From Clostridiales bacterium (GTDB taxonomy: Bacteria > Bacillota > Clostridia > Christensenellales > UBA1242): a stretch of 64,000 nt of DNA. The stretch spans positions 258,148 to 322,147 of the forward strand of contig DOEE01000003.1 in assembly GCA_003524095.1 (NCBI GenBank), in the 5' to 3' direction. A program made the position numbers and the translations under genes. Every line of letters begins with the position of its first letter. The first letter of the stretch is position 1. Below the pieces are notes generated by a model, which searched no databases, was not told the origin of the DNA, and saw only the letters and a list, made by a program, of their open reading frames with translations. This document shows positions 1-64,000 of the stretch, piece after piece.

Positions 1-5728: not shown

Positions 5729-5757
5729 ATTCTATGAATTAAAAAATTTATTTATGA
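5729..5757 (-). promoter_or_regulatory. possible sigmaE-type promoter of yabP-yabQ-divIC
   Basis: On the minus strand: TCATAAA, 14 nt, then CATAGAAT. Compare the B. subtilis sigmaE consensus kmATATT-N13-15-CATACAnT. The -35 match is weak. Confidence 0.3.
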
Positions 5758-5904
5758 AAAAATGCTTATATTTAAAAATTTATGTAACCATTTTGAAATT
5801 TTGTGATAAAATATTATAGTTAGAAAACAAACAAACATAATTATTCAAGGTAAAAATTTAAAAATCAACAATCAAAATCAATTAATCATTAAACAAAATT
5901 TTAT

Positions 5905-7056
5905 GTGGGGTCAAAAGTGGCAAAAGAGACAAGAACCAAGTTGGACATTTCAAAGAAAGAAAATAGTCAGGATAGAGAGATTGTAAGACTAAATAAAAGT
6001 TATGATAGAATTAATAATTCATCGAGTAAACTATTTTATTCAAGCATAATCTGTCTTAATATCCTGACACTCTTTGTTTGTGTTTTTTATCTAAACTCAA
6101 AACAAAAAATAGAAGACATAAATATGGTGCTTAGTGGATTTGATTACAATTTATTAATCTTGCTTTCAGTAATGTTTGTAGCAGTGATAATATTAAAAGC
6201 GCTTCCACTATATTTAAGGATATACAGCAAAGTAAAAAATAGGCGATTTGGATATGTTTTAGGAGCGACTGTTGCGGGTGAATTTTTTGGCAAAGTCACA
6301 ATTTATGGACTTGGGGAAAATTCTGTTGTAACAAAGAATTTACAAAATAAGTCTGTGAGTCCAAATCTTTCAATTGATGTAAAATACGGTGCAAATGTAT
6401 TTAGGAATTTGTCTCAATTGATATTTTGGTTTGTGACAATTGTTCTTGGCTTGATATTTTGTATCAATAGTATAAAGAGTTGGCTTGTTGTAATTGGTCT
6501 TATATCTTTTATTGTAATATTTTCAAGTACAATATTTGTATTTGTTTTTAAGGCAAACAAAAAATTTGGCATTGATGTTGTTTCCAAATTTGTTAAGGTA
6601 TTGTATAATTTGGGGCTAACAAAAAATTATGAAGAAACATACAACAAAATGTTGGATAAAGTAATTGTATCGGCCAATGGTATAAAACAAGATGGTTGGC
6701 TAACATTTGTAGAAATTTTCTCTGGACTGCTTTGTGAGTTTTTGAAAGGTGCTATGATTTATTTTTTGGTAGTAACGCTTAATTTGGCAGAGAGTACCAT
6801 AATATTTGAGATATTGTTTAAGTTTTCTATAATGCAATTAATATTTAAACTTTGGCCATTGCAAAGCGGAACATTAATATTTGAATTATTGTTTGTGGCT
6901 TTGTTTAAAAATATCTTCTTTTCGGGATATGTTTTCTGGGGGCTAATAATTTATAGATTTTTTGATTTGTTTGCTTATGCGATTGTATACTTAATTCAAG
7001 TTGTTATTAAAAGTATTTTAAACACCAAATCTAAAAAATCAACAAAAACAAATTAA
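5905..7056 (+). CDS. polytopic membrane protein (possibly UPF0104/flippase-like family); start uncertain
   Basis: 383-aa ORF starting from GTG, with no ATG before codon 73. It has a hydrophilic N-terminus followed by about 8 hydrophobic helices. The family assignment comes only from the overall layout. Confidence 0.55.
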   Translation: MGSKVAKETRTKLDISKKENSQDREIVRLNKSYDRINNSSSKLFYSSIICLNILTLFVCVFYLNSKQKIEDINMVLSGFDYNLLILLSVMFVAVIILKALPLYLRIYSKVKNRRFGYVLGATVAGEFFGKVTIYGLGENSVVTKNLQNKSVSPNLSIDVKYGANVFRNLSQLIFWFVTIVLGLIFCINSIKSWLVVIGLISFIVIFSSTIFVFVFKANKKFGIDVVSKFVKVLYNLGLTKNYEETYNKMLDKVIVSANGIKQDGWLTFVEIFSGLLCEFLKGAMIYFLVVTLNLAESTIIFEILFKFSIMQLIFKLWPLQSGTLIFELLFVALFKNIFFSGYVFWGLIIYRFFDLFAYAIVYLIQVVIKSILNTKSKKSTKTN

Positions 7057-7115
7057 ATTCAATTTGTAAATTTGAATAAAACATTATTGTTTATTATGTA
7101 AAATTGACAACAACT

Positions 7116-7161
7116 AAAAAGATATTGACAAAAATAAGTGTGTTATTGTCAATATCTTTTT
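7116..7161. terminator. bidirectional terminator between convergent genes
   Basis: A 16-bp stem AAAAAGATATTGACAA/TTGTCAATATCTTTTT (7116-7131 with 7146-7161), which provides an A-run on one side and a T-run on the other. Confidence 0.7.
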
Positions 7162-7166
7162 CAATT

Positions 7167-8330
7167 TTAATTAATACTTTTGAATGGAACTGTGCGATAA
7201 TGATAATCGTAGACTTTTTCACAAGTGAATAACTTGTCTAAAATTTGTGTGTTTTCTCTTAGTGCTTTTCCATTTATTTTATAATAATAAAAGTGGTAAG
7301 TGTCCGATACTTTTTGAATGGGATTTGGGTCTCCGCACTCAAAAAATATTTTAAAACCGCTTGTTATAAGCAACTCTTGTTTGCTTGAATTTTCATCGTT
7401 CTCGCCATAAGGGTAGGCATACAAGTTTGTCGTTCCAATAAGTGGGCTTACTTCAGCATTCCAAAGCGACAAATCTTTTGCAAACTCCATATCGCTTAGA
7501 CTGCTATCTAACTTATATGAATAGTTGTTGCATCCAAATTGCCAACCTAAACTTTTTAGTTTTTTGATTACTTCGCTTACTCTTTTTGATTCATATTTAC
7601 TACTTGCGTTTTTGTGATTTGTGTTATACCCAAGTATTCCATTTTCTCCAGTTAAAAAAATTATTCCTTTTGCTCCATTAAAACTAAAGTCAGGAAATTG
7701 TTTGATAAAGTTTTCGAGAATTAAGATAAATTCATTGTCGTATGCAACTCTATCTTGAATGCTCTTTTTAGTGGTGTATGTTGCAAGGTTGTTATTTCGG
7801 TCAATAATTATTTTGTCAATTTCTCCAAGGTTTTGATAATTGCTCTTGTATGAGACGTTATCAAATACAAGCAAAATTGGTTTTTTGTTTTTTGGTAATT
7901 TTAGCGGTATTTGCTCTAGTGTTTTTGAATCAATAATTTGGTTAATACTAATTAAAACATAGTTGTTTTTGTAGAGTTCATATAATATATTTTTAAACTC
8001 AGATATAGTAATTTTGCTTTCGTCAAAACTAGCACTGAGATTGTTGTTGTCGCCCAAGGCTTTTTCGGGAAATGCCATTAATGTGTTGAATGACAAACTG
8101 AATATTTCTCCATCGTAATTATATAATTCGTGTGATGGAAAATTAAGATTATTTGTAGTATGAAAACATGTTTCTTTTCTAAATGTATTAGCCTTAAAAT
8201 TATTTAAATTTAATATTGTTTGTATTATTGAACAGCCAAACACAACTAATGAAGATATAACAAAAAATATGACAAATATCGTCAAAAGTTTTTTGGTTAA
8301 TTTAAATTTTGATGTTTTGTAATTTTGCAT
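7167..8330 (-). CDS. membrane-anchored polysaccharide deacetylase-like protein (divergent NodB fold, catalytic motifs degenerate)
   Basis: 387 aa with an N-terminal TM helix. ISEFKNILYELYKNNYVLISINQII, PILLVFDNVSY and GWQFGCNNYSY lie where NodB-family proteins carry their conserved motifs. The usual TFDDG and H-x-x-x-H residues are not conserved. Confidence 0.4.
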   Translation of the reverse strand: MQNYKTSKFKLTKKLLTIFVIFFVISSLVVFGCSIIQTILNLNNFKANTFRKETCFHTTNNLNFPSHELYNYDGEIFSLSFNTLMAFPEKALGDNNNLSASFDESKITISEFKNILYELYKNNYVLISINQIIDSKTLEQIPLKLPKNKKPILLVFDNVSYKSNYQNLGEIDKIIIDRNNNLATYTTKKSIQDRVAYDNEFILILENFIKQFPDFSFNGAKGIIFLTGENGILGYNTNHKNASSKYESKRVSEVIKKLKSLGWQFGCNNYSYKLDSSLSDMEFAKDLSLWNAEVSPLIGTTNLYAYPYGENDENSSKQELLITSGFKIFFECGDPNPIQKVSDTYHFYYYKINGKALRENTQILDKLFTCEKVYDYHYRTVPFKSIN

Positions 8331-8523
8331 TGTACCACCTAAATAATGTCATCAATATGTATATTATTGACAATAACCCTAATATTACTGACAAATATCG
8401 TATTATTCCAAATATATTTATTTTTGTATCTTATTTGGTCTACTTGTCAATAATTACTTAAATGTAATTATTTTTAGCATGTGTAAAATTACATAAAATA
8501 TAAACAGGGAGTATTATTTTGTT

Positions 8524-8880
8524 ATGAAAAGAATGGTATCTTTAATTATAGTTTTTGTTATTGTTTTGCTTTTGTATTTTTTTAATTTTACCAACCTAAA
8601 TTTAATGTTAAAAGTACAGGGTTTTGAAGTTGAAAACTTTGAATATAATGACAACTATCAAACGCTAGAACTTGATGCGAGTAGTTTAAATAAGTTAACT
8701 AGTTTTTTAAACTTGGAAGTAGTAAATAAAAATGAAATTTCGGATAGGGTTATCATCGAAGGTTATTCAAATAAACTAAAAGATTATGTGGTTATTAACG
8801 GCAGAAAAGTTAATATTCAGTTGTCTATTTTTGATAACAAAATAATCATGGGTTATCCTTTAATTAATGGTTCGTTCTGA
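8524..8880 (+). CDS. hypothetical membrane-anchored protein
   Basis: 118-aa ORF with an N-terminal TM helix. It ends in TGA. No family recognised. Confidence 0.55.
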   Translation: MKRMVSLIIVFVIVLLLYFFNFTNLNLMLKVQGFEVENFEYNDNYQTLELDASSLNKLTSFLNLEVVNKNEISDRVIIEGYSNKLKDYVVINGRKVNIQLSIFDNKIIMGYPLINGSF

Positions 8881-8959
8881 TTTTGAAAAATAAATTAATT
8901 TTCAAGTATAAGACTTAAAATTGAAGTCAATACTTAAAAATCAAATGGAGGTTTTTGAT

Positions 8960-9541
8960 ATGGAAAATTCAACTTTAAAGCAAAAGATGACGAACGTTTT
9001 TAGACGTTATGGGTATTACTTACTACTTGGTGTTTTGGTGCTAGGTGCTATTCTTACAATGGTTTTGATAGGTTCTAATAGTAGCAAACAAAATGTAACT
9101 GAGCCTACAAGCACAAAGGTATCTCCTTATATGCCAGTACTTAATGCTACGTTGTACAAAGGTTATTATGCAGATGAACTTTGTTATAATTCCACTCTTA
9201 AGCAATGGGAAACACATAACGGTATTGACTTGGCTGTAGAAACCGGCAGTTCGGTTTATTCTATTTTGGATGGAGTTGTCAAAGATGTTTATTCAAACGT
9301 ACTTGACGGAACTTGTATTGTAATTGAACACGACGGTGGACTTACTAGTAAATATGGTTCTCTTTCAACCGATGTAAAAGTGAAGGTAGGCGATAATGTG
9401 AGTAGGGGCGATATTATCGGCGCTGTATCTGAATCTGCAAATTCCGAATGTGATGCTGGTGCGCACTTGCATTTTTCGATGTTTGACAATGACAAAAAGA
9501 TTGATCCTGCTGCATATCTAAATATTTCTACTAACAAATAA
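8960..9541 (+). CDS. M23/LytM-family metallopeptidase with N-terminal TM anchor (SpoIIQ-like)
   Basis: I prefer ATG 8960 because GGAGG is 8 nt upstream. The TM helix is followed by HNGIDL (the HxxxD motif) and GAHLHF (the HxH motif). It sits close to spoIIID, as spoIIQ does in Bacillus. Confidence 0.75.
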   Translation: MENSTLKQKMTNVFRRYGYYLLLGVLVLGAILTMVLIGSNSSKQNVTEPTSTKVSPYMPVLNATLYKGYYADELCYNSTLKQWETHNGIDLAVETGSSVYSILDGVVKDVYSNVLDGTCIVIEHDGGLTSKYGSLSTDVKVKVGDNVSRGDIIGAVSESANSECDAGAHLHFSMFDNDKKIDPAAYLNISTNK

Positions 9542-9630
9542 TTTTTAATTCTTTTAAATTTTGCTTTACACTTTTGACTAAAGTTGTTACAATTAAACTG
9601 TATAATTCGTAAAAATTTAAGGAGAAGACT

Positions 9631-9864
9631 ATGACTTTTGATAAAGTAAAAAAATTACTTGCTGACCAATTAAATATTGATGCTGGCAAGATTACTGAAA
9701 ATAGCAAAGTAATAGATGATTTGGGAGCAGATTCTCTTGATGTTGTAGAAATGCTTATGACTTTGGAAGATGAATTTAATGTTACTGTAACAGACGAAGA
9801 AAGTGTTAATCTTAAGACTGTTGGTGATATAGTTAAATTAATTGATTCCAAAACAAAAAAGTAA
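9631..9864 (+). CDS. acpP: acyl carrier protein
   Basis: 77 aa containing the LGADSLDVVEMLM phosphopantetheine-attachment motif. RBS AAGGAG is present. Confidence 0.9.
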   Translation: MTFDKVKKLLADQLNIDAGKITENSKVIDDLGADSLDVVEMLMTLEDEFNVTVTDEESVNLKTVGDIVKLIDSKTKK

Positions 9865-9934
9865 TTAGTTGACTTTTTTAGGGCTTTTTAAAAAATATCT
9901 CTTAAACTTTTAAGGGGTATTTTTTTGTTTTTTG

Positions 9935-9963
9935 GCATATTGTGTCAAATTTTGTCATATTTT
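9935..9963 (+). promoter_or_regulatory. sigmaE-type promoter candidate of spoIIID
   Basis: GCATATT (9935-9941), a 14-nt spacer, then CATATTTT (9956-9963). Compare kmATATT-N13-15-CATACAnT. It lies about 30 nt upstream of the start codon. Confidence 0.4.
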
Positions 9964-9993
9964 TTAACAATACTAATTTGTTTTGGGGGAAGT

Positions 9994-10236
9994 ATGAAAA
10001 AACGTGAAGAACAATTTGCCATTTATATTATTGATAATAACTGCACAATTAGAATGTGTGCAAATCACTTTAACATAAGCAAAAGCACAGTGCATAATGA
10101 TTTATCAAAAAAACTAAAGATAACAAATAAGTTTTTATATGCCCAGGTGTATAGGGTACTTGATAAAAATTTAAATGAACGGAGTATGCGTGGCGGAATG
10201 GCAACCAAGTTAAAATATCTCAAACTTAAAAAATAA
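9994..10236 (+). CDS. spoIIID: sporulation transcriptional regulator SpoIIID
   Basis: I prefer ATG 9994 because a GGGGGAAG RBS precedes it. ISKSTVHNDLSKKL (helix-turn-helix) and the C-terminal RGGMATKLKY match B. subtilis SpoIIID (VSKSTVHKDL ... GGESTKLKY). Confidence 0.85.
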   Translation: MKKREEQFAIYIIDNNCTIRMCANHFNISKSTVHNDLSKKLKITNKFLYAQVYRVLDKNLNERSMRGGMATKLKYLKLKK

Positions 10237-10272
10237 TTTTGACTATATATTTTTCAAACTATGCTAAATAAT

Positions 10273-10301
10273 TTGACAATTTTATACAAAATAAATAAAC
10301 T
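10273..10301 (+). promoter_or_regulatory. sigmaA-type promoter candidate of giant gene 1
   Basis: TTGACA (10273-10278), a 17-nt spacer, then TAAACT (10296-10301). A TA-alternating tract at 10312-10334 lies between it and the RBS GGAGAATGG. Confidence 0.4.
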
Positions 10302-10380
10302 ATATTAGAACTTATATATATTTATATATATATTTTGAAAATTTGCTCACAATAATTTAAAGCAGTTTGGAGAATGGAAG

Positions 10381-10446
10381 ATGAAAAAGAGACTTGTTTT
10401 GTTTGGAATATTATTATGTTCAATATTTGGATTGTTTGTCGGTTGT
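10381..10446 (+). other. lipoprotein-type signal peptide of giant protein 1 (lipobox FVGC, Cys22)
   Basis: KKR n-region, a 15-residue hydrophobic core, then L-F-V-G-C. Confidence 0.6.
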
Positions 10447-13400
10447 ACAAATGACCCATACAAGGATTTACAACTTATTAATCTAAATAACGAAAGTGAT
10501 GTTCAACTATTTGTTGAACAAACTTATGTTAACAACAAAATGGAATACACATATCCTACATATGATTTGGAAGTTGAAATCAAAAACGCACCAAAGGATA
10601 TGTCCAAATATGTTTTGGTTAGTGGCGGTAGAGAACTTGTAAATTATTCTATCAACTACATAGGACTCAATAAATCCAGAATTTCAATAACACCAATTTC
10701 TTATGATAAAACTGGTAAATTTACGCTTGTGGTTAAGACCGAAGAAGGAAACAAATCTTTGAATATTAACTTTAGAGTTGATTTAAAGATTACAAGTTTT
10801 AATTACAAGGAAGAAAATCTAGGCGTTATGGTCAAGGGCGAACAATTAGATTTGACAGACCTAGACAAATATATTACTTTTAGTCCTGCAGAGACTTCCC
10901 AAAGAGACATTGAATTTGAAGTTGTTTATCCAATTAGTGGTGCTATTAACGGAAGAAACAATGTTTCATATAAGGAAGAAGATTCTTATGGAAAATTTGC
11001 CGAAATCAAAAATGGAATTTTGTATACATATTCAAAGGATAGTGACGGAAAGGCTATTAACTATCCAAAGTTAAAAACATCAGCAACAATTGAAGGCGAA
11101 ACCGGACAAGATGTTTTTGTTCAATGTATTCCTTTGAAGGCTTCTTACAAAGGTCAAAAACCCGAAGGCTCTACACTAGAAGATAAGTACATTGATATTG
11201 TTGTAATTGAGAATTGCGAAAACGTTTCACTTAGAATGGAATGTCAAAAAGACGGCGATGAAAGTTATGTGGGACAAAAGGGTTCGTTTGAACTTAGCAA
11301 AAACGAAAGCGGAGAATATGATGTTAGTCTAATATGTCCACATCCCGAAGCCGGCATTTGGTACGACGATTATTATACAAATAGAACTTTGAGTTTTGAT
11401 TTTGTTACTGGTGGAGATGATAGCACATATTATAATCCAAATGATTATATGGTTTTGTTAAACTCCGATAAATCCGGTTCTAATATAATTCAAAATGAGT
11501 ATGTAACTCTTTCTTCTTTTGGAAATATTGACAATACTTTTAGTGTGAGTGCGACAGGTGCAGGGGTTTATAAACACAAATTTAAAATTGACAACAAAAA
11601 TTATCCGGGTATTATTAATACCGAAGTTGTTGTTAATTTCCATGTTATAAATCTTCCTTATCAAGTCAAGATAAATAATGCTGTTGATATCAAACAAAAT
11701 GACAAAAGCGATTTGAATGTATTTACTGTGTTCAAAAATTATGGTGGCTCAAGGGGAACTAAATTTGAAGTCAAATTCAATAATTCTTCTGATTATAAGT
11801 ATTTTGTGTATGCAAAAGATGATGAAGTAATAGATAATTTAACCATGTACAAAGTCGATGGCTCAACTCAAATCTTTGGAAAATATGAGTTTGATGATAG
11901 TACTGGAACCGCCATAATAAAATCTAGTTCAAAAAATAATTTTGATTACTCAACCTTTAGAAATGGCGAATCTTTTTATTTGAGACATTCATATGCAATT
12001 CTTCCCGAAGAACAAAAACAACTTTTCATAGGAATTATGTATAATGTTGCTTCGGATAGTTATTCTGATGATGTAAAACAAAGATATTTTGTAAACAACT
12101 TTATTGAATTTCCAATTAATTTGGATTTTGAGGTGGGTGTTGAAAATATTACTTTTACTGAGAACAAATATTTGTTAGATGTTACAAATCCAAACTATAA
12201 TAATGATATTGAAGATGATGGTGGTGTTCTATTATTTGAACTTAGTCAGGGTCAATCATTGGATAGCGTTCTTGATATAAACGACTTAAGTTATGATAGA
12301 GAGTTAATTAAGGTTTATCCTTACTTTAATGACAACGAAAACAAAACATATATCTATATGAAAGCCAATAGTACTTACAAAACAGGCACGACCACTTTGT
12401 TTGTAAGAACAAAAAATGGAGTTCAAAACTCTGTTAATATTACAACATTTATTCCGACTATTTATGCCGAAAACGAAACGATAACTGACGAAGCAGAAAA
12501 AATGCCATTGTCTGTTAGTTTTGACTCCGATGATGTGCTTTATTACTTTACTGGAAAATCAATCCGCTTTGATGAAGTTCTCAATAGAGATGTTGTTGAT
12601 GATCCACATGCCAAATACAATTTGTACAAAAATGGTATGCAAATTGGGTGGAATTACACATCACTAAACAAATTGTTTATGATTAATGGGACATCTCTTG
12701 ATCTTAAGTTTTATGATTATTTGGTAGTGGAAAATAACGGAGTAATGAGTGTTACTCCAATTGATATTACTAATAATGTTGATGTCAAATTTAATTTTGA
12801 CGGATTTGCAAGTTTCTCTAACGGACGCTTGAGTGTATCTAAAGTTACCGAAGACAAGTCCAATCCTCTAACTATGACAATCAGTTATAGTGGTGGATAT
12901 GTTAAAGATGTTGATGGAAAACAAACTTATGTGTCCTATCCAGTAACTTTAAAAGTAGATGTGTATATTTATCTACCTTTGCAGGGTGTAAAAGTTACAT
13001 CTCCAAAAAATGTAGATATTTATATTGATGATTCACTTGGCATAATGGACAAGACCAAAAAATTGTCGACTCATACTATTGAGTCTGACTATGTTCCAAA
13101 TGAAATTAAACTTGGTGCTGATTGGAATAATGATGCAACATATTTTGATTCAAAAAACCCACCAGTTAACTTGTATTACGATATTCAAGATGTTTTGAAT
13201 TCGCCTGTAATTATAGATGGCAAAGAACTCGTTTTGTACTCCAAAGAAGGTCTTCCTATGGTTATCCATGATACAAATGGAGATAGGGGGCTGGTTTATG
13301 GCGATTTATTTGAAATAATTTCAACAAATAACAAATACAACTGTATGCTTAAAGCAGTTATTAGCGAAAAATTCAAAAATTGGATTGTTAGTCCAACTGG

Positions 13401-16400
13401 CGGAAATTACAACAACGACGAATACTATTGGTTCTTGAAAAATAGAGTATTTAATAATAATATTTCGATGTCGGTTAACGTTTATATTTCGCAATTTATG
13501 AAGTTGCAAAATATCAATAATATTAGATTTAACGTTAAATATACAAGCAAAGTAAGTTCATTAGATTTGGATATTGCAGATGATGGTGTTTACTTTGAAA
13601 AACGCGAAAGTCAAGAAACAAAATCTATTACAATTGGCTATTCAATTGGCAATCCTTTGGCTATTAACAAAGATATCATGTTGCTAAATAGTATCAATGG
13701 TGTCTTTGAAGCAAGAGTTAACGCAGGTGCATCTAGTGTAAATGGCACTATTACTATCACTCCTAAAAATTCAGGAATTGAATACTTAACAGTCGTTCCA
13801 ATGGATAATATCAAATCATATGACGAAACAACTGGAACTTATGTATATTATGACCAAAGTTTAGTTCAAAAGTTCCGTGTCAAAGTTGCTGACGGAAGCA
13901 TAATAATGCCTTTTGAAATTAGAACAGTTGACGACTTTGTTGTTATGCAAGACGATTTGCGTGGCGGAAAGTATTTTAACTATGTGTTGGCAAGAAATAT
14001 TAATTTGTCTAAAATAGATTTGTCCAAAGATAATACTATAGTCAATATTAATGGCAAAGGTTTTAGTCTTGACGGTAAATATAGTTATTCACGAAACGGA
14101 ATTGAATATGAAAATGTTTATTCTCTTACTCATTTAAATATCAAGAAAAGTATAGAAAATCCAAGTAGTGACACAAATATTGGTCTATTTGGAAGCATTA
14201 ATAATTCTATCATTCTTAGAAACTTAAATATCATTAATTCAAATATTGAAATTACTATCAAGTCTTTGAACGGACATGCTTTGAATGTAGGTATTTTATC
14301 CGGGAAAGTAGGCGGATTAAATCTATATAATTCGTTTGTGGAAGGTCAAATAACTATCAAAAACTTGGATACAACACAAAATTCAAGCAATGTAAATATC
14401 GGTGGTGTAGTAGGTTTTGTTGAGAGTTATTCAAATGTTGTTGGACTTCCAGCTAGTTATATAGCGGGTTATTCAAATAGTCCTTACAATTCAAACGTTA
14501 GAATTGACTATACTCAATCGAATTCAAACTATACAAATCATAACTTCTCGGTTGGTGGTTTTGTAGGAAATGCTCAGGGCAAATTTGACTTGACAAGTTT
14601 AAATATTGTTTCAAGCATTTATGGACTTAATTATAAGAGTAGTGTAGGTTCGGTTGCGGGAACTTTGCTTGATGGAAAATTAGACAATGTAGTTGTATAT
14701 CCTAGCATTATTATAAATGATATTTTGAGTGACAAAGATTCTGAACTTAACATTTCAACTATGATAGGTAGCGGAAATGGTTTGGTTGTAAATTCAAAAG
14801 TTTACTTTACAAAAGATAATATTATTTCTTGGCAAAATGCATTGAAAGTTAAAGTTATCACCCAAAATCCAGTTAACTTTGGTGCTGTAATTGGGAAAAC
14901 CTTAGACGGCGAATCTAAAGTAAGTTACACCTATGTAAGGAGTTTCTATAACGAAAATACTCCTAATTTCCAAGCGGATATTTATATAAATTCAACAAAA
15001 TCTAGTAAAATTGGCGGACTTGTTGGAAGTGTCGGCGGACAAAAAATCTTGCTTGAAAATTCATACTTTAATGCAAATATTTTGACTAACGGTACCAAAG
15101 AAACTGAGACAAATACAAATCATTTGATTGGACTACTTTTGGCAGATACAAATGTGGCTAGTGGTTCTAGTGTTTCAAATAGTTATGCTATTGGTGAATT
15201 GAAAGTCATTTGTGAAGATACAAATATTTACAAACTATCCAACATAAAAGATAACTTCGGTTTAATCGTTACAAGTTATCCAAATAGTGTAAGCAAAATT
15301 TTGGATACAATTGATATTGATGTCAATGCTACAAATTCTAAGCAGTCAAACGAAATTTCCAACTTGACTATTCAAAATGTGTATGGAATAATTAATTCTA
15401 ATACTTACTACTTTGGAAACAATAGTAAGATAACCGCAATTTATGACGAGTCAAAGCCATTTATTTCGGCTACAAGCGGAAACGGAATTGTTTCGGGTCC
15501 TTATGAAAGTGTATTCGAAATCTTCAATACTTTGGGTTATAATATTATCAAAGATAGCGATTCCGAAGATGCAAACAATCCAAATCTATGTTGGATTTTG
15601 AATAAAAATGTAAACAAATCAAACAATATTGGCTTCCCAGTTTTGTTATCGGAAGAAACTCCAAAAGTTGCAATGTACGACTTGGTTCCTACTAAGATTT
15701 ATTTGGATAATATCAATGTGGTTTCTGGACTTTATAATGTTAGTACATCTGACAAAACTCAACTTATAATGATTCTCAACAAGTTGGATAAAAATTCCAA
15801 ATCGAAAGATTATTTTGATATTGAAGTTGATAGTGTTAGTTCGGCAATAAGCATTAAGTTTAATGGCGAAACAATACTTACTAAATTTTTTAGAATAAAT
15901 AGTGACTTGGAGTTTAGCGAAAATTCCAACGAACAAATTATATCAATTCAAGGCAACAAAGTTTATCCAGTTAACGAAGGTCTTGCGGTGCTTACTATAA
16001 ACTCCGTTCTTGACAAAACAGTCAAACTTGAAATTACTATCAAAGTGGTTTGTGGTGTGACAGAATTGCAATTTAAAAATGTTGTAACTGGTGAACAATT
16101 TGAAGATAAAAATGACTCGCCAAAACCTATAGTTTATATAGATGAAGTAAGTTATTTTGAAATTTTGAATAAAAATGTCTTTGACAAAAACTCTTCGAAA
16201 GAAACAGAATATTTGTCTTCAAAAGAATATGGTTACAAAATAACAGTATTAGAAAGCGAATTGCCAATTGGTAGTTTGACTATTGGTGGAAAAATCCTCA
16301 AAAATGTAGGCGATGAAATCATCGTAAGTTCAAGTAGTCTTGTTGTCAAAGGTGTAAGCATCGGAACTATTAAGTTAAAAATTACTCCAATTATATTCAT

Positions 16401-19400
16401 TAATGAATTAGATTATGTGGGTAACAATTATTTTGATAATTTTGGTGTTGAAAAACAAATTACTATAAATGTAAATGCAAGAGCAAAATCTATTGACTTA
16501 AGCAAAGATTCATTAAAAATTGCACCAAAAAATACTACTGATTTCAAAGTATTTGTTCAAACAAGTAATGTAATAGTAGATGAAATTTCAAACAAAATTA
16601 AATTCCTAAGTGCTTTGAATGTTAGTATTAATTCAAGAGAATTTGTAATTGATTTGACTGACAGAGAATATTCATACATTATCGAAAATGATACTTATGT
16701 TATTCAAGGAATTGATTTTGAAATTAACTATGAATTAATTAAATTTAGATTTAATTCACTTGTAGTTTCCAAAACAGATGGCTTGGAATTGGGTGAATAT
16801 ACTTATGATGTAGTATTTGGAGTTATTGTTAGATTTGATTCTAACTACTATAGGACACATGCAGATGACTTTGATTTAAATACTATTGAATATAACTTTG
16901 TATTTAGTCCAAAAAGCAATGAAAGTTTGACTAGTGTAATAAGTATTGGGGTAAGTCCAAACGAATTAAATTCGATATTTACAAACTATTATGCTAGGGG
17001 CGAACTACTAGCGGACGAAAGTGAAAAGTACGCAAACGAAAACGAAAGTAGATTTGTTTTGCCGGGAACGTCGGGGCTTCTCAAAATTACTCTTGACGAA
17101 GAATTTAATGATAGTAGTTATATTACAGTCACACTTGATAACAAATATATTGATTATGTTGAACTTGGTCAGATGGCGGGAAGTATTGATAATGTAACAA
17201 TTGATGCAACCAAAGATTTGACTGATTATATTACTAAATATACAAACATTTCATACAAACAATATATTTCTACTTCCGAAGAATTTGGAATTAGACTTAG
17301 CAAAATGACACTTAACTATAATGATGAAAATTACTTTAACAAAACATATTTTGTAAAACTCACACTTAACAGAAACTACGGCGATTTGGAAAATATTGTT
17401 CTTAATATTACATCTTACAAGGTTGGCAAAGGTTCGGTTGAAAAGACTAAATCAATTAGTGCGACATATGGAATAACCGAACTTCCATACATTGATGTCA
17501 AGGTAGACGGCTCGCAATCTGCGGTTTTGGGTCGTGGAATTAAAAAAGAATTGGAAATTAAGTCTAGGGGTATTAGTAATGAAATTATAGTAGGTGCACT
17601 TCCAAATAATGTGTTTATTTGTGATGACCAAGACAATGATATCCAAAAAACCTTAAGTGTAGATTATCTAAATCAAAACAGAAAATATTATTTGTGTGCA
17701 AAACTTGATGCAGAAATTACCAATGCAATAATCAAGTTTGATGCTGCAGAAATTATTTTGGGTGTTAGAGAACACACTAATACATCAATTGCTATTCAAA
17801 CAGTTATATTTGAAATTGAAAATGTACAATTGGAAGGCTCTATTGATGGAGTTGTTACAATTAAACATGGTCAAACCTTTGCACTTAATACAAAAGTTTC
17901 TTACAAAGTTCCTACAGTTGGCACAGAGAAGGAGATTAAAGAATTTGTAAACAACTTGACGCTAAATAATGTCGGTGACTTAAGTTTAGTTGAATACTCT
18001 ATAGCGGGTGCAAGTGTAAATAAACAAAGTTTCAAAGATGGCAAAGTAATCTCAGAAAATGAAATTTCAAAAGGCACATTGAGACTTTATAATCCAGTTT
18101 ATGTTGATGGAGATAGAGTATTTAAACCAATCACCAAAGAAAGTACAGAGAATTTGAAGGTTTATGACTACATAGAACTTGACGAAAATACATATGGCAT
18201 CAAAGTAAATAAATCTACTCAAAATAATGAATACGATGAGTATACTATCAAATATTATTCATTAAAAGGCATCAGTATTACGGGAGATTATGAAGTAAAT
18301 CTTAGAATAAATATTCCTTATTACTATGATACAAATGGAAAACTTGTGATAGATACTAAATCTTCAAACAATAGTGCTAATGCAGACAAGACAACATACT
18401 ATGAATTTGACCCAATTGACTTTAAACTTGTTGTCGAAGATAGTTCAACTTATGACCACCCAAATCCAATTGAAACACAAGATGACTTATTCAAAGCGTG
18501 TTCGACTGGAACGGGAGATTATATCCTTCTTAATAATTTAGTTCTCAAAGATTGGGTTCCACAAGAAGTCAACTTTAGGTCGCTTGACGGAAACGGATAT
18601 ACTATCAAAGTTAAATCATATAATTTGTCTAGTATAAGGGGTGTTGACGAAGCAAATGTCGGTATATTTGCTTCAACTAGTGAAAATACACTTCTCAAAA
18701 ATATTACAGTCGATGTATCTAATATGTTAGTAACAGAGACTCAAATGCTAAAAGATGTTGAAACACTAAGAAATGCATCGTCTAGTTCTTATGGTTACGA
18801 TGGAAACATAAATATAGCATTTACAAATACTGTAAACTTTGGTGTTTTGGTTGGAACAAACAATGGTGCTATTACAAACGCAAAGATTGTTAGTACTTTC
18901 AAAAACACAGAAATGAATGATAAAACACCATTATATTTGCATATACTTACAACTTTAGGTTATATTGATTCGACTTTTGTAAATACAAACATAGGTGGAA
19001 TTGTAGGTGTTAATAGTTCAACTGGTGCGATAACTAATTCCTTTGTAGGGCTTAGTCTAGCAAACATGACTGGAAGTTCTGCTAAAATTCAGTTGATAAA
19101 AAATGCTAGTGACTCGGTTTATAATAATGTTAGAGATTCACTTGAAGATGTAGAAATCTATCCATTTATATTGGCTGGTGGAAACAAACTTGGCGGAATT
19201 GTATCCGAAAATAGCGGTATTGTAAGTAATACATATGCCAAAGGTTTGGGACTTTATAATACATATCCAGCAGTTAAAGATAGTCAAACTGCAGGACTTG
19301 TTGCTACAAATAATGGAACTATTACAAGTAGTTTTGTTGAAAGTGCAAAAATTGGTGCTGATTTAAGAGCAATCAAAGATGAATTTATTATTGAAAGTAC

Positions 19401-22400
19401 TGGTAACGTCGGTGGACTTGTGTTTAATAATAATGGACTAGTTGAAAACTCATATAGCAATGCATACTTGGAAACTCAAAGTGCATTTACTGGTGGATTT
19501 GTATTTAGCAATAATGAAAATGGTCAAATTAACAACGCATATTCGACTGCTGTTAACAAATATAGTTTGGCACATGGTCAATTTACTGGTGTCGACAATG
19601 ACGGAAGAAGCATTCTTAATGCGGGTACTTATAACAATTGTTATTATTTAGTTTTGAATGATGAAAAAGCCAACGAACTTGAAGATGCTACAGCAATTGA
19701 ATTAAACCTAAAAGATGAAAATGTCTCTGACAAAGACAAAATTAGTGATAAAAATACTTGGCGTGGCTTCTCATTTGCATCCAAGAATAATGCTGAAGCA
19801 ATTTGGACATTTGAGAAAACTGGTGAAACTCCAAAAATAGGTGCTAGCCTAATTGATACTACATCATTTAGACAACTCACCGAAGTGGAAGAAAAAGTTG
19901 AAAATGGCAATACAATCACTGTCTACAACTATGAGTACAAAACAAATACTCTAGGCTCACTCAACAATCCATTGATTATTGACAAAGCCGAAAACTTTGA
20001 TAAATACATTATTGATAATTCATTCAAACTAAGTGGCGACGATAGATTTGTGTTTGGTGCAACAGTATCTAGTGGAAATGCACTAAGCAATCTAAATGTT
20101 GTAAGACATGTAAGAGTTGTAAATAACCTTGACTTTGAACAAATTACAACAGCCCAAATGTACAAAGGAACTTATCTATACAAAACAGTATTTGCCGGAG
20201 TCCTAGACGGAAATGGCATGACATTCAAAAACTTGAATATCAACACCGATGACGTTCAACTTGAAAACTTTGGTTTGTTTGCACAAGTAGGCATATCATC
20301 CAAAACTTCAACACTCCAAACTGTTGTCAAAAATTTGAATTTATCACTCAGAACTTATAAGTCTAGTGATAGTTCAAGAGCAGGGGTTTTGGCTGGAACT
20401 ATTGTCAATTCTAATATAATTAATGTTAAGATTGACGGTGGAAATACTGGTGATTCGCAAGTTATAATTGGTGCAAGAAACATGGCGGGCGCACTTGCTG
20501 GACTAATATATTCTGACAGTAACGGGGAAAACAAGGTATCTCTATTTGATATTGATGTATCTAACGTTGCAGTTGAATCTAGTTATGGTAGTCTTGGCGG
20601 TGAAATTACTAATGATAGCAAAGATGTAAGTCGTGGTTTCTACAACAAATTCTCAATCAAAAATGTTGAGACAAACGAAACTGTCGAAAAAGCATTTAAT
20701 AGTTTGTATAATAACAAATCAAACAAAACAATCTTAACAGAATCGGTTAATGGAAAATCTGTGATTAAATCTAATGTATCTTATGCTGGAACAGTTGCTG
20801 GCGTAATTATTGCTAACAACTATTCAAAACAAGTACAAAAAGATAATGTATATAATTATTACAAGACAAATCCAGATGATAGCACAATAGACAATGTTGT
20901 TGCAAGTGGAATTATTACAATTAGAACTGCTGATAATGCTGGTGGATTATTTGGATATGTTGGCGAAAATTCACTTATCAAAAATTCACACTTTGTGCTA
21001 TCTGACAATCAAATTATTAGAGCATTTAATTATGCTGGTGGATTAGTTGCAGAAAACCATGGTGTAATTGAACAATGTTCGGTTGCATTTGGTGACAATT
21101 TGCAACAAGTTAATGACAGAAACATACTATCTACAAATAGAAACAATACATCTCAACTATTTGACTCAATGTCTAGTACTGATTACACAGTTGCAATTGG
21201 TGGACTAGTTGGTTATAGTAGCAATGGTGTAATAATTGATAGTGTAAGCAAAGTTAATGCAATCAAACCTTATGCTTATATAGCAGGCGGACTAGTTGGT
21301 TACTCAGAGAATTATAACTATATTGGTTACTCATTCTCAACCGGTGCTGTATATTCAAAATTCATAACAGGTGGACTAGTAGGACTACAAGTAAACAAGA
21401 ATACTGATGCTGATTTAAATAATGCTTTGAGTCAAAATCTAACACTCAAACATGTATATGCTTTGACTGATTGGAATTTGACGAGAGACACTCTTAACAT
21501 TAGACAAAATATAACAAATAAATTATATGAAAATCAAAAAGTTTTGTATAAGATGTCTGACGGAAGTTATTATAATTTCTATGTTAAAATGCCAGAAGTT
21601 GGAAACTTAGATATTAATGTACCAGTTGAAATGAAAGTATCCAAGTCCGATTATGAAAATTCTCATAACGAATATTATGTCGGCTCGGCAATTGGTTATG
21701 CAATTATCAACAATTCTGAAACTGGTTATAACAAAGCAGGAACAAACAAGTTAATTTCAAACTTGGAAGACTACAATTATGGCGTTTCTAGTAGTGTTGT
21801 AACTAACACACTTGGACTTTATTCAAGTACTGGTAGTTTGGCTAATGGCAACAAGGTTGACGATTACTTCAAATCAACATTTAGTTATGTTGCAGGTACA
21901 GACTTAAATATTAATATGTATAGTTACAAAGTAGCATACAGTAATTCAAATCTAAACAAGTACACATTAAGTAGTTATCTATATGATGAACAGTACATCG
22001 AAGACAGTGAAGGCAATACATATGTGGTATCAAACAATTCTGTCAAAGTCGGTGCTACTACATATCCAGTTGAAGACGGCAAAGTTACAATTGGCGAAAC
22101 TGAGTATCCAGTTAAAACAAGAACAGTTGGCAAGTCTCAAAGCGGATATTATGATGTGTTTGATTATTCAAAAGTATTTGTTCAAGAATACTTAGAACAA
22201 ATCCTTGGTGATTATTCAAAAATTTTGGATGATGGAACTAATAAGACTACTGCTAATGTGTTTAAATATCCTCACAAAGATGATATGGAAAATTCAAGAT
22301 TTTTAACAAATCATAGCGGAGATAGTTTTGTACATCGAGATAATGGGTATATTTGGGCAATGGATACATACTTGCCAAAATTCAGCAAAGGTCTATATGT

Positions 22401-25400
22401 GTCAGTTCAATCAATCGCAAATACTGCAGATTTAAATAACGCATTTACAACCTTGTCTACTGGTAGAATATACAATGTTGTGCCAGAGGCGGGTGGAAAA
22501 ATCGAAGTTGATATTACTTCACAAAATAAATATATTAATTATACTCAAACAATCAAAGATACATTTATTGGTATCAAAGTTGACGGAACAAATCCAAAAA
22601 TCATATTTAATTTACCTGACCAAACGAGTGGAAACTCTACAACAGTTAATTCTATATTCAACATTTTGTCGGGTGTAACATTTAGCGGTATTGATTTTGA
22701 ATTTAATTTTGAAAGTTTCAAATTCTCATCTCAAAAAGACTATACGAACTTTGGACTAATTGCAAATACAATTCAAAATTCAGACTTTACAGATTGTTCA
22801 TTTACTTTGAATCTTTCTCAAAGTTTAACTTTTGAAGGCTCGGCATTCGATTATAATAGTTCAACAGTTGGACTAATGTTTGGTTCGATTATTAATACTT
22901 CGTTTAATAATTGTGCATTTGAAATAAATGTAAATAACAATAGTGTAACTCTAAATAATACGCTAATAGAAAATTTTGGACTTATTGCTGGAACGGTGTA
23001 TAGTTCAAATATTCAAAATAGTAGATTGACAATTAATGGTGTTGATACAATTACAATTTCAAGAAGTGCAAGTAGTCTAAATGTTGGCGGAATTGCGGGA
23101 GTATTTAATAGTTCAAGATTGACTCCAAGCGAATTGATTGTATGTAATATTAAAATTGTTAATAATTCGGATTTTGCTACTCTTAATATTTCTCAAATGA
23201 TGGCTTATGCAAGCAATTCAATTTTGAGTAATATTAATATTGCTACAGAACTAACATTTGAAAATTCAAATTCAGTTCAAAAAATTGACGAGTTGAGTAT
23301 TTCAAAAGTTGTCGGCATGTCTTATGCTAACAAAATTAACGGAACTCTATCAGGAGAAGTTGCAATTTCTTCGACCGATGTAAGCAAAATTTCAAAACTA
23401 AGTGTCGGCGGATTTGTAGGATTTGACCAAAGAAATACAACTTTGGGACTAGATAAGGCGATAGTTACTACAAATATTAGTGTTTCGGCATTTAGTAATA
23501 ACTTATCTGTTGGTGGATTGGTTGGTAAATCTGCTGGTTCATCTAACTTAATTTCCACGGGTGAGTTTGGTGGAAAAATCAGTGTAACAAATAATTGCTT
23601 GGGAAGTAGTATTGCAGAAACTTATGCTTATACAAATGTTGGTGGTCTTGTAGGTCAAACAACTAGTAGTGTTAAACTAAGTAATGTTATGAATGTCGGA
23701 AAGGCGGAAGTAACAACCAAGGATAATGCACAAAGCATAGTATCTATTGGTGGAATTGCTGGCAGAACTGAAAGTAGATTTGAGATAAATAATTTTGCTA
23801 GTTTTGCTGAGATGACAACACAAAATTATAGTAATGCAGTTGTATATGTTTCGGGTGTTGTTGGATATAACGGTGGTGTATTTGCGGGAGTTAATGGCTT
23901 TACGCTAGTTGAACTTCCTGAAAGTGTCGGCATTGTAACTTCGGCAATTACAAATAACTCCGTTTCTGATGTTACAAAAGATGTATTCTACGCATCCGAA
24001 CTTATGGGAAATAGTTATGAATCTGATGCAAAATATAATAGTTATGCTTTGGCTGACATATATTTTGACGATACAAAAAACATCGAAATAAGTGAGTATT
24101 CATATATCTATAAAAGGCTATATAGAAGACTAGTTGATTGTAATATGAAAATAGTTAGTGTCAGCAAGTTAAAAGTGCTTATTCCAAGTGACATGACACT
24201 AAGTATCAATACTTTAAATACGGACGGAAACACTAAAAACTTATTTGAACCAAATGTAGTAGGAAATGCTAATGATTTGGCTAAAAATGGATATATGATG
24301 CTTTTATCAGATATTCAAATAAGTGGTAAGACATTATCCAAAAATCAAGTTTTGTCGGGAAGAACGACTAAAGATGGCAAAGTTAAAATAACCAAGACAA
24401 ATAATACTTCTGCAGTTAGTACTGAATTTGCATTTACATCAAATGAGGGGATAATCTCCAATGTTTACTTTGAAACTTCGATACATGAAGGTTCACTAGC
24501 AGTTGCACAAAATGTTGCTTTTGTGGGTACTAATGAAGGTATAATCAAAGGTGTTTATGCTTATGGATTAAGTTCAAGCAAGTATTCAATTGCAAAAACC
24601 AACTCTGGAAGTATTCTACAATCCGGTTCGTATGTTGTATATTATCCAACAGACAATACGTCTACAAGTTATGGTTTGGTCAATGACAATAGTGGACTTA
24701 TTAGTGACTGCTACTCTATGAATTCTATTTATACAAAGTCTAATGATCCTAAAAACAAAAATCAAGTTTATGGACTAGCGGAAAAAAATAGTGGAACAAT
24801 TCAGTATAGTTATTATGATATTCCTGAACTTATGACATATAATAATAATTATGCGGGAATTGTTGAAGAAAATATAAAAAATAGTAGTGCTACTATTTAC
24901 AGATGTGAATCGAATTCTAATCCAAGTTTTGCAAGACAAAGAAAAACAATTTGGACGGAAGAAAATAATCACTCTCAACTAATTGGGGTTAAGGATATCA
25001 AAGGCGCAATTACTATCGAAATATCTGTAATTTATGGTGCGACTTCGACAAGTTATAAGACCGTAACTGACCTAAAAGAAGCCATAAAGTTGCATGCGAA
25101 TGCAGAAATGCCAAGTGCTATCCAATTTGATTATGAACTCAAATTCTTTGAACCAAATCCAGCAAAGTACAATGCTATAAGGTTCAATGAGGGCTATGCC
25201 TTTACAAATTATATAAATTCGCTTACAACATCTTTTATTCCAGAAAATACAATATTATTAATTGATGGAAATATATTTGTAAATAGCGAACTCAAAGCCT
25301 TCTCAATTCCAAGTTCATCAATGATTTTGGGACTTGGAGCAATTGATGGAGTTAGAAAAATTGCAAATATTATATACAATAATACTACATCATTAGGACA

Positions 25401-25785
25401 TGAGATTATTAATACTAATAATGGCATAATTGCGGGTGTTAATTTTGAAAACTTTAATTTGCAAAATCAAAGTGGCATGAGAGTGTTTGCTCCAATTATA
25501 TATAACTATGGCATAATCTACCAAGTGTCATTCCAAAACAAATATGCTCCAAAAAATAGGGGTATATATGTTGATGGCAAATCGGCAAAATATGTATCTG
25601 CAATCTGTGTTTACAATAGACCAGATGCAATAATAAGCAATTGCCATGCTGAAAACATTTCACTATACTCTGGTGACAAAGTTAATTTCATATGTAACTT
25701 TAACTCTGGCGTGTGCAAGCACAACTCAAGCCAAAAGGGTAATGGTGTTATTTCCGGAAATCCAAATTCAAACGGAATTGACTAA
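10381..25785 (+). CDS. giant surface lipoprotein-type protein (5134 aa) with Ig-like arrays and GLUG-type repeat arrays
   Basis: The ORF is open for 15.4 kb in AT-rich DNA. It starts with the lipoprotein-type signal MKKRLVLFGILLCSIFGLFVGC. Ig-like (Big_2-like) segments are present, for example YITFSPAETSQRDIEFEV. By eye I count about 20 GGLVG-type motifs: IGGVVGFVE, VGGFVGNAQ, IGGLVGSVG, YAGGLVAENHG, IAGGLVGYSE, VGGLVGKSAG and others. Confidence 0.9.
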   Translation: MKKRLVLFGILLCSIFGLFVGCTNDPYKDLQLINLNNESDVQLFVEQTYVNNKMEYTYPTYDLEVEIKNAPKDMSKYVLVSGGRELVNYSINYIGLNKSRISITPISYDKTGKFTLVVKTEEGNKSLNINFRVDLKITSFNYKEENLGVMVKGEQLDLTDLDKYITFSPAETSQRDIEFEVVYPISGAINGRNNVSYKEEDSYGKFAEIKNGILYTYSKDSDGKAINYPKLKTSATIEGETGQDVFVQCIPLKASYKGQKPEGSTLEDKYIDIVVIENCENVSLRMECQKDGDESYVGQKGSFELSKNESGEYDVSLICPHPEAGIWYDDYYTNRTLSFDFVTGGDDSTYYNPNDYMVLLNSDKSGSNIIQNEYVTLSSFGNIDNTFSVSATGAGVYKHKFKIDNKNYPGIINTEVVVNFHVINLPYQVKINNAVDIKQNDKSDLNVFTVFKNYGGSRGTKFEVKFNNSSDYKYFVYAKDDEVIDNLTMYKVDGSTQIFGKYEFDDSTGTAIIKSSSKNNFDYSTFRNGESFYLRHSYAILPEEQKQLFIGIMYNVASDSYSDDVKQRYFVNNFIEFPINLDFEVGVENITFTENKYLLDVTNPNYNNDIEDDGGVLLFELSQGQSLDSVLDINDLSYDRELIKVYPYFNDNENKTYIYMKANSTYKTGTTTLFVRTKNGVQNSVNITTFIPTIYAENETITDEAEKMPLSVSFDSDDVLYYFTGKSIRFDEVLNRDVVDDPHAKYNLYKNGMQIGWNYTSLNKLFMINGTSLDLKFYDYLVVENNGVMSVTPIDITNNVDVKFNFDGFASFSNGRLSVSKVTEDKSNPLTMTISYSGGYVKDVDGKQTYVSYPVTLKVDVYIYLPLQGVKVTSPKNVDIYIDDSLGIMDKTKKLSTHTIESDYVPNEIKLGADWNNDATYFDSKNPPVNLYYDIQDVLNSPVIIDGKELVLYSKEGLPMVIHDTNGDRGLVYGDLFEIISTNNKYNCMLKAVISEKFKNWIVSPTGGNYNNDEYYWFLKNRVFNNNISMSVNVYISQFMKLQNINNIRFNVKYTSKVSSLDLDIADDGVYFEKRESQETKSITIGYSIGNPLAINKDIMLLNSINGVFEARVNAGASSVNGTITITPKNSGIEYLTVVPMDNIKSYDETTGTYVYYDQSLVQKFRVKVADGSIIMPFEIRTVDDFVVMQDDLRGGKYFNYVLARNINLSKIDLSKDNTIVNINGKGFSLDGKYSYSRNGIEYENVYSLTHLNIKKSIENPSSDTNIGLFGSINNSIILRNLNIINSNIEITIKSLNGHALNVGILSGKVGGLNLYNSFVEGQITIKNLDTTQNSSNVNIGGVVGFVESYSNVVGLPASYIAGYSNSPYNSNVRIDYTQSNSNYTNHNFSVGGFVGNAQGKFDLTSLNIVSSIYGLNYKSSVGSVAGTLLDGKLDNVVVYPSIIINDILSDKDSELNISTMIGSGNGLVVNSKVYFTKDNIISWQNALKVKVITQNPVNFGAVIGKTLDGESKVSYTYVRSFYNENTPNFQADIYINSTKSSKIGGLVGSVGGQKILLENSYFNANILTNGTKETETNTNHLIGLLLADTNVASGSSVSNSYAIGELKVICEDTNIYKLSNIKDNFGLIVTSYPNSVSKILDTIDIDVNATNSKQSNEISNLTIQNVYGIINSNTYYFGNNSKITAIYDESKPFISATSGNGIVSGPYESVFEIFNTLGYNIIKDSDSEDANNPNLCWILNKNVNKSNNIGFPVLLSEETPKVAMYDLVPTKIYLDNINVVSGLYNVSTSDKTQLIMILNKLDKNSKSKDYFDIEVDSVSSAISIKFNGETILTKFFRINSDLEFSENSNEQIISIQGNKVYPVNEGLAVLTINSVLDKTVKLEITIKVVCGVTELQFKNVVTGEQFEDKNDSPKPIVYIDEVSYFEILNKNVFDKNSSKETEYLSSKEYGYKITVLESELPIGSLTIGGKILKNVGDEIIVSSSSLVVKGVSIGTIKLKITPIIFINELDYVGNNYFDNFGVEKQITINVNARAKSIDLSKDSLKIAPKNTTDFKVFVQTSNVIVDEISNKIKFLSALNVSINSREFVIDLTDREYSYIIENDTYVIQGIDFEINYELIKFRFNSLVVSKTDGLELGEYTYDVVFGVIVRFDSNYYRTHADDFDLNTIEYNFVFSPKSNESLTSVISIGVSPNELNSIFTNYYARGELLADESEKYANENESRFVLPGTSGLLKITLDEEFNDSSYITVTLDNKYIDYVELGQMAGSIDNVTIDATKDLTDYITKYTNISYKQYISTSEEFGIRLSKMTLNYNDENYFNKTYFVKLTLNRNYGDLENIVLNITSYKVGKGSVEKTKSISATYGITELPYIDVKVDGSQSAVLGRGIKKELEIKSRGISNEIIVGALPNNVFICDDQDNDIQKTLSVDYLNQNRKYYLCAKLDAEITNAIIKFDAAEIILGVREHTNTSIAIQTVIFEIENVQLEGSIDGVVTIKHGQTFALNTKVSYKVPTVGTEKEIKEFVNNLTLNNVGDLSLVEYSIAGASVNKQSFKDGKVISENEISKGTLRLYNPVYVDGDRVFKPITKESTENLKVYDYIELDENTYGIKVNKSTQNNEYDEYTIKYYSLKGISITGDYEVNLRINIPYYYDTNGKLVIDTKSSNNSANADKTTYYEFDPIDFKLVVEDSSTYDHPNPIETQDDLFKACSTGTGDYILLNNLVLKDWVPQEVNFRSLDGNGYTIKVKSYNLSSIRGVDEANVGIFASTSENTLLKNITVDVSNMLVTETQMLKDVETLRNASSSSYGYDGNINIAFTNTVNFGVLVGTNNGAITNAKIVSTFKNTEMNDKTPLYLHILTTLGYIDSTFVNTNIGGIVGVNSSTGAITNSFVGLSLANMTGSSAKIQLIKNASDSVYNNVRDSLEDVEIYPFILAGGNKLGGIVSENSGIVSNTYAKGLGLYNTYPAVKDSQTAGLVATNNGTITSSFVESAKIGADLRAIKDEFIIESTGNVGGLVFNNNGLVENSYSNAYLETQSAFTGGFVFSNNENGQINNAYSTAVNKYSLAHGQFTGVDNDGRSILNAGTYNNCYYLVLNDEKANELEDATAIELNLKDENVSDKDKISDKNTWRGFSFASKNNAEAIWTFEKTGETPKIGASLIDTTSFRQLTEVEEKVENGNTITVYNYEYKTNTLGSLNNPLIIDKAENFDKYIIDNSFKLSGDDRFVFGATVSSGNALSNLNVVRHVRVVNNLDFEQITTAQMYKGTYLYKTVFAGVLDGNGMTFKNLNINTDDVQLENFGLFAQVGISSKTSTLQTVVKNLNLSLRTYKSSDSSRAGVLAGTIVNSNIINVKIDGGNTGDSQVIIGARNMAGALAGLIYSDSNGENKVSLFDIDVSNVAVESSYGSLGGEITNDSKDVSRGFYNKFSIKNVETNETVEKAFNSLYNNKSNKTILTESVNGKSVIKSNVSYAGTVAGVIIANNYSKQVQKDNVYNYYKTNPDDSTIDNVVASGIITIRTADNAGGLFGYVGENSLIKNSHFVLSDNQIIRAFNYAGGLVAENHGVIEQCSVAFGDNLQQVNDRNILSTNRNNTSQLFDSMSSTDYTVAIGGLVGYSSNGVIIDSVSKVNAIKPYAYIAGGLVGYSENYNYIGYSFSTGAVYSKFITGGLVGLQVNKNTDADLNNALSQNLTLKHVYALTDWNLTRDTLNIRQNITNKLYENQKVLYKMSDGSYYNFYVKMPEVGNLDINVPVEMKVSKSDYENSHNEYYVGSAIGYAIINNSETGYNKAGTNKLISNLEDYNYGVSSSVVTNTLGLYSSTGSLANGNKVDDYFKSTFSYVAGTDLNINMYSYKVAYSNSNLNKYTLSSYLYDEQYIEDSEGNTYVVSNNSVKVGATTYPVEDGKVTIGETEYPVKTRTVGKSQSGYYDVFDYSKVFVQEYLEQILGDYSKILDDGTNKTTANVFKYPHKDDMENSRFLTNHSGDSFVHRDNGYIWAMDTYLPKFSKGLYVSVQSIANTADLNNAFTTLSTGRIYNVVPEAGGKIEVDITSQNKYINYTQTIKDTFIGIKVDGTNPKIIFNLPDQTSGNSTTVNSIFNILSGVTFSGIDFEFNFESFKFSSQKDYTNFGLIANTIQNSDFTDCSFTLNLSQSLTFEGSAFDYNSSTVGLMFGSIINTSFNNCAFEINVNNNSVTLNNTLIENFGLIAGTVYSSNIQNSRLTINGVDTITISRSASSLNVGGIAGVFNSSRLTPSELIVCNIKIVNNSDFATLNISQMMAYASNSILSNINIATELTFENSNSVQKIDELSISKVVGMSYANKINGTLSGEVAISSTDVSKISKLSVGGFVGFDQRNTTLGLDKAIVTTNISVSAFSNNLSVGGLVGKSAGSSNLISTGEFGGKISVTNNCLGSSIAETYAYTNVGGLVGQTTSSVKLSNVMNVGKAEVTTKDNAQSIVSIGGIAGRTESRFEINNFASFAEMTTQNYSNAVVYVSGVVGYNGGVFAGVNGFTLVELPESVGIVTSAITNNSVSDVTKDVFYASELMGNSYESDAKYNSYALADIYFDDTKNIEISEYSYIYKRLYRRLVDCNMKIVSVSKLKVLIPSDMTLSINTLNTDGNTKNLFEPNVVGNANDLAKNGYMMLLSDIQISGKTLSKNQVLSGRTTKDGKVKITKTNNTSAVSTEFAFTSNEGIISNVYFETSIHEGSLAVAQNVAFVGTNEGIIKGVYAYGLSSSKYSIAKTNSGSILQSGSYVVYYPTDNTSTSYGLVNDNSGLISDCYSMNSIYTKSNDPKNKNQVYGLAEKNSGTIQYSYYDIPELMTYNNNYAGIVEENIKNSSATIYRCESNSNPSFARQRKTIWTEENNHSQLIGVKDIKGAITIEISVIYGATSTSYKTVTDLKEAIKLHANAEMPSAIQFDYELKFFEPNPAKYNAIRFNEGYAFTNYINSLTTSFIPENTILLIDGNIFVNSELKAFSIPSSSMILGLGAIDGVRKIANIIYNNTTSLGHEIINTNNGIIAGVNFENFNLQNQSGMRVFAPIIYNYGIIYQVSFQNKYAPKNRGIYVDGKSAKYVSAICVYNRPDAIISNCHAENISLYSGDKVNFICNFNSGVCKHNSSQKGNGVISGNPNSNGID

Positions 25786-25824
25786 ACTTAAGTACTATGC
25801 AAAGCATATAGCAAAGTTCAAAAA

Positions 25825-25849
25825 AGAGACTAAACATAGTCTCTTTTTT
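25825..25849 (+). terminator. rho-independent terminator of giant gene 1
   Basis: Stem AGAGACT/AGTCTCT (25825-25831 with 25838-25844), followed by TTTTT. It lies 40 nt after the stop codon. Confidence 0.75.
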
Positions 25850-25969
25850 GTTGTTGCATAGTAGTTAAAATTCTGTTAAAATTTAAAAAACCGAGATGTT
25901 TTTTTCGTCTTATATTTAGACATTTTTCCAAAAAAAATTTCTAAATATTATATATTTAGACTAATTCGT

Positions 25970-25998
25970 TTGACTAGTTTTGACTTATTCTATATAAT
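25970..25998 (+). promoter_or_regulatory. near-consensus sigmaA promoter of giant gene 2
   Basis: TTGACT (25970-25975), a 17-nt spacer, then TATAAT (25993-25998), 81 nt upstream of the ATG. Confidence 0.65.
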
Positions 25999-26079
25999 TA
26001 GTTAGATATATTAGATATATTATTATATATATAATAATATTTTCAATTTTTCAAAATATAAACTATAGGGAATTGATTT

Positions 26080-26151
26080 ATGAAAACGTGGAAAAAAGTT
26101 ATTACATTAATAGTTTTAATCTTATCTAGTGCTTTGACTTGTTTTGCTTGT
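26080..26151 (+). other. lipoprotein-type signal peptide of giant protein 2 (Cys21 or Cys24)
   Basis: KTWKK n-region, a hydrophobic core, then ALTCFAC. The lipobox is less canonical than in gene 1. Confidence 0.5.
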
Positions 26152-29100
26152 GGCAAAAATAGCAAGTACGATAACATGAAAATTGAATTTGTTTCGTGCA
26201 AGGACTATGCTGATAACGATATTCAAAATAATACCGTTGTTTTTTCGTCTGATGCTAGCAAAAACCATTTTACTTTGATGCTCAAAGTGACGGGTGTTGA
26301 TAGCAAAGTTGATAGACGTATTGAGTTCTCGGTTGACAATCCTACAGTTATTATGCCAAATGGCGGAAAATATTATGAATCGCTTGGAGTAACCGAAGCA
26401 TATTTTGATATAGTTGGCGATGGTGAAACTATTATAAGAGCAAAAACTATAGAAGGAAACAAGACTTTTGACTATGCTATCAAAGTCAGTGTTCCAATTC
26501 AAAGTTTTGAAGTTAAAAATAATTTGATTCCTATAATTAGAAATTCTTCGATTGATTTGTCTGATACCGACAAATACATTTCTTTCTTCCCATCAAACAC
26601 AACTCAAAGAGAGATTTCCTACAAGGCAATTGAAATCAATGAGATTGATAGGGGTGAGGTTGACAAAATTAATGCCAAACTATCAATTAATCCACGTGTA
26701 ATTGATACAACGGACCTAAAAGACATAACTTCGTTTATTTTGGAAATAACTTCGGTATATGATTCAAGTCTAACTCAACAAACAATTGTTAATATTTTGG
26801 ACAAAATGGATACTTCCGAATTTATCTTTGAAGAAATTATCCCTTCTGATGAAGACCCAGAAACACATTACAATCAATTAACTGTTCGCACCAATGAATT
26901 AACAAATGAACGTACATATTCTTTGATGCTTGGTCTTAACAATGATACTGAACATGCTAAGTTTAGTTCTTCTATTATAGAACTTAAAGGATTGAATTCA
27001 TCTTCTGGTGAAACATATGAATTAAATTCCATTGTAAATAATTTCAAAAAGTTTGAAAGTTTAGATGGGGCTATTAGTGCCGAAGATTATAGATTCTCAA
27101 AATATTCGGTTAGAATCAAAGGACTCAAGGAAGACGGCTTTGTTGAGGGGCTTGGCAATGAACTTATGATTACCAAACTTCCTAATAATCAATTCTTGTT
27201 TGCAAGATCAAGTAGTCCCGCTGTTGACAAAGTATATACTATTACATTTGTTGTAGACTACAACACTTTTGAGGGAATGTTTGAAACTATAGAAATACCA
27301 GTTCAAGTTACTATGAAAATGTTCCCAAAAGATATATTCCTATTTGCAAGCGAAAGCGACATGAAGTCGGGCAGGGATAATCATAATCCTAATGTTAAGT
27401 CGCTTGGCGACAACCAAATTATTGCTTACAAAAAAGGACGTATGCCTGTTTGGGTCGATGTTTGGAGTGATTCAAATTCGCTAGAAAGACAACAAGTTAA
27501 AATTACTTGTGATAACGAAAATATTGTAATTGAAGATAATAATGGACGTAGAATTGACACCATTACTGGTGGTGAAATTTTCTATATTCGTCAACAAGAA
27601 AATTCGCCGGAAATTACCGGAGAAGTAAATTTGACATTTACAAGTACTGTTTATTCAGAAATTTCCAAAACAGTCAAAATTTCTTGTGTTAAAGACGATA
27701 CTCAAGTTATATTTGACAATACAACTATTTATCTCAATCCAGCCAACTACAGCGATCAGACAAGTTCTGTAAATATTGAAAGTATAGACTTAATTGCCGA
27801 AGGATATCTTAGATTTACTGGACTTCCTACCAAAGAAGGCACTGAAGACCAAGATTATTCGACAGTTAATGTTCATGTTGAAAATACAACATTCTTTGAT
27901 TTTGAAAAAGATATAAATAATAATACTTTGTGCTTTAGGAATATCAAAAACAAATTAGGCTCTGTTAATGTAACAGTTACTTTGCCTAATGGTGAATCTG
28001 CAACAAGAGTGTTCAAAGTGGCTTATAATTTTGAAGACCCATCGTTTTTGAGTATTCAATTTGAAGATTTTGAAAACTACGATACTGACAGCCTATCTAG
28101 TACTCTCAAGGAACGTGTAGACGATTACGGCTTCAAAATGAGTGACTATAGTTATAAGTTTGTTGGTGTCAAATCCGATGAGGTTGCAAGCAAAACTAGA
28201 AAGACTAAGTTGTTGATTGGCAAGACTTACAGTTATTATTTCTTGCTTGGCAATGCTGGAATGACTCAAACTTATTACGACTTGTCTGGAATTCTCAAGA
28301 CAGTTAGTATAACTAGTTCAAATAGTTCTTGTGTTTCCATCGAAGGAAATTTGATTAAAGTCAAAGATTATTCGGACACACCAGTTACGCTTAACTTTGT
28401 TTATAGACCGATGGAAGGAAATAATTTGCAAGAAAATATTTGTATTTCTATCAAAGTCTATTTTGAAAAACCTATAACTTCAATATATACCGAACAAAAT
28501 AACTATGATATTTATGACTTTAGTACTGTTAATCAAAACGTAACTATTGGAAATACTAGTGAAACTTATGTTAGCAAATATGCAATCAAAACAATCCAAC
28601 TTCACTTTAATCCAACCAATGCAATCAGTCCTAGTAATGTTGACTGGAGAGTGGGTGGTGCGGTAGGTGCTAATGGCTACTATAGTATGAGTGCTGATAC
28701 AAAAGATGCTAATGGCAAAATAATTAGAACATTCATAATTGATGGCACTGACGGAAAGGGAACTGTATCTTTGGAATTCATGGACGAAAATTGTTTATCG
28801 GCCAAATTAACAGTTACTAACATTCCAGGCAATACATTAAGATTTAATATTTATATATTTGCGACTCAACATTATTTGGGCGAAAACGGAATAGAAATTG
28901 CTAGTAGTATTTCGACTATCGCAAGCATTAATGTATCAAAAGCAACTCGTGTGGGCGGAATTAGTGCAAAATTATTTAATAATAGAATTTCTTTTGATAT
29001 AAGAAACATGTCTTATGACCAAGACAGCAAAATGTTTACCCAAAATAATACTGCTAAATTTGAGTATACATTAAACCCTGTAAACGTTGATGGACGAGTA

Positions 29101-32100
29101 AGTGGTACTGGAATCCTTATTAAAGACGTTAGTTATCAACTTGATAGTAGCGATATTAGTTTGGACGAAGTTGCTTTGCAGAAGGGCATAGTAAAACTTA
29201 CTGTTAATAGAATTAGTGGAACTTATGAGAATAATCCAAAATACACCTTGTTGCTTACTGCAAAAGATGGAGGAACTCCTACTAAAATTATTATTTCAAT
29301 TGCTGATGGCAAAAATATTCCTTTTGAAATTGGAAGTGTTCAAGATTTAAGAGATATTGCTGATTTAACAAAATATTCCAAAGCGCTTGAATCAAACTAT
29401 GTTTTGACCAAAAATATTGACCTTCGTGGTGAAAATTGGAGACCTATAGGAACACTAGATAATCCATTCAAAGGTACGTTGAGTGGTAGATATTATATTG
29501 ACGAAGAACAAACAAATTATAGAGATTATAGTATAGTTGGTCTTAATATAAAGGTTGACAATTCTGGCACTCAATGTGAGACAAAACTTGAAAATACCAA
29601 TAGTTATATTAGCATGTACGGGCTATTTGGTTGTATTTCTGAAAAAGCTATTATCAAAAATCTAAGAGTTTATAGTTATTCAATCAACATTACTACTTAT
29701 CTTACAATTGACAATACTTCAAATAGTGCATATTTAAATGAATATGTTGGTGTACTTGTTGCATATAACAAAGGCAAAATTATTGATTGTGAAATTGATG
29801 ATGGAAATCTACATACTCTTAGCGGTGCACAAATTGCCAAAAATTCAAATTCAACTTTGGGAATATTTTATAGTCAAAAATGTAGTGTCAATAGTTTCCC
29901 ATTGTATTCAAGTGTAGGTGGTGTAACCGGTCGAAATAGCGGAACTATTCAAGGTACAAAATTTAAGGGTTTTGTATCATTTGACTCGTCTAATGGAAAC
30001 AAATATGTAAGAAGTGGCGGACTTGCTGGTGTTAACGATGGCGAAATTATTGGCAAGAGTGAAAACTTTGTTGTTTCAAATGGCTTGGAAGAATTTGATG
30101 TTGTATCTGTAATCAATGCTCACAAAGATAGTTCACTACTCAGTGCCAAAAATTCAATTGGTGGCGCTGTAGGTTATAATACAAACAAGGTCTCAAACTT
30201 GAGTGTTAGAACGTTTGTATTCGGAGATACAACTTCACAAGAAATTAAAATTGATTGTGGTGTTGGTGGACTTATTGGTTACAATAGGGGAAATGTTATC
30301 GGAAATACTGTAGTCCCAGTTGTAATTGGAAACGTCAATGTTGGTGGCTTGATTGGTAGTTCAACAAACGATAGTTCTTCGGCTAATTATGAATTTAAAG
30401 TTTTGGATGAAATGAATATTTCGTCTAACAAAGTCCAAATTCTTGATTTCAAAGATATTTATTCTTATATGAATACGGCAGTTAAGGGTGGCTTTAATGT
30501 TGGTGGACTTATTGGTTTTTATAACAACTCTCAAGACAACACTTTGAATAGCAATATAGACCGTTCACAAGATTCCGAAAAATACGCAAGATATACAGTA
30601 ATTAAATATACAAATGCCTTGTCTTACAACTCAGTAACGAGTTATTTTGGAAGAACTACAAATAATTTTGATAGCAATTATAGTTATGATATTTCAAATA
30701 ATCCAAACGGATTATACTTTGGAGATATTGTTGTAACTGACACAAATTCAGACACAACGACCTATGTTGGCGGATTTATAGGTAGTGCAAATAATGCCTT
30801 GATTTCTAGCGGTTATTCTAATTTGTCAATTGTATTCAGTACTAGAGAAGCAAGGTATAGTTTTGGCAATACAAATAATGACTTCATAATAGGTGGTACA
30901 TTTGTTGGCGGATTTGTAGGTTCTATTAGAGGTGTTTCATCTGTATTTAATATCCAAGTGTTTGGAAATATCTACAACAAAAATGCAAGCTTGTCTGTTA
31001 ATTCGGACAAAAACTATGCAGGAAGCTTCTTTGGAGACGTTTCAAGACTTAATGATTATCTCTTTAAAGATGGAGAAAAAACATTTACTCTCAACATATT
31101 GGAAATATGGACAAGCAATGTAACATTCACTAATAACAATGACAAAAAAATAAGCATGGTTATTCCAAATAGCATTGATGAAACTGCTACCAAAATTAAA
31201 AATACATATAATGACCTACTAGACGTTAAGAGTTTGTTGAGTAATCAATATTTGTATGGCTTGACAATGGTTGATATAACTAATAATTTGACTTTAAACT
31301 TTGCAAACTTGATTTCAAGTTACTCTAGTGTTACAATAACCGAAAATCATTCAGGTACTATGCAAACCAAAGAATTGTCTAGAATTTACGGACAAGATAG
31401 ACTAATTTATAATACCGGTTCTTTCGGAGTTGCATTTATGTATAACGGAGATGTTTACTTGTCAACAAAGACTTACATCGAAGTTCCAAGTGTAGTGGGT
31501 TACAACTCATATGCTTTGGGAAGTACTATTAATTTGTATTTGTCTATTAATGTCAAAGACAATAATAATTTGAATTCAACTTCTTATACAAAAGAACTTG
31601 GTACAAAAATTATTACTTTGGATGACTTAAAAGTTGCTTTGGACTTGAGTAATTATGAAATTACAGATACCGAAGAAATTTCAAAGTTGGGCACAAGTGT
31701 AAGTTACTACAGCGATTTGTATGAACGAAAATATCAATATAGTGATGAAACTAAGACTATTACTACAAAAGTTTACTCAAATCTAGTAAGTAAATTTATG
31801 CCAACTTCGGCATTTAGCAAATCTAATAGTTCTTGGGAAGGCACAATAACCGATGAGAGTCTACTTGTTCCACAAGCCTTTGGCAATTTTGATATTATAA
31901 GAAATGCTGACAAAAATCCTGTGGCTTTGAGTGGTTTGTATGTTTCTACAAACAAAAACGAGACAGGAATTGACGAAAGACCTTTGGGTGACGGAACTAA
32001 CTATCTTGACAAACTAAACAATAGTCTAAGATATTACAATCCAAAAATTCATTCTGGTTATCCAGTTGCTATTGCAAAAAATCCAACATTCACTCAAAAC

Positions 32101-35100
32101 AATGATAATTACATTAATCTAATTATTATCTTCAAACCTGAAATTATTGAAATCAATGTGGGTAATGTACTTAGTGATGTTAATTATGTAAATACATGGA
32201 TTAGTGCAGTAGAAACTGCAAACAAATTAAATCCAGAAAACAAGACAATCTTCTATTATGAACTTAAATTTGCAGACAAAAATTCTAATCTTTTCGAATA
32301 TAACAAAATGCCTTGGGAATACAAAAATGGTCAAAAAGTTATTGATTTTGACAAGAATGGAATTTATACATCTATTGACCAAATGTACACAGACTATGTA
32401 ATGGAAGAAATTAATAACAAAAACATTCACAGTTTAAGCGATGTTTTGAAAATTTCAATCCAACCTCCGTTCTTGCAAAACGGCATGATTAAGTTTACTT
32501 CAAGCAATCCAAATGTTGCTGTTATTAGAATTATTGATGACAAAGCATATATTGAGACAAAAAGCACGGGAGTTGTAGAATTTACAATTTCGTCACTTTA
32601 TAATAGTGACATTAAGACATCATTTAAAGTTAACATTATTAATGCGGTTAATACTTTTGAAATGTACGAAAATCAAGCAAATTCCAAAGAAATTAACCTT
32701 AATGACAAAATAACAGTTATCAAAAATGAAGATTTAGCAACAACAATTTATAGCAAACTTAACGGGTCTTTTGATATTCAAAACGAATATTTGAAGACTT
32801 ATGCTTCAAGTGATTTGAAATTAACACTTAATAATGCTGTTAATAGCGAAAGCACTTATGGAATAAGATATATTTATTTAAATAGTGGTGCTGACATATT
32901 ATTTGATAATGATAATGGCGCAATTAATACAATCAAGATTAATGGCAAAAAATTTGCACCAGCATCATTTGCCGATATTTATGGCAAAACGGGATATTAT
33001 TACTATGTAGATGATGATAGTATGATGACCAAAATCACTGGGGTGGAGACAACAACTGAGAGTATTAGACTTCTTGCTGTGCCTTATGTAAACCATGGTC
33101 ATGAAAGGACTTATCTATTTGATTTTGCTAACATGTCATATAATAACATTCAAAATTTAGTAGTTTCGAGTGGAAATAGTCTATGCAAACTTTTGACTAT
33201 TGATGTAGTCGAAGGTGTTTATGATATTTCTTCTACACCAGAAGTCACATTTAAGCCAGTTAATAGTCAAATAATAGATATTGAAGTTAAGACAGACAAC
33301 GAAAATAGTCAATTATTTGTAAATATTTCTGCTAATTCAAAAGAACTTGAATTGTATAGCGATTTGGAAAAATCTACTTCTTTGACTAAACCAAATCTTG
33401 AAAACATCTTCAAACTAAATCTTGATGCTTATGAATTAAAACAAGATTTTGATGTAATTTACTTTGACAAAATGTATATCAAAAATTTGGGGGCACTCCA
33501 AGTTAGAGATAATTCTGGCAAACTTACTTCAATCAAATATTCAGTTAAGATTGGTGTTGCCAACAAATATCTATTTGATAGTGGACTAAATAATGAGTAT
33601 AACATTAAGTTTACAGTTGTTAATTATGAAAAACAAGTTTTGACAAGTGAGACCAAAGTTACAATCGAAAGACAAAACATTGATAACACAATGATTAAAC
33701 ACTTTGCCGGAGTTGATGAATTTACTGAGAATGTAACGGAATATAACTTAAATGACTATTATGAGTCTAATTCATTGGTTACGGGGTATCCGGGACTACT
33801 TCAAATTGATGTTTTCCCAAAATATGCAAACATAGATTATATTGAAATTATTTCGAGCGAAAGCGGTGGAAGATATGTATCTCTTGAACAATTAGTTGCA
33901 AAATATGATAGAACAAATACATACTTTGACGGATACTATCATACATACACTCAAGATAGACAAATAATTCTAAGTGGCAGGGGAATTAGAATGGGTAAGT
34001 ATAGCAATACTTACAATGACGGAAGTGATAATTATTACTTTGACGGAACATTCTATGCAAGAACTGTTGTTCCAAACTTGCCACTTGGAAGTGTGGACTT
34101 TACATTAACTATTAATTGTTATTTGGACGGAAAAATTATTGCTACTAATCAAATAGTAATTAATGTAACCAAACGTCCAACTGTTGATTTGAATATCAAA
34201 GGTGAAAATTTTGGCGTAATTGCACTTGGACGAGAATTAGAAGTGACTGCCGATACTAATACTCAAATAGTTTGGAGTACAGACGAATCGGAAGTCAATT
34301 ATGAACAAGTGATGACTGCCAAAGAACCAGTTTATAATGCAGAAACGAAAGCATACGACATCAAAGTTAAATCAATTCACGATTTGGGTGGCTTTGACGA
34401 AGCATTAAAGTTGGTTGGCAAAAATATTGTTCTCAAAGCAACTGTATCAATTATTATCAAGGGTAGAGTTTATTCAACAAGTGATTCAATTCCAATTAAA
34501 CTTGCATTGTTCACAATTGACGAAGTTGCGGTTAAGTATGTTGAAAATGACAATTTCCAAGGTGTATTTAATCAACCATATGATTTGATGGGATATATTT
34601 CAAAAGCAACATATGACCTAGATTATGACAAAGATGCAGATGTTTCAAAGAAAATTTCAACAATTATCTCAAATTATTCAAATCTACTATCTCGTGCGGA
34701 CAAAAATTCATTCAAGATTTTGTCTAATGGTTATTGGTCAGTTCTTACTGATGAGCCAAACCAAAAGAGCGATTTCTGGATTGAAAGACGTGGGGATTAT
34801 TATGTAATCAAAAATAATATGAGATATACTTCTAGTAGTTTGAAATTAGATATTAATGTTCAATATACTACTATGAGTAACGATGCTGAATTTGGTATTA
34901 TTATCAACCCTAGGTCTTACACAAATAATGACTTTATTATTAACAGAAACAAACAGTTTGGCTTTAACTTTATAAGACTTAGCAACGAAGAATATCCAGA
35001 GCCAATTTATACACAAGCAGAACTTAGCAATATGGAAGAGGGCGGTTATTATATTTTGTTGAGTGATATAACTCTAAATAACTGGACTCCAATTAATACT

Positions 35101-38100
35101 GCTATTGCTTCCCTAGACGGAAATGGATATGTTATTTCAATCAACAAAGATAGTTTTTATGACACTACAATCCAAGCGCCAGCCGAAGGCGAGACTAGTA
35201 GTGAAAAATTATCTCTTGGAATATTCTCCGAAATTTCCGAGAATACAATAATCAAAAATCTAACAATTGAAATGTTGCCAAGTAATGGTGTAATTTCAGA
35301 TGTCATTACATCTTCAAGTTCGGATATAGACATTCCAGTTCAGTATTATTCCGAAGTTAAATTTGGTGTACTTGCTGGGGAAAACAAGGGTATTGTTACA
35401 AATGTAAACATTACAAACAATGCCAATGCTTTGAGAAATGAGCGTAATTCACTCCTAATTAGTAGGGGACTTGCCGAAGATGGCGTAGTATCCAACTTGC
35501 CAACAACAAATACCGTTGAGTATGAAGGTGCTGACAAAGTAGTTAAGACTATTAATCGTAGACTTACAACTATTAATCTAAATTATGGCAACTTGACATC
35601 AGTTTCTACAACAAATAGAATTGGTGGACTTGTAGGTGTAAACTCAGGTTATGTTTCAAACTCAAGTGTTGAAAATATCAACATCAAAGGTCTTGATTGT
35701 GTGGCTGGATTTATTGCCGAAAACACCGGAATTATTAGTAGTTCATATTATATGGGCGGAAATATTAATGCACAAGTATCGGCAGTTTCTACCGAAAACT
35801 TGGGTGCGTCAGCATTCGTATTTACAAATAGCGGACGTATTAAGTATAGTTATAGTGCTGGTGCTAGAATAGTTGAAACAGAAAGTGGTTTGAGTAAGTT
35901 GATTTCGCTTTCGGGAGTTGAAGATTTAACAAAATATATCGGACACGAATATGACAACCCTGCTAGTAACAATAATAAGCATCAACCAATAAGAATGCGT
36001 AGCACGGGTGTTACATCTGAGAGTGGCAATACTGCCGGATTTGTTTATTCAAATACAGGTAGTATTGATGATTGTTATTCAAATATTTTGGTTTATGGCA
36101 GATATTCTGCTGGCTTTGTATTCCAAAATAGCGGAAGTATAAATAATGTTTATACTCTAAGTAGTGTACTAAGTTCTGATGCTAATAATAATCCATTTAT
36201 TAGTTTGATAGATAACAACTCATCTGCTAACAATTCGGGTACAATTACAAACTCTTATTATGTCAAAGCAATAGAATCCGACTTTGGAAACACCGGAGGC
36301 TCTGCTCCAGTTGATTCATATATCAATGAGTCCAAACAAGTTGCAAATGCTATATCTATTACAAAACTAAATCAATATAATACATTTGAATCGTTTGCGT
36401 TTAATTCAAATTACGATTCACTTGCAAATATTAATTACAGAAGCTATGGCAAAGATTATTCAATTAGTGCCATTGATGAAATTGCAAGAAGTGTTTGGTT
36501 CTATCCAACCATTACAATAACTCAAGATAATACTTTCCGTAGTTACTTTAGAAAATCCGATTATACACACGGTGCACCACAACTAGTTAGTGCAAACCTA
36601 AAAACATTCAGTTTAAAATATTATGTTTCGGATAATTCTACTAAGATTATAAATAATGTCTATACTCAACTTATAGATAAATATCCAACAATAAATGTCA
36701 ACTTTAGCAAGAATAGTATCAAAGTTTCAACTATGGAAGTAACTAGTGATGCATTGCTTGCCAGAGTAAAAGCAAATTCACAAAATCCTAATGATGTAAC
36801 AATAAATACGATAGTAAATACACTCAATAGTTACACTGGTAGTTCACTTTATGGAAGTCTAACGGCAAATTCGCTTGACAACGAAACGTTGCAGTATATC
36901 AAAACTTCAATTTATGTTGAAAACGAATTCTATAAGACCCTTAATGAAGTAGATAAACTTAATAAATTCAAAAACGATGTAATTAATTATGTAATTACAA
37001 GCAATGCATTTAAGACAATTTGTTATATTGATGTTGATGTTTATAACTTGGCTGACACAACCATTCCTGCTACAGCAGTCACTTATGATTATTATGCAAT
37101 ACTTGAAAATACTTATGGCGATAGTATTGAATATGGAAATAGTATTCTAAATCCTTATATAATCAAATCTGCAAGAGATTACAACGTATATATTATGCAG
37201 ACTGACGACAATGGGGTTAGTTCAACCGAGAAAAACTTTAAGTCAAACAAACATCTAAGACTTGTTAGAGATATTACATTTAGTAGTCAAGAACTAACAG
37301 TCAAAACATTCAACGTTGATTACTCTGGTGTATTTGACGGAAATGGTATGACCATAAGCGATATTCGTATCAATGCGGACACAACAAAATCTTCAAATGC
37401 TATTAACAAACAACTAACTTCCAACTACGAAGAAGAAGATACTTATGATGATGATAACAATGAGTTGACTCCAAATAGAAAAGCAACATCTGTAGGAATG
37501 TTTGCAAAATTATCTCGTGGAGCAGTTGTTAAGAACTTGGATATTACAATTGCCGAACTATATGGCACTGGTGTCAACTTTGTAGGAACAATTGCTGGTC
37601 AAGTAATTGATAGCAAAATATATAATATCAGTGTATCTGGAAGTGCAGTTGTATTTGGACACAATATTGTAGGTGGTATTGCTGGACGTGTTGAAGGAAA
37701 TAGTTCGGTGGTTAATGCAAAGTCTAATGTTGCAGTAACTTCAACTTATTACAAGATATATAACACTTTTGACAAAAACAATATAGAAATTAGCAAAGAC
37801 TCCACATATAATGTGTATGTTCCAAAGATTTTTGACGAAAAGAAAGATTTGAAAACCACATCTAAATTCTATAATGTTTCGTATGCAGGCGGAATAATTG
37901 GAATAGTTGATTTGGCAAAAGATACTTTGAATTCGTCTATTGATACAAGTTATATAGGAAAGATTAGATTTAATTCGTATAGCGCAGAATCATTTATTCG
38001 TGGTGAAATTGTTGGTGGTTTGTATGGATATGTTGGCGAAAATTCGGTAGTATCAGCAAGCAAACTTTATGCAACTGACTCAGGAAGACTAGATGCTTCG

Positions 38101-41100
38101 AGAATTGCGGGTGGCTTGGTTGGTGAAAACCATGGTATTATTGAGAGAAGTTTTGTAAGTTATACAGCAAACGAACAAAACACAATTGACCAAAAGATAA
38201 ATGAATTATCCAAAGTTTTAAATTACACTCAAACATTTGGCGACACATTATTTGCAAATGATAAATCAATATTTGTAGGAAATGCACACTTTATTGGTGG
38301 TGTAGTTGGACTTAATGTTTGCGGAAGAATTAATAACACTTATAACAAAATAAATGTTTCTCAAATTAATTCACTTTATGCCGGCGGTATTATTGGTGCA
38401 ACAATTGGTGGCGAACTATTTGGTGTTTATACTACTGCAGACGTATACGCATTCAAAGGAATTGGCGGTGTGGTTGGACTTAATGCGGGATATGTGGGCG
38501 AAGATGCAACTTCAAATAATTTGTATATTTCAAATTACGATGCATTCAAGAATGTCTCTTTGGCAACACTCAATATGAAAGGCGTTGTCGCAATTAATAT
38601 GTGGAAATTAGAACACTTGAATGTTAGACGTTCCTACATTAATCCAGTTGCTCAAGAAAATGCAAGTGTCGGTACACTTATTGGCGAAGTTTATACAAGC
38701 GAGAGTTCAAGTGTAGGCGATCTTGTCAAAATTGATGAAATATATAGTAGATTGGTTAATGAAAATATTTATACACTTTCGACTTATTCATTTAGTTCAA
38801 TAACCAAATATAACGAAGCATCAAACAAAAACAATATCAAACTAGAGTTGCTTGGTGAAATTGGAAATGCAAAAGATGTTGACTATATACAAGATGTCAA
38901 TTCTTCAGGAACACTTATTGACGATGGAAAAACTCTCAAAGTTGTTCATGTCGATGATGATAGCAATAAATATGTTGTTAGAGATATTGCAATTGTTGAC
39001 CGAATTATTCATAGCGGAAACATTATGCAATTAATGTATGACAAAACTAATGGATATAGTCTAGTGACAACTTCTCATTATTCTAGACTCAGAAAGTATT
39101 CATCACTAAGAACACTCAAAGAAATCGTGGATAGAGCATTTGATGCTAGTCAATCTACTTTGATGTTATCCAAACTCACATTAAGCGAAGGAATTTCTAT
39201 TTCCGAATCTGAAAATAGAAATTTCCCAAAAGTTTTGATTGTCGATTCAGAAGATAAAGTAGTCAACTCAATTCAAGCACTTCAAACAAGTATCCAAAAG
39301 ATTTATCCGGTTGATGTTTGGAATGCAACAGTTTGGAGCGGAGTGGGTTATAACGAAATCTCGATGGAAAAGACCGATGAAAATATTTTCCCAGTTCACG
39401 AAAATAGAACAAGTGATTTGACCATTGATGTAAGGTGTTACGAAGACTTGTTGCAGGCAAACAAAAATCCAAACGGAAAATTTGTACTAAGAAAAGATAT
39501 TTCAGTTCCAGCAAATGCATCTCCAATTTGTAGTTTGGGAAGTCCGTTCACTGGTTCACTTTATAGTTATGGTACAGAACATTTCAAAATAACTATTGAC
39601 AAATTGGAGTCGATGGGAACCGTAGGATTGTTCTCCGCTGTCAAAGGTGCTACATTTAGTAATTTTGATATTGAAGTTTCAAACGAGATTAAAGTTACAA
39701 ATAGTGGAAACAATAGTTCCGCTGCAGGTGTGCTATTTGGCTACGGATACTCTCGTGGATATAATCCTAATGTTATTTCTAATGTTACAATTACATTCAC
39801 AACACACGGAAAAATAAAAACCAGCAATAGTAGTAATGATATAAATGATTTCTCTGCTGCTTATGTTGGTGCTGTAGGCGGTTTTGCCGATAGCTTGTAC
39901 ATTGACAACTTAATAGTAAACAACCCAGATATAAGTATTTCAGGTTCAACTAACAATGTTACAAATCCTAATATGTATGTTGGTGGATTATTTGGTTATG
40001 CTTCTATTCTTGAATCTTATACTTCAAAGAATATTGTACTAAACAACCCAATTATCAATTTAGATGTTACTTTCGAACAAGGTTCTTATGATACTTTGGC
40101 AGTAGGGAGTGCTTTTGGAAAATTGGTTAATACGGACTCGAGTGTGCTTAATTCTCAAGTTACACTAGGTTTAAATTCCGTTAAGATTACAAACCCAAAA
40201 CTTGACATTAGGTTTAGTGCAAAAGATAGAACACCAGATGTAAATAATTCTAACTCAAAAGAATTTGCCAACTTTAATAGCATTGGAATTGGCGGGGTAT
40301 TTGGTTTGCTTGAAGGAATTAAACGAAGCGAAAGTAATATATTTACAATTAATGATATCAAAGTTGAAAGTACAACACCTGATGAGCCAAATTCAACAAA
40401 ATTCGTAGTTACAAACAATGGTGTTTATTCATCTTCTAAGTATGCTAACAAAGGAAATCTAAATGTCGGCGGACTAATTGGTCAACTTGGTGGAAACAAT
40501 AATGGATTTGTTAATGTAAATAATGTTGAAAATGCTTTGACAGTTATTACTTACAATCACTCAAATACAAGCGATTATTTGAGTAACCAAGATGTCAATA
40601 GTTTTGTAAATATCGGTGCAATAATCGGTGGTGTAGTATCTTCTAGCGGAAAGATGCAAGAATTGCTATCCAATACTAGACTTGAATACACTATGCAAGA
40701 ACTAGATAATGTTGTTGTAAATATTGGCGGAATTATTGGTAAACTTTCTAGCGGAACTGCTTCTAATTTAATAGCGACTAACAATCTCGAAACAGTCAAA
40801 GTTGACGGAAAATCCACTCAAGTGACAACTGGCGAAGATACAATACTTAACATCGGTGGTGTAATCGGTCTTATGACTGGTGGAACACTTACACGTTCCG
40901 GCTTTAATGCAAATGCAACAATGTATTTGAGTCAAAATTCTAGTTCTAATATTAGCATGGGTGGACTAGTTGGCAGAGTTCAGATGACAAAATCCAACGA
41001 AATTTCTAATTCGTTTGCATCTGGTAAACTTAATCTCTATACATCAAAAAATACTCAAAACAATATTATAATTGGTGGATTTATTGGACTAATTAATTCT

Positions 41101-44100
41101 TATGGAAATATCCAAAATTCATTCAGTTCAAATTCTATTACTTGTTATGATTATGATTCAACTGATTATTCAATCAAAAATTCAAGTACATACAATGCGT
41201 TGGGTGCGTTTGTTGGAAAATATACTATGATAGACAATCAAGTATCCGAACTCAAAATTGTATCTTCATATACAATTTCCAATATAATTGCAAATGTAAC
41301 CGAAGAAGCAAATTCGTATGTGGGCGGAATAATTGGTAGAGCGGAATCGACTTCGGGATATGATATTTCTACATCAATTAGATTGCCAAAAGCATATTAT
41401 TTGGCTGAATTTATGCTTGATACAAACTCAATTGGCATGGCAATGAGTGTAGACGAACTCTTGTATGGCGATAAGAAAAATCCTAAAGATAATAGTTCGT
41501 TATTTGACGAGGGATATTGGACTGTTTCCGAAAATAAATATCCAGTACTAAATTGGATGAGTGCTGACCTAATTGACCCTAAACTTGTTCCAGAAATTAT
41601 AGAAGATTTGGATAATTCTACAATCTTACAGAACAAAGCATATATCATTACAGATAGCGAATTTGACAAAAACAATTTGCAACTAAACAATAATGATGTT
41701 TACTTCAAAAACAAGATTAATTCTAATCATAAGATTTTTGAAAGTATTGACAATTATTCAAGAGTATATGGAATGAATTTTGGCACACTTGAAATAAATA
41801 GTGCAGTAATCAATACTAATTTAGGAAAAGTATCAACAACAACTATAAGTAGTCTAAAATCCGATAGTGGATATATTGCAAACAATGCAGGCATAGATAT
41901 TCATCCAGTTGTAACGATGAGTAGTGGAAAACTATATAATAAATTTAGCGGACTTACAATTTATCCAAAAATTAAAATTAATGCTAGTATTTCTAACATA
42001 ATTACAAATAATACGGGTTATATTAAATATGCAGTTATTACTGCTACTAATCAAAACGACTTTGATACTTTGAATATCAAAAATTCTTATGTGACTTTGA
42101 GTTCAAATAATTACAAGTACTATGGAAGTGACGGGGACTATAATTCACAAATTTTAACTAGTAATCAGTCAAAAGAATTGGGCAACTTCACAGACGGATA
42201 TGATTTTTATAACACTTGGCTTATTCTTTCGGAAGAAGGAGAAGGTGACGGAAGACACGAAGGTCGAGTATTCTTGCGTTGGGAACTCAAAGAATCTGTT
42301 GGAAAACAATGGTACTTTGAAGACATCGATTTGAATAGTACTACGCAAACTGAATACAAAGACTATGTTTGGTCGAATTTTGTTAATGCAAACAAAGATA
42401 ATATTCAAAGCGATGATTTCAATGTGACCGTTAATACAATCACAATAGGTAGTGCCAAAGGCCTAGCAAAACTATCTCAACTTATTAACAATGATGGTAG
42501 AAAAGATGAAAACAATGCTGTTGTCAATAATTATACTGACAAGAAAATTGTTCTTTCAAATGATATAGACTTGACAGGTAGATTATTTACACCAATTGGT
42601 GGAGCAATGCTACTTGAAAATTATGGAAACAACTACTTTGGTGGTTCGTTTAACGGAAATAATCATAATATCAAAGGCTTGTTTGTGATTACTGAAAAAG
42701 ATGCGGGGTTATTCGGTACTTCCAAAGCAACAAGTTACTCAAATGTTAATATCAAAAATTCAACACTTATTTCTAATAATGGAAATATCGGTACACTTGT
42801 ATCTACACAAATTAGCAATGCTGAAATTAGCAACATCAATATTGATGTCAAAGCAAATAGCGAAGACCAACAAACCAGCCTTAAGATTTTGTTTGGTGCA
42901 ACTGCTATAGACCGAAATGCAGGCGGTATAGTAGGACAAGTAAAATCTGCAATTCTAATGATTAATAATGTTACTATAGATAATAATATTAATTCTAATA
43001 TATATAATGGTAATTCGGTAGGTGGACTAATTGGTAATGCTAGCAACTCAAAGGGCATTAATATTGACCTTTCCAAAAATTATCTAAACTTAAAAGGTTC
43101 GTACTATGTAGGTGGACTAATTGGTAGTGTTTATTCTAGTAGTGTTACTTTGACACGTTCCTTTAATGAAGGTAGTGTTCAAAATACTAGTGCAGACTCC
43201 GATTTGTATTCGGCAGGCGGATTAATCGGTCTTAGTGATAGTCAAAGTTACTTGAGTATTTCGGAGTGTTATGCGTCAGCATATATCAAAGGTTTGAATG
43301 TTGGCGGACTTGTTGGACTTTATCAAAATAACATAAGTCCGCTTAACATCTCAGATAGTTATTATAGTCGTGGCGATGTTGGCAAAGTGGTTGGCGGAGA
43401 GACAAACTATAGAAACGAAGATTATTCAAATACAAATATGAATAATGCCGAACAAGTTTTGGTTAGACTAGACGAAACCAAAGGCAAATATTCGTCAATA
43501 GTTAACGTTTCGGACGAAAACACAAGGGTAAATCTAAGTCAAGTTTACTCATCAGTTAATACAGTTTCAAATAGTCTAAAACTTACAAATTCAACAAATA
43601 CAAAAAATGAGTTTTACAAAGTATTTGAGTTTAACTATGGTATTGAAAATGAACTTATTGATTACTCCAATACAAAACAAATAACTCAGATTTCACACAA
43701 AGACTTGAGCGAACCAAATAACGATATGTATGACGGTTGGATGTTTACTTGGAGTAGAATTTCTCAAAAGAACAACAACTATCCAATTCTATTGTTTACT
43801 GGTAGAACTTGGGGTGGTGAAGAACCTGAAAAGATTGATGATTATTATGCAATCAAGAAAGTCGAAAACTTAGTATGGATTGCAGAAAATGTAAATGTCA
43901 AAGGAAAAAATTTTGCGGGCGAAAACTTCAAAGTAGTTCCAACCGCAGATAATTCGTCTGATGGCATAAATGTTGTGTTTGATTTGCAACACAAATTATG
44001 GACTCCAATTGGATTTAGTGAGACTAATAGTTTCCAAGGAAGTTTTGATTTTGGAAATCTAACAATCAAAAATCTAACGACCAATGGATATTACAAAAAT

Positions 44101-47100
44101 AATCTTTATAACGAAGCAAATTTAGTCAAAAGTTATGTTGGTTTGTTTGGCTATACAAAAAATGCTGAGTTCAATGGAAACATAAACTTTGTAAAAGATG
44201 AAAATACTCCTTTGGAAGGTGCGCATATTCGTTCACTCGAAAGTTATGCAGGTGCATTTATTGGCTATGCAAAAAACACTATGTTTGACGAAAACTTTGC
44301 AGTTTCTAGCAACCTTAATGTTCAAGGAACCTTGGGATATATTGGTGGCATTATTGGTTGTTATGAAATTGAAGATGAAATTGCATTAATGACAAACGAT
44401 ATTGAGCCTACAAAATATTATTTAGGTTCAATGACAAACAAAGGTAGTACCAATTTGATTGTCGAAGCAAATAACGATGGCGGTGTTGCTGGAGTTATTG
44501 GTTCTATTAAGGTTAATGTAAATAATCAATCGTTGGACGATGACACAATCAAAACACAAATTATCGCCAAAGAACTCAAGAACTATGGGCTTGTTTCTAA
44601 TGCAACTGGAAATAGTGCAGGTGTTGTTGCTGAAATTCTTGGCATAAACACTCAGTTTGTTGCAGATAATTTGTTGAGTGCTAGCAATATTACAAACTCT
44701 GCAAGTAGACTAGGTGGTATCATTGGATATAGCCAAGGTTATCTTGTTATCAAAAATGCAGTTTTGAGTAATGACGTCGATGGCATCGTAAACGAAAATA
44801 AAATAATTTTGACTAACAAAAATTATAAGTCAAATATCGGTGCTATAGTAGGCGAAGGAAACAATGTAACAATACACAATATCGAACTCGACCCACATGG
44901 TATATTAATAGTAAGCAATAACTTAATAAACTATGTTCAAAACGAGTATGCTAGCGGTGCGGTTGGTGGACTAGTTGGTCTTGTAAATACACTAACTTTC
45001 CAAAAAGAAACCGATGCCGAAAATACTCCAATTCAGATTAGCAATATTGAGTTCCAATTCGAAAATAGCATTAACTTTGTTGGTGGTGTAGTTGGTAAAG
45101 TTCAAAAAGTTCTTAACTTCGATTACGGAGATAGAGAATTTCCAAATATGCTCAAAGTATCTAATATCAAAGGTATAAGTGGTATTGGTTATTTGGGTGG
45201 TATTGCCGGATATGTTTACGAACTCAACAATTATGTCGAAGAAGACGTAAAAGATGCTATGGGGGTTTCACAAAATCGTCCAAATGGTTCATATTTTATT
45301 GAAGTAAACAATATTGAAATCAATGAAACTACTAATACTGGTGTAGATAGTGAATATGCAAGATTCCTAAAGGAAAATGAAACAATAATTGATGAATACT
45401 TTGGACATATTGGCGGTGTTTATGGATATATCGCTAAGAACAATTCAGAAAATCAACTTGTTTTGGAAAGTTACAAACTAAGTGAAATCAAAATTAATTC
45501 CAAAACAAATTATGCAGGCGGACTAATAAGTATTACTTCTAATGCAAAAATTAAAAATATTACTTTGGATAGTCTAAATATTTGTGGAGACTTTTCAAGC
45601 GGTAACATTAAATCTCAGTTCATTGGCGGACTTGCAGGTCAAGTAGGACATTCAATGGAAGCAAGTGGTGTTAATGTTAAAAATATTATCATTTCAGAAA
45701 ATCCAAACTATTCATTAGTTACAGGTAGTGATTATGTAGGCGGACTATTCGGTTCGGCTTATGGAACTAGTATAACTAATGTCAAAGCATTACATTTGAA
45801 TGTTGGTTCTTATGAGTCAAAAGATTTACATTCTAATTCATACATCGGCGGTCTTGTTGGATTTGCAAATGGTGTTCAAATTGAAGAAGCCATGATAGGA
45901 ACAACTTCAGCACGAGATATAATTAATGGCAAAAAGGCAAATATTACAGGTGCTTTGTATGTCGGCGGAATTATAGGTGGCGGTTCTAATAGTTCAGTTA
46001 AAAACTGTTTGGTTGGAATAGACGAGTTTGTCACTTATGAAGAAGTGAAAAATGATAATCTCAAAACTCTTAGGGGAAAAGGTAATGGCGGTGTAGTAGG
46101 TGCATTGGTAGTTGCCGAAGGCGGAAGTCTAAACACTATAGAGAATGTCGACGTTGTAATTGGCTTGGTTGAATCAGAAGCTAATTTCGGTGGTGTTGCT
46201 GGATACATGCAAGGCACAATTTGCGAAGCGTCAACTCTAATTGCAACATCAAAAACCATTGGTGGCGAAGAAAAACTAAGCAAAGGAAACATCGTAGGTA
46301 TAGTTTATTCTTTGAATGGCGACGGACTAAGTTCTAACTGGTTTAGCGAAAACTATAAGTTGTACGAGAGTTTAAGTGGTGCAACAGTTACTTTGGCTTA
46401 TGCCAAGAACTTAGAGAATGTTCCATCATCATATAACGAACCTACAGTCGTTTATTCAACAAAAGACGAAAGCGAAGTAGTTAAGATTACTAGTGGTGGA
46501 TGGGAAGATTACAACAAAGCAAAACAAATATTTGTTGAAGCCGGGCTTTGGAGTGTAAATGTAATAGATGGCAAAGCTGACTTATTCCAAATTGCATTTA
46601 GTTTTGATATGTATCAAAGAAGCATTAAGTCAATGAGAGAAAGAACTGCCAATCCAGATAGTGTAGAAACTTATATCATGGCAGAAGACGATAGAGCAAT
46701 TAACAAAAACAAAGATTGCTGGGTTACTGAACTGGTAGCTACACAAGATATATCAGGTGCAGATAAATTTTCTGACCAAGCAAGAGACAAAGAATACTTG
46801 TATATGTACACAGCAGTTAACAAACGTTATGACCCATCGCTTACTCCAATTAATGTAGACATTCGAATTGATGGCGATATATACAATGTTCAAACAAATA
46901 ATAATGGAATGTATCCATCAACTCAAAGAGCCGAAAGTGGCTACGGAATTGGAAACGACGAATATGTTTCAGTTTACAAAAAATATCTAGCGCCACTTGG
47001 AACAAAATACTTCCCAATCAATGACTTGAAAATCCAAGGCAAGGAAGGTGGTGCAAAGACACTATATCTTGGCACTGATGTGTTTATCGCTGGTTCTTCG

Positions 47101-50100
47101 GCTGAAAACAATTACAATTTATATGGACTTATTGGTTATGTTGAAGGCAAAGTAGATATTTATGCCATCAAGATTATGACTTTAAGACAAAATGCCGGAA
47201 GTGTTGATATTGATGTTACAGACGATGAATTTTCAGATGACGACCTTAAGGGTTATATTGAAATAACTGACACAGAAGTAACTGGTTTGCTTCCTACATC
47301 GGGTCTAGATGATAACTATTCAACTATCAAACTAGATAATGTAATGCACAAAAAGAATGAGAAATTTGTCGAAGAATACAAACACGACTCATATTTTGGA
47401 ACACTTATGGCAATGACAACACCAGTGTCATACTCACCAAACACTAAGGTTAAAGTAGACAAGAAAAATGCGGTTAGTCATAGTTTGGTTACTATAATCA
47501 ATTACGCAAGCCTAGGTTATGTAGATGATTCTGTTCCTTTGAGAGTTGCAGGTGGTATAGTCGGACTAAGTAAACCAGCTTATACAGTAGAAAAATCTGG
47601 TAGTATTCGTGAAAATTCGATTTCAGTCGAAGATGAAGACGGTACATTCAAAACTGTTTATATGGGCAATATTCCATATGAATTTATGTACAAAGCACTT
47701 TGGAACAAAGGTTTTATTCTCTATGATAATGCAAAAAATGCAAACGGCGAAGAACAAGACTTTAAGAATGCTCCAACTTATGCTGGTGGAATTTTGGGCT
47801 ATATTGATGGTTATACTCTTACAAATACAGACAAAAATAACGACAATACAAGCACAGAATACAAAAAGTACAATTTCTCCGAAGGCAATACTTATACTAT
47901 TAAGGTAGTTGATTCGGTTGGACACTATGGTCTAAGAAATGCAAATAGTGTTCTTGCAAAGGAAGTTGCTGGGGGAATATTTGGCTATGTAGGTCAAAAT
48001 GTCAAAATTAATTCTAGTAGCACTAATCAATTAAAGCAAAAACTTATCTTGAATACTGGAAATGTTGAAGCACAAATTCAGAATGGTGACTTTGTATCAA
48101 AACAAACATATTCATATGCTGGTGGTGTAATTGGATATTTGACAATTGGCTCAAACGGAAATACTAGCGAAGAAAATACCAAAGTTATGATGTTAAATGG
48201 CGAAGAATACCAAGAAACAACCGACAACAACTGGGCAACATATACTCTTGACAATTTATACTCAGGACACTTTGCTACTAAAGACTATGTCGAAAAAGGT
48301 TCGTCAGTTACTGTCAAAGCGGATTATGTAGGCGGAATTGTTGGTTTTGCAAAGGCAATAGATGTAAACTCTGCTTCAAGTAATAAATATTCTGCTAGGG
48401 ATAACGATTACTTAAATACATATACTCCAACTCAACCTAGCAAACATAAAACCCTAAGAACTGTGATTAAATTAATCATGACCAATTGTTTCAACGCAAG
48501 CGATGTTGCTCACGAAGAAATTGATGGAAAAATTACTACACAAGTTTCGGTAGCATCTGGTATGCTTGGTTCGTATGCGGGTTTGTATGGACTTGAATTT
48601 GATTCTTGTATAAATGTTGGAGATATTTATAGCAATAGTGCAAGTGTTGGCGGAATCATAAGCCACCTTTCAAATGTAGATAACCAAAAGATTACTACTC
48701 AAAATGGCAAAAAAGGTCTTGTAACATTCCCAACTTATTATAGACAACAACTTCTAATCGAAGGGGACTCCAATGCAGTCAAGTATAACAAAGACAATGC
48801 TAGTTCAATTGAAACTACTGGGTTTGGTTACAGAAATAGACTTGGTCAAGTTTCGTTTGTTAAAACTCTAAGTGCTTCTAAGCAAATTGGCGGTGTAGGA
48901 GCTCCTGGCGAAGATTATTCAATCACTGTTAATGGAAAACATTATGCTATGCAATCTAGTAGATATGTTGGTGGCTTGTATGGATATGCACAAGACGTTG
49001 AAATACTAATAGATAGTTGTATGCAACAAGGTAGTTTGCAAACGGTTAAATATGAAGACGACAAATTTACTTTTGCGGGTGGTTATGGTGCAGTTACTGA
49101 GTCCACTCAAAAAGGTGATTATGCTCCAAAACTTACAACTTCTTCCAAATCTGGATATAGGATTGATACATATGATTTAACAGATGAAAGATATGACCAA
49201 AATGCTATAAAGAAAGATGAACAGAAAGAAGACGAAGATGGTGTAATCATTAAGACAAAATCAGATATATATGCAGACTATGCAGGCGGTTTGTTTGGAT
49301 ATATCAAATCTGCACATTCTCTATATGGACATATTGCCGAAGATGGTTATTTTACAAATCATGGTAATACTGCTTACAATGAAAAGTTGGAAGACTTGAA
49401 GACTGATAAAAATGACCCTTATAGACGCTTTGAAAGATATGGAAAAGTCCTTGTGACGCCATATGTCAATGGTTATTTGTATAGTGGTTCTGTTAACGTC
49501 AAAGGTGTAATTGCAACAAGTGGAATTATTGCCAAACTTGTTAGTGAATCTGACGAAGTGGGTGAACTTAAGAATAGCTTGCTTCCAATCAAATCAACAA
49601 CATTAATTCTAACAAAAATCAAAAACAGAGCATATGTTGGTGCAGGCGAATATCAATCTGGCGAACACGGATTTGTGCCAAACAATTCGGGCGCTAGTGG
49701 AATCATTAGCGAAGTTAAACTGGTTGCTAGTTTGATGTTTGATAATTGTGGCAATGAAGGCATCGTAGATGGTAGAAAAGTTAAGTCAGATAACAAAGAT
49801 GGCATTACACAAACCGGTTCGCATGCAGGCGGGCTAATTGCACATGTTTCTAAGTATAGCAAAGATACCACAGACGATAAGTATAGAAATGTTATTTCTA
49901 ACCAGAACTATCAAGACCAAGAAAAAGATGGCACAATTTATGCAAAATACTTCAATAACTTTAGATTTGTAGAAATTCTAAAATGTACTAATTCTATTAA
50001 TTCTATGGTAATTTCAGGTTGTGAAGACCCAACTAAAAATGTATCCGTTGGCGGATTTATTGGCTACATCGAAGACCAAAAAGACGATGGAGACAAAACT

Positions 50101-51777
50101 GGAGATGAAGACTACGGACAACCATATGATGCTACAGCAGATACCGAACTTTATATACTTGAAAGCGGTTCAGCTGGAGACATTAAGTTAAACATTGCAC
50201 TAAAAACCGATGTAAACAATGATAATGATACAAATAATTATCTAAATGGTGCTGGTGGATTTGCTGGTTATGCTAATGTTGAAAGACTTACAATTCAAGA
50301 TATTAGGAATAATCATCCAAATATTAATAGTGGAGTAAACGCAGGTGGTTATATTGGATATTTAGTTAATAGTTTGACAGAAATCGAAAATAGTTCTAAC
50401 GGAGCTGGAGTATATAGTACTGGTAACTCAAATACTGGTGCTGGTGGATATATTGGACAAGTTAGCGAAAAAGGTGGCTGGCAAGGTGCTATATCAAATG
50501 AGACAAATATATTCTTTGTTTATGCTACAAAGTCAGTTAATGTTGCTGGAACCGTATGGGGCTATAATGCTGGCGGACTAGTTGGTAAGTACGAAATTGG
50601 TAATACAAAACTTGTAATTGGTGATAAACTTGACGGCAATGCTGAATACAAAGTTATTAGTATAAATCCAGCGGTGGTCAATGGCACAGTTGCTGGCGGT
50701 GTAATCGGTCTAATTGACGGATATTACAATGGGACAATGGAAGAGTCATCATTTATTTGTAATGTCAAAGTATTATGTGGTATTGTTGGAACTACTGCGG
50801 GCGGAATTATAGGCAAGGTCGCAGGAAACAATCAATACTTGAATTTAACAATAGGCGACGTAAATGAATTACCAGAAATCCAAACATCTGTAGAAGGTGT
50901 AATTGGTGACGAACGCACCGAAACTGCTGGTGGTGTAATTGGTTATCTAAAAAATATTGGGGGCTACAAGTATGGAAACATTAAGATTGGAAATGATTTG
51001 GGTTCGACAACCATATCTGCATCCAAAAATCTTGGTGGTGTTATAGGATTTGTCGAAGACGGGGAACATACTCCATCTTTGGCAGATAATGTAGTTCTAA
51101 ATTATGTAGGATTTATTGTGAACAATTACAAGCCATTTAATATTTGGGCAACGGATGAAAATGGTGAACTTTTAACCGAAAAAGTTTATAATTATAGTAG
51201 TTACTATGTTAAAATTGGTGAAAATCAATATGAACCTTATTCTGCACTTACTAGTATGAATATTGCCGAAAAACTAGGCGCATATAGTGGAGCGACTTTG
51301 GATGCTATTAACTTTGGACTAAATGTAGGTATGTTTGACAAACATGACAAAATGGTATTTAAAGGCACATATAACAGCAGAACCTTATTGAGTACTGAAG
51401 ATAAGATTCTTCAAGATATAAATGTGTCAATAGTTGTAGACAAAGGCAACGTTACAAATGTGATAGATCTTCCATCTGGCATTAGTATTAGTCAAACAAC
51501 TCCAACAAGTGGAAGAGATTATCTCGAGCCATTTGAACATGCTCCTAAGATTGATCCAGAAAACAAACCACAATCTTTGGGTAAAGATGCAGTAGAAGAG
51601 ATTTATAATGCAGACTCTGTCAACATAGCAAATGATATGGCTAGCTTGACAGACAAAGCAAAAAACATTCAATACTATGTAGTGGAAGTTACAAAAATTG
51701 AATTTAATAATGCTGATGGAACATGGAAACTTATAGAAGATAGTGATTTAATATTTAAGGCATATTATTTTGATTAA
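26080..51777 (+). CDS. giant surface lipoprotein-type protein (8565 aa) with Ig-like arrays and many GLUG-type repeat arrays
   Basis: The ORF is open for 25.7 kb. It starts with the signal MKTWKKVITLIVLILSSALTCFAC. Its N-terminal Ig-like region is paralogous to giant gene 1. It contains dozens of motifs such as VGGLIGY, VGGLIGS, IGGLVGVNSG, IAGGLVGENHG, VGGLVGLYQ, VGGLVGLVN and AGGLVGKYE. Confidence 0.9.
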   Translation: MKTWKKVITLIVLILSSALTCFACGKNSKYDNMKIEFVSCKDYADNDIQNNTVVFSSDASKNHFTLMLKVTGVDSKVDRRIEFSVDNPTVIMPNGGKYYESLGVTEAYFDIVGDGETIIRAKTIEGNKTFDYAIKVSVPIQSFEVKNNLIPIIRNSSIDLSDTDKYISFFPSNTTQREISYKAIEINEIDRGEVDKINAKLSINPRVIDTTDLKDITSFILEITSVYDSSLTQQTIVNILDKMDTSEFIFEEIIPSDEDPETHYNQLTVRTNELTNERTYSLMLGLNNDTEHAKFSSSIIELKGLNSSSGETYELNSIVNNFKKFESLDGAISAEDYRFSKYSVRIKGLKEDGFVEGLGNELMITKLPNNQFLFARSSSPAVDKVYTITFVVDYNTFEGMFETIEIPVQVTMKMFPKDIFLFASESDMKSGRDNHNPNVKSLGDNQIIAYKKGRMPVWVDVWSDSNSLERQQVKITCDNENIVIEDNNGRRIDTITGGEIFYIRQQENSPEITGEVNLTFTSTVYSEISKTVKISCVKDDTQVIFDNTTIYLNPANYSDQTSSVNIESIDLIAEGYLRFTGLPTKEGTEDQDYSTVNVHVENTTFFDFEKDINNNTLCFRNIKNKLGSVNVTVTLPNGESATRVFKVAYNFEDPSFLSIQFEDFENYDTDSLSSTLKERVDDYGFKMSDYSYKFVGVKSDEVASKTRKTKLLIGKTYSYYFLLGNAGMTQTYYDLSGILKTVSITSSNSSCVSIEGNLIKVKDYSDTPVTLNFVYRPMEGNNLQENICISIKVYFEKPITSIYTEQNNYDIYDFSTVNQNVTIGNTSETYVSKYAIKTIQLHFNPTNAISPSNVDWRVGGAVGANGYYSMSADTKDANGKIIRTFIIDGTDGKGTVSLEFMDENCLSAKLTVTNIPGNTLRFNIYIFATQHYLGENGIEIASSISTIASINVSKATRVGGISAKLFNNRISFDIRNMSYDQDSKMFTQNNTAKFEYTLNPVNVDGRVSGTGILIKDVSYQLDSSDISLDEVALQKGIVKLTVNRISGTYENNPKYTLLLTAKDGGTPTKIIISIADGKNIPFEIGSVQDLRDIADLTKYSKALESNYVLTKNIDLRGENWRPIGTLDNPFKGTLSGRYYIDEEQTNYRDYSIVGLNIKVDNSGTQCETKLENTNSYISMYGLFGCISEKAIIKNLRVYSYSINITTYLTIDNTSNSAYLNEYVGVLVAYNKGKIIDCEIDDGNLHTLSGAQIAKNSNSTLGIFYSQKCSVNSFPLYSSVGGVTGRNSGTIQGTKFKGFVSFDSSNGNKYVRSGGLAGVNDGEIIGKSENFVVSNGLEEFDVVSVINAHKDSSLLSAKNSIGGAVGYNTNKVSNLSVRTFVFGDTTSQEIKIDCGVGGLIGYNRGNVIGNTVVPVVIGNVNVGGLIGSSTNDSSSANYEFKVLDEMNISSNKVQILDFKDIYSYMNTAVKGGFNVGGLIGFYNNSQDNTLNSNIDRSQDSEKYARYTVIKYTNALSYNSVTSYFGRTTNNFDSNYSYDISNNPNGLYFGDIVVTDTNSDTTTYVGGFIGSANNALISSGYSNLSIVFSTREARYSFGNTNNDFIIGGTFVGGFVGSIRGVSSVFNIQVFGNIYNKNASLSVNSDKNYAGSFFGDVSRLNDYLFKDGEKTFTLNILEIWTSNVTFTNNNDKKISMVIPNSIDETATKIKNTYNDLLDVKSLLSNQYLYGLTMVDITNNLTLNFANLISSYSSVTITENHSGTMQTKELSRIYGQDRLIYNTGSFGVAFMYNGDVYLSTKTYIEVPSVVGYNSYALGSTINLYLSINVKDNNNLNSTSYTKELGTKIITLDDLKVALDLSNYEITDTEEISKLGTSVSYYSDLYERKYQYSDETKTITTKVYSNLVSKFMPTSAFSKSNSSWEGTITDESLLVPQAFGNFDIIRNADKNPVALSGLYVSTNKNETGIDERPLGDGTNYLDKLNNSLRYYNPKIHSGYPVAIAKNPTFTQNNDNYINLIIIFKPEIIEINVGNVLSDVNYVNTWISAVETANKLNPENKTIFYYELKFADKNSNLFEYNKMPWEYKNGQKVIDFDKNGIYTSIDQMYTDYVMEEINNKNIHSLSDVLKISIQPPFLQNGMIKFTSSNPNVAVIRIIDDKAYIETKSTGVVEFTISSLYNSDIKTSFKVNIINAVNTFEMYENQANSKEINLNDKITVIKNEDLATTIYSKLNGSFDIQNEYLKTYASSDLKLTLNNAVNSESTYGIRYIYLNSGADILFDNDNGAINTIKINGKKFAPASFADIYGKTGYYYYVDDDSMMTKITGVETTTESIRLLAVPYVNHGHERTYLFDFANMSYNNIQNLVVSSGNSLCKLLTIDVVEGVYDISSTPEVTFKPVNSQIIDIEVKTDNENSQLFVNISANSKELELYSDLEKSTSLTKPNLENIFKLNLDAYELKQDFDVIYFDKMYIKNLGALQVRDNSGKLTSIKYSVKIGVANKYLFDSGLNNEYNIKFTVVNYEKQVLTSETKVTIERQNIDNTMIKHFAGVDEFTENVTEYNLNDYYESNSLVTGYPGLLQIDVFPKYANIDYIEIISSESGGRYVSLEQLVAKYDRTNTYFDGYYHTYTQDRQIILSGRGIRMGKYSNTYNDGSDNYYFDGTFYARTVVPNLPLGSVDFTLTINCYLDGKIIATNQIVINVTKRPTVDLNIKGENFGVIALGRELEVTADTNTQIVWSTDESEVNYEQVMTAKEPVYNAETKAYDIKVKSIHDLGGFDEALKLVGKNIVLKATVSIIIKGRVYSTSDSIPIKLALFTIDEVAVKYVENDNFQGVFNQPYDLMGYISKATYDLDYDKDADVSKKISTIISNYSNLLSRADKNSFKILSNGYWSVLTDEPNQKSDFWIERRGDYYVIKNNMRYTSSSLKLDINVQYTTMSNDAEFGIIINPRSYTNNDFIINRNKQFGFNFIRLSNEEYPEPIYTQAELSNMEEGGYYILLSDITLNNWTPINTAIASLDGNGYVISINKDSFYDTTIQAPAEGETSSEKLSLGIFSEISENTIIKNLTIEMLPSNGVISDVITSSSSDIDIPVQYYSEVKFGVLAGENKGIVTNVNITNNANALRNERNSLLISRGLAEDGVVSNLPTTNTVEYEGADKVVKTINRRLTTINLNYGNLTSVSTTNRIGGLVGVNSGYVSNSSVENINIKGLDCVAGFIAENTGIISSSYYMGGNINAQVSAVSTENLGASAFVFTNSGRIKYSYSAGARIVETESGLSKLISLSGVEDLTKYIGHEYDNPASNNNKHQPIRMRSTGVTSESGNTAGFVYSNTGSIDDCYSNILVYGRYSAGFVFQNSGSINNVYTLSSVLSSDANNNPFISLIDNNSSANNSGTITNSYYVKAIESDFGNTGGSAPVDSYINESKQVANAISITKLNQYNTFESFAFNSNYDSLANINYRSYGKDYSISAIDEIARSVWFYPTITITQDNTFRSYFRKSDYTHGAPQLVSANLKTFSLKYYVSDNSTKIINNVYTQLIDKYPTINVNFSKNSIKVSTMEVTSDALLARVKANSQNPNDVTINTIVNTLNSYTGSSLYGSLTANSLDNETLQYIKTSIYVENEFYKTLNEVDKLNKFKNDVINYVITSNAFKTICYIDVDVYNLADTTIPATAVTYDYYAILENTYGDSIEYGNSILNPYIIKSARDYNVYIMQTDDNGVSSTEKNFKSNKHLRLVRDITFSSQELTVKTFNVDYSGVFDGNGMTISDIRINADTTKSSNAINKQLTSNYEEEDTYDDDNNELTPNRKATSVGMFAKLSRGAVVKNLDITIAELYGTGVNFVGTIAGQVIDSKIYNISVSGSAVVFGHNIVGGIAGRVEGNSSVVNAKSNVAVTSTYYKIYNTFDKNNIEISKDSTYNVYVPKIFDEKKDLKTTSKFYNVSYAGGIIGIVDLAKDTLNSSIDTSYIGKIRFNSYSAESFIRGEIVGGLYGYVGENSVVSASKLYATDSGRLDASRIAGGLVGENHGIIERSFVSYTANEQNTIDQKINELSKVLNYTQTFGDTLFANDKSIFVGNAHFIGGVVGLNVCGRINNTYNKINVSQINSLYAGGIIGATIGGELFGVYTTADVYAFKGIGGVVGLNAGYVGEDATSNNLYISNYDAFKNVSLATLNMKGVVAINMWKLEHLNVRRSYINPVAQENASVGTLIGEVYTSESSSVGDLVKIDEIYSRLVNENIYTLSTYSFSSITKYNEASNKNNIKLELLGEIGNAKDVDYIQDVNSSGTLIDDGKTLKVVHVDDDSNKYVVRDIAIVDRIIHSGNIMQLMYDKTNGYSLVTTSHYSRLRKYSSLRTLKEIVDRAFDASQSTLMLSKLTLSEGISISESENRNFPKVLIVDSEDKVVNSIQALQTSIQKIYPVDVWNATVWSGVGYNEISMEKTDENIFPVHENRTSDLTIDVRCYEDLLQANKNPNGKFVLRKDISVPANASPICSLGSPFTGSLYSYGTEHFKITIDKLESMGTVGLFSAVKGATFSNFDIEVSNEIKVTNSGNNSSAAGVLFGYGYSRGYNPNVISNVTITFTTHGKIKTSNSSNDINDFSAAYVGAVGGFADSLYIDNLIVNNPDISISGSTNNVTNPNMYVGGLFGYASILESYTSKNIVLNNPIINLDVTFEQGSYDTLAVGSAFGKLVNTDSSVLNSQVTLGLNSVKITNPKLDIRFSAKDRTPDVNNSNSKEFANFNSIGIGGVFGLLEGIKRSESNIFTINDIKVESTTPDEPNSTKFVVTNNGVYSSSKYANKGNLNVGGLIGQLGGNNNGFVNVNNVENALTVITYNHSNTSDYLSNQDVNSFVNIGAIIGGVVSSSGKMQELLSNTRLEYTMQELDNVVVNIGGIIGKLSSGTASNLIATNNLETVKVDGKSTQVTTGEDTILNIGGVIGLMTGGTLTRSGFNANATMYLSQNSSSNISMGGLVGRVQMTKSNEISNSFASGKLNLYTSKNTQNNIIIGGFIGLINSYGNIQNSFSSNSITCYDYDSTDYSIKNSSTYNALGAFVGKYTMIDNQVSELKIVSSYTISNIIANVTEEANSYVGGIIGRAESTSGYDISTSIRLPKAYYLAEFMLDTNSIGMAMSVDELLYGDKKNPKDNSSLFDEGYWTVSENKYPVLNWMSADLIDPKLVPEIIEDLDNSTILQNKAYIITDSEFDKNNLQLNNNDVYFKNKINSNHKIFESIDNYSRVYGMNFGTLEINSAVINTNLGKVSTTTISSLKSDSGYIANNAGIDIHPVVTMSSGKLYNKFSGLTIYPKIKINASISNIITNNTGYIKYAVITATNQNDFDTLNIKNSYVTLSSNNYKYYGSDGDYNSQILTSNQSKELGNFTDGYDFYNTWLILSEEGEGDGRHEGRVFLRWELKESVGKQWYFEDIDLNSTTQTEYKDYVWSNFVNANKDNIQSDDFNVTVNTITIGSAKGLAKLSQLINNDGRKDENNAVVNNYTDKKIVLSNDIDLTGRLFTPIGGAMLLENYGNNYFGGSFNGNNHNIKGLFVITEKDAGLFGTSKATSYSNVNIKNSTLISNNGNIGTLVSTQISNAEISNINIDVKANSEDQQTSLKILFGATAIDRNAGGIVGQVKSAILMINNVTIDNNINSNIYNGNSVGGLIGNASNSKGINIDLSKNYLNLKGSYYVGGLIGSVYSSSVTLTRSFNEGSVQNTSADSDLYSAGGLIGLSDSQSYLSISECYASAYIKGLNVGGLVGLYQNNISPLNISDSYYSRGDVGKVVGGETNYRNEDYSNTNMNNAEQVLVRLDETKGKYSSIVNVSDENTRVNLSQVYSSVNTVSNSLKLTNSTNTKNEFYKVFEFNYGIENELIDYSNTKQITQISHKDLSEPNNDMYDGWMFTWSRISQKNNNYPILLFTGRTWGGEEPEKIDDYYAIKKVENLVWIAENVNVKGKNFAGENFKVVPTADNSSDGINVVFDLQHKLWTPIGFSETNSFQGSFDFGNLTIKNLTTNGYYKNNLYNEANLVKSYVGLFGYTKNAEFNGNINFVKDENTPLEGAHIRSLESYAGAFIGYAKNTMFDENFAVSSNLNVQGTLGYIGGIIGCYEIEDEIALMTNDIEPTKYYLGSMTNKGSTNLIVEANNDGGVAGVIGSIKVNVNNQSLDDDTIKTQIIAKELKNYGLVSNATGNSAGVVAEILGINTQFVADNLLSASNITNSASRLGGIIGYSQGYLVIKNAVLSNDVDGIVNENKIILTNKNYKSNIGAIVGEGNNVTIHNIELDPHGILIVSNNLINYVQNEYASGAVGGLVGLVNTLTFQKETDAENTPIQISNIEFQFENSINFVGGVVGKVQKVLNFDYGDREFPNMLKVSNIKGISGIGYLGGIAGYVYELNNYVEEDVKDAMGVSQNRPNGSYFIEVNNIEINETTNTGVDSEYARFLKENETIIDEYFGHIGGVYGYIAKNNSENQLVLESYKLSEIKINSKTNYAGGLISITSNAKIKNITLDSLNICGDFSSGNIKSQFIGGLAGQVGHSMEASGVNVKNIIISENPNYSLVTGSDYVGGLFGSAYGTSITNVKALHLNVGSYESKDLHSNSYIGGLVGFANGVQIEEAMIGTTSARDIINGKKANITGALYVGGIIGGGSNSSVKNCLVGIDEFVTYEEVKNDNLKTLRGKGNGGVVGALVVAEGGSLNTIENVDVVIGLVESEANFGGVAGYMQGTICEASTLIATSKTIGGEEKLSKGNIVGIVYSLNGDGLSSNWFSENYKLYESLSGATVTLAYAKNLENVPSSYNEPTVVYSTKDESEVVKITSGGWEDYNKAKQIFVEAGLWSVNVIDGKADLFQIAFSFDMYQRSIKSMRERTANPDSVETYIMAEDDRAINKNKDCWVTELVATQDISGADKFSDQARDKEYLYMYTAVNKRYDPSLTPINVDIRIDGDIYNVQTNNNGMYPSTQRAESGYGIGNDEYVSVYKKYLAPLGTKYFPINDLKIQGKEGGAKTLYLGTDVFIAGSSAENNYNLYGLIGYVEGKVDIYAIKIMTLRQNAGSVDIDVTDDEFSDDDLKGYIEITDTEVTGLLPTSGLDDNYSTIKLDNVMHKKNEKFVEEYKHDSYFGTLMAMTTPVSYSPNTKVKVDKKNAVSHSLVTIINYASLGYVDDSVPLRVAGGIVGLSKPAYTVEKSGSIRENSISVEDEDGTFKTVYMGNIPYEFMYKALWNKGFILYDNAKNANGEEQDFKNAPTYAGGILGYIDGYTLTNTDKNNDNTSTEYKKYNFSEGNTYTIKVVDSVGHYGLRNANSVLAKEVAGGIFGYVGQNVKINSSSTNQLKQKLILNTGNVEAQIQNGDFVSKQTYSYAGGVIGYLTIGSNGNTSEENTKVMMLNGEEYQETTDNNWATYTLDNLYSGHFATKDYVEKGSSVTVKADYVGGIVGFAKAIDVNSASSNKYSARDNDYLNTYTPTQPSKHKTLRTVIKLIMTNCFNASDVAHEEIDGKITTQVSVASGMLGSYAGLYGLEFDSCINVGDIYSNSASVGGIISHLSNVDNQKITTQNGKKGLVTFPTYYRQQLLIEGDSNAVKYNKDNASSIETTGFGYRNRLGQVSFVKTLSASKQIGGVGAPGEDYSITVNGKHYAMQSSRYVGGLYGYAQDVEILIDSCMQQGSLQTVKYEDDKFTFAGGYGAVTESTQKGDYAPKLTTSSKSGYRIDTYDLTDERYDQNAIKKDEQKEDEDGVIIKTKSDIYADYAGGLFGYIKSAHSLYGHIAEDGYFTNHGNTAYNEKLEDLKTDKNDPYRRFERYGKVLVTPYVNGYLYSGSVNVKGVIATSGIIAKLVSESDEVGELKNSLLPIKSTTLILTKIKNRAYVGAGEYQSGEHGFVPNNSGASGIISEVKLVASLMFDNCGNEGIVDGRKVKSDNKDGITQTGSHAGGLIAHVSKYSKDTTDDKYRNVISNQNYQDQEKDGTIYAKYFNNFRFVEILKCTNSINSMVISGCEDPTKNVSVGGFIGYIEDQKDDGDKTGDEDYGQPYDATADTELYILESGSAGDIKLNIALKTDVNNDNDTNNYLNGAGGFAGYANVERLTIQDIRNNHPNINSGVNAGGYIGYLVNSLTEIENSSNGAGVYSTGNSNTGAGGYIGQVSEKGGWQGAISNETNIFFVYATKSVNVAGTVWGYNAGGLVGKYEIGNTKLVIGDKLDGNAEYKVISINPAVVNGTVAGGVIGLIDGYYNGTMEESSFICNVKVLCGIVGTTAGGIIGKVAGNNQYLNLTIGDVNELPEIQTSVEGVIGDERTETAGGVIGYLKNIGGYKYGNIKIGNDLGSTTISASKNLGGVIGFVEDGEHTPSLADNVVLNYVGFIVNNYKPFNIWATDENGELLTEKVYNYSSYYVKIGENQYEPYSALTSMNIAEKLGAYSGATLDAINFGLNVGMFDKHDKMVFKGTYNSRTLLSTEDKILQDINVSIVVDKGNVTNVIDLPSGISISQTTPTSGRDYLEPFEHAPKIDPENKPQSLGKDAVEEIYNADSVNIANDMASLTDKAKNIQYYVVEVTKIEFNNADGTWKLIEDSDLIFKAYYFD

Positions 51778-51800
51778 TCTAATAGCAACTAAAAAAAAGA

Positions 51801-51838
51801 CATGCAATAGGGGAAACTCTATGGCATGCCTTTTTTTT
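51801..51838 (+). terminator. rho-independent terminator of giant gene 2
   Basis: Stem CATGCAATAG/CTATGGCATG (one mismatch) with an 8-nt loop, followed by CC and TTTTTTTT. Confidence 0.7.
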
Positions 51839-51876
51839 GTCTCAAATTATAAAAATTTTGTTTCAAAACATAAAGA

Positions 51877-51922
51877 TTTTGTCTAAAAATATATTTGTAT
51901 TTTGTCTAAGAATATATTTGTA
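51877..51922. repeat. 23-bp tandem direct repeat (2 copies, 1 mismatch)
   Basis: TTTTGTCTAAAAATATATTTGTA (51877-51899) is immediately followed by TTTTGTCTAAGAATATATTTGTA (51900-51922). Confidence 0.85.
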
Positions 51923-52174
51923 TTTGAAATCATAATTGCAAAAATGTGATTTTTGATAGTGAAGTGACCCCTATGGTGTTCACTTCAATAGTTTGATTTT
52001 GGGTTTTTTGAAAAGTATAAAAAATTAAATTTGCGTGAAAAAAAACACTCTGTAAGAGTGAATTTTGTATAATATGATTTGATTGAGATATAACAATATC
52101 TTTACTTAATACTACTTATTTTACAAAAAGTCAAACAAAAAACAATAATTCTTTCAAAAAGTTTCAAAAAAGAA

Positions 52175-52203
52175 TTGACAGTAGCGAATTATTATGCTAA
52201 AAT
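52175..52203 (+). promoter_or_regulatory. sigmaA promoter of rpoB-rpoC
   Basis: TTGACA (52175-52180), a 17-nt spacer, then TGCTAAAAT (extended -10; hexamer at 52198-52203). The leader is about 155 nt. Confidence 0.65.
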
Positions 52204-52363
52204 TTTAGATGCAAAGTATTGTTTATAAGTGTGTAAACAATCCTAAATGTTAAACATCTTATGTCATTAATATATCCAAAAATTATATTTTTGGCAAACG
52301 ATTTTTGCATTATTTTACAACTTAATAAAATTTTTAAAAATTGTTTCGAGGAGAATAATCTTA

Positions 52364-55300
52364 ATGTTAAATACTGATAATATCAAAAAGATTAAGTATG
52401 GCAATAATATCCGTTATACTTTTGGCAAAACTAAAGAAGCAGATATGCCTTACTTGTTAGAAATCCAAAAAGATTCCTATCAAAAGTTTATCAAAGAAGG
52501 AATAGGCGAAGCCTTGAAAGAATTTTCACCTATCACAGACTATGCTGGAAAAGCAGAAGTCTATTTTTTGGACTATGTCATTGATGAACATCCAAAACTA
52601 TCTAAGGCAGAAACCAAAAGAAAGGGCGGGCATTATAGTGTTCCTTTGAGAGTTAAGGTTAGACTTGTTATCAAAGAAACTGGCGAAGCTATTGAACAAG
52701 AAGTTTATTTGGGTGATATTCCTTATATGACCGAAGCAGGTACTTTTATATTCAACGGAATTGAAAGAGTAATTGTTTCTCAAATCGTTAGAAGCCCAAG
52801 TGTATACTTTTCAAAAAAACTAGACAAAACCGGTAGAGAAATCTTTGCTAGTACTCTTAATCCAAAACGTGGTAGTTGGTTGGAAATTGAACAAAAAGAA
52901 AAAGAACCTAACCAACTAAAAGTTTGTCTTGATAAGGGTGGCAAAATATCTCTTGGTATCTTCCTTAAGTGTTTTGGACTAACTAGAGAGAACATTCTTG
53001 ATACTTTTGGCGACAATGAGATAATGAAAGCAACTCTTGACAAAGACGCTTATGAAACTCAACACGATGCACTTATTGAACTTTCAAGAAAAACTAGACC
53101 TAGTGAAATTCCTAGTGCCGAAGCTACAAAACAATTTATCTTCTCGCAATTTTTCAGTACACAATTTTATAATATTGGCGATGTTGGTAGATTCAAAGTC
53201 GACAAAAAACTTGCACTATACAACCGTTTGATTGGTTTGACTGCGGGCGAAGATATCAAAGACAAAAAGACTGTAATTGTTCCAGCGGGCGAAGTTATTA
53301 CTAGAGAAAAAGCATACGAAATCCAAAACTTGGGAATTAATAGTGTGTGGGTGCTTGTTGATGGCAAAAAACACAAAATGTATGGCAACAATAGAGTAAA
53401 ACTTAGCGAAGTTATCAAATGTAACGAAAAAGAATTGGGTATCAACCAAATGGTTTATTATCCAGTACTTGCTGATATTTTGAAAGAATACAAGACTAAG
53501 GAAGAAAGAATTGAAGCTATTAGAGCCAATGCTGAAAATCTAGTTGGAAGCACTCTAACTATTGATGATATTTTGGCAACAGTAAGTTACTTCTTAGATT
53601 TGAACGTTGGAATTGGCGAAGTTGATAACATTGACCATCTATGCAACCGTAGAATCAAGGGTGCAGGCGAACTTTTGCAAGACGCATTCAGAAGTGGTAT
53701 GAACAAACTTTCCAATGCTGTCAAAGAAACTTTGCAATCTCATGACTTAAATGATATAAGCCCATCTCAAGTAGTTAATGCTAGACCTATTAATCGTGCA
53801 TTCAAAGATTTTCTAGCTTCTCACCAATTGAGCCAACTTATGGACGAAATGAACCCACTTAGTTCACTTGCTCAAAAACGTAGACTTTCGGCAGTTGGAC
53901 CAGGTGGTATCAAAAAAGACAGAGCAACAGACGAAGTCAGAGATATTCACCATAGTCACTACGGAAGACTTTGTGTTATTGAAACACCAGAAGGTGGAAA
54001 TATCGGTCTTATTAACTCGCTTGCTAGTTTTGCAAGAGTTAATGAATATGGTTTTATTGAAACAGCTTATAGAGTTGTTAACAAAGATAAGGGCGTTGTA
54101 ACAAACGAAGTCGTTTATTTAATGGCTGACGAAGACGAAAATTGTTACATTGCTCAAGCAACTGAACCTTTGAATGTTGATGGTTCTTTTGTAAACAAGA
54201 GAATTATTTGTAGATACAAAGATACAATATTGGAAGTTGACAAGGAAATGGTTGACTATATGGACGTATCTCCAAGACAACTTATATCCGTTCCAACTTC
54301 ACTTATTCCGTTCCTTCAAAACGATGATACTGCTAGAGCATTGATGGGTGCAAACATGCAACGTCAAGCAGTTCCACTAATTACTACCGAAGCGCCAATT
54401 GTTGCAACCGGTATGGAACACAAAATTGCTCTTGATAACTGTGCAATTACAGTTGCTAAAAATAGCGGTACTGTAACATATGTTGATTCAAATCAAGTAA
54501 TTGTTACTCTTGATGACGGAACTGAAGAAAAATACGAATTAACAAAATTCACAAAAACAAACCAAGAAAGTTGTATTAACCAAAAACCTATCGTCAAAAA
54601 GGGTCAAAAAGTTAAGAAAGGTGACACTTTGATTGACGGATATAGTGCTAATGGTGGAGAACTTGCACTTGGTAAAAATATGCTTATTGCCTTCATGAAC
54701 TGGGAAGGTTACAACTACGAAGACGCTATTTTGCTTAGCGAAAGACTTGTCAAAGAAGACGTTTATACTTCTATTACTCTTAAGGAAGAAGAAGTTAAAT
54801 GTAGAACAACAAAACTTGGCGACGAAGAATTTACAAGAGATATTCCAAATCTTGGTGACGATGTTCTCAAAAACTTGGATGAAAACGGTATTATTAGAAT
54901 CGGTGCCGAAGTTAAACCAGGAGACATTCTAGTAGGTAAGGTTACTCCTAAGGGTGAAACCGAACCAACTCCAGAAGAAAGATTGCTTAGGGCTATCTTT
55001 GGTGAAAAGGCTAGAGATGTCAAAGATACTTCACTTAGAGTGCCACATGGAATTAGCGGTGTAGTCGTTGATATTCAAGTATTCTCTCGTAAGAACAAAG
55101 ACGAACTTGAAACTGGTGTTAACCAAATGGTTAGAGTAACTATCGCGCAAAAACGTAAGATTAGTGTTGGTGACAAAATGGCTGGACGTCATGGTAACAA
55201 AGGTATTGTTTCACGTATTCTTCCAGTTGAAGATATGCCATTTATGGCTAATGGTCAACCAATTGATATCGTACTTAACCCTCTAGGTATTCCATCTCGT

Positions 55301-56062
55301 ATGAACGTAGGACAGGTTTTGGAAGTTCACTTGGGACTTGTTGCTAAGGCACTTGGAATTAAGATTGCAACTCCAGTATTTGATGGAGTTAACGAAGCAG
55401 ATATTAGAGAACTTCTCAAAGAAAACAACTTCCCAGAGAACGGAAAAATTCAACTTTATGACGGACGTACTGGAGAGCCATTTGAAAACCCAGTTACAGT
55501 TGGATATATGTACTATATCAAACTTGAACACATGGTTAACGACAAGATGCACGCAAGGTCAACTGGTCCTTATGCTTATGTTACACAACAACCACTTGGT
55601 GGTAAGGCTATGTTTGGTGGTCAGAGATTTGGTGAAATGGAAGTTTGGGCTTTGGAAGCATATGGTGCAACCAAGTTATTACAAGAAATGTTGACCGTTA
55701 AATCTGATGATACCGAAGGAAGACTTGCAACATACAAGGCAATTGTTGAAGGTTTGCCACTTCCAGAACCAGGCATGCCAGAATCGTTCAAGGTTCTTAT
55801 TAGGGAATTGCAAGGTTTGGGTCTTGATGTTCAATTACGTAATGACCAAGGCAAAGAATTCGCACTTGGAGATTTGAATTCGGATACAGTTGAGACATTT
55901 GCTGAAGCTACTAAGCCTAGAGAAGAAGTCAAAGATATTGAACTTGACTTTGATGCTCCAACGCCAGAAACTGCTTTGGAAGAAAATTTGGAAAGCGACG
56001 AAGATTTTGATAATATATTTGATGAGTCAGATTTATTTGATGACTTTGATGAAGAAGAATAA
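52364..56062 (+). CDS. rpoB: DNA-directed RNA polymerase subunit beta
   Basis: 1232 aa with canonical RpoB blocks: [35 protein letters not shown] and [18 protein letters not shown]. It carries an acidic C-terminal extension. Confidence 0.98.
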
Positions 56063-56073
56063 AGGAGAATATA

Positions 56074-59000
56074 ATGTTTGAATTAAATAACCTAGCATCT
56101 ATTAAAATAGGTATTGCATCTCCAGAAAAAATTAGAGAATGGAGTTATGGTGAAGTTACTAAGAGTGAAACTATCAATTATCGTACACACAAGCCTGAAA
56201 CTTCTGGTCTTCTTTGTGAAAGAATCTTTGGACCTAAGAAAAACTGGGAATGTCATTGTGGAAAATACAAAAGAATTCGTCACAAAGGCGTAATTTGTGA
56301 CAAATGTGGTGTCGAAGTAACAAAGAGTAGCGTTAGACGTGAGAGAATGGGGCATATTGAACTTGCTACTCCAGTTGCTCATATTTGGTTCTTGCAAAGC
56401 ATTCCTTCGAGAATTGGTTTGCTTTTGAACCTAAATTCAAGACAACTTGACAAAGTTATCTATTATGTAAGTTATATTGTGCTTGACCCGGGCAAAACAG
56501 GTTTTTCAAAAATGCAAGTTATCTCTGATGCTGAATACAGAGAAGCTGTTGAAAAATATGGCTATGATAGTTTTAGAGCGGGCATGGGTGGCGAAGCAAT
56601 TAGAGAATTGCTAAGCGAAATAGATTTGGAAAAAGAATCTGCCGAACTCAAAGCTCAAATCGCTAAGGCTACCAAGGGTCAAAAGAAAATTAAGTCAAAA
56701 AGACTTGAAGTTATTGAATCATTTAGAAGAAGTGGAAATAGACCAGAATGGATGGTTTTGGATGTAATTCCAGTTATTCCACCAGATATTAGACCTATGA
56801 TTCAACTAGATGGCGGTAGATTTGCCACATCTGATATTAACGACCTTTATCGTAGAATTATAAATCGTAATAATAGACTTAAAAAGTTTATCTCTATCGG
56901 CGCTCCAGAAGTTATCGTTCGTAACGAAAAGAGAATGCTTCAGGAAGCTGTTGATGCTTTGATTGAAAATGGTAAGAAAGGCAAGGCAGTTCAAGGACCA
57001 AAACAAAGAGAACTTAAGTCTTTGACCGCAAGTCTAAAGGGTAAACCTGGTAGATTTAGACAAAACTTGCTTGGAAAACGTGTTGACTATTCTGGTCGTT
57101 CAGTTATTGTCGTTGGACCTGAACTCAAAATGTATCAATGCGGTCTTCCAAAAGAAATGGCTTTGGAACTATTCAAACCATTCATTATGAGAAAACTAGT
57201 TGAGAGAAACTTGTCTCTTAACTTCAAAACTGCCAAAAGAGTAATCGAAAAACAAAAACCAGTAGTTTGGGATTTGCTTGAAGAAGTAATCAAAGACCAC
57301 CCAGTACTACTAAACCGTGCTCCTTCGCTTCATAGACTTTCTATCCAAGCGTTTGAGCCAGTGCTAATTGAAGGTAGAGCAATTAGACTTCATCCACTTG
57401 TTTGTGGTGGATTTAACGCCGACTTCGACGGAGACCAAATGTCTGTTCACGTTCCACTTAGTCCCGAAGCTGTTGCCGAAGCTAGAATATTGATGCTATC
57501 TTCAAATAATATTCTAAAACCAGCTGATAGTCGTCCAATCTGTACTCCTACACAAGATATGGTCTTGGGTTCATACTATTTGACAATCGTCAAAAAAGAT
57601 GCCAAGGGTGCAGGCAAGTACTTCATTTCAGAAGATGAAGCATTGATGGCTTATCAAAACAAAATTATCGAAATTCAATCTCCTATTCAAGTTAGAAAAA
57701 CTGTTATGTTCGAAGGAAAACCAGTTACTCGTAGAATAGAGACTACTGTCGGTAAAATTATATTTAACAAAAATATCCCACAAAACATCGGTTTTGTAGA
57801 TAGAACTAATCCTGATAACATCGGCAAGTACGAAATAGATTTCTTGGTTACTGCTAAGGCTCTTAAGAATATCATTCGTAAATGTTTTGATGCTTTGGGT
57901 ACAACCGAAACAGTTAAAATGCTTGACCACATCAAAGAGATTGGTTACAAGTACTCAACAATCGGTGCAATAACAATCAATGTATTCGATATGGAAATTC
58001 CAAGTGAAAAACAAGAATATATCGATGAAGTTGAAAAACAAGTTGCTGAAAACGAAAAATTCTTTAAACGTGGATTTATTACTGAAAACGAAAAACTAGA
58101 TAGAAATATCAAACTTTGGAAAGATGCAACCAAAAAACTTGAAGGTGTTGTTATCAACAAAATGGACGTACTAAATCCAGTTAGAATGATGGCAGAGTCT
58201 GGTGCGCGTGGTAGTGCAGGACAGGTATTACAACTTTGTGGTATGCGTGGAATCATGGCTAATACATCTGGAAGAAAAGTTGATATTCCAGTTAAATCTA
58301 ACTTCCGTTTGGGACTAACCCCACTTGAATACTTCTTGTCATCTCGTGGTGGTAGAAAAGGTCTTGCAGATAAGGTTTTGAAAACTGCCGACTCTGGTTA
58401 CTTGACTAGACGTCTTGAAGCAGTTGCTCAAGAAGTAATCATTGCTCAAGAAGATTGTTTCAAAGAGAATGGTGAAAAAGTTAAAGGTATGGTTGTTTCA
58501 GCTATTGTCAAAGACGGAACTCCAGTAAGTTCATTGCAACAAAGAATCACTGGTAGATATTCGGTAGACAATGTTATTAATCCAAAAACCAAACAAATTA
58601 TTATTCCAGCAGATACAATGATAACCAAAGAAATGGCTGACAAAGTTGTTGAAGCAGGAATCACAAGTGTATGTATTAGAACGGCTCTTACTTGTAGGTC
58701 AAAACATGGTATTTGTGCAAAATGTTATGGACAAAACATGTCAAATAACAAAGTCGTTCCACTTGGCGAGCCAGTTGGTATTATCGCTGCTCAGTCAATT
58801 GGTGAACCAGGTACACAGCTTACTATGAGAACATTCCACACAGGTGGTGTTGCCAATGCAGCCGATATTACTCAAGGTCTTCCAAGAGTTGCCGAAATCT
58901 TTGAAGCTAGAAAGCCAAAGGGTGTTGCAACAGTTAGTGAAGTTGCCGGAAAAGTAATTCTCAAAGAAATGGCATCACAAAACAAAGATGGTGGAAAATA

Positions 59001-59676
59001 CTACGAAATCGTTGTAAAAAATCCAGACGGTGATGGAAAATATATCATTCCTTATGGTGTTGTACTTAAGGTTAAAAATGGAGATACAGTTGAAGCGGGA
59101 ACAGTTCTTACTGAAGGTTCAATTTATCCAAATGATTTCTTAAGAACTCGTGGTGTAAATGATGTTCAAAACTATCTTCTTAACGAAGTTTTGGCAACAT
59201 ACTCATCTCAAGGTGTTGAACTTAATACAAAACACGTAGAAATTATTATTCGTCAAATGCTACGTAATGTCAAGGTAGAAGACGGTGGTGATACAGATAT
59301 GCTTATTGGTGATATTGTTGACCACTTCAAGTTTGAAGAAGAAAACGACAAAATTATTCAAGAAGGTGGTACACCAGCAACTGCTAAACGTCTTGTTCAA
59401 GGTATTACAAAAGCAGCACTTAGCAATCCTTCATTCCTTGCTGCTGCATCATTCCAAGAAACTTCAAGAGTTCTTACTGATGCGTCTGTTAAGGGTAAAG
59501 TAGATAATCTCGTATCACTCAAAGAAAACTTGATGATAGGTAAACAAATTCCAGCTGGAACTGGCTACGTATCTATCAAAAATCTTGAATACAGAGATAC
59601 AAACGAAGAAGTTAAGGAAATCGCCCAAATGGACGAACAAACTAACAAATTGTTTGAAGAAGAAGATTTTGCTTAA
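56074..59676 (+). CDS. rpoC: DNA-directed RNA polymerase subunit beta prime
   Basis: 1200 aa with the zinc motif [23 protein letters not shown], the catalytic NADFDGDQM and the trigger-loop region. RBS AAGGAG is present. Confidence 0.98.
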
Positions 59677-59689
59677 AAAACTTAAAATT

Positions 59690-59737
59690 ATTCCTAGTAT
59701 AGCGATTTTTCATAGCATACTAGGAATTTTGTTTTTT
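59690..59737 (+). terminator. rho-independent terminator of rpoBC
   Basis: An 11-bp stem ATTCCTAGTAT/ATACTAGGAAT (59690-59700 with 59717-59727), followed by TTTGTTTTTT. Confidence 0.75.
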
Positions 59738-59791
59738 GGGAAAATATATAGTTATATTTTTATATTTTTCAAAGAAATTTTCGTTTTAGTA

Positions 59792-59820
59792 TTTACAAAT
59801 TTAAATTATTAGTGTATAAT
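59792..59820 (+). promoter_or_regulatory. sigmaA-type promoter upstream of ORF 59942
   Basis: TTTACA (59792-59797), a 17-nt spacer, then TATAAT (59815-59820). Confidence 0.55.
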
Positions 59821-59941
59821 TAGGTTGTAATCAAAATGATGCTGGTGGGCATTGGTGTTGGTGGACACAATTAAATTATTGATTACATAGGGATAAGTTA
59901 ATATTTAATTGGGGGAAAATAAAATTTCAAGGAGAAATGTT

Positions 59942-60238
59942 ATGGACCAAACAATTAATGAAATGGAAAAGTATGTAGACAAATTAAACGAAGTTTATTC
60001 TTCACTAAATAAGGAAGTTAAACCAGTTAGTACTCCAGTTGTGCCTGAAAGCATGAAACTTGCAGGTAGCGGAAATTTGTATGTTGACGAAAACGGTATA
60101 CTCAAATTTCAACCAACTAGGTATGCTAAGTCTATTAAAAAATATTTAAAAGCAAACGGACTTGTCAAAACTCCAGAAAATGCTAGTGAAAATGTAATTA
60201 GCAATCTTATTAACAATAGTTTTGTTCAAGAAGCATAA
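59942..60238 (+). CDS. hypothetical small protein
   Basis: I prefer ATG 59942 because AAGGAG is 7 nt upstream. The ORF-track start at 59909 is a TTG without an RBS. 98 aa; no family recognised. Confidence 0.6.
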   Translation: MDQTINEMEKYVDKLNEVYSSLNKEVKPVSTPVVPESMKLAGSGNLYVDENGILKFQPTRYAKSIKKYLKANGLVKTPENASENVISNLINNSFVQEA

Positions 60239-60380
60239 CATTTAAATCTAACACATTTACATTCAAAGTAAGTGTGTTTTTTGTTTTGATTAATTAGAAT
60301 TTTGTGTTAAATTAACAATGTAAGGCTATAATTTAAATACTATGCAAAATCAATAAAATCTAATATTTAAGGGGATAATT

Positions 60381-61364
60381 ATGTCAAAAGCATGGAAAAT
60401 TACAATATCTATAATTAGTTCTATATTGGGGCTAATACTAATTTTTTTGGGTGTATATTATCTATGGCCATGGAACAAAAAGTTTTTTGAAAACGCAAGT
60501 GTTGAGTTTGAAATTCCCGGTCTTGACACCAAATTTACTCCGCAAGGCTTAACAACTATTGACGGAACTGACAAGTTTTTGGTCGGGGGATATATGTCAG
60601 ACGGTTCTCCTTCAAGATTTTATGTAATTAACGAAGGAAAGGCGGAAAAATACTTTACTCTTACTCAAGACGACCAAGATTACACTGGTCATGCGGGTGG
60701 AATTGTATCTTATGGCAGTACTATTTGGGTAGTTGGCGACAAAAACTGTTTTAGATTTTTCTTGTCAGCAGTAAATTCGTGCGAAAATGAAGCAAAGGTT
60801 GAAATTATTGATAGTTTCAAAGTAAATAATGGTGCTGATTTTGTTTTTACAAATGACGGATATCTGTATATAGGCGAATTCTATAGAGCGGGAAAATACG
60901 AAACAAGTTCGACACATTTTTTGAAAACCCGTAGCGGGGAAACAAATCCAGCACTTGTTTTTGGATATAAGATTAACGAAGGAAAATCTTTGGGGCTAGA
61001 CGAAAAGACTCCGTCAAGAGCATTGTCTATTAGGGGACTTGTTCAAGGAATGGCTGTGTCTAACGGAAAAATTCTTATGTCTTGTTCGTATGGACTTGCT
61101 GATTCGGCATTATATGTATACAAAGATGTATTCAGTGAAGCACCACACAATCCAAACTTTGCAATCGGAAATCACACAATCAAACTATGGTACTTGGATG
61201 ATGAGTCGCTAACTAATACAATAAATGTTCCTTCTATGTCCGAAGAGATTGCTATTAAGAATAATAGGGTGTATATATTGTTTGAATCTGCCGGCAAAAA
61301 GTACAAAATTTTTAATAGAAAACAACTAAAAAATGTTTATAGTCTATCTCTTGATAACCTTTAA
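60381..61364 (+). CDS. hypothetical membrane-anchored extracytoplasmic protein
   Basis: 327 aa with RBS AAGGGG, an N-terminal TM helix and a beta-rich domain. No family recognised. Confidence 0.65.
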   Translation: MSKAWKITISIISSILGLILIFLGVYYLWPWNKKFFENASVEFEIPGLDTKFTPQGLTTIDGTDKFLVGGYMSDGSPSRFYVINEGKAEKYFTLTQDDQDYTGHAGGIVSYGSTIWVVGDKNCFRFFLSAVNSCENEAKVEIIDSFKVNNGADFVFTNDGYLYIGEFYRAGKYETSSTHFLKTRSGETNPALVFGYKINEGKSLGLDEKTPSRALSIRGLVQGMAVSNGKILMSCSYGLADSALYVYKDVFSEAPHNPNFAIGNHTIKLWYLDDESLTNTINVPSMSEEIAIKNNRVYILFESAGKKYKIFNRKQLKNVYSLSLDNL

Positions 61365-61440
61365 TACTGTGGTTTTAAATAAAAAGCTAGATTTTATCAT
61401 GTAAATTAGCCTAAAAGTACAAAAAACACGGGCAAAAAAT

Positions 61441-61469
61441 TTTACAACAAAGATTTTTTATGCTAAAAT
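61441..61469 (+). promoter_or_regulatory. sigmaA-type promoter of HicB-like gene
   Basis: TTTACA (61441-61446), a 17-nt spacer, then TGCTAAAAT (hexamer at 61464-61469). Confidence 0.5.
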
Positions 61470-61500
61470 TAAATAAAGTTATACTAAAAAGAGTGTGTGT

Positions 61501-61779
61501 ATGAAAAAATTTACTTATCCAGCGGTACTATTTTATGACGATGAAGAAAAGTGTTATATCATCGCCATGTTTGATATTGGGCTTGTAACCAGTGGTGAAA
61601 CTGTTGAGCAAGCGCATAATAATGCAAGGGAAATGCTTGATGCGTATTTGGAATGTGCATATGCTTTTGAAACAGATATTCCAGAACCAAGTAGTTTTGA
61701 TATTGTTTGCAAAACTCATCCAAAGGAAATGTGCGTTTTGGTTGAGAGTACTCTTAATGACAAAAACAAAGCAGTCTAA
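61501..61779 (+). CDS. HicB-like antitoxin family protein (UPF0150/HicB N-terminal fold), no adjacent HicA
   Basis: MKKFTYPAVLFYDDEEKCYIIAMFDIGLVTSGETVEQAHNNAREMLDAYLE...IPEPSS follows the HicB-like pattern as I recall it (YPA.f..d.dG.y.v.fPDl.g..t.G.t.eEA...A.eaL.l.l......IP.Ps). Confidence 0.55.
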   Translation: MKKFTYPAVLFYDDEEKCYIIAMFDIGLVTSGETVEQAHNNAREMLDAYLECAYAFETDIPEPSSFDIVCKTHPKEMCVLVESTLNDKNKAV

Positions 61780-61883
61780 ACTAAATATTTGATGAAATAA
61801 TACTTATTTGATTGGTTTTTTCAAATTACAAAATAATTTGAAATTATCAGCCGAATAAGTATTTTTTGTGGTACTATGCAATC

Positions 61884-61912
61884 TTGACTTTTTGGCTAAA
61901 ATATGGTATAAT
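61884..61912 (+). promoter_or_regulatory. near-consensus sigmaA promoter with no annotated gene downstream
   Basis: TTGACT (61884-61889), a 17-nt spacer, then TGGTATAAT (extended -10; hexamer at 61907-61912). Confidence 0.55.
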
Positions 61913-62202
61913 CAAAAAAGTTTAGTGGGAGTACTATATGAATAGAGAAATTTATTCAAAAATTGAAAATAAATGTTGACAAAAAGTTTAATGTAAACAA
62001 CCAAATTTTGAAATCATTGCAAAATTAACGCCACAAAAATCCAAAAATTAGATGCGGAAGTATCAAGGCTTTTGAGTAAAATTAAAAACATACAAAATAT
62101 ATAATTACAAATTAAAAATTTATTTGTGATTGTTCAAAAAAAATCGCAAAAAAACTAGAAGAAATCCCAATTCAACAAAAATGAAAAATATTCCAAAAAA
62201 TG

Positions 62203-62231
62203 TTGACATTGGGTTTTTTATTTGATAAACT
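62203..62231 (+). promoter_or_regulatory. sigmaA promoter of rpsL-rpsG-fusA
   Basis: TTGACA (62203-62208), a 17-nt spacer, then TGATAAACT (hexamer at 62226-62231). The leader is about 185 nt and includes the stem CTCCAC/GTGGAG around 62322-62356. Confidence 0.55.
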
Positions 62232-62420
62232 AAATAGCGTATTATAGTATACTAAACGGATTATGTTCGTTTGGTAATTTTTGAGTGACCGACTCTGGTG
62301 TGATTTTGGTAACTTGAAAATATCTCCACGCTACAATACATTGTGCTACTGTGGAGAATAACTTTAGGTAAATTGGATATGGTTGAATCTAAATTTGCCA
62401 AAACTATTTAGGAGGATAAA

Positions 62421-62792
62421 ATGCCAACAATTTCGCAATTAGTTAAACAAGGCAGAAAGCAAGTTGCTGTTAAATCCAAAACTCCAATAATGGACGAAAA
62501 CCCACAAAAAAGAGGGGTTTGTTTGAGTGTTACTACTACATCTCCAAAGAAACCAAACTCAGCACTTAGAAAAATTTGTAGGGTTAAACTATCTAACGGT
62601 CAAGAAGGTACTGTTTATATTCCTGGTGAAGGCCACAACCTACAAGAACACAGCATTGTTCTTATCCGTGGTGGAAGAGTAAGAGATTTGCCAGGTGTAC
62701 GTTATCACGTAATCAGAGGTACTCTTGATACTGCCGGAGTTGCAAAGAGAAAACAAGCACGTAGTAAATATGGTGCAAAAAAAGGTAAATAA
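62421..62792 (+). CDS. rpsL: 30S ribosomal protein S12
   Basis: 123 aa: [13 protein letters not shown]...[24 protein letters not shown]...[14 protein letters not shown]. Confidence 0.97.
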
Positions 62793-62843
62793 TTAACTAG
62801 TGTTATGCTAGAAAACTTAAAAAATTAAACAAGGAGAAAAATT

Positions 62844-63314
62844 ATGCCAAGAAGAAGTGGTGTACGCAAAAGAGACGTATTGCCTGATTTTGTCTATAAT
62901 AATAAGGTTGTAACAAAACTTATCAACCAAGTTATGCTTGATGGCAAAAAGGCTATCGCCGAAGGAATTGTGTACGGTGCATTTGATATAATCAAAGATA
63001 AACTAAGCGTTGAACCAGATAAGTACTTTATGCAAGCACTAGAAAATGTTAAACCATTACTAGAAACAAAGGCTAGACGTGTTGGTGGTAGCAACTACCA
63101 AGTACCTATCGAAATCAGCCCTGCTAGACAACAAACTCTAGCTATTAGATGGTTGGTTACATACGCAAGAAAAAGAAACGAAAAGAGCATGGAAGAAAAA
63201 CTTGCAAGCGAAATCATGGATGCTTACAACAGTACTGGTGGTGCATTCAAAAAGAAAGACGATACTCACAAAATGGCAGAAAGCAACAAGGCTTTTGCAC
63301 ATTATCGTTGGTAA
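62844..63314 (+). CDS. rpsG: 30S ribosomal protein S7
   Basis: 156 aa: [15 protein letters not shown]...[27 protein letters not shown]...AHYRW. Confidence 0.97.
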
Positions 63315-63332
63315 TTTAAGGAGAATTAATTT

Positions 63333-64000
63333 ATGCCTAGAAAGACTCCCTTAAGCGAATTAAGAAACGTAGGTATTATGGCGCACATTGATGCGGGTAA
63401 AACTACTACTACAGAAAGAATTTTGTTCTTTACTGGAAAAACTCATAAGATTGGTGAAGTTCACGAAGGTGAAGCTACTATGGACTGGATGGCTCAAGAA
63501 CAAGAAAGAGGTATCACAATCACTAGTGCTGCTACAACTTGTATGTGGAAAAATCACCAAATCAATATCATAGACACTCCGGGACACGTTGACTTTACAG
63601 TTGAAGTTAACAGAAGTTTGAAAGTTTTGGACGGTGCTGTTGCTGTATTTAGTGCAAGAGCAGGTGTTGAAGCCCAAAGTGAAACAAACTGGCGTCTTGC
63701 TGACAAATATAACGTTCCTAGAATGGCTTATGTTAACAAAATGGATATTAACGATGCTAACTTTGAAAAAGTTATTGATAGTATGAGAAACAGACTCAAA
63801 GCCAATGCTGTTGCTATCCAATTGCCAATTGGCGAAGCAGATGAATTCAGAGGAATTATTGACTTAGTTGAAATGAATGCTACTTTCTATGAAGATGAAA
63901 CTGGCACAAAGACTAGAGTAGAAGAAATTCCTGCCGAATACAGAGACAAAGCTAACAAATTTAGAGCAGAACTTGTAGAAATTGCTGCTGAACAAGATGA
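63333..64000 (+). CDS. fusA: elongation factor G (N-terminal part; continues past window end)
   Basis: ATG 63333 follows AAGGAG. My translation is [70 protein letters not shown]..., containing the G1 and G2 motifs of EF-G. No stop occurs in the window, so it is absent from the ORF track. Confidence 0.93.

Follow-up and report, generated by a model that had tools for sequence, protein, structure and literature searches.

Right-handed parallel beta-helices built from GG[LI][VA]G coils, a fold that returns in the proteins described here, are known from the GLUG family (PF07581), for example BACOVA_03286 (PDB 3n6z) and the IgA1 proteases of streptococci and Gemella (6xja, 7uvk). The fibrillar adhesins SasG/Aap, Ebh, PrgB and the SRRPs offer a further point of comparison, as they share with our proteins a signal peptide, a long Ig-like stalk and a surface location. 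Classic fibrillar adhesins have tandem sequence repeats whose copy number varies, and gain or loss of their genes is frequent. The binding regions of SRRPs hold beta-solenoid modules, as do the proteins of this study.

Consecutive genes for beta-solenoid surface proteins of 3,000–8,000 aa, with no dedicated transport genes nearby, have been described in Apilactobacillus kunkeei and read by their authors as adhesins; these extracellular proteins, Giant1–5, take up several percent of a small Firmicutes genome (PMC12863079). Giant1–3 are rods of alpha-helical repeats that bear a beta-solenoid at the N-terminus and an SH3b-like wall-binding domain at the C-terminus, none having a predicted transmembrane domain, and Giant4–5 are limited to a few species (PMC12863079). 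West-Roberts et al. predicted from metagenomes still larger proteins with beta-helix segments and a proposed surface or cell–cell role, exceeding 30,000 aa in Firmicutes and reaching 85,804 aa in Omnitrophota (bioRxiv 10.1101/2023.11.21.568195). Their Omnitrophota giants (>30,000 aa) possess many transmembrane regions and SecA-like domains, and their Clostridia giants, which come from mammalian gut metagenomes, possess repeated RCC1, Listeria-Bacteroides, YG or dockerin domains; the word "lipoprotein" is absent from the text of that survey (10.1101/2023.11.21.568195). The GhpA grappling-hook protein of Aureispira (PDB 9fly, 9flw) is likewise very large and secreted, with long Ig-like arrays.

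The window analyzed here, a stretch of DNA of 64,000 nucleotides, contains two giant genes which together occupy 41.1 kb, or 64% of its length:

10381..25785, + strand, ORF A = gene A, predicted giant lipoprotein of 5,134 aa, ATG start
26080..51777, + strand, ORF B = gene B, predicted giant lipoprotein of 8,565 aa, ATG start

The best explanation of these genes is that A and B are a vertically inherited paralogous pair of giant surface lipoproteins, belonging to a lineage of uncultured gut Clostridia labeled Christensenellales. We rate their family, which is completely unannotated, as a new family of a known kind; no description of this giant lipoprotein family was found in the literature. Unlike Giant1–5, with which they were compared by description and not by sequence, A and B are all-beta in the parts that were modeled, non-repetitive and apparently lipid-anchored at the N-terminus, and in contrast to Giant4–5 they are widely conserved across their clade. 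They differ from fibrillar adhesins in lacking strong internal repeats, LPXTG, a C-terminal transmembrane anchor and a recognized adhesive domain, and in that the length and locus of the A orthologs are conserved rather than variable. Whereas the Omnitrophota giants have many transmembrane regions, each of our proteins has one signal peptide and no clear transmembrane segment, and Pfam recognizes no repeat in either, in contrast to the surveyed Clostridia giants. The similarity to GhpA is only generic and Ig-like (TM 0.11–0.26), and that protein differs in phylum, secretion route and assembly. The earlier note had placed B among the largest bacterial proteins; at 8,565 aa it is large, but far bigger predictions have been published (10.1101/2023.11.21.568195).

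Both ORFs are free of N and of internal stops, and an ORF listing gives exactly the above coordinates for the two head-to-tail frames (5134 and 8565 codons, about 64% of the window) noticed in the earlier note. With a stop probability of 0.083 per codon in this region, corresponding to a mean open run of 12 codons, the log10 P of a stop-free run is −192 for 5,134 codons and −321 for 8,565 codons, so that the open frames are not explicable by chance; the longest open runs in the other five frames are 57–156 codons. An identical 5,134-aa A product was found on five contigs (NCBI, ENA, Logan), one of them a 1.018-Mb scaffold, and an 8,565-aa gene was called beside it on two of these five. The 90%-identity cluster of A has 45 members, the full-length ones listed being 5,127–5,143 aa. 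Since independent assemblies give equal lengths, an assembly artefact is ruled out for the A/B locus. As the earlier note had supposed, both genes are under coding selection: the Nei-Gojobori dN/dS between the window and a 95%-identical strain, the Hadza MAG L008, is 0.137 for gene A (0.04–0.33 across 500-codon windows) and 0.11 for gene B, of which the first 1,768 codons were compared. Within A the first 500 codons show the lowest value (0.044), and the C-terminal ~1,100 codons reach 0.23–0.33.

Each protein begins with a signal peptide that ends in a lipobox:

10381..10446, + strand, signal peptide and lipobox of A, MKKRLVLFGILLCSIFGLFVG followed by C22 (PS00013-type pattern match; Cys22 invariant)
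26080..26151, + strand, signal peptide and lipobox of B, MKTWKKVITLIVLILSSALTCFA followed by C24 (−1 Ala and +1 Cys kept in B orthologs)

The N-terminus of A consists of MKKR and 17 hydrophobic residues, that of B of MKTWKK and a hydrophobic run, and with Kyte-Doolittle scores of 2.4–2.5 against a cut-off of 1.6 these are the only clear hydrophobic segments in either protein. The lipobox of A (LFVG-C22) satisfies the PS00013 / G+LPP pattern, and the Cys22 column is invariant in an alignment of 22 A orthologs. That of B (TCFA-C24) misses the strict pattern solely through the Cys at −3; its orthologs read FFAC, CFAC, LSAC or LFAC at this position, then (D)(P/K)Y..M, and a DPY..M motif after the Cys is common to A and B. 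The lipoprotein-type signals (LFVGC; LTCFAC) named in the earlier note stand. Among relatives of at least 4,000 aa the strict pattern is met by 134 of 167; 20 of the 33 failures were inspected, and all have an extra Cys in the h-region save one N-terminally truncated protein. A Cys occupies the lipobox position in most of the representative N-termini of relatives that we inspected.

No LPXTG is present in A or B, and SLH, CWB2 or other wall-anchoring Pfam families were absent from every A/B tile searched. A hydropathy scan of A found no segment of transmembrane length beyond the signal peptide, and in B only one borderline stretch at residues 8226–8244 (score 1.62 against the 1.6 cut-off). The statement in the earlier note that neither protein ends in LPXTG, SLH or another recognized anchor is supported. 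To judge from these features, the N-terminal lipobox may serve as the membrane anchor of A and B in place of the usual LPXTG. Both proteins are strongly acidic. Giant surface proteins of Gram-positive bacteria, such as Ebh of S. aureus, are thought to be exported by Sec with an ordinary signal peptide, and the export of A and B would presumably need no special explanation either.

The following parts of A were distinguished through AF2 models, which cover 2,241 of the 13,699 residues of A and B, and through motif density:

10447..14046, + strand, A residues 23–1222, stalk of ~10 Ig-like beta-sandwich domains (AF2 and Foldseek)
14068..15480, + strand, A residues ~1230–1700, putative first beta-helix module, motif-inferred (the consensus of the orthologs shows N[IV]GG[LI][VA]G-type repeats; GGxxG density)
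18445..21480, + strand, A residues 2689–3700, conserved core of two tandem right-handed parallel beta-helices (AF2 and Foldseek)
22558..24870, + strand, A residues ~4060–4830, further beta-helix-like modules, motif-inferred (GG..G / N.G.I.N consensus repeats, motif density)

The stalk was modeled with a pLDDT of 82.5 and a pTM of 0.40, indicating confident domains in a flexible arrangement. It gave 248 PDB matches at E≤1e-3 in Foldseek to Ig-like arrays, which include titin I65–I70, Nup210, DSCAM, contactins, the base of GhpA, the S-layer proteins Sap and SbsC, and the Ig-like domains of PrgB. The core (pLDDT 82.8, pTM 0.85) is the most conserved part of A and the part which it has in common with B; each of its two beta-helices starts with a ..LDGNG[YM] motif, and many polar residues are invariant in the 22-ortholog alignment, D, E, K, R, H and N among them (for example D2736, N2738, K2773, D2778, H2854, R2996, E3005, D3276, K3317, E3558 and D3620). 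Its top Foldseek matches are 3n6z, a GLUG-type "putative IgA1 protease" [weak match, E 4e-4, TM 0.15/0.38], and GH55, followed by tailspikes, pectate lyases, IgA1 proteases and Ag43. Fold matches to catalytic beta-helix enzymes are weak [E 8e-4 to 0.1, TM≤0.3], and in BFVD the top-ranking matches include a "putative IgA1 protease" from a phage. The C-terminus of A is beta-helix-like to its end and alignable across orthologs, C5105 being invariant and G5110 nearly so.

In B two regions can be delimited:

34981..38592, + strand, B residues 2968–4171, core homologous to the double beta-helix of A (LDGNGY at 3012, FDGNGM at 3752; blastp and HMM)
42571..47571, + strand, B residues 5498–7164, GG[LI][VI]G-rich beta-helix-like region (high motif density; relatives P0060 and P0061)

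The cores of the two proteins align in blastp with 28% identity [1e-28], and HMMs of the two A core modules match the B core at 5.5e-30 and 8.5e-45. Residues 5498–7164 of B share 31–34% identity with P0060 and P0061 and match weakly the GLUG-containing relatives P0062 and P0063. The tip of B has relatives only within the family. GG..G motifs are spread over the remainder of A and B; the other putative beta-helix modules of either protein were not detected by the HMMs of the two core beta-helices, being too diverged, and are therefore only motif-inferred.

Database families recognize very little of this. A Pfam search of five A/B tiles at E≤0.01 gave zero matches, and at E≤10 (A tiles and the C-terminus of B) only a GLUG match of E=1.2 and noise, with no CAZyme or hydrolase family. 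That match lies at A 1388–1406 and scores 10.2 bits against a gathering threshold of 20.5; in B the Pfam GLUG model found nothing. When PDB sequences were searched with a profile of the A core, nothing matched. A and B show no domain of the toxin, Rhs, PT-TG or a similar type (Pfam) and no recognized ligand-binding, adhesive domain (Pfam, NCBIfam, PDB sequences), and self-BLAST at E≤1e-5 revealed no internal repeats. Compared with GLUG proteins, A and B lie below the family threshold, have no M26 peptidase domain, are 4–7 times longer, join several diverged beta-helix modules to an Ig-like stalk, and appear to be lipoproteins rather than LPXTG proteins. The suggestion in the earlier note of GLUG, Big_2 and beta-helix families was right in the main: AF2 produced beta-helices and Ig-like domains, and the distant relative P0036 carries GLUG and Big_2, but within the window GLUG remains sub-threshold.

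Each gene has its own promoter and terminator, as the earlier note had proposed:

10273..10301, + strand, sigma-A-type promoter of A, TTGACA-17-TAAACT (consensus scan, 10/12 matches)
25819..25850, + strand, intrinsic terminator of A, composed of A-tract, GAGACU stem and U-tract (folding energy of the RNA −16.6 kcal/mol; z −4.6 relative to shuffled sequences)
25970..25998, + strand, sigma-A-type promoter of B, TTGACT-17-TATAAT (consensus scan, 11/12 matches)
51790..51839, + strand, intrinsic terminator after B (RNA fold −21.5 kcal/mol, z −5.7, 0/200 shuffles as stable)

Both terminators were recovered by RNA folding; pattern scan alone detected neither, missing that of A because its stem runs into the T-run. 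The promoters are conserved in orthologous loci. The six loci examined for A (the window, L001, L002, L005, L037 and L038) all have boxes of the form TTGAC[AT]-17/18-TA[TA]A[AC]T in the corresponding position ahead of the gene, and TTGAC[TA]-17/18-TATAAT lies within the A–B spacer in 9/9 loci examined. The spacers that bear them are AT-rich and of widely differing length, the boxes nonetheless being kept. The A–B spacer contains a terminator and a promoter only, and in the one following B the terminator of that gene is accompanied by a promoter-like site before rpoB; an ORF is present in neither. No terminator-like site was detected between SpoIIID and A, and no Rfam riboswitch or leader near A or B.

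SpoIIID is encoded upstream of A and rpoB lies downstream of B. The earlier remark that these neighbors are unaccompanied by dedicated secretion, chaperone or glycosylation genes is correct within the window, where none was recognized; NCBIfam names only the neighbors and not A or B. The other neighbors in the window are yabP-yabQ-divIC, a SpoIIT-like gene and a SpoIIQ-like M23 gene in addition to spoIIID. A third giant gene (3,617 aa), divergently oriented, is located 9 kb upstream of the pair; its N-terminal part has no homology to either protein.

Twenty-eight full-length A orthologs of 4,983–5,391 aa were collected, ranging from 99% down to 33% identity; the 22 that were aligned have a length of 5,152 ± 113 aa (~2% variation) and are evenly conserved along their full length, the core being highest. 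Positional B orthologs of 8,776, 8,370, 7,204 and 6,800 aa follow the A-type genes in L001, L002, L005 and L038, respectively. The core profile retrieved at least 439 protein clusters at 50% identity (E≤1e-30), the best 150 of which are nearly all 4,000–8,000 aa; the longest protein in any database result is 7,993 aa, and the absence of B and its 8,370–8,776-aa orthologs from these results is explained if the libraries omit longer proteins, as they may. The gene order SpoIIQ-like M23 / ACP / SpoIIID / A-type / B-type, with rpoB next where seen, is kept down to 24% identity, and the A-type gene adjoins spoIIID in every examined locus whose upstream flank was recovered. P0036, with 24% identity to A [3.8e-44] and the same synteny, has Pfam GLUG (50 bits) plus Big_2. 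P0062 combines GLUG with an M26 peptidase N-terminal domain and fn3, and P0063 combines GLUG with Listeria-Bacteroides repeats. Any Pfam domain was found in just 2 of 37 relatives of A in the databases searched, and the only source name in the clusters of ten of these relatives is "hypothetical protein," given to a 43-aa fragment.

P0061 is the positional ortholog of B in L039, where rpoB-rpoC follow, and it ends in CHAP and NlpC/P60 peptidoglycan-hydrolase domains. Such an end is missing from B of the window, and among the ~200 relatives fetched it occurs in P0061 only. Between the window and L039 RpoB is 91% identical, B only ~31%; between the window and L002 the M23 protein (81%), ACP (88%) and SpoIIID (78%) are likewise far ahead of A (46–48%). 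This faster divergence relative to the neighbors, together with the elevated dN/dS at the distal end of A, suggests a style of evolution typical of surface proteins and would support a role as surface fibres.

We lean, with a little better than even confidence, toward A and B as vegetatively expressed, Sec-exported and N-terminally lipid-anchored surface fibres serving in adhesion or as a surface coat. Each gene would be transcribed separately during vegetative growth from its strong, conserved sigma-A-type promoter, an expectation founded on the near-consensus −35/−10 boxes in 9/9 (B) and 6/6 (A) spacers. The unfolded chain would leave the cell via Sec and the invariant Cys after the signal peptide would be lipidated by the Lgt/Lsp pathway, tethering the N-terminus to the outer face of the cytoplasmic membrane. 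A flexible stalk of ~10 Ig-like domains, at roughly 4 nm per domain ~40 nm long for the first 1,200 residues, could then take the remainder through and beyond the wall. The distal three quarters would consist of several right-handed, GLUG-type beta-helix modules with regions between them, including a rigid, highly conserved double beta-helix core in mid-protein and a faster-evolving C-terminal quarter. Such fibres would probably be more than 100 nm long, form the outermost cell surface, and may bind external ligands, be they host or dietary glycans or other cells.

A and B might also be a structural, quasi-housekeeping outer layer, a lipid-anchored S-layer substitute for which adhesion is secondary. 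In favor of this are the one-to-one orthology, the fixed position between spoIIID and rpoB and the constant pairing of A-type with B-type genes, which hold down to 24% identity. The constrained length of the A orthologs, their even conservation, the strong promoters on both genes and the investment in the pair (41 kb, ~4% of its 1.018-Mb scaffold) point the same way, and a fixed length and locus without strong repeats is what an indispensable structural component would show, at least as readily as an adhesin. The stalk also resembles Sap and SbsC, although this likeness is generic Ig-like similarity; SLH, CWB2 or another S-layer anchor or lattice-forming domain was not identified, and the fast divergence and faster-evolving distal end fit an interaction surface. 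We consider an envelope scaffold unlikely, if well worth bearing in mind; it overlaps heavily with surface fibres and may be another aspect of the same thing. Beta-helix folds can also be catalytic (lyases, hydrolases, depolymerases), so that the conserved core might conceivably act as an enzyme, and A and B might be a machine tethered at the cell surface whose beta-helices break down glycans of the host or its diet, or attack the walls of neighboring bacteria on contact. The core does resemble GH55 glucanase, pectate lyases and phage tailspike and capsule depolymerases, it is the most conserved part of A and holds many invariant polar residues, a positional ortholog of B is tipped with CHAP and NlpC/P60, and the published survey ties giant genes to cell-wall degradation by predatory bacteria (10.1101/2023.11.21.568195). 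Yet in fold the matches reach no more than E 4e-4 at TM 0.15–0.38 and are thus weak, the top one being a GLUG beta-helix of unknown function, CAZyme or hydrolase families do not appear in A or B even at E=10, and the hydrolase tip is confined to P0061 among the ~200 fetched relatives and missing in the window, which leaves degradation improbable.

The size and surface location of the proteins, the faster-evolving C-terminal quarter of A and the hydrolase-tipped P0061 might also call to mind contact-dependent polymorphic toxins of the CDI, Rhs or MafB type, in which a variable C-terminal toxin is delivered to neighbors. The C-terminus of A, however, is beta-helix-like and aligns across orthologs instead of being swapped, no small immunity-type ORF follows A or B, a Rhs, PT-TG or similar toxin domain was not found, and both genes are core and syntenic, outside any variable island; we disfavor this reading as very unlikely. 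Sporulation-gene neighbors raise the thought of spore-surface or engulfment proteins, since spoIIID adjoins in every examined locus with an upstream flank and no terminator was detected between it and A. The promoter scan, which covered motifs of the sigma-A type, nevertheless shows conserved −35/−10 boxes on both A and B, and the flanking genes are ancestral Firmicutes neighbors: the order mfd ... yabP-yabQ-divIC and the rpoB region are also origin-proximal in B. subtilis. A simpler account of the proximity of spoIIID is therefore that the pair was inserted into a conserved core region. Coat and exosporium proteins are not known to be deployed via a lipobox-dependent anchor in the cytoplasmic membrane, and a role in sporulation was rejected as scarcely credible.

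Returning to surface fibres, a bolder version can be put forward as a long shot. The A/B pair, perhaps with the 3,617-aa gene, might constitute the defining envelope apparatus of an entire clade of uncultured gut Clostridia, an obligatory, lipid-anchored "molecular forest" without repeats, with a depth of more than 100 nm, which stands in for a conventional S-layer and by which the cell is attached to particles or to partner cells. In some lineages the distal end of B would be armed with the peptidoglycan hydrolases CHAP and NlpC/P60, so that neighboring bacteria could be attacked, or fed upon, through contact. If so, we would be dealing with a surface organelle of a new kind, one that marks a lifestyle of epibiosis or antagonism, and not with one more adhesin.

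Should A and B form the main surface of the clade, they would be the first candidates for attachment of these uncultured bacteria to mucus, fibre and other microbes, obvious targets of phages and secretory IgA, and useful markers for sorting or enriching cells. It would follow too that bacterial proteins can be giant without being repetitive, since over 5,000 residues, unique in sequence and under even constraint, have been kept through deep divergence, in a family of at least 439 clusters most of whose full-length members are lipoproteins by pattern. All carriers are MAGs of uncultured gut Clostridia/Christensenellales, their taxonomy being that of the depositors' labels only ("Clostridia", "Christensenellales", "Christensenella sp."). 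The organism of the window is present in human gut metagenomes, and relatives of its giant proteins were found in MAGs of human origin (Hadza, Nepali and Brazilian) as well as in those from goat, roe deer, rabbit and mouse.

Two genes, which we call A and B, lie head to tail with their own transcription signals:

10381..25785, plus strand: gene A, ORF of 5,134 aa
26080..51777, plus strand: gene B, ORF of 8,565 aa
upstream of A: promoter, TTGACA-17-TAAACT
after A: terminator, A-tract/U-tract hairpin (-16.6 kcal/mol, z -4.6)
upstream of B: promoter, TTGACT-17-TATAAT
after B: terminator, A-tract/U-tract hairpin (-21.5 kcal/mol, z -5.7)

The coordinates and lengths of both ORFs match the earlier note exactly, and neither contains an ambiguous base or an internal stop. 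In this region (32.5% G+C) stops should recur about once per 12 codons; the probability that the frames stayed open by chance is 10^-192 for A and 10^-321 for B, and the longest open runs in the remaining five frames are 57–156 codons. The 5,134-aa protein is identical on five independently assembled contigs (NCBI, ENA, Logan), including one 1.018-Mb scaffold and another from a human gut metagenome, and on two of the five the next gene is called at 8,565 aa. The 90% cluster of A has 45 members, the full-length ones being 5,127–5,143 aa. Comparison with a 95%-identical Hadza MAG gave a dN/dS of 0.137 over the whole of A and of 0.11 over the first 1,768 codons in B, which bears out the coding selection suspected for both. 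Along A the ratio is 0.04–0.15 in the first 4,000 codons and 0.23–0.33 in the last 1,100, the anchor-proximal 500 residues being the most constrained (0.044) and the distal quarter the least. A and B are real genes under purifying selection over their full length.

Both N-termini display a basic n-region and a hydrophobic core followed by a lipobox Cys. That of A (LFVG-C22) fits the PS00013/G+LPP pattern, its Cys22 being invariant in 22 orthologs, while that of B (TCFA-C24) deviates solely by a Cys at -3, the B orthologs possessing FFAC, LSAC or LFAC. A (D)PY..M motif common to A and B directly follows the Cys. The lipoprotein-type signals claimed in the earlier note are thereby corroborated; LPXTG, of which it had seen none, is indeed absent from A and B. 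Besides the signal peptides there is a single borderline hydropathy stretch (B 8226–8244, score 1.62 vs cut-off 1.6). Isolated promoter matches in AT-rich DNA carry little weight. The B-type site is present in the A–B spacer of 9/9 loci examined and equivalents of the A promoter in 6/6, a conservation across spacers of widely differing length that constitutes a phylogenetic footprint. Together with the stable hairpins these sites uphold the proposal of a separate promoter and terminator for each gene. The two are predicted to be transcribed separately and are strongly constrained, with a conserved lipobox.

Just 3' of the -10 boxes we observed AT-only palindromes, TATATATATTTATATATATA for A (approximately 10312–10331) and TATTATTATATATATAATAATA for B (approximately 26019–26040). 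Similar palindromes occur at the equivalent place in the relatives' loci L001, L002 and L006 and, for A, also in L005/L038. An operator site, a 5'-UTR hairpin or mere AT-rich spacer could each account for them.

A search with A(1–5000) returned 28 full-length orthologs of 4,983–5,391 aa, with identities from 99% down to 33% and coverage of 99–100% save one at 78%; none of the 28 bears a Pfam domain or name. Remoter relatives of 5,666–7,625 aa were also returned. In 22 aligned orthologs (mean length 5,152 +/- 113 aa) conservation is even along A with a peak at 2700–3700. This peak coincides with the region of similarity between A and B (~28% identity over A 2689–3717/B 2968–4192, plus short N-terminal patches), and the two are distant, collinear paralogs; neither contains strong internal repeats. 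An exhaustive search with a profile of this core matched 2,991 cluster representatives at E<=1e-3, of which 702 passed 1e-10 and 439 passed 1e-30. The best 150 matches are nearly all 4,000–7,993 aa with the core at ~2,200–3,900, and most of the best ones have a lipobox signal at the N-terminus. Among 168 retrieved proteins of at least 4,000 aa, 91 are clearly A-like and 43 clearly B-like, the rest being hard to assign to either type. The longest protein in either large protein search was 7,993 aa, and even a query with B itself recovered neither B nor its 8,370–8,776-aa orthologs; proteins above ~8,000 aa may be missing from the libraries, in which case the number of B-type genes would be underestimated. 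For the last 1,040 residues of B, all relatives found are family-internal.

No tile gave a Pfam match at E<=0.01, and relaxed settings yielded GLUG (E=1.2) alone; nor did the core profile match any PDB sequence. The suggested check for GLUG and Big_2 gave nothing above threshold in the window, while a distant relative, P0036, has both. AlphaFold2 applied to A 2680–3720 with a 19-sequence ortholog alignment predicts two right-handed parallel beta-helices (pLDDT 82.8, pTM 0.85), each starting with a ..LDGNG[YM] motif. In Foldseek it comes closest to BACOVA_03286, a GLUG-type "putative IgA1 protease" (3n6z, E 4e-4), and to GH55, followed by tailspikes, pectate lyases, Ag43 and IgA1 proteases; the viral library gave beta-helix proteins of a generic kind, among them a phage "putative IgA1 protease." The predicted fold resembles that of GLUG-type beta-helix surface proteins; the window proteins fall short of membership in that family and are linked to it only transitively, through P0036. 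The model of A 23–1222 has a pLDDT of 82.5 but a pTM of 0.40, which indicates some ten confidently folded beta-sandwich domains without a fixed mutual arrangement, that is, flexibly placed. These matched titin, Nup210, DSCAM, contactins, the GhpA base, Sap/SbsC S-layer proteins and PrgB Ig-like domains. As modelled, an Ig-like stalk adjoins the anchor, and the double beta-helix core is conserved. Outside the modelled parts both proteins are rich in GG[LI][VA]G-type coils (19 motifs in A and 66 in B).

The surroundings contain the following features:

1–1143, minus strand: N-terminal ~381 aa of a third giant gene, running off the window start
2643–4226, plus strand, upstream: three tandem small ORFs (177, 171 and 160 aa)
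upstream of A: two tRNAs found by ARAGORN, and a third by Rfam only
4459–4533, minus strand: the third tRNA (Rfam 50.2 bits; missed by ARAGORN)
4765–5706, minus strand, upstream: yabP-yabQ-divIC-like trio
upstream of A: LPG_synthase_TM-like membrane protein
upstream of A: polysaccharide-deacetylase-like gene
upstream of A: SpoIIT/DUF1779-like gene
upstream of A: SpoIIQ-like M23 peptidase
upstream of A: acyl carrier protein (ACP)
upstream of A: SpoIIID
downstream of B: rpoB, rpoC, rpsL, rpsG

SpoIIID and rpoB thus flank the pair as had been described, and, again in agreement, no secretion, chaperone or glycosylation genes were recognised around A and B. The yabP-yabQ-divIC trio resembles the B. 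subtilis origin-proximal region; since mfd lies further upstream of it in L005 and L038, the giants reside in an ancestral Firmicutes core region and not on a mobile island. The order (SpoIIT-like)/M23/ACP/SpoIIID/(TilS-like)/A-type giant/B-type giant recurs throughout the lineages examined, even in relatives that are 24–29% identical. The most distant of these (L037), whose A-type protein P0036 is 24% identical to A, has a 119-aa ORF between both giants (24779–25138). In L039, the sole relative with a recovered downstream flank, rpoB-rpoC come after the B-type gene, which matches the window. With one genome per species, 29 loci were found. All are in gut MAGs whose labels read uncultured Clostridia, Christensenellales or Christensenella sp., and the hosts are humans (Hadza, Nepal, Brazil), goat, roe deer, rabbit and mouse. 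Judged by these searches, we are dealing with a very large unannotated family that keeps its synteny across uncultured Clostridia of the gut. Window and L039 share 91% identity in RpoB versus ~31% in B, and relative to L002 the values are 81% (M23), 88% (ACP) and 78% (SpoIIID) versus 46–48% for A; the giants diverge much faster than the neighbour genes.

We infer that A and B would be exported by Sec, lipid-anchored at the N-terminus, and project as long fibres or coat; we propose that they bind external ligands. Constant length, a constant locus and the absence of repeats are not typical of adhesins and keep alive a structural surface coat, which we consider rather unlikely. An enzymatic or antagonistic role, less likely still, may also be entertained, given the beta-helix fold and the L039 protein P0061 (10001–20188), a positional ortholog of B which ends in CHAP (3012–3132) and NlpC/P60 (3298–3377) peptidoglycan-hydrolase domains. 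The P0061 gene is interrupted by a 100-N scaffold gap; the window's B has neither domain. A polymorphic toxin is very improbable because both a variable toxin end and an immunity gene are absent. Involvement in sporulation, whose one basis is the nearness to the ancestral neighbours, has the vegetative-type promoters of A and B against it and we deem it extremely improbable.

The closest known systems to these presumed ligand-binding fibres are the GLUG-type beta-helix proteins, the consecutive surface proteins Giant1–5 of Apilactobacillus kunkeei (PMC12863079) and Gram-positive fibrillar adhesins, from which A and B are set apart by the lipoprotein anchor, absence of sequence repeats, A/B pairing and clade-wide synteny. 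A full-text literature search found no published description of the family; that it is genuine, previously unannotated and belongs with the giant surface proteins is well supported. The assertion that 8,565 aa ranks among the largest bacterial proteins was overstated, as predicted proteins are reported to exceed 30,000 aa in Firmicutes and to reach 85,804 aa in Omnitrophota (10.1101/2023.11.21.568195). A further source (PMC11573180) counts more than 41,000 UniProtKB proteins above 5,000 aa, mostly eukaryotic.

The three small ORFs at 2643–4226 gave no NCBIfam and no significant Pfam match; ORFs of the same or similar size occupy the corresponding place in L003 (three), a scaffold otherwise near-identical to the window, and L002 (two). 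The third tRNA sits where the window and L003 differ by indels, the coordinate offset shifting 864/616/380 over the first 5 kb. The third giant gene specifies 3,617 aa in L003 (same organism), 3,794 in L001 and 3,445 in L002. Its N-terminus is a signal-anchor, MESKKFNWNKLLNGLIAGIAIILASVFIGLCFIVP, with no lipobox and no detectable homology to A or B, and related genomes keep the gene at this same divergent position.
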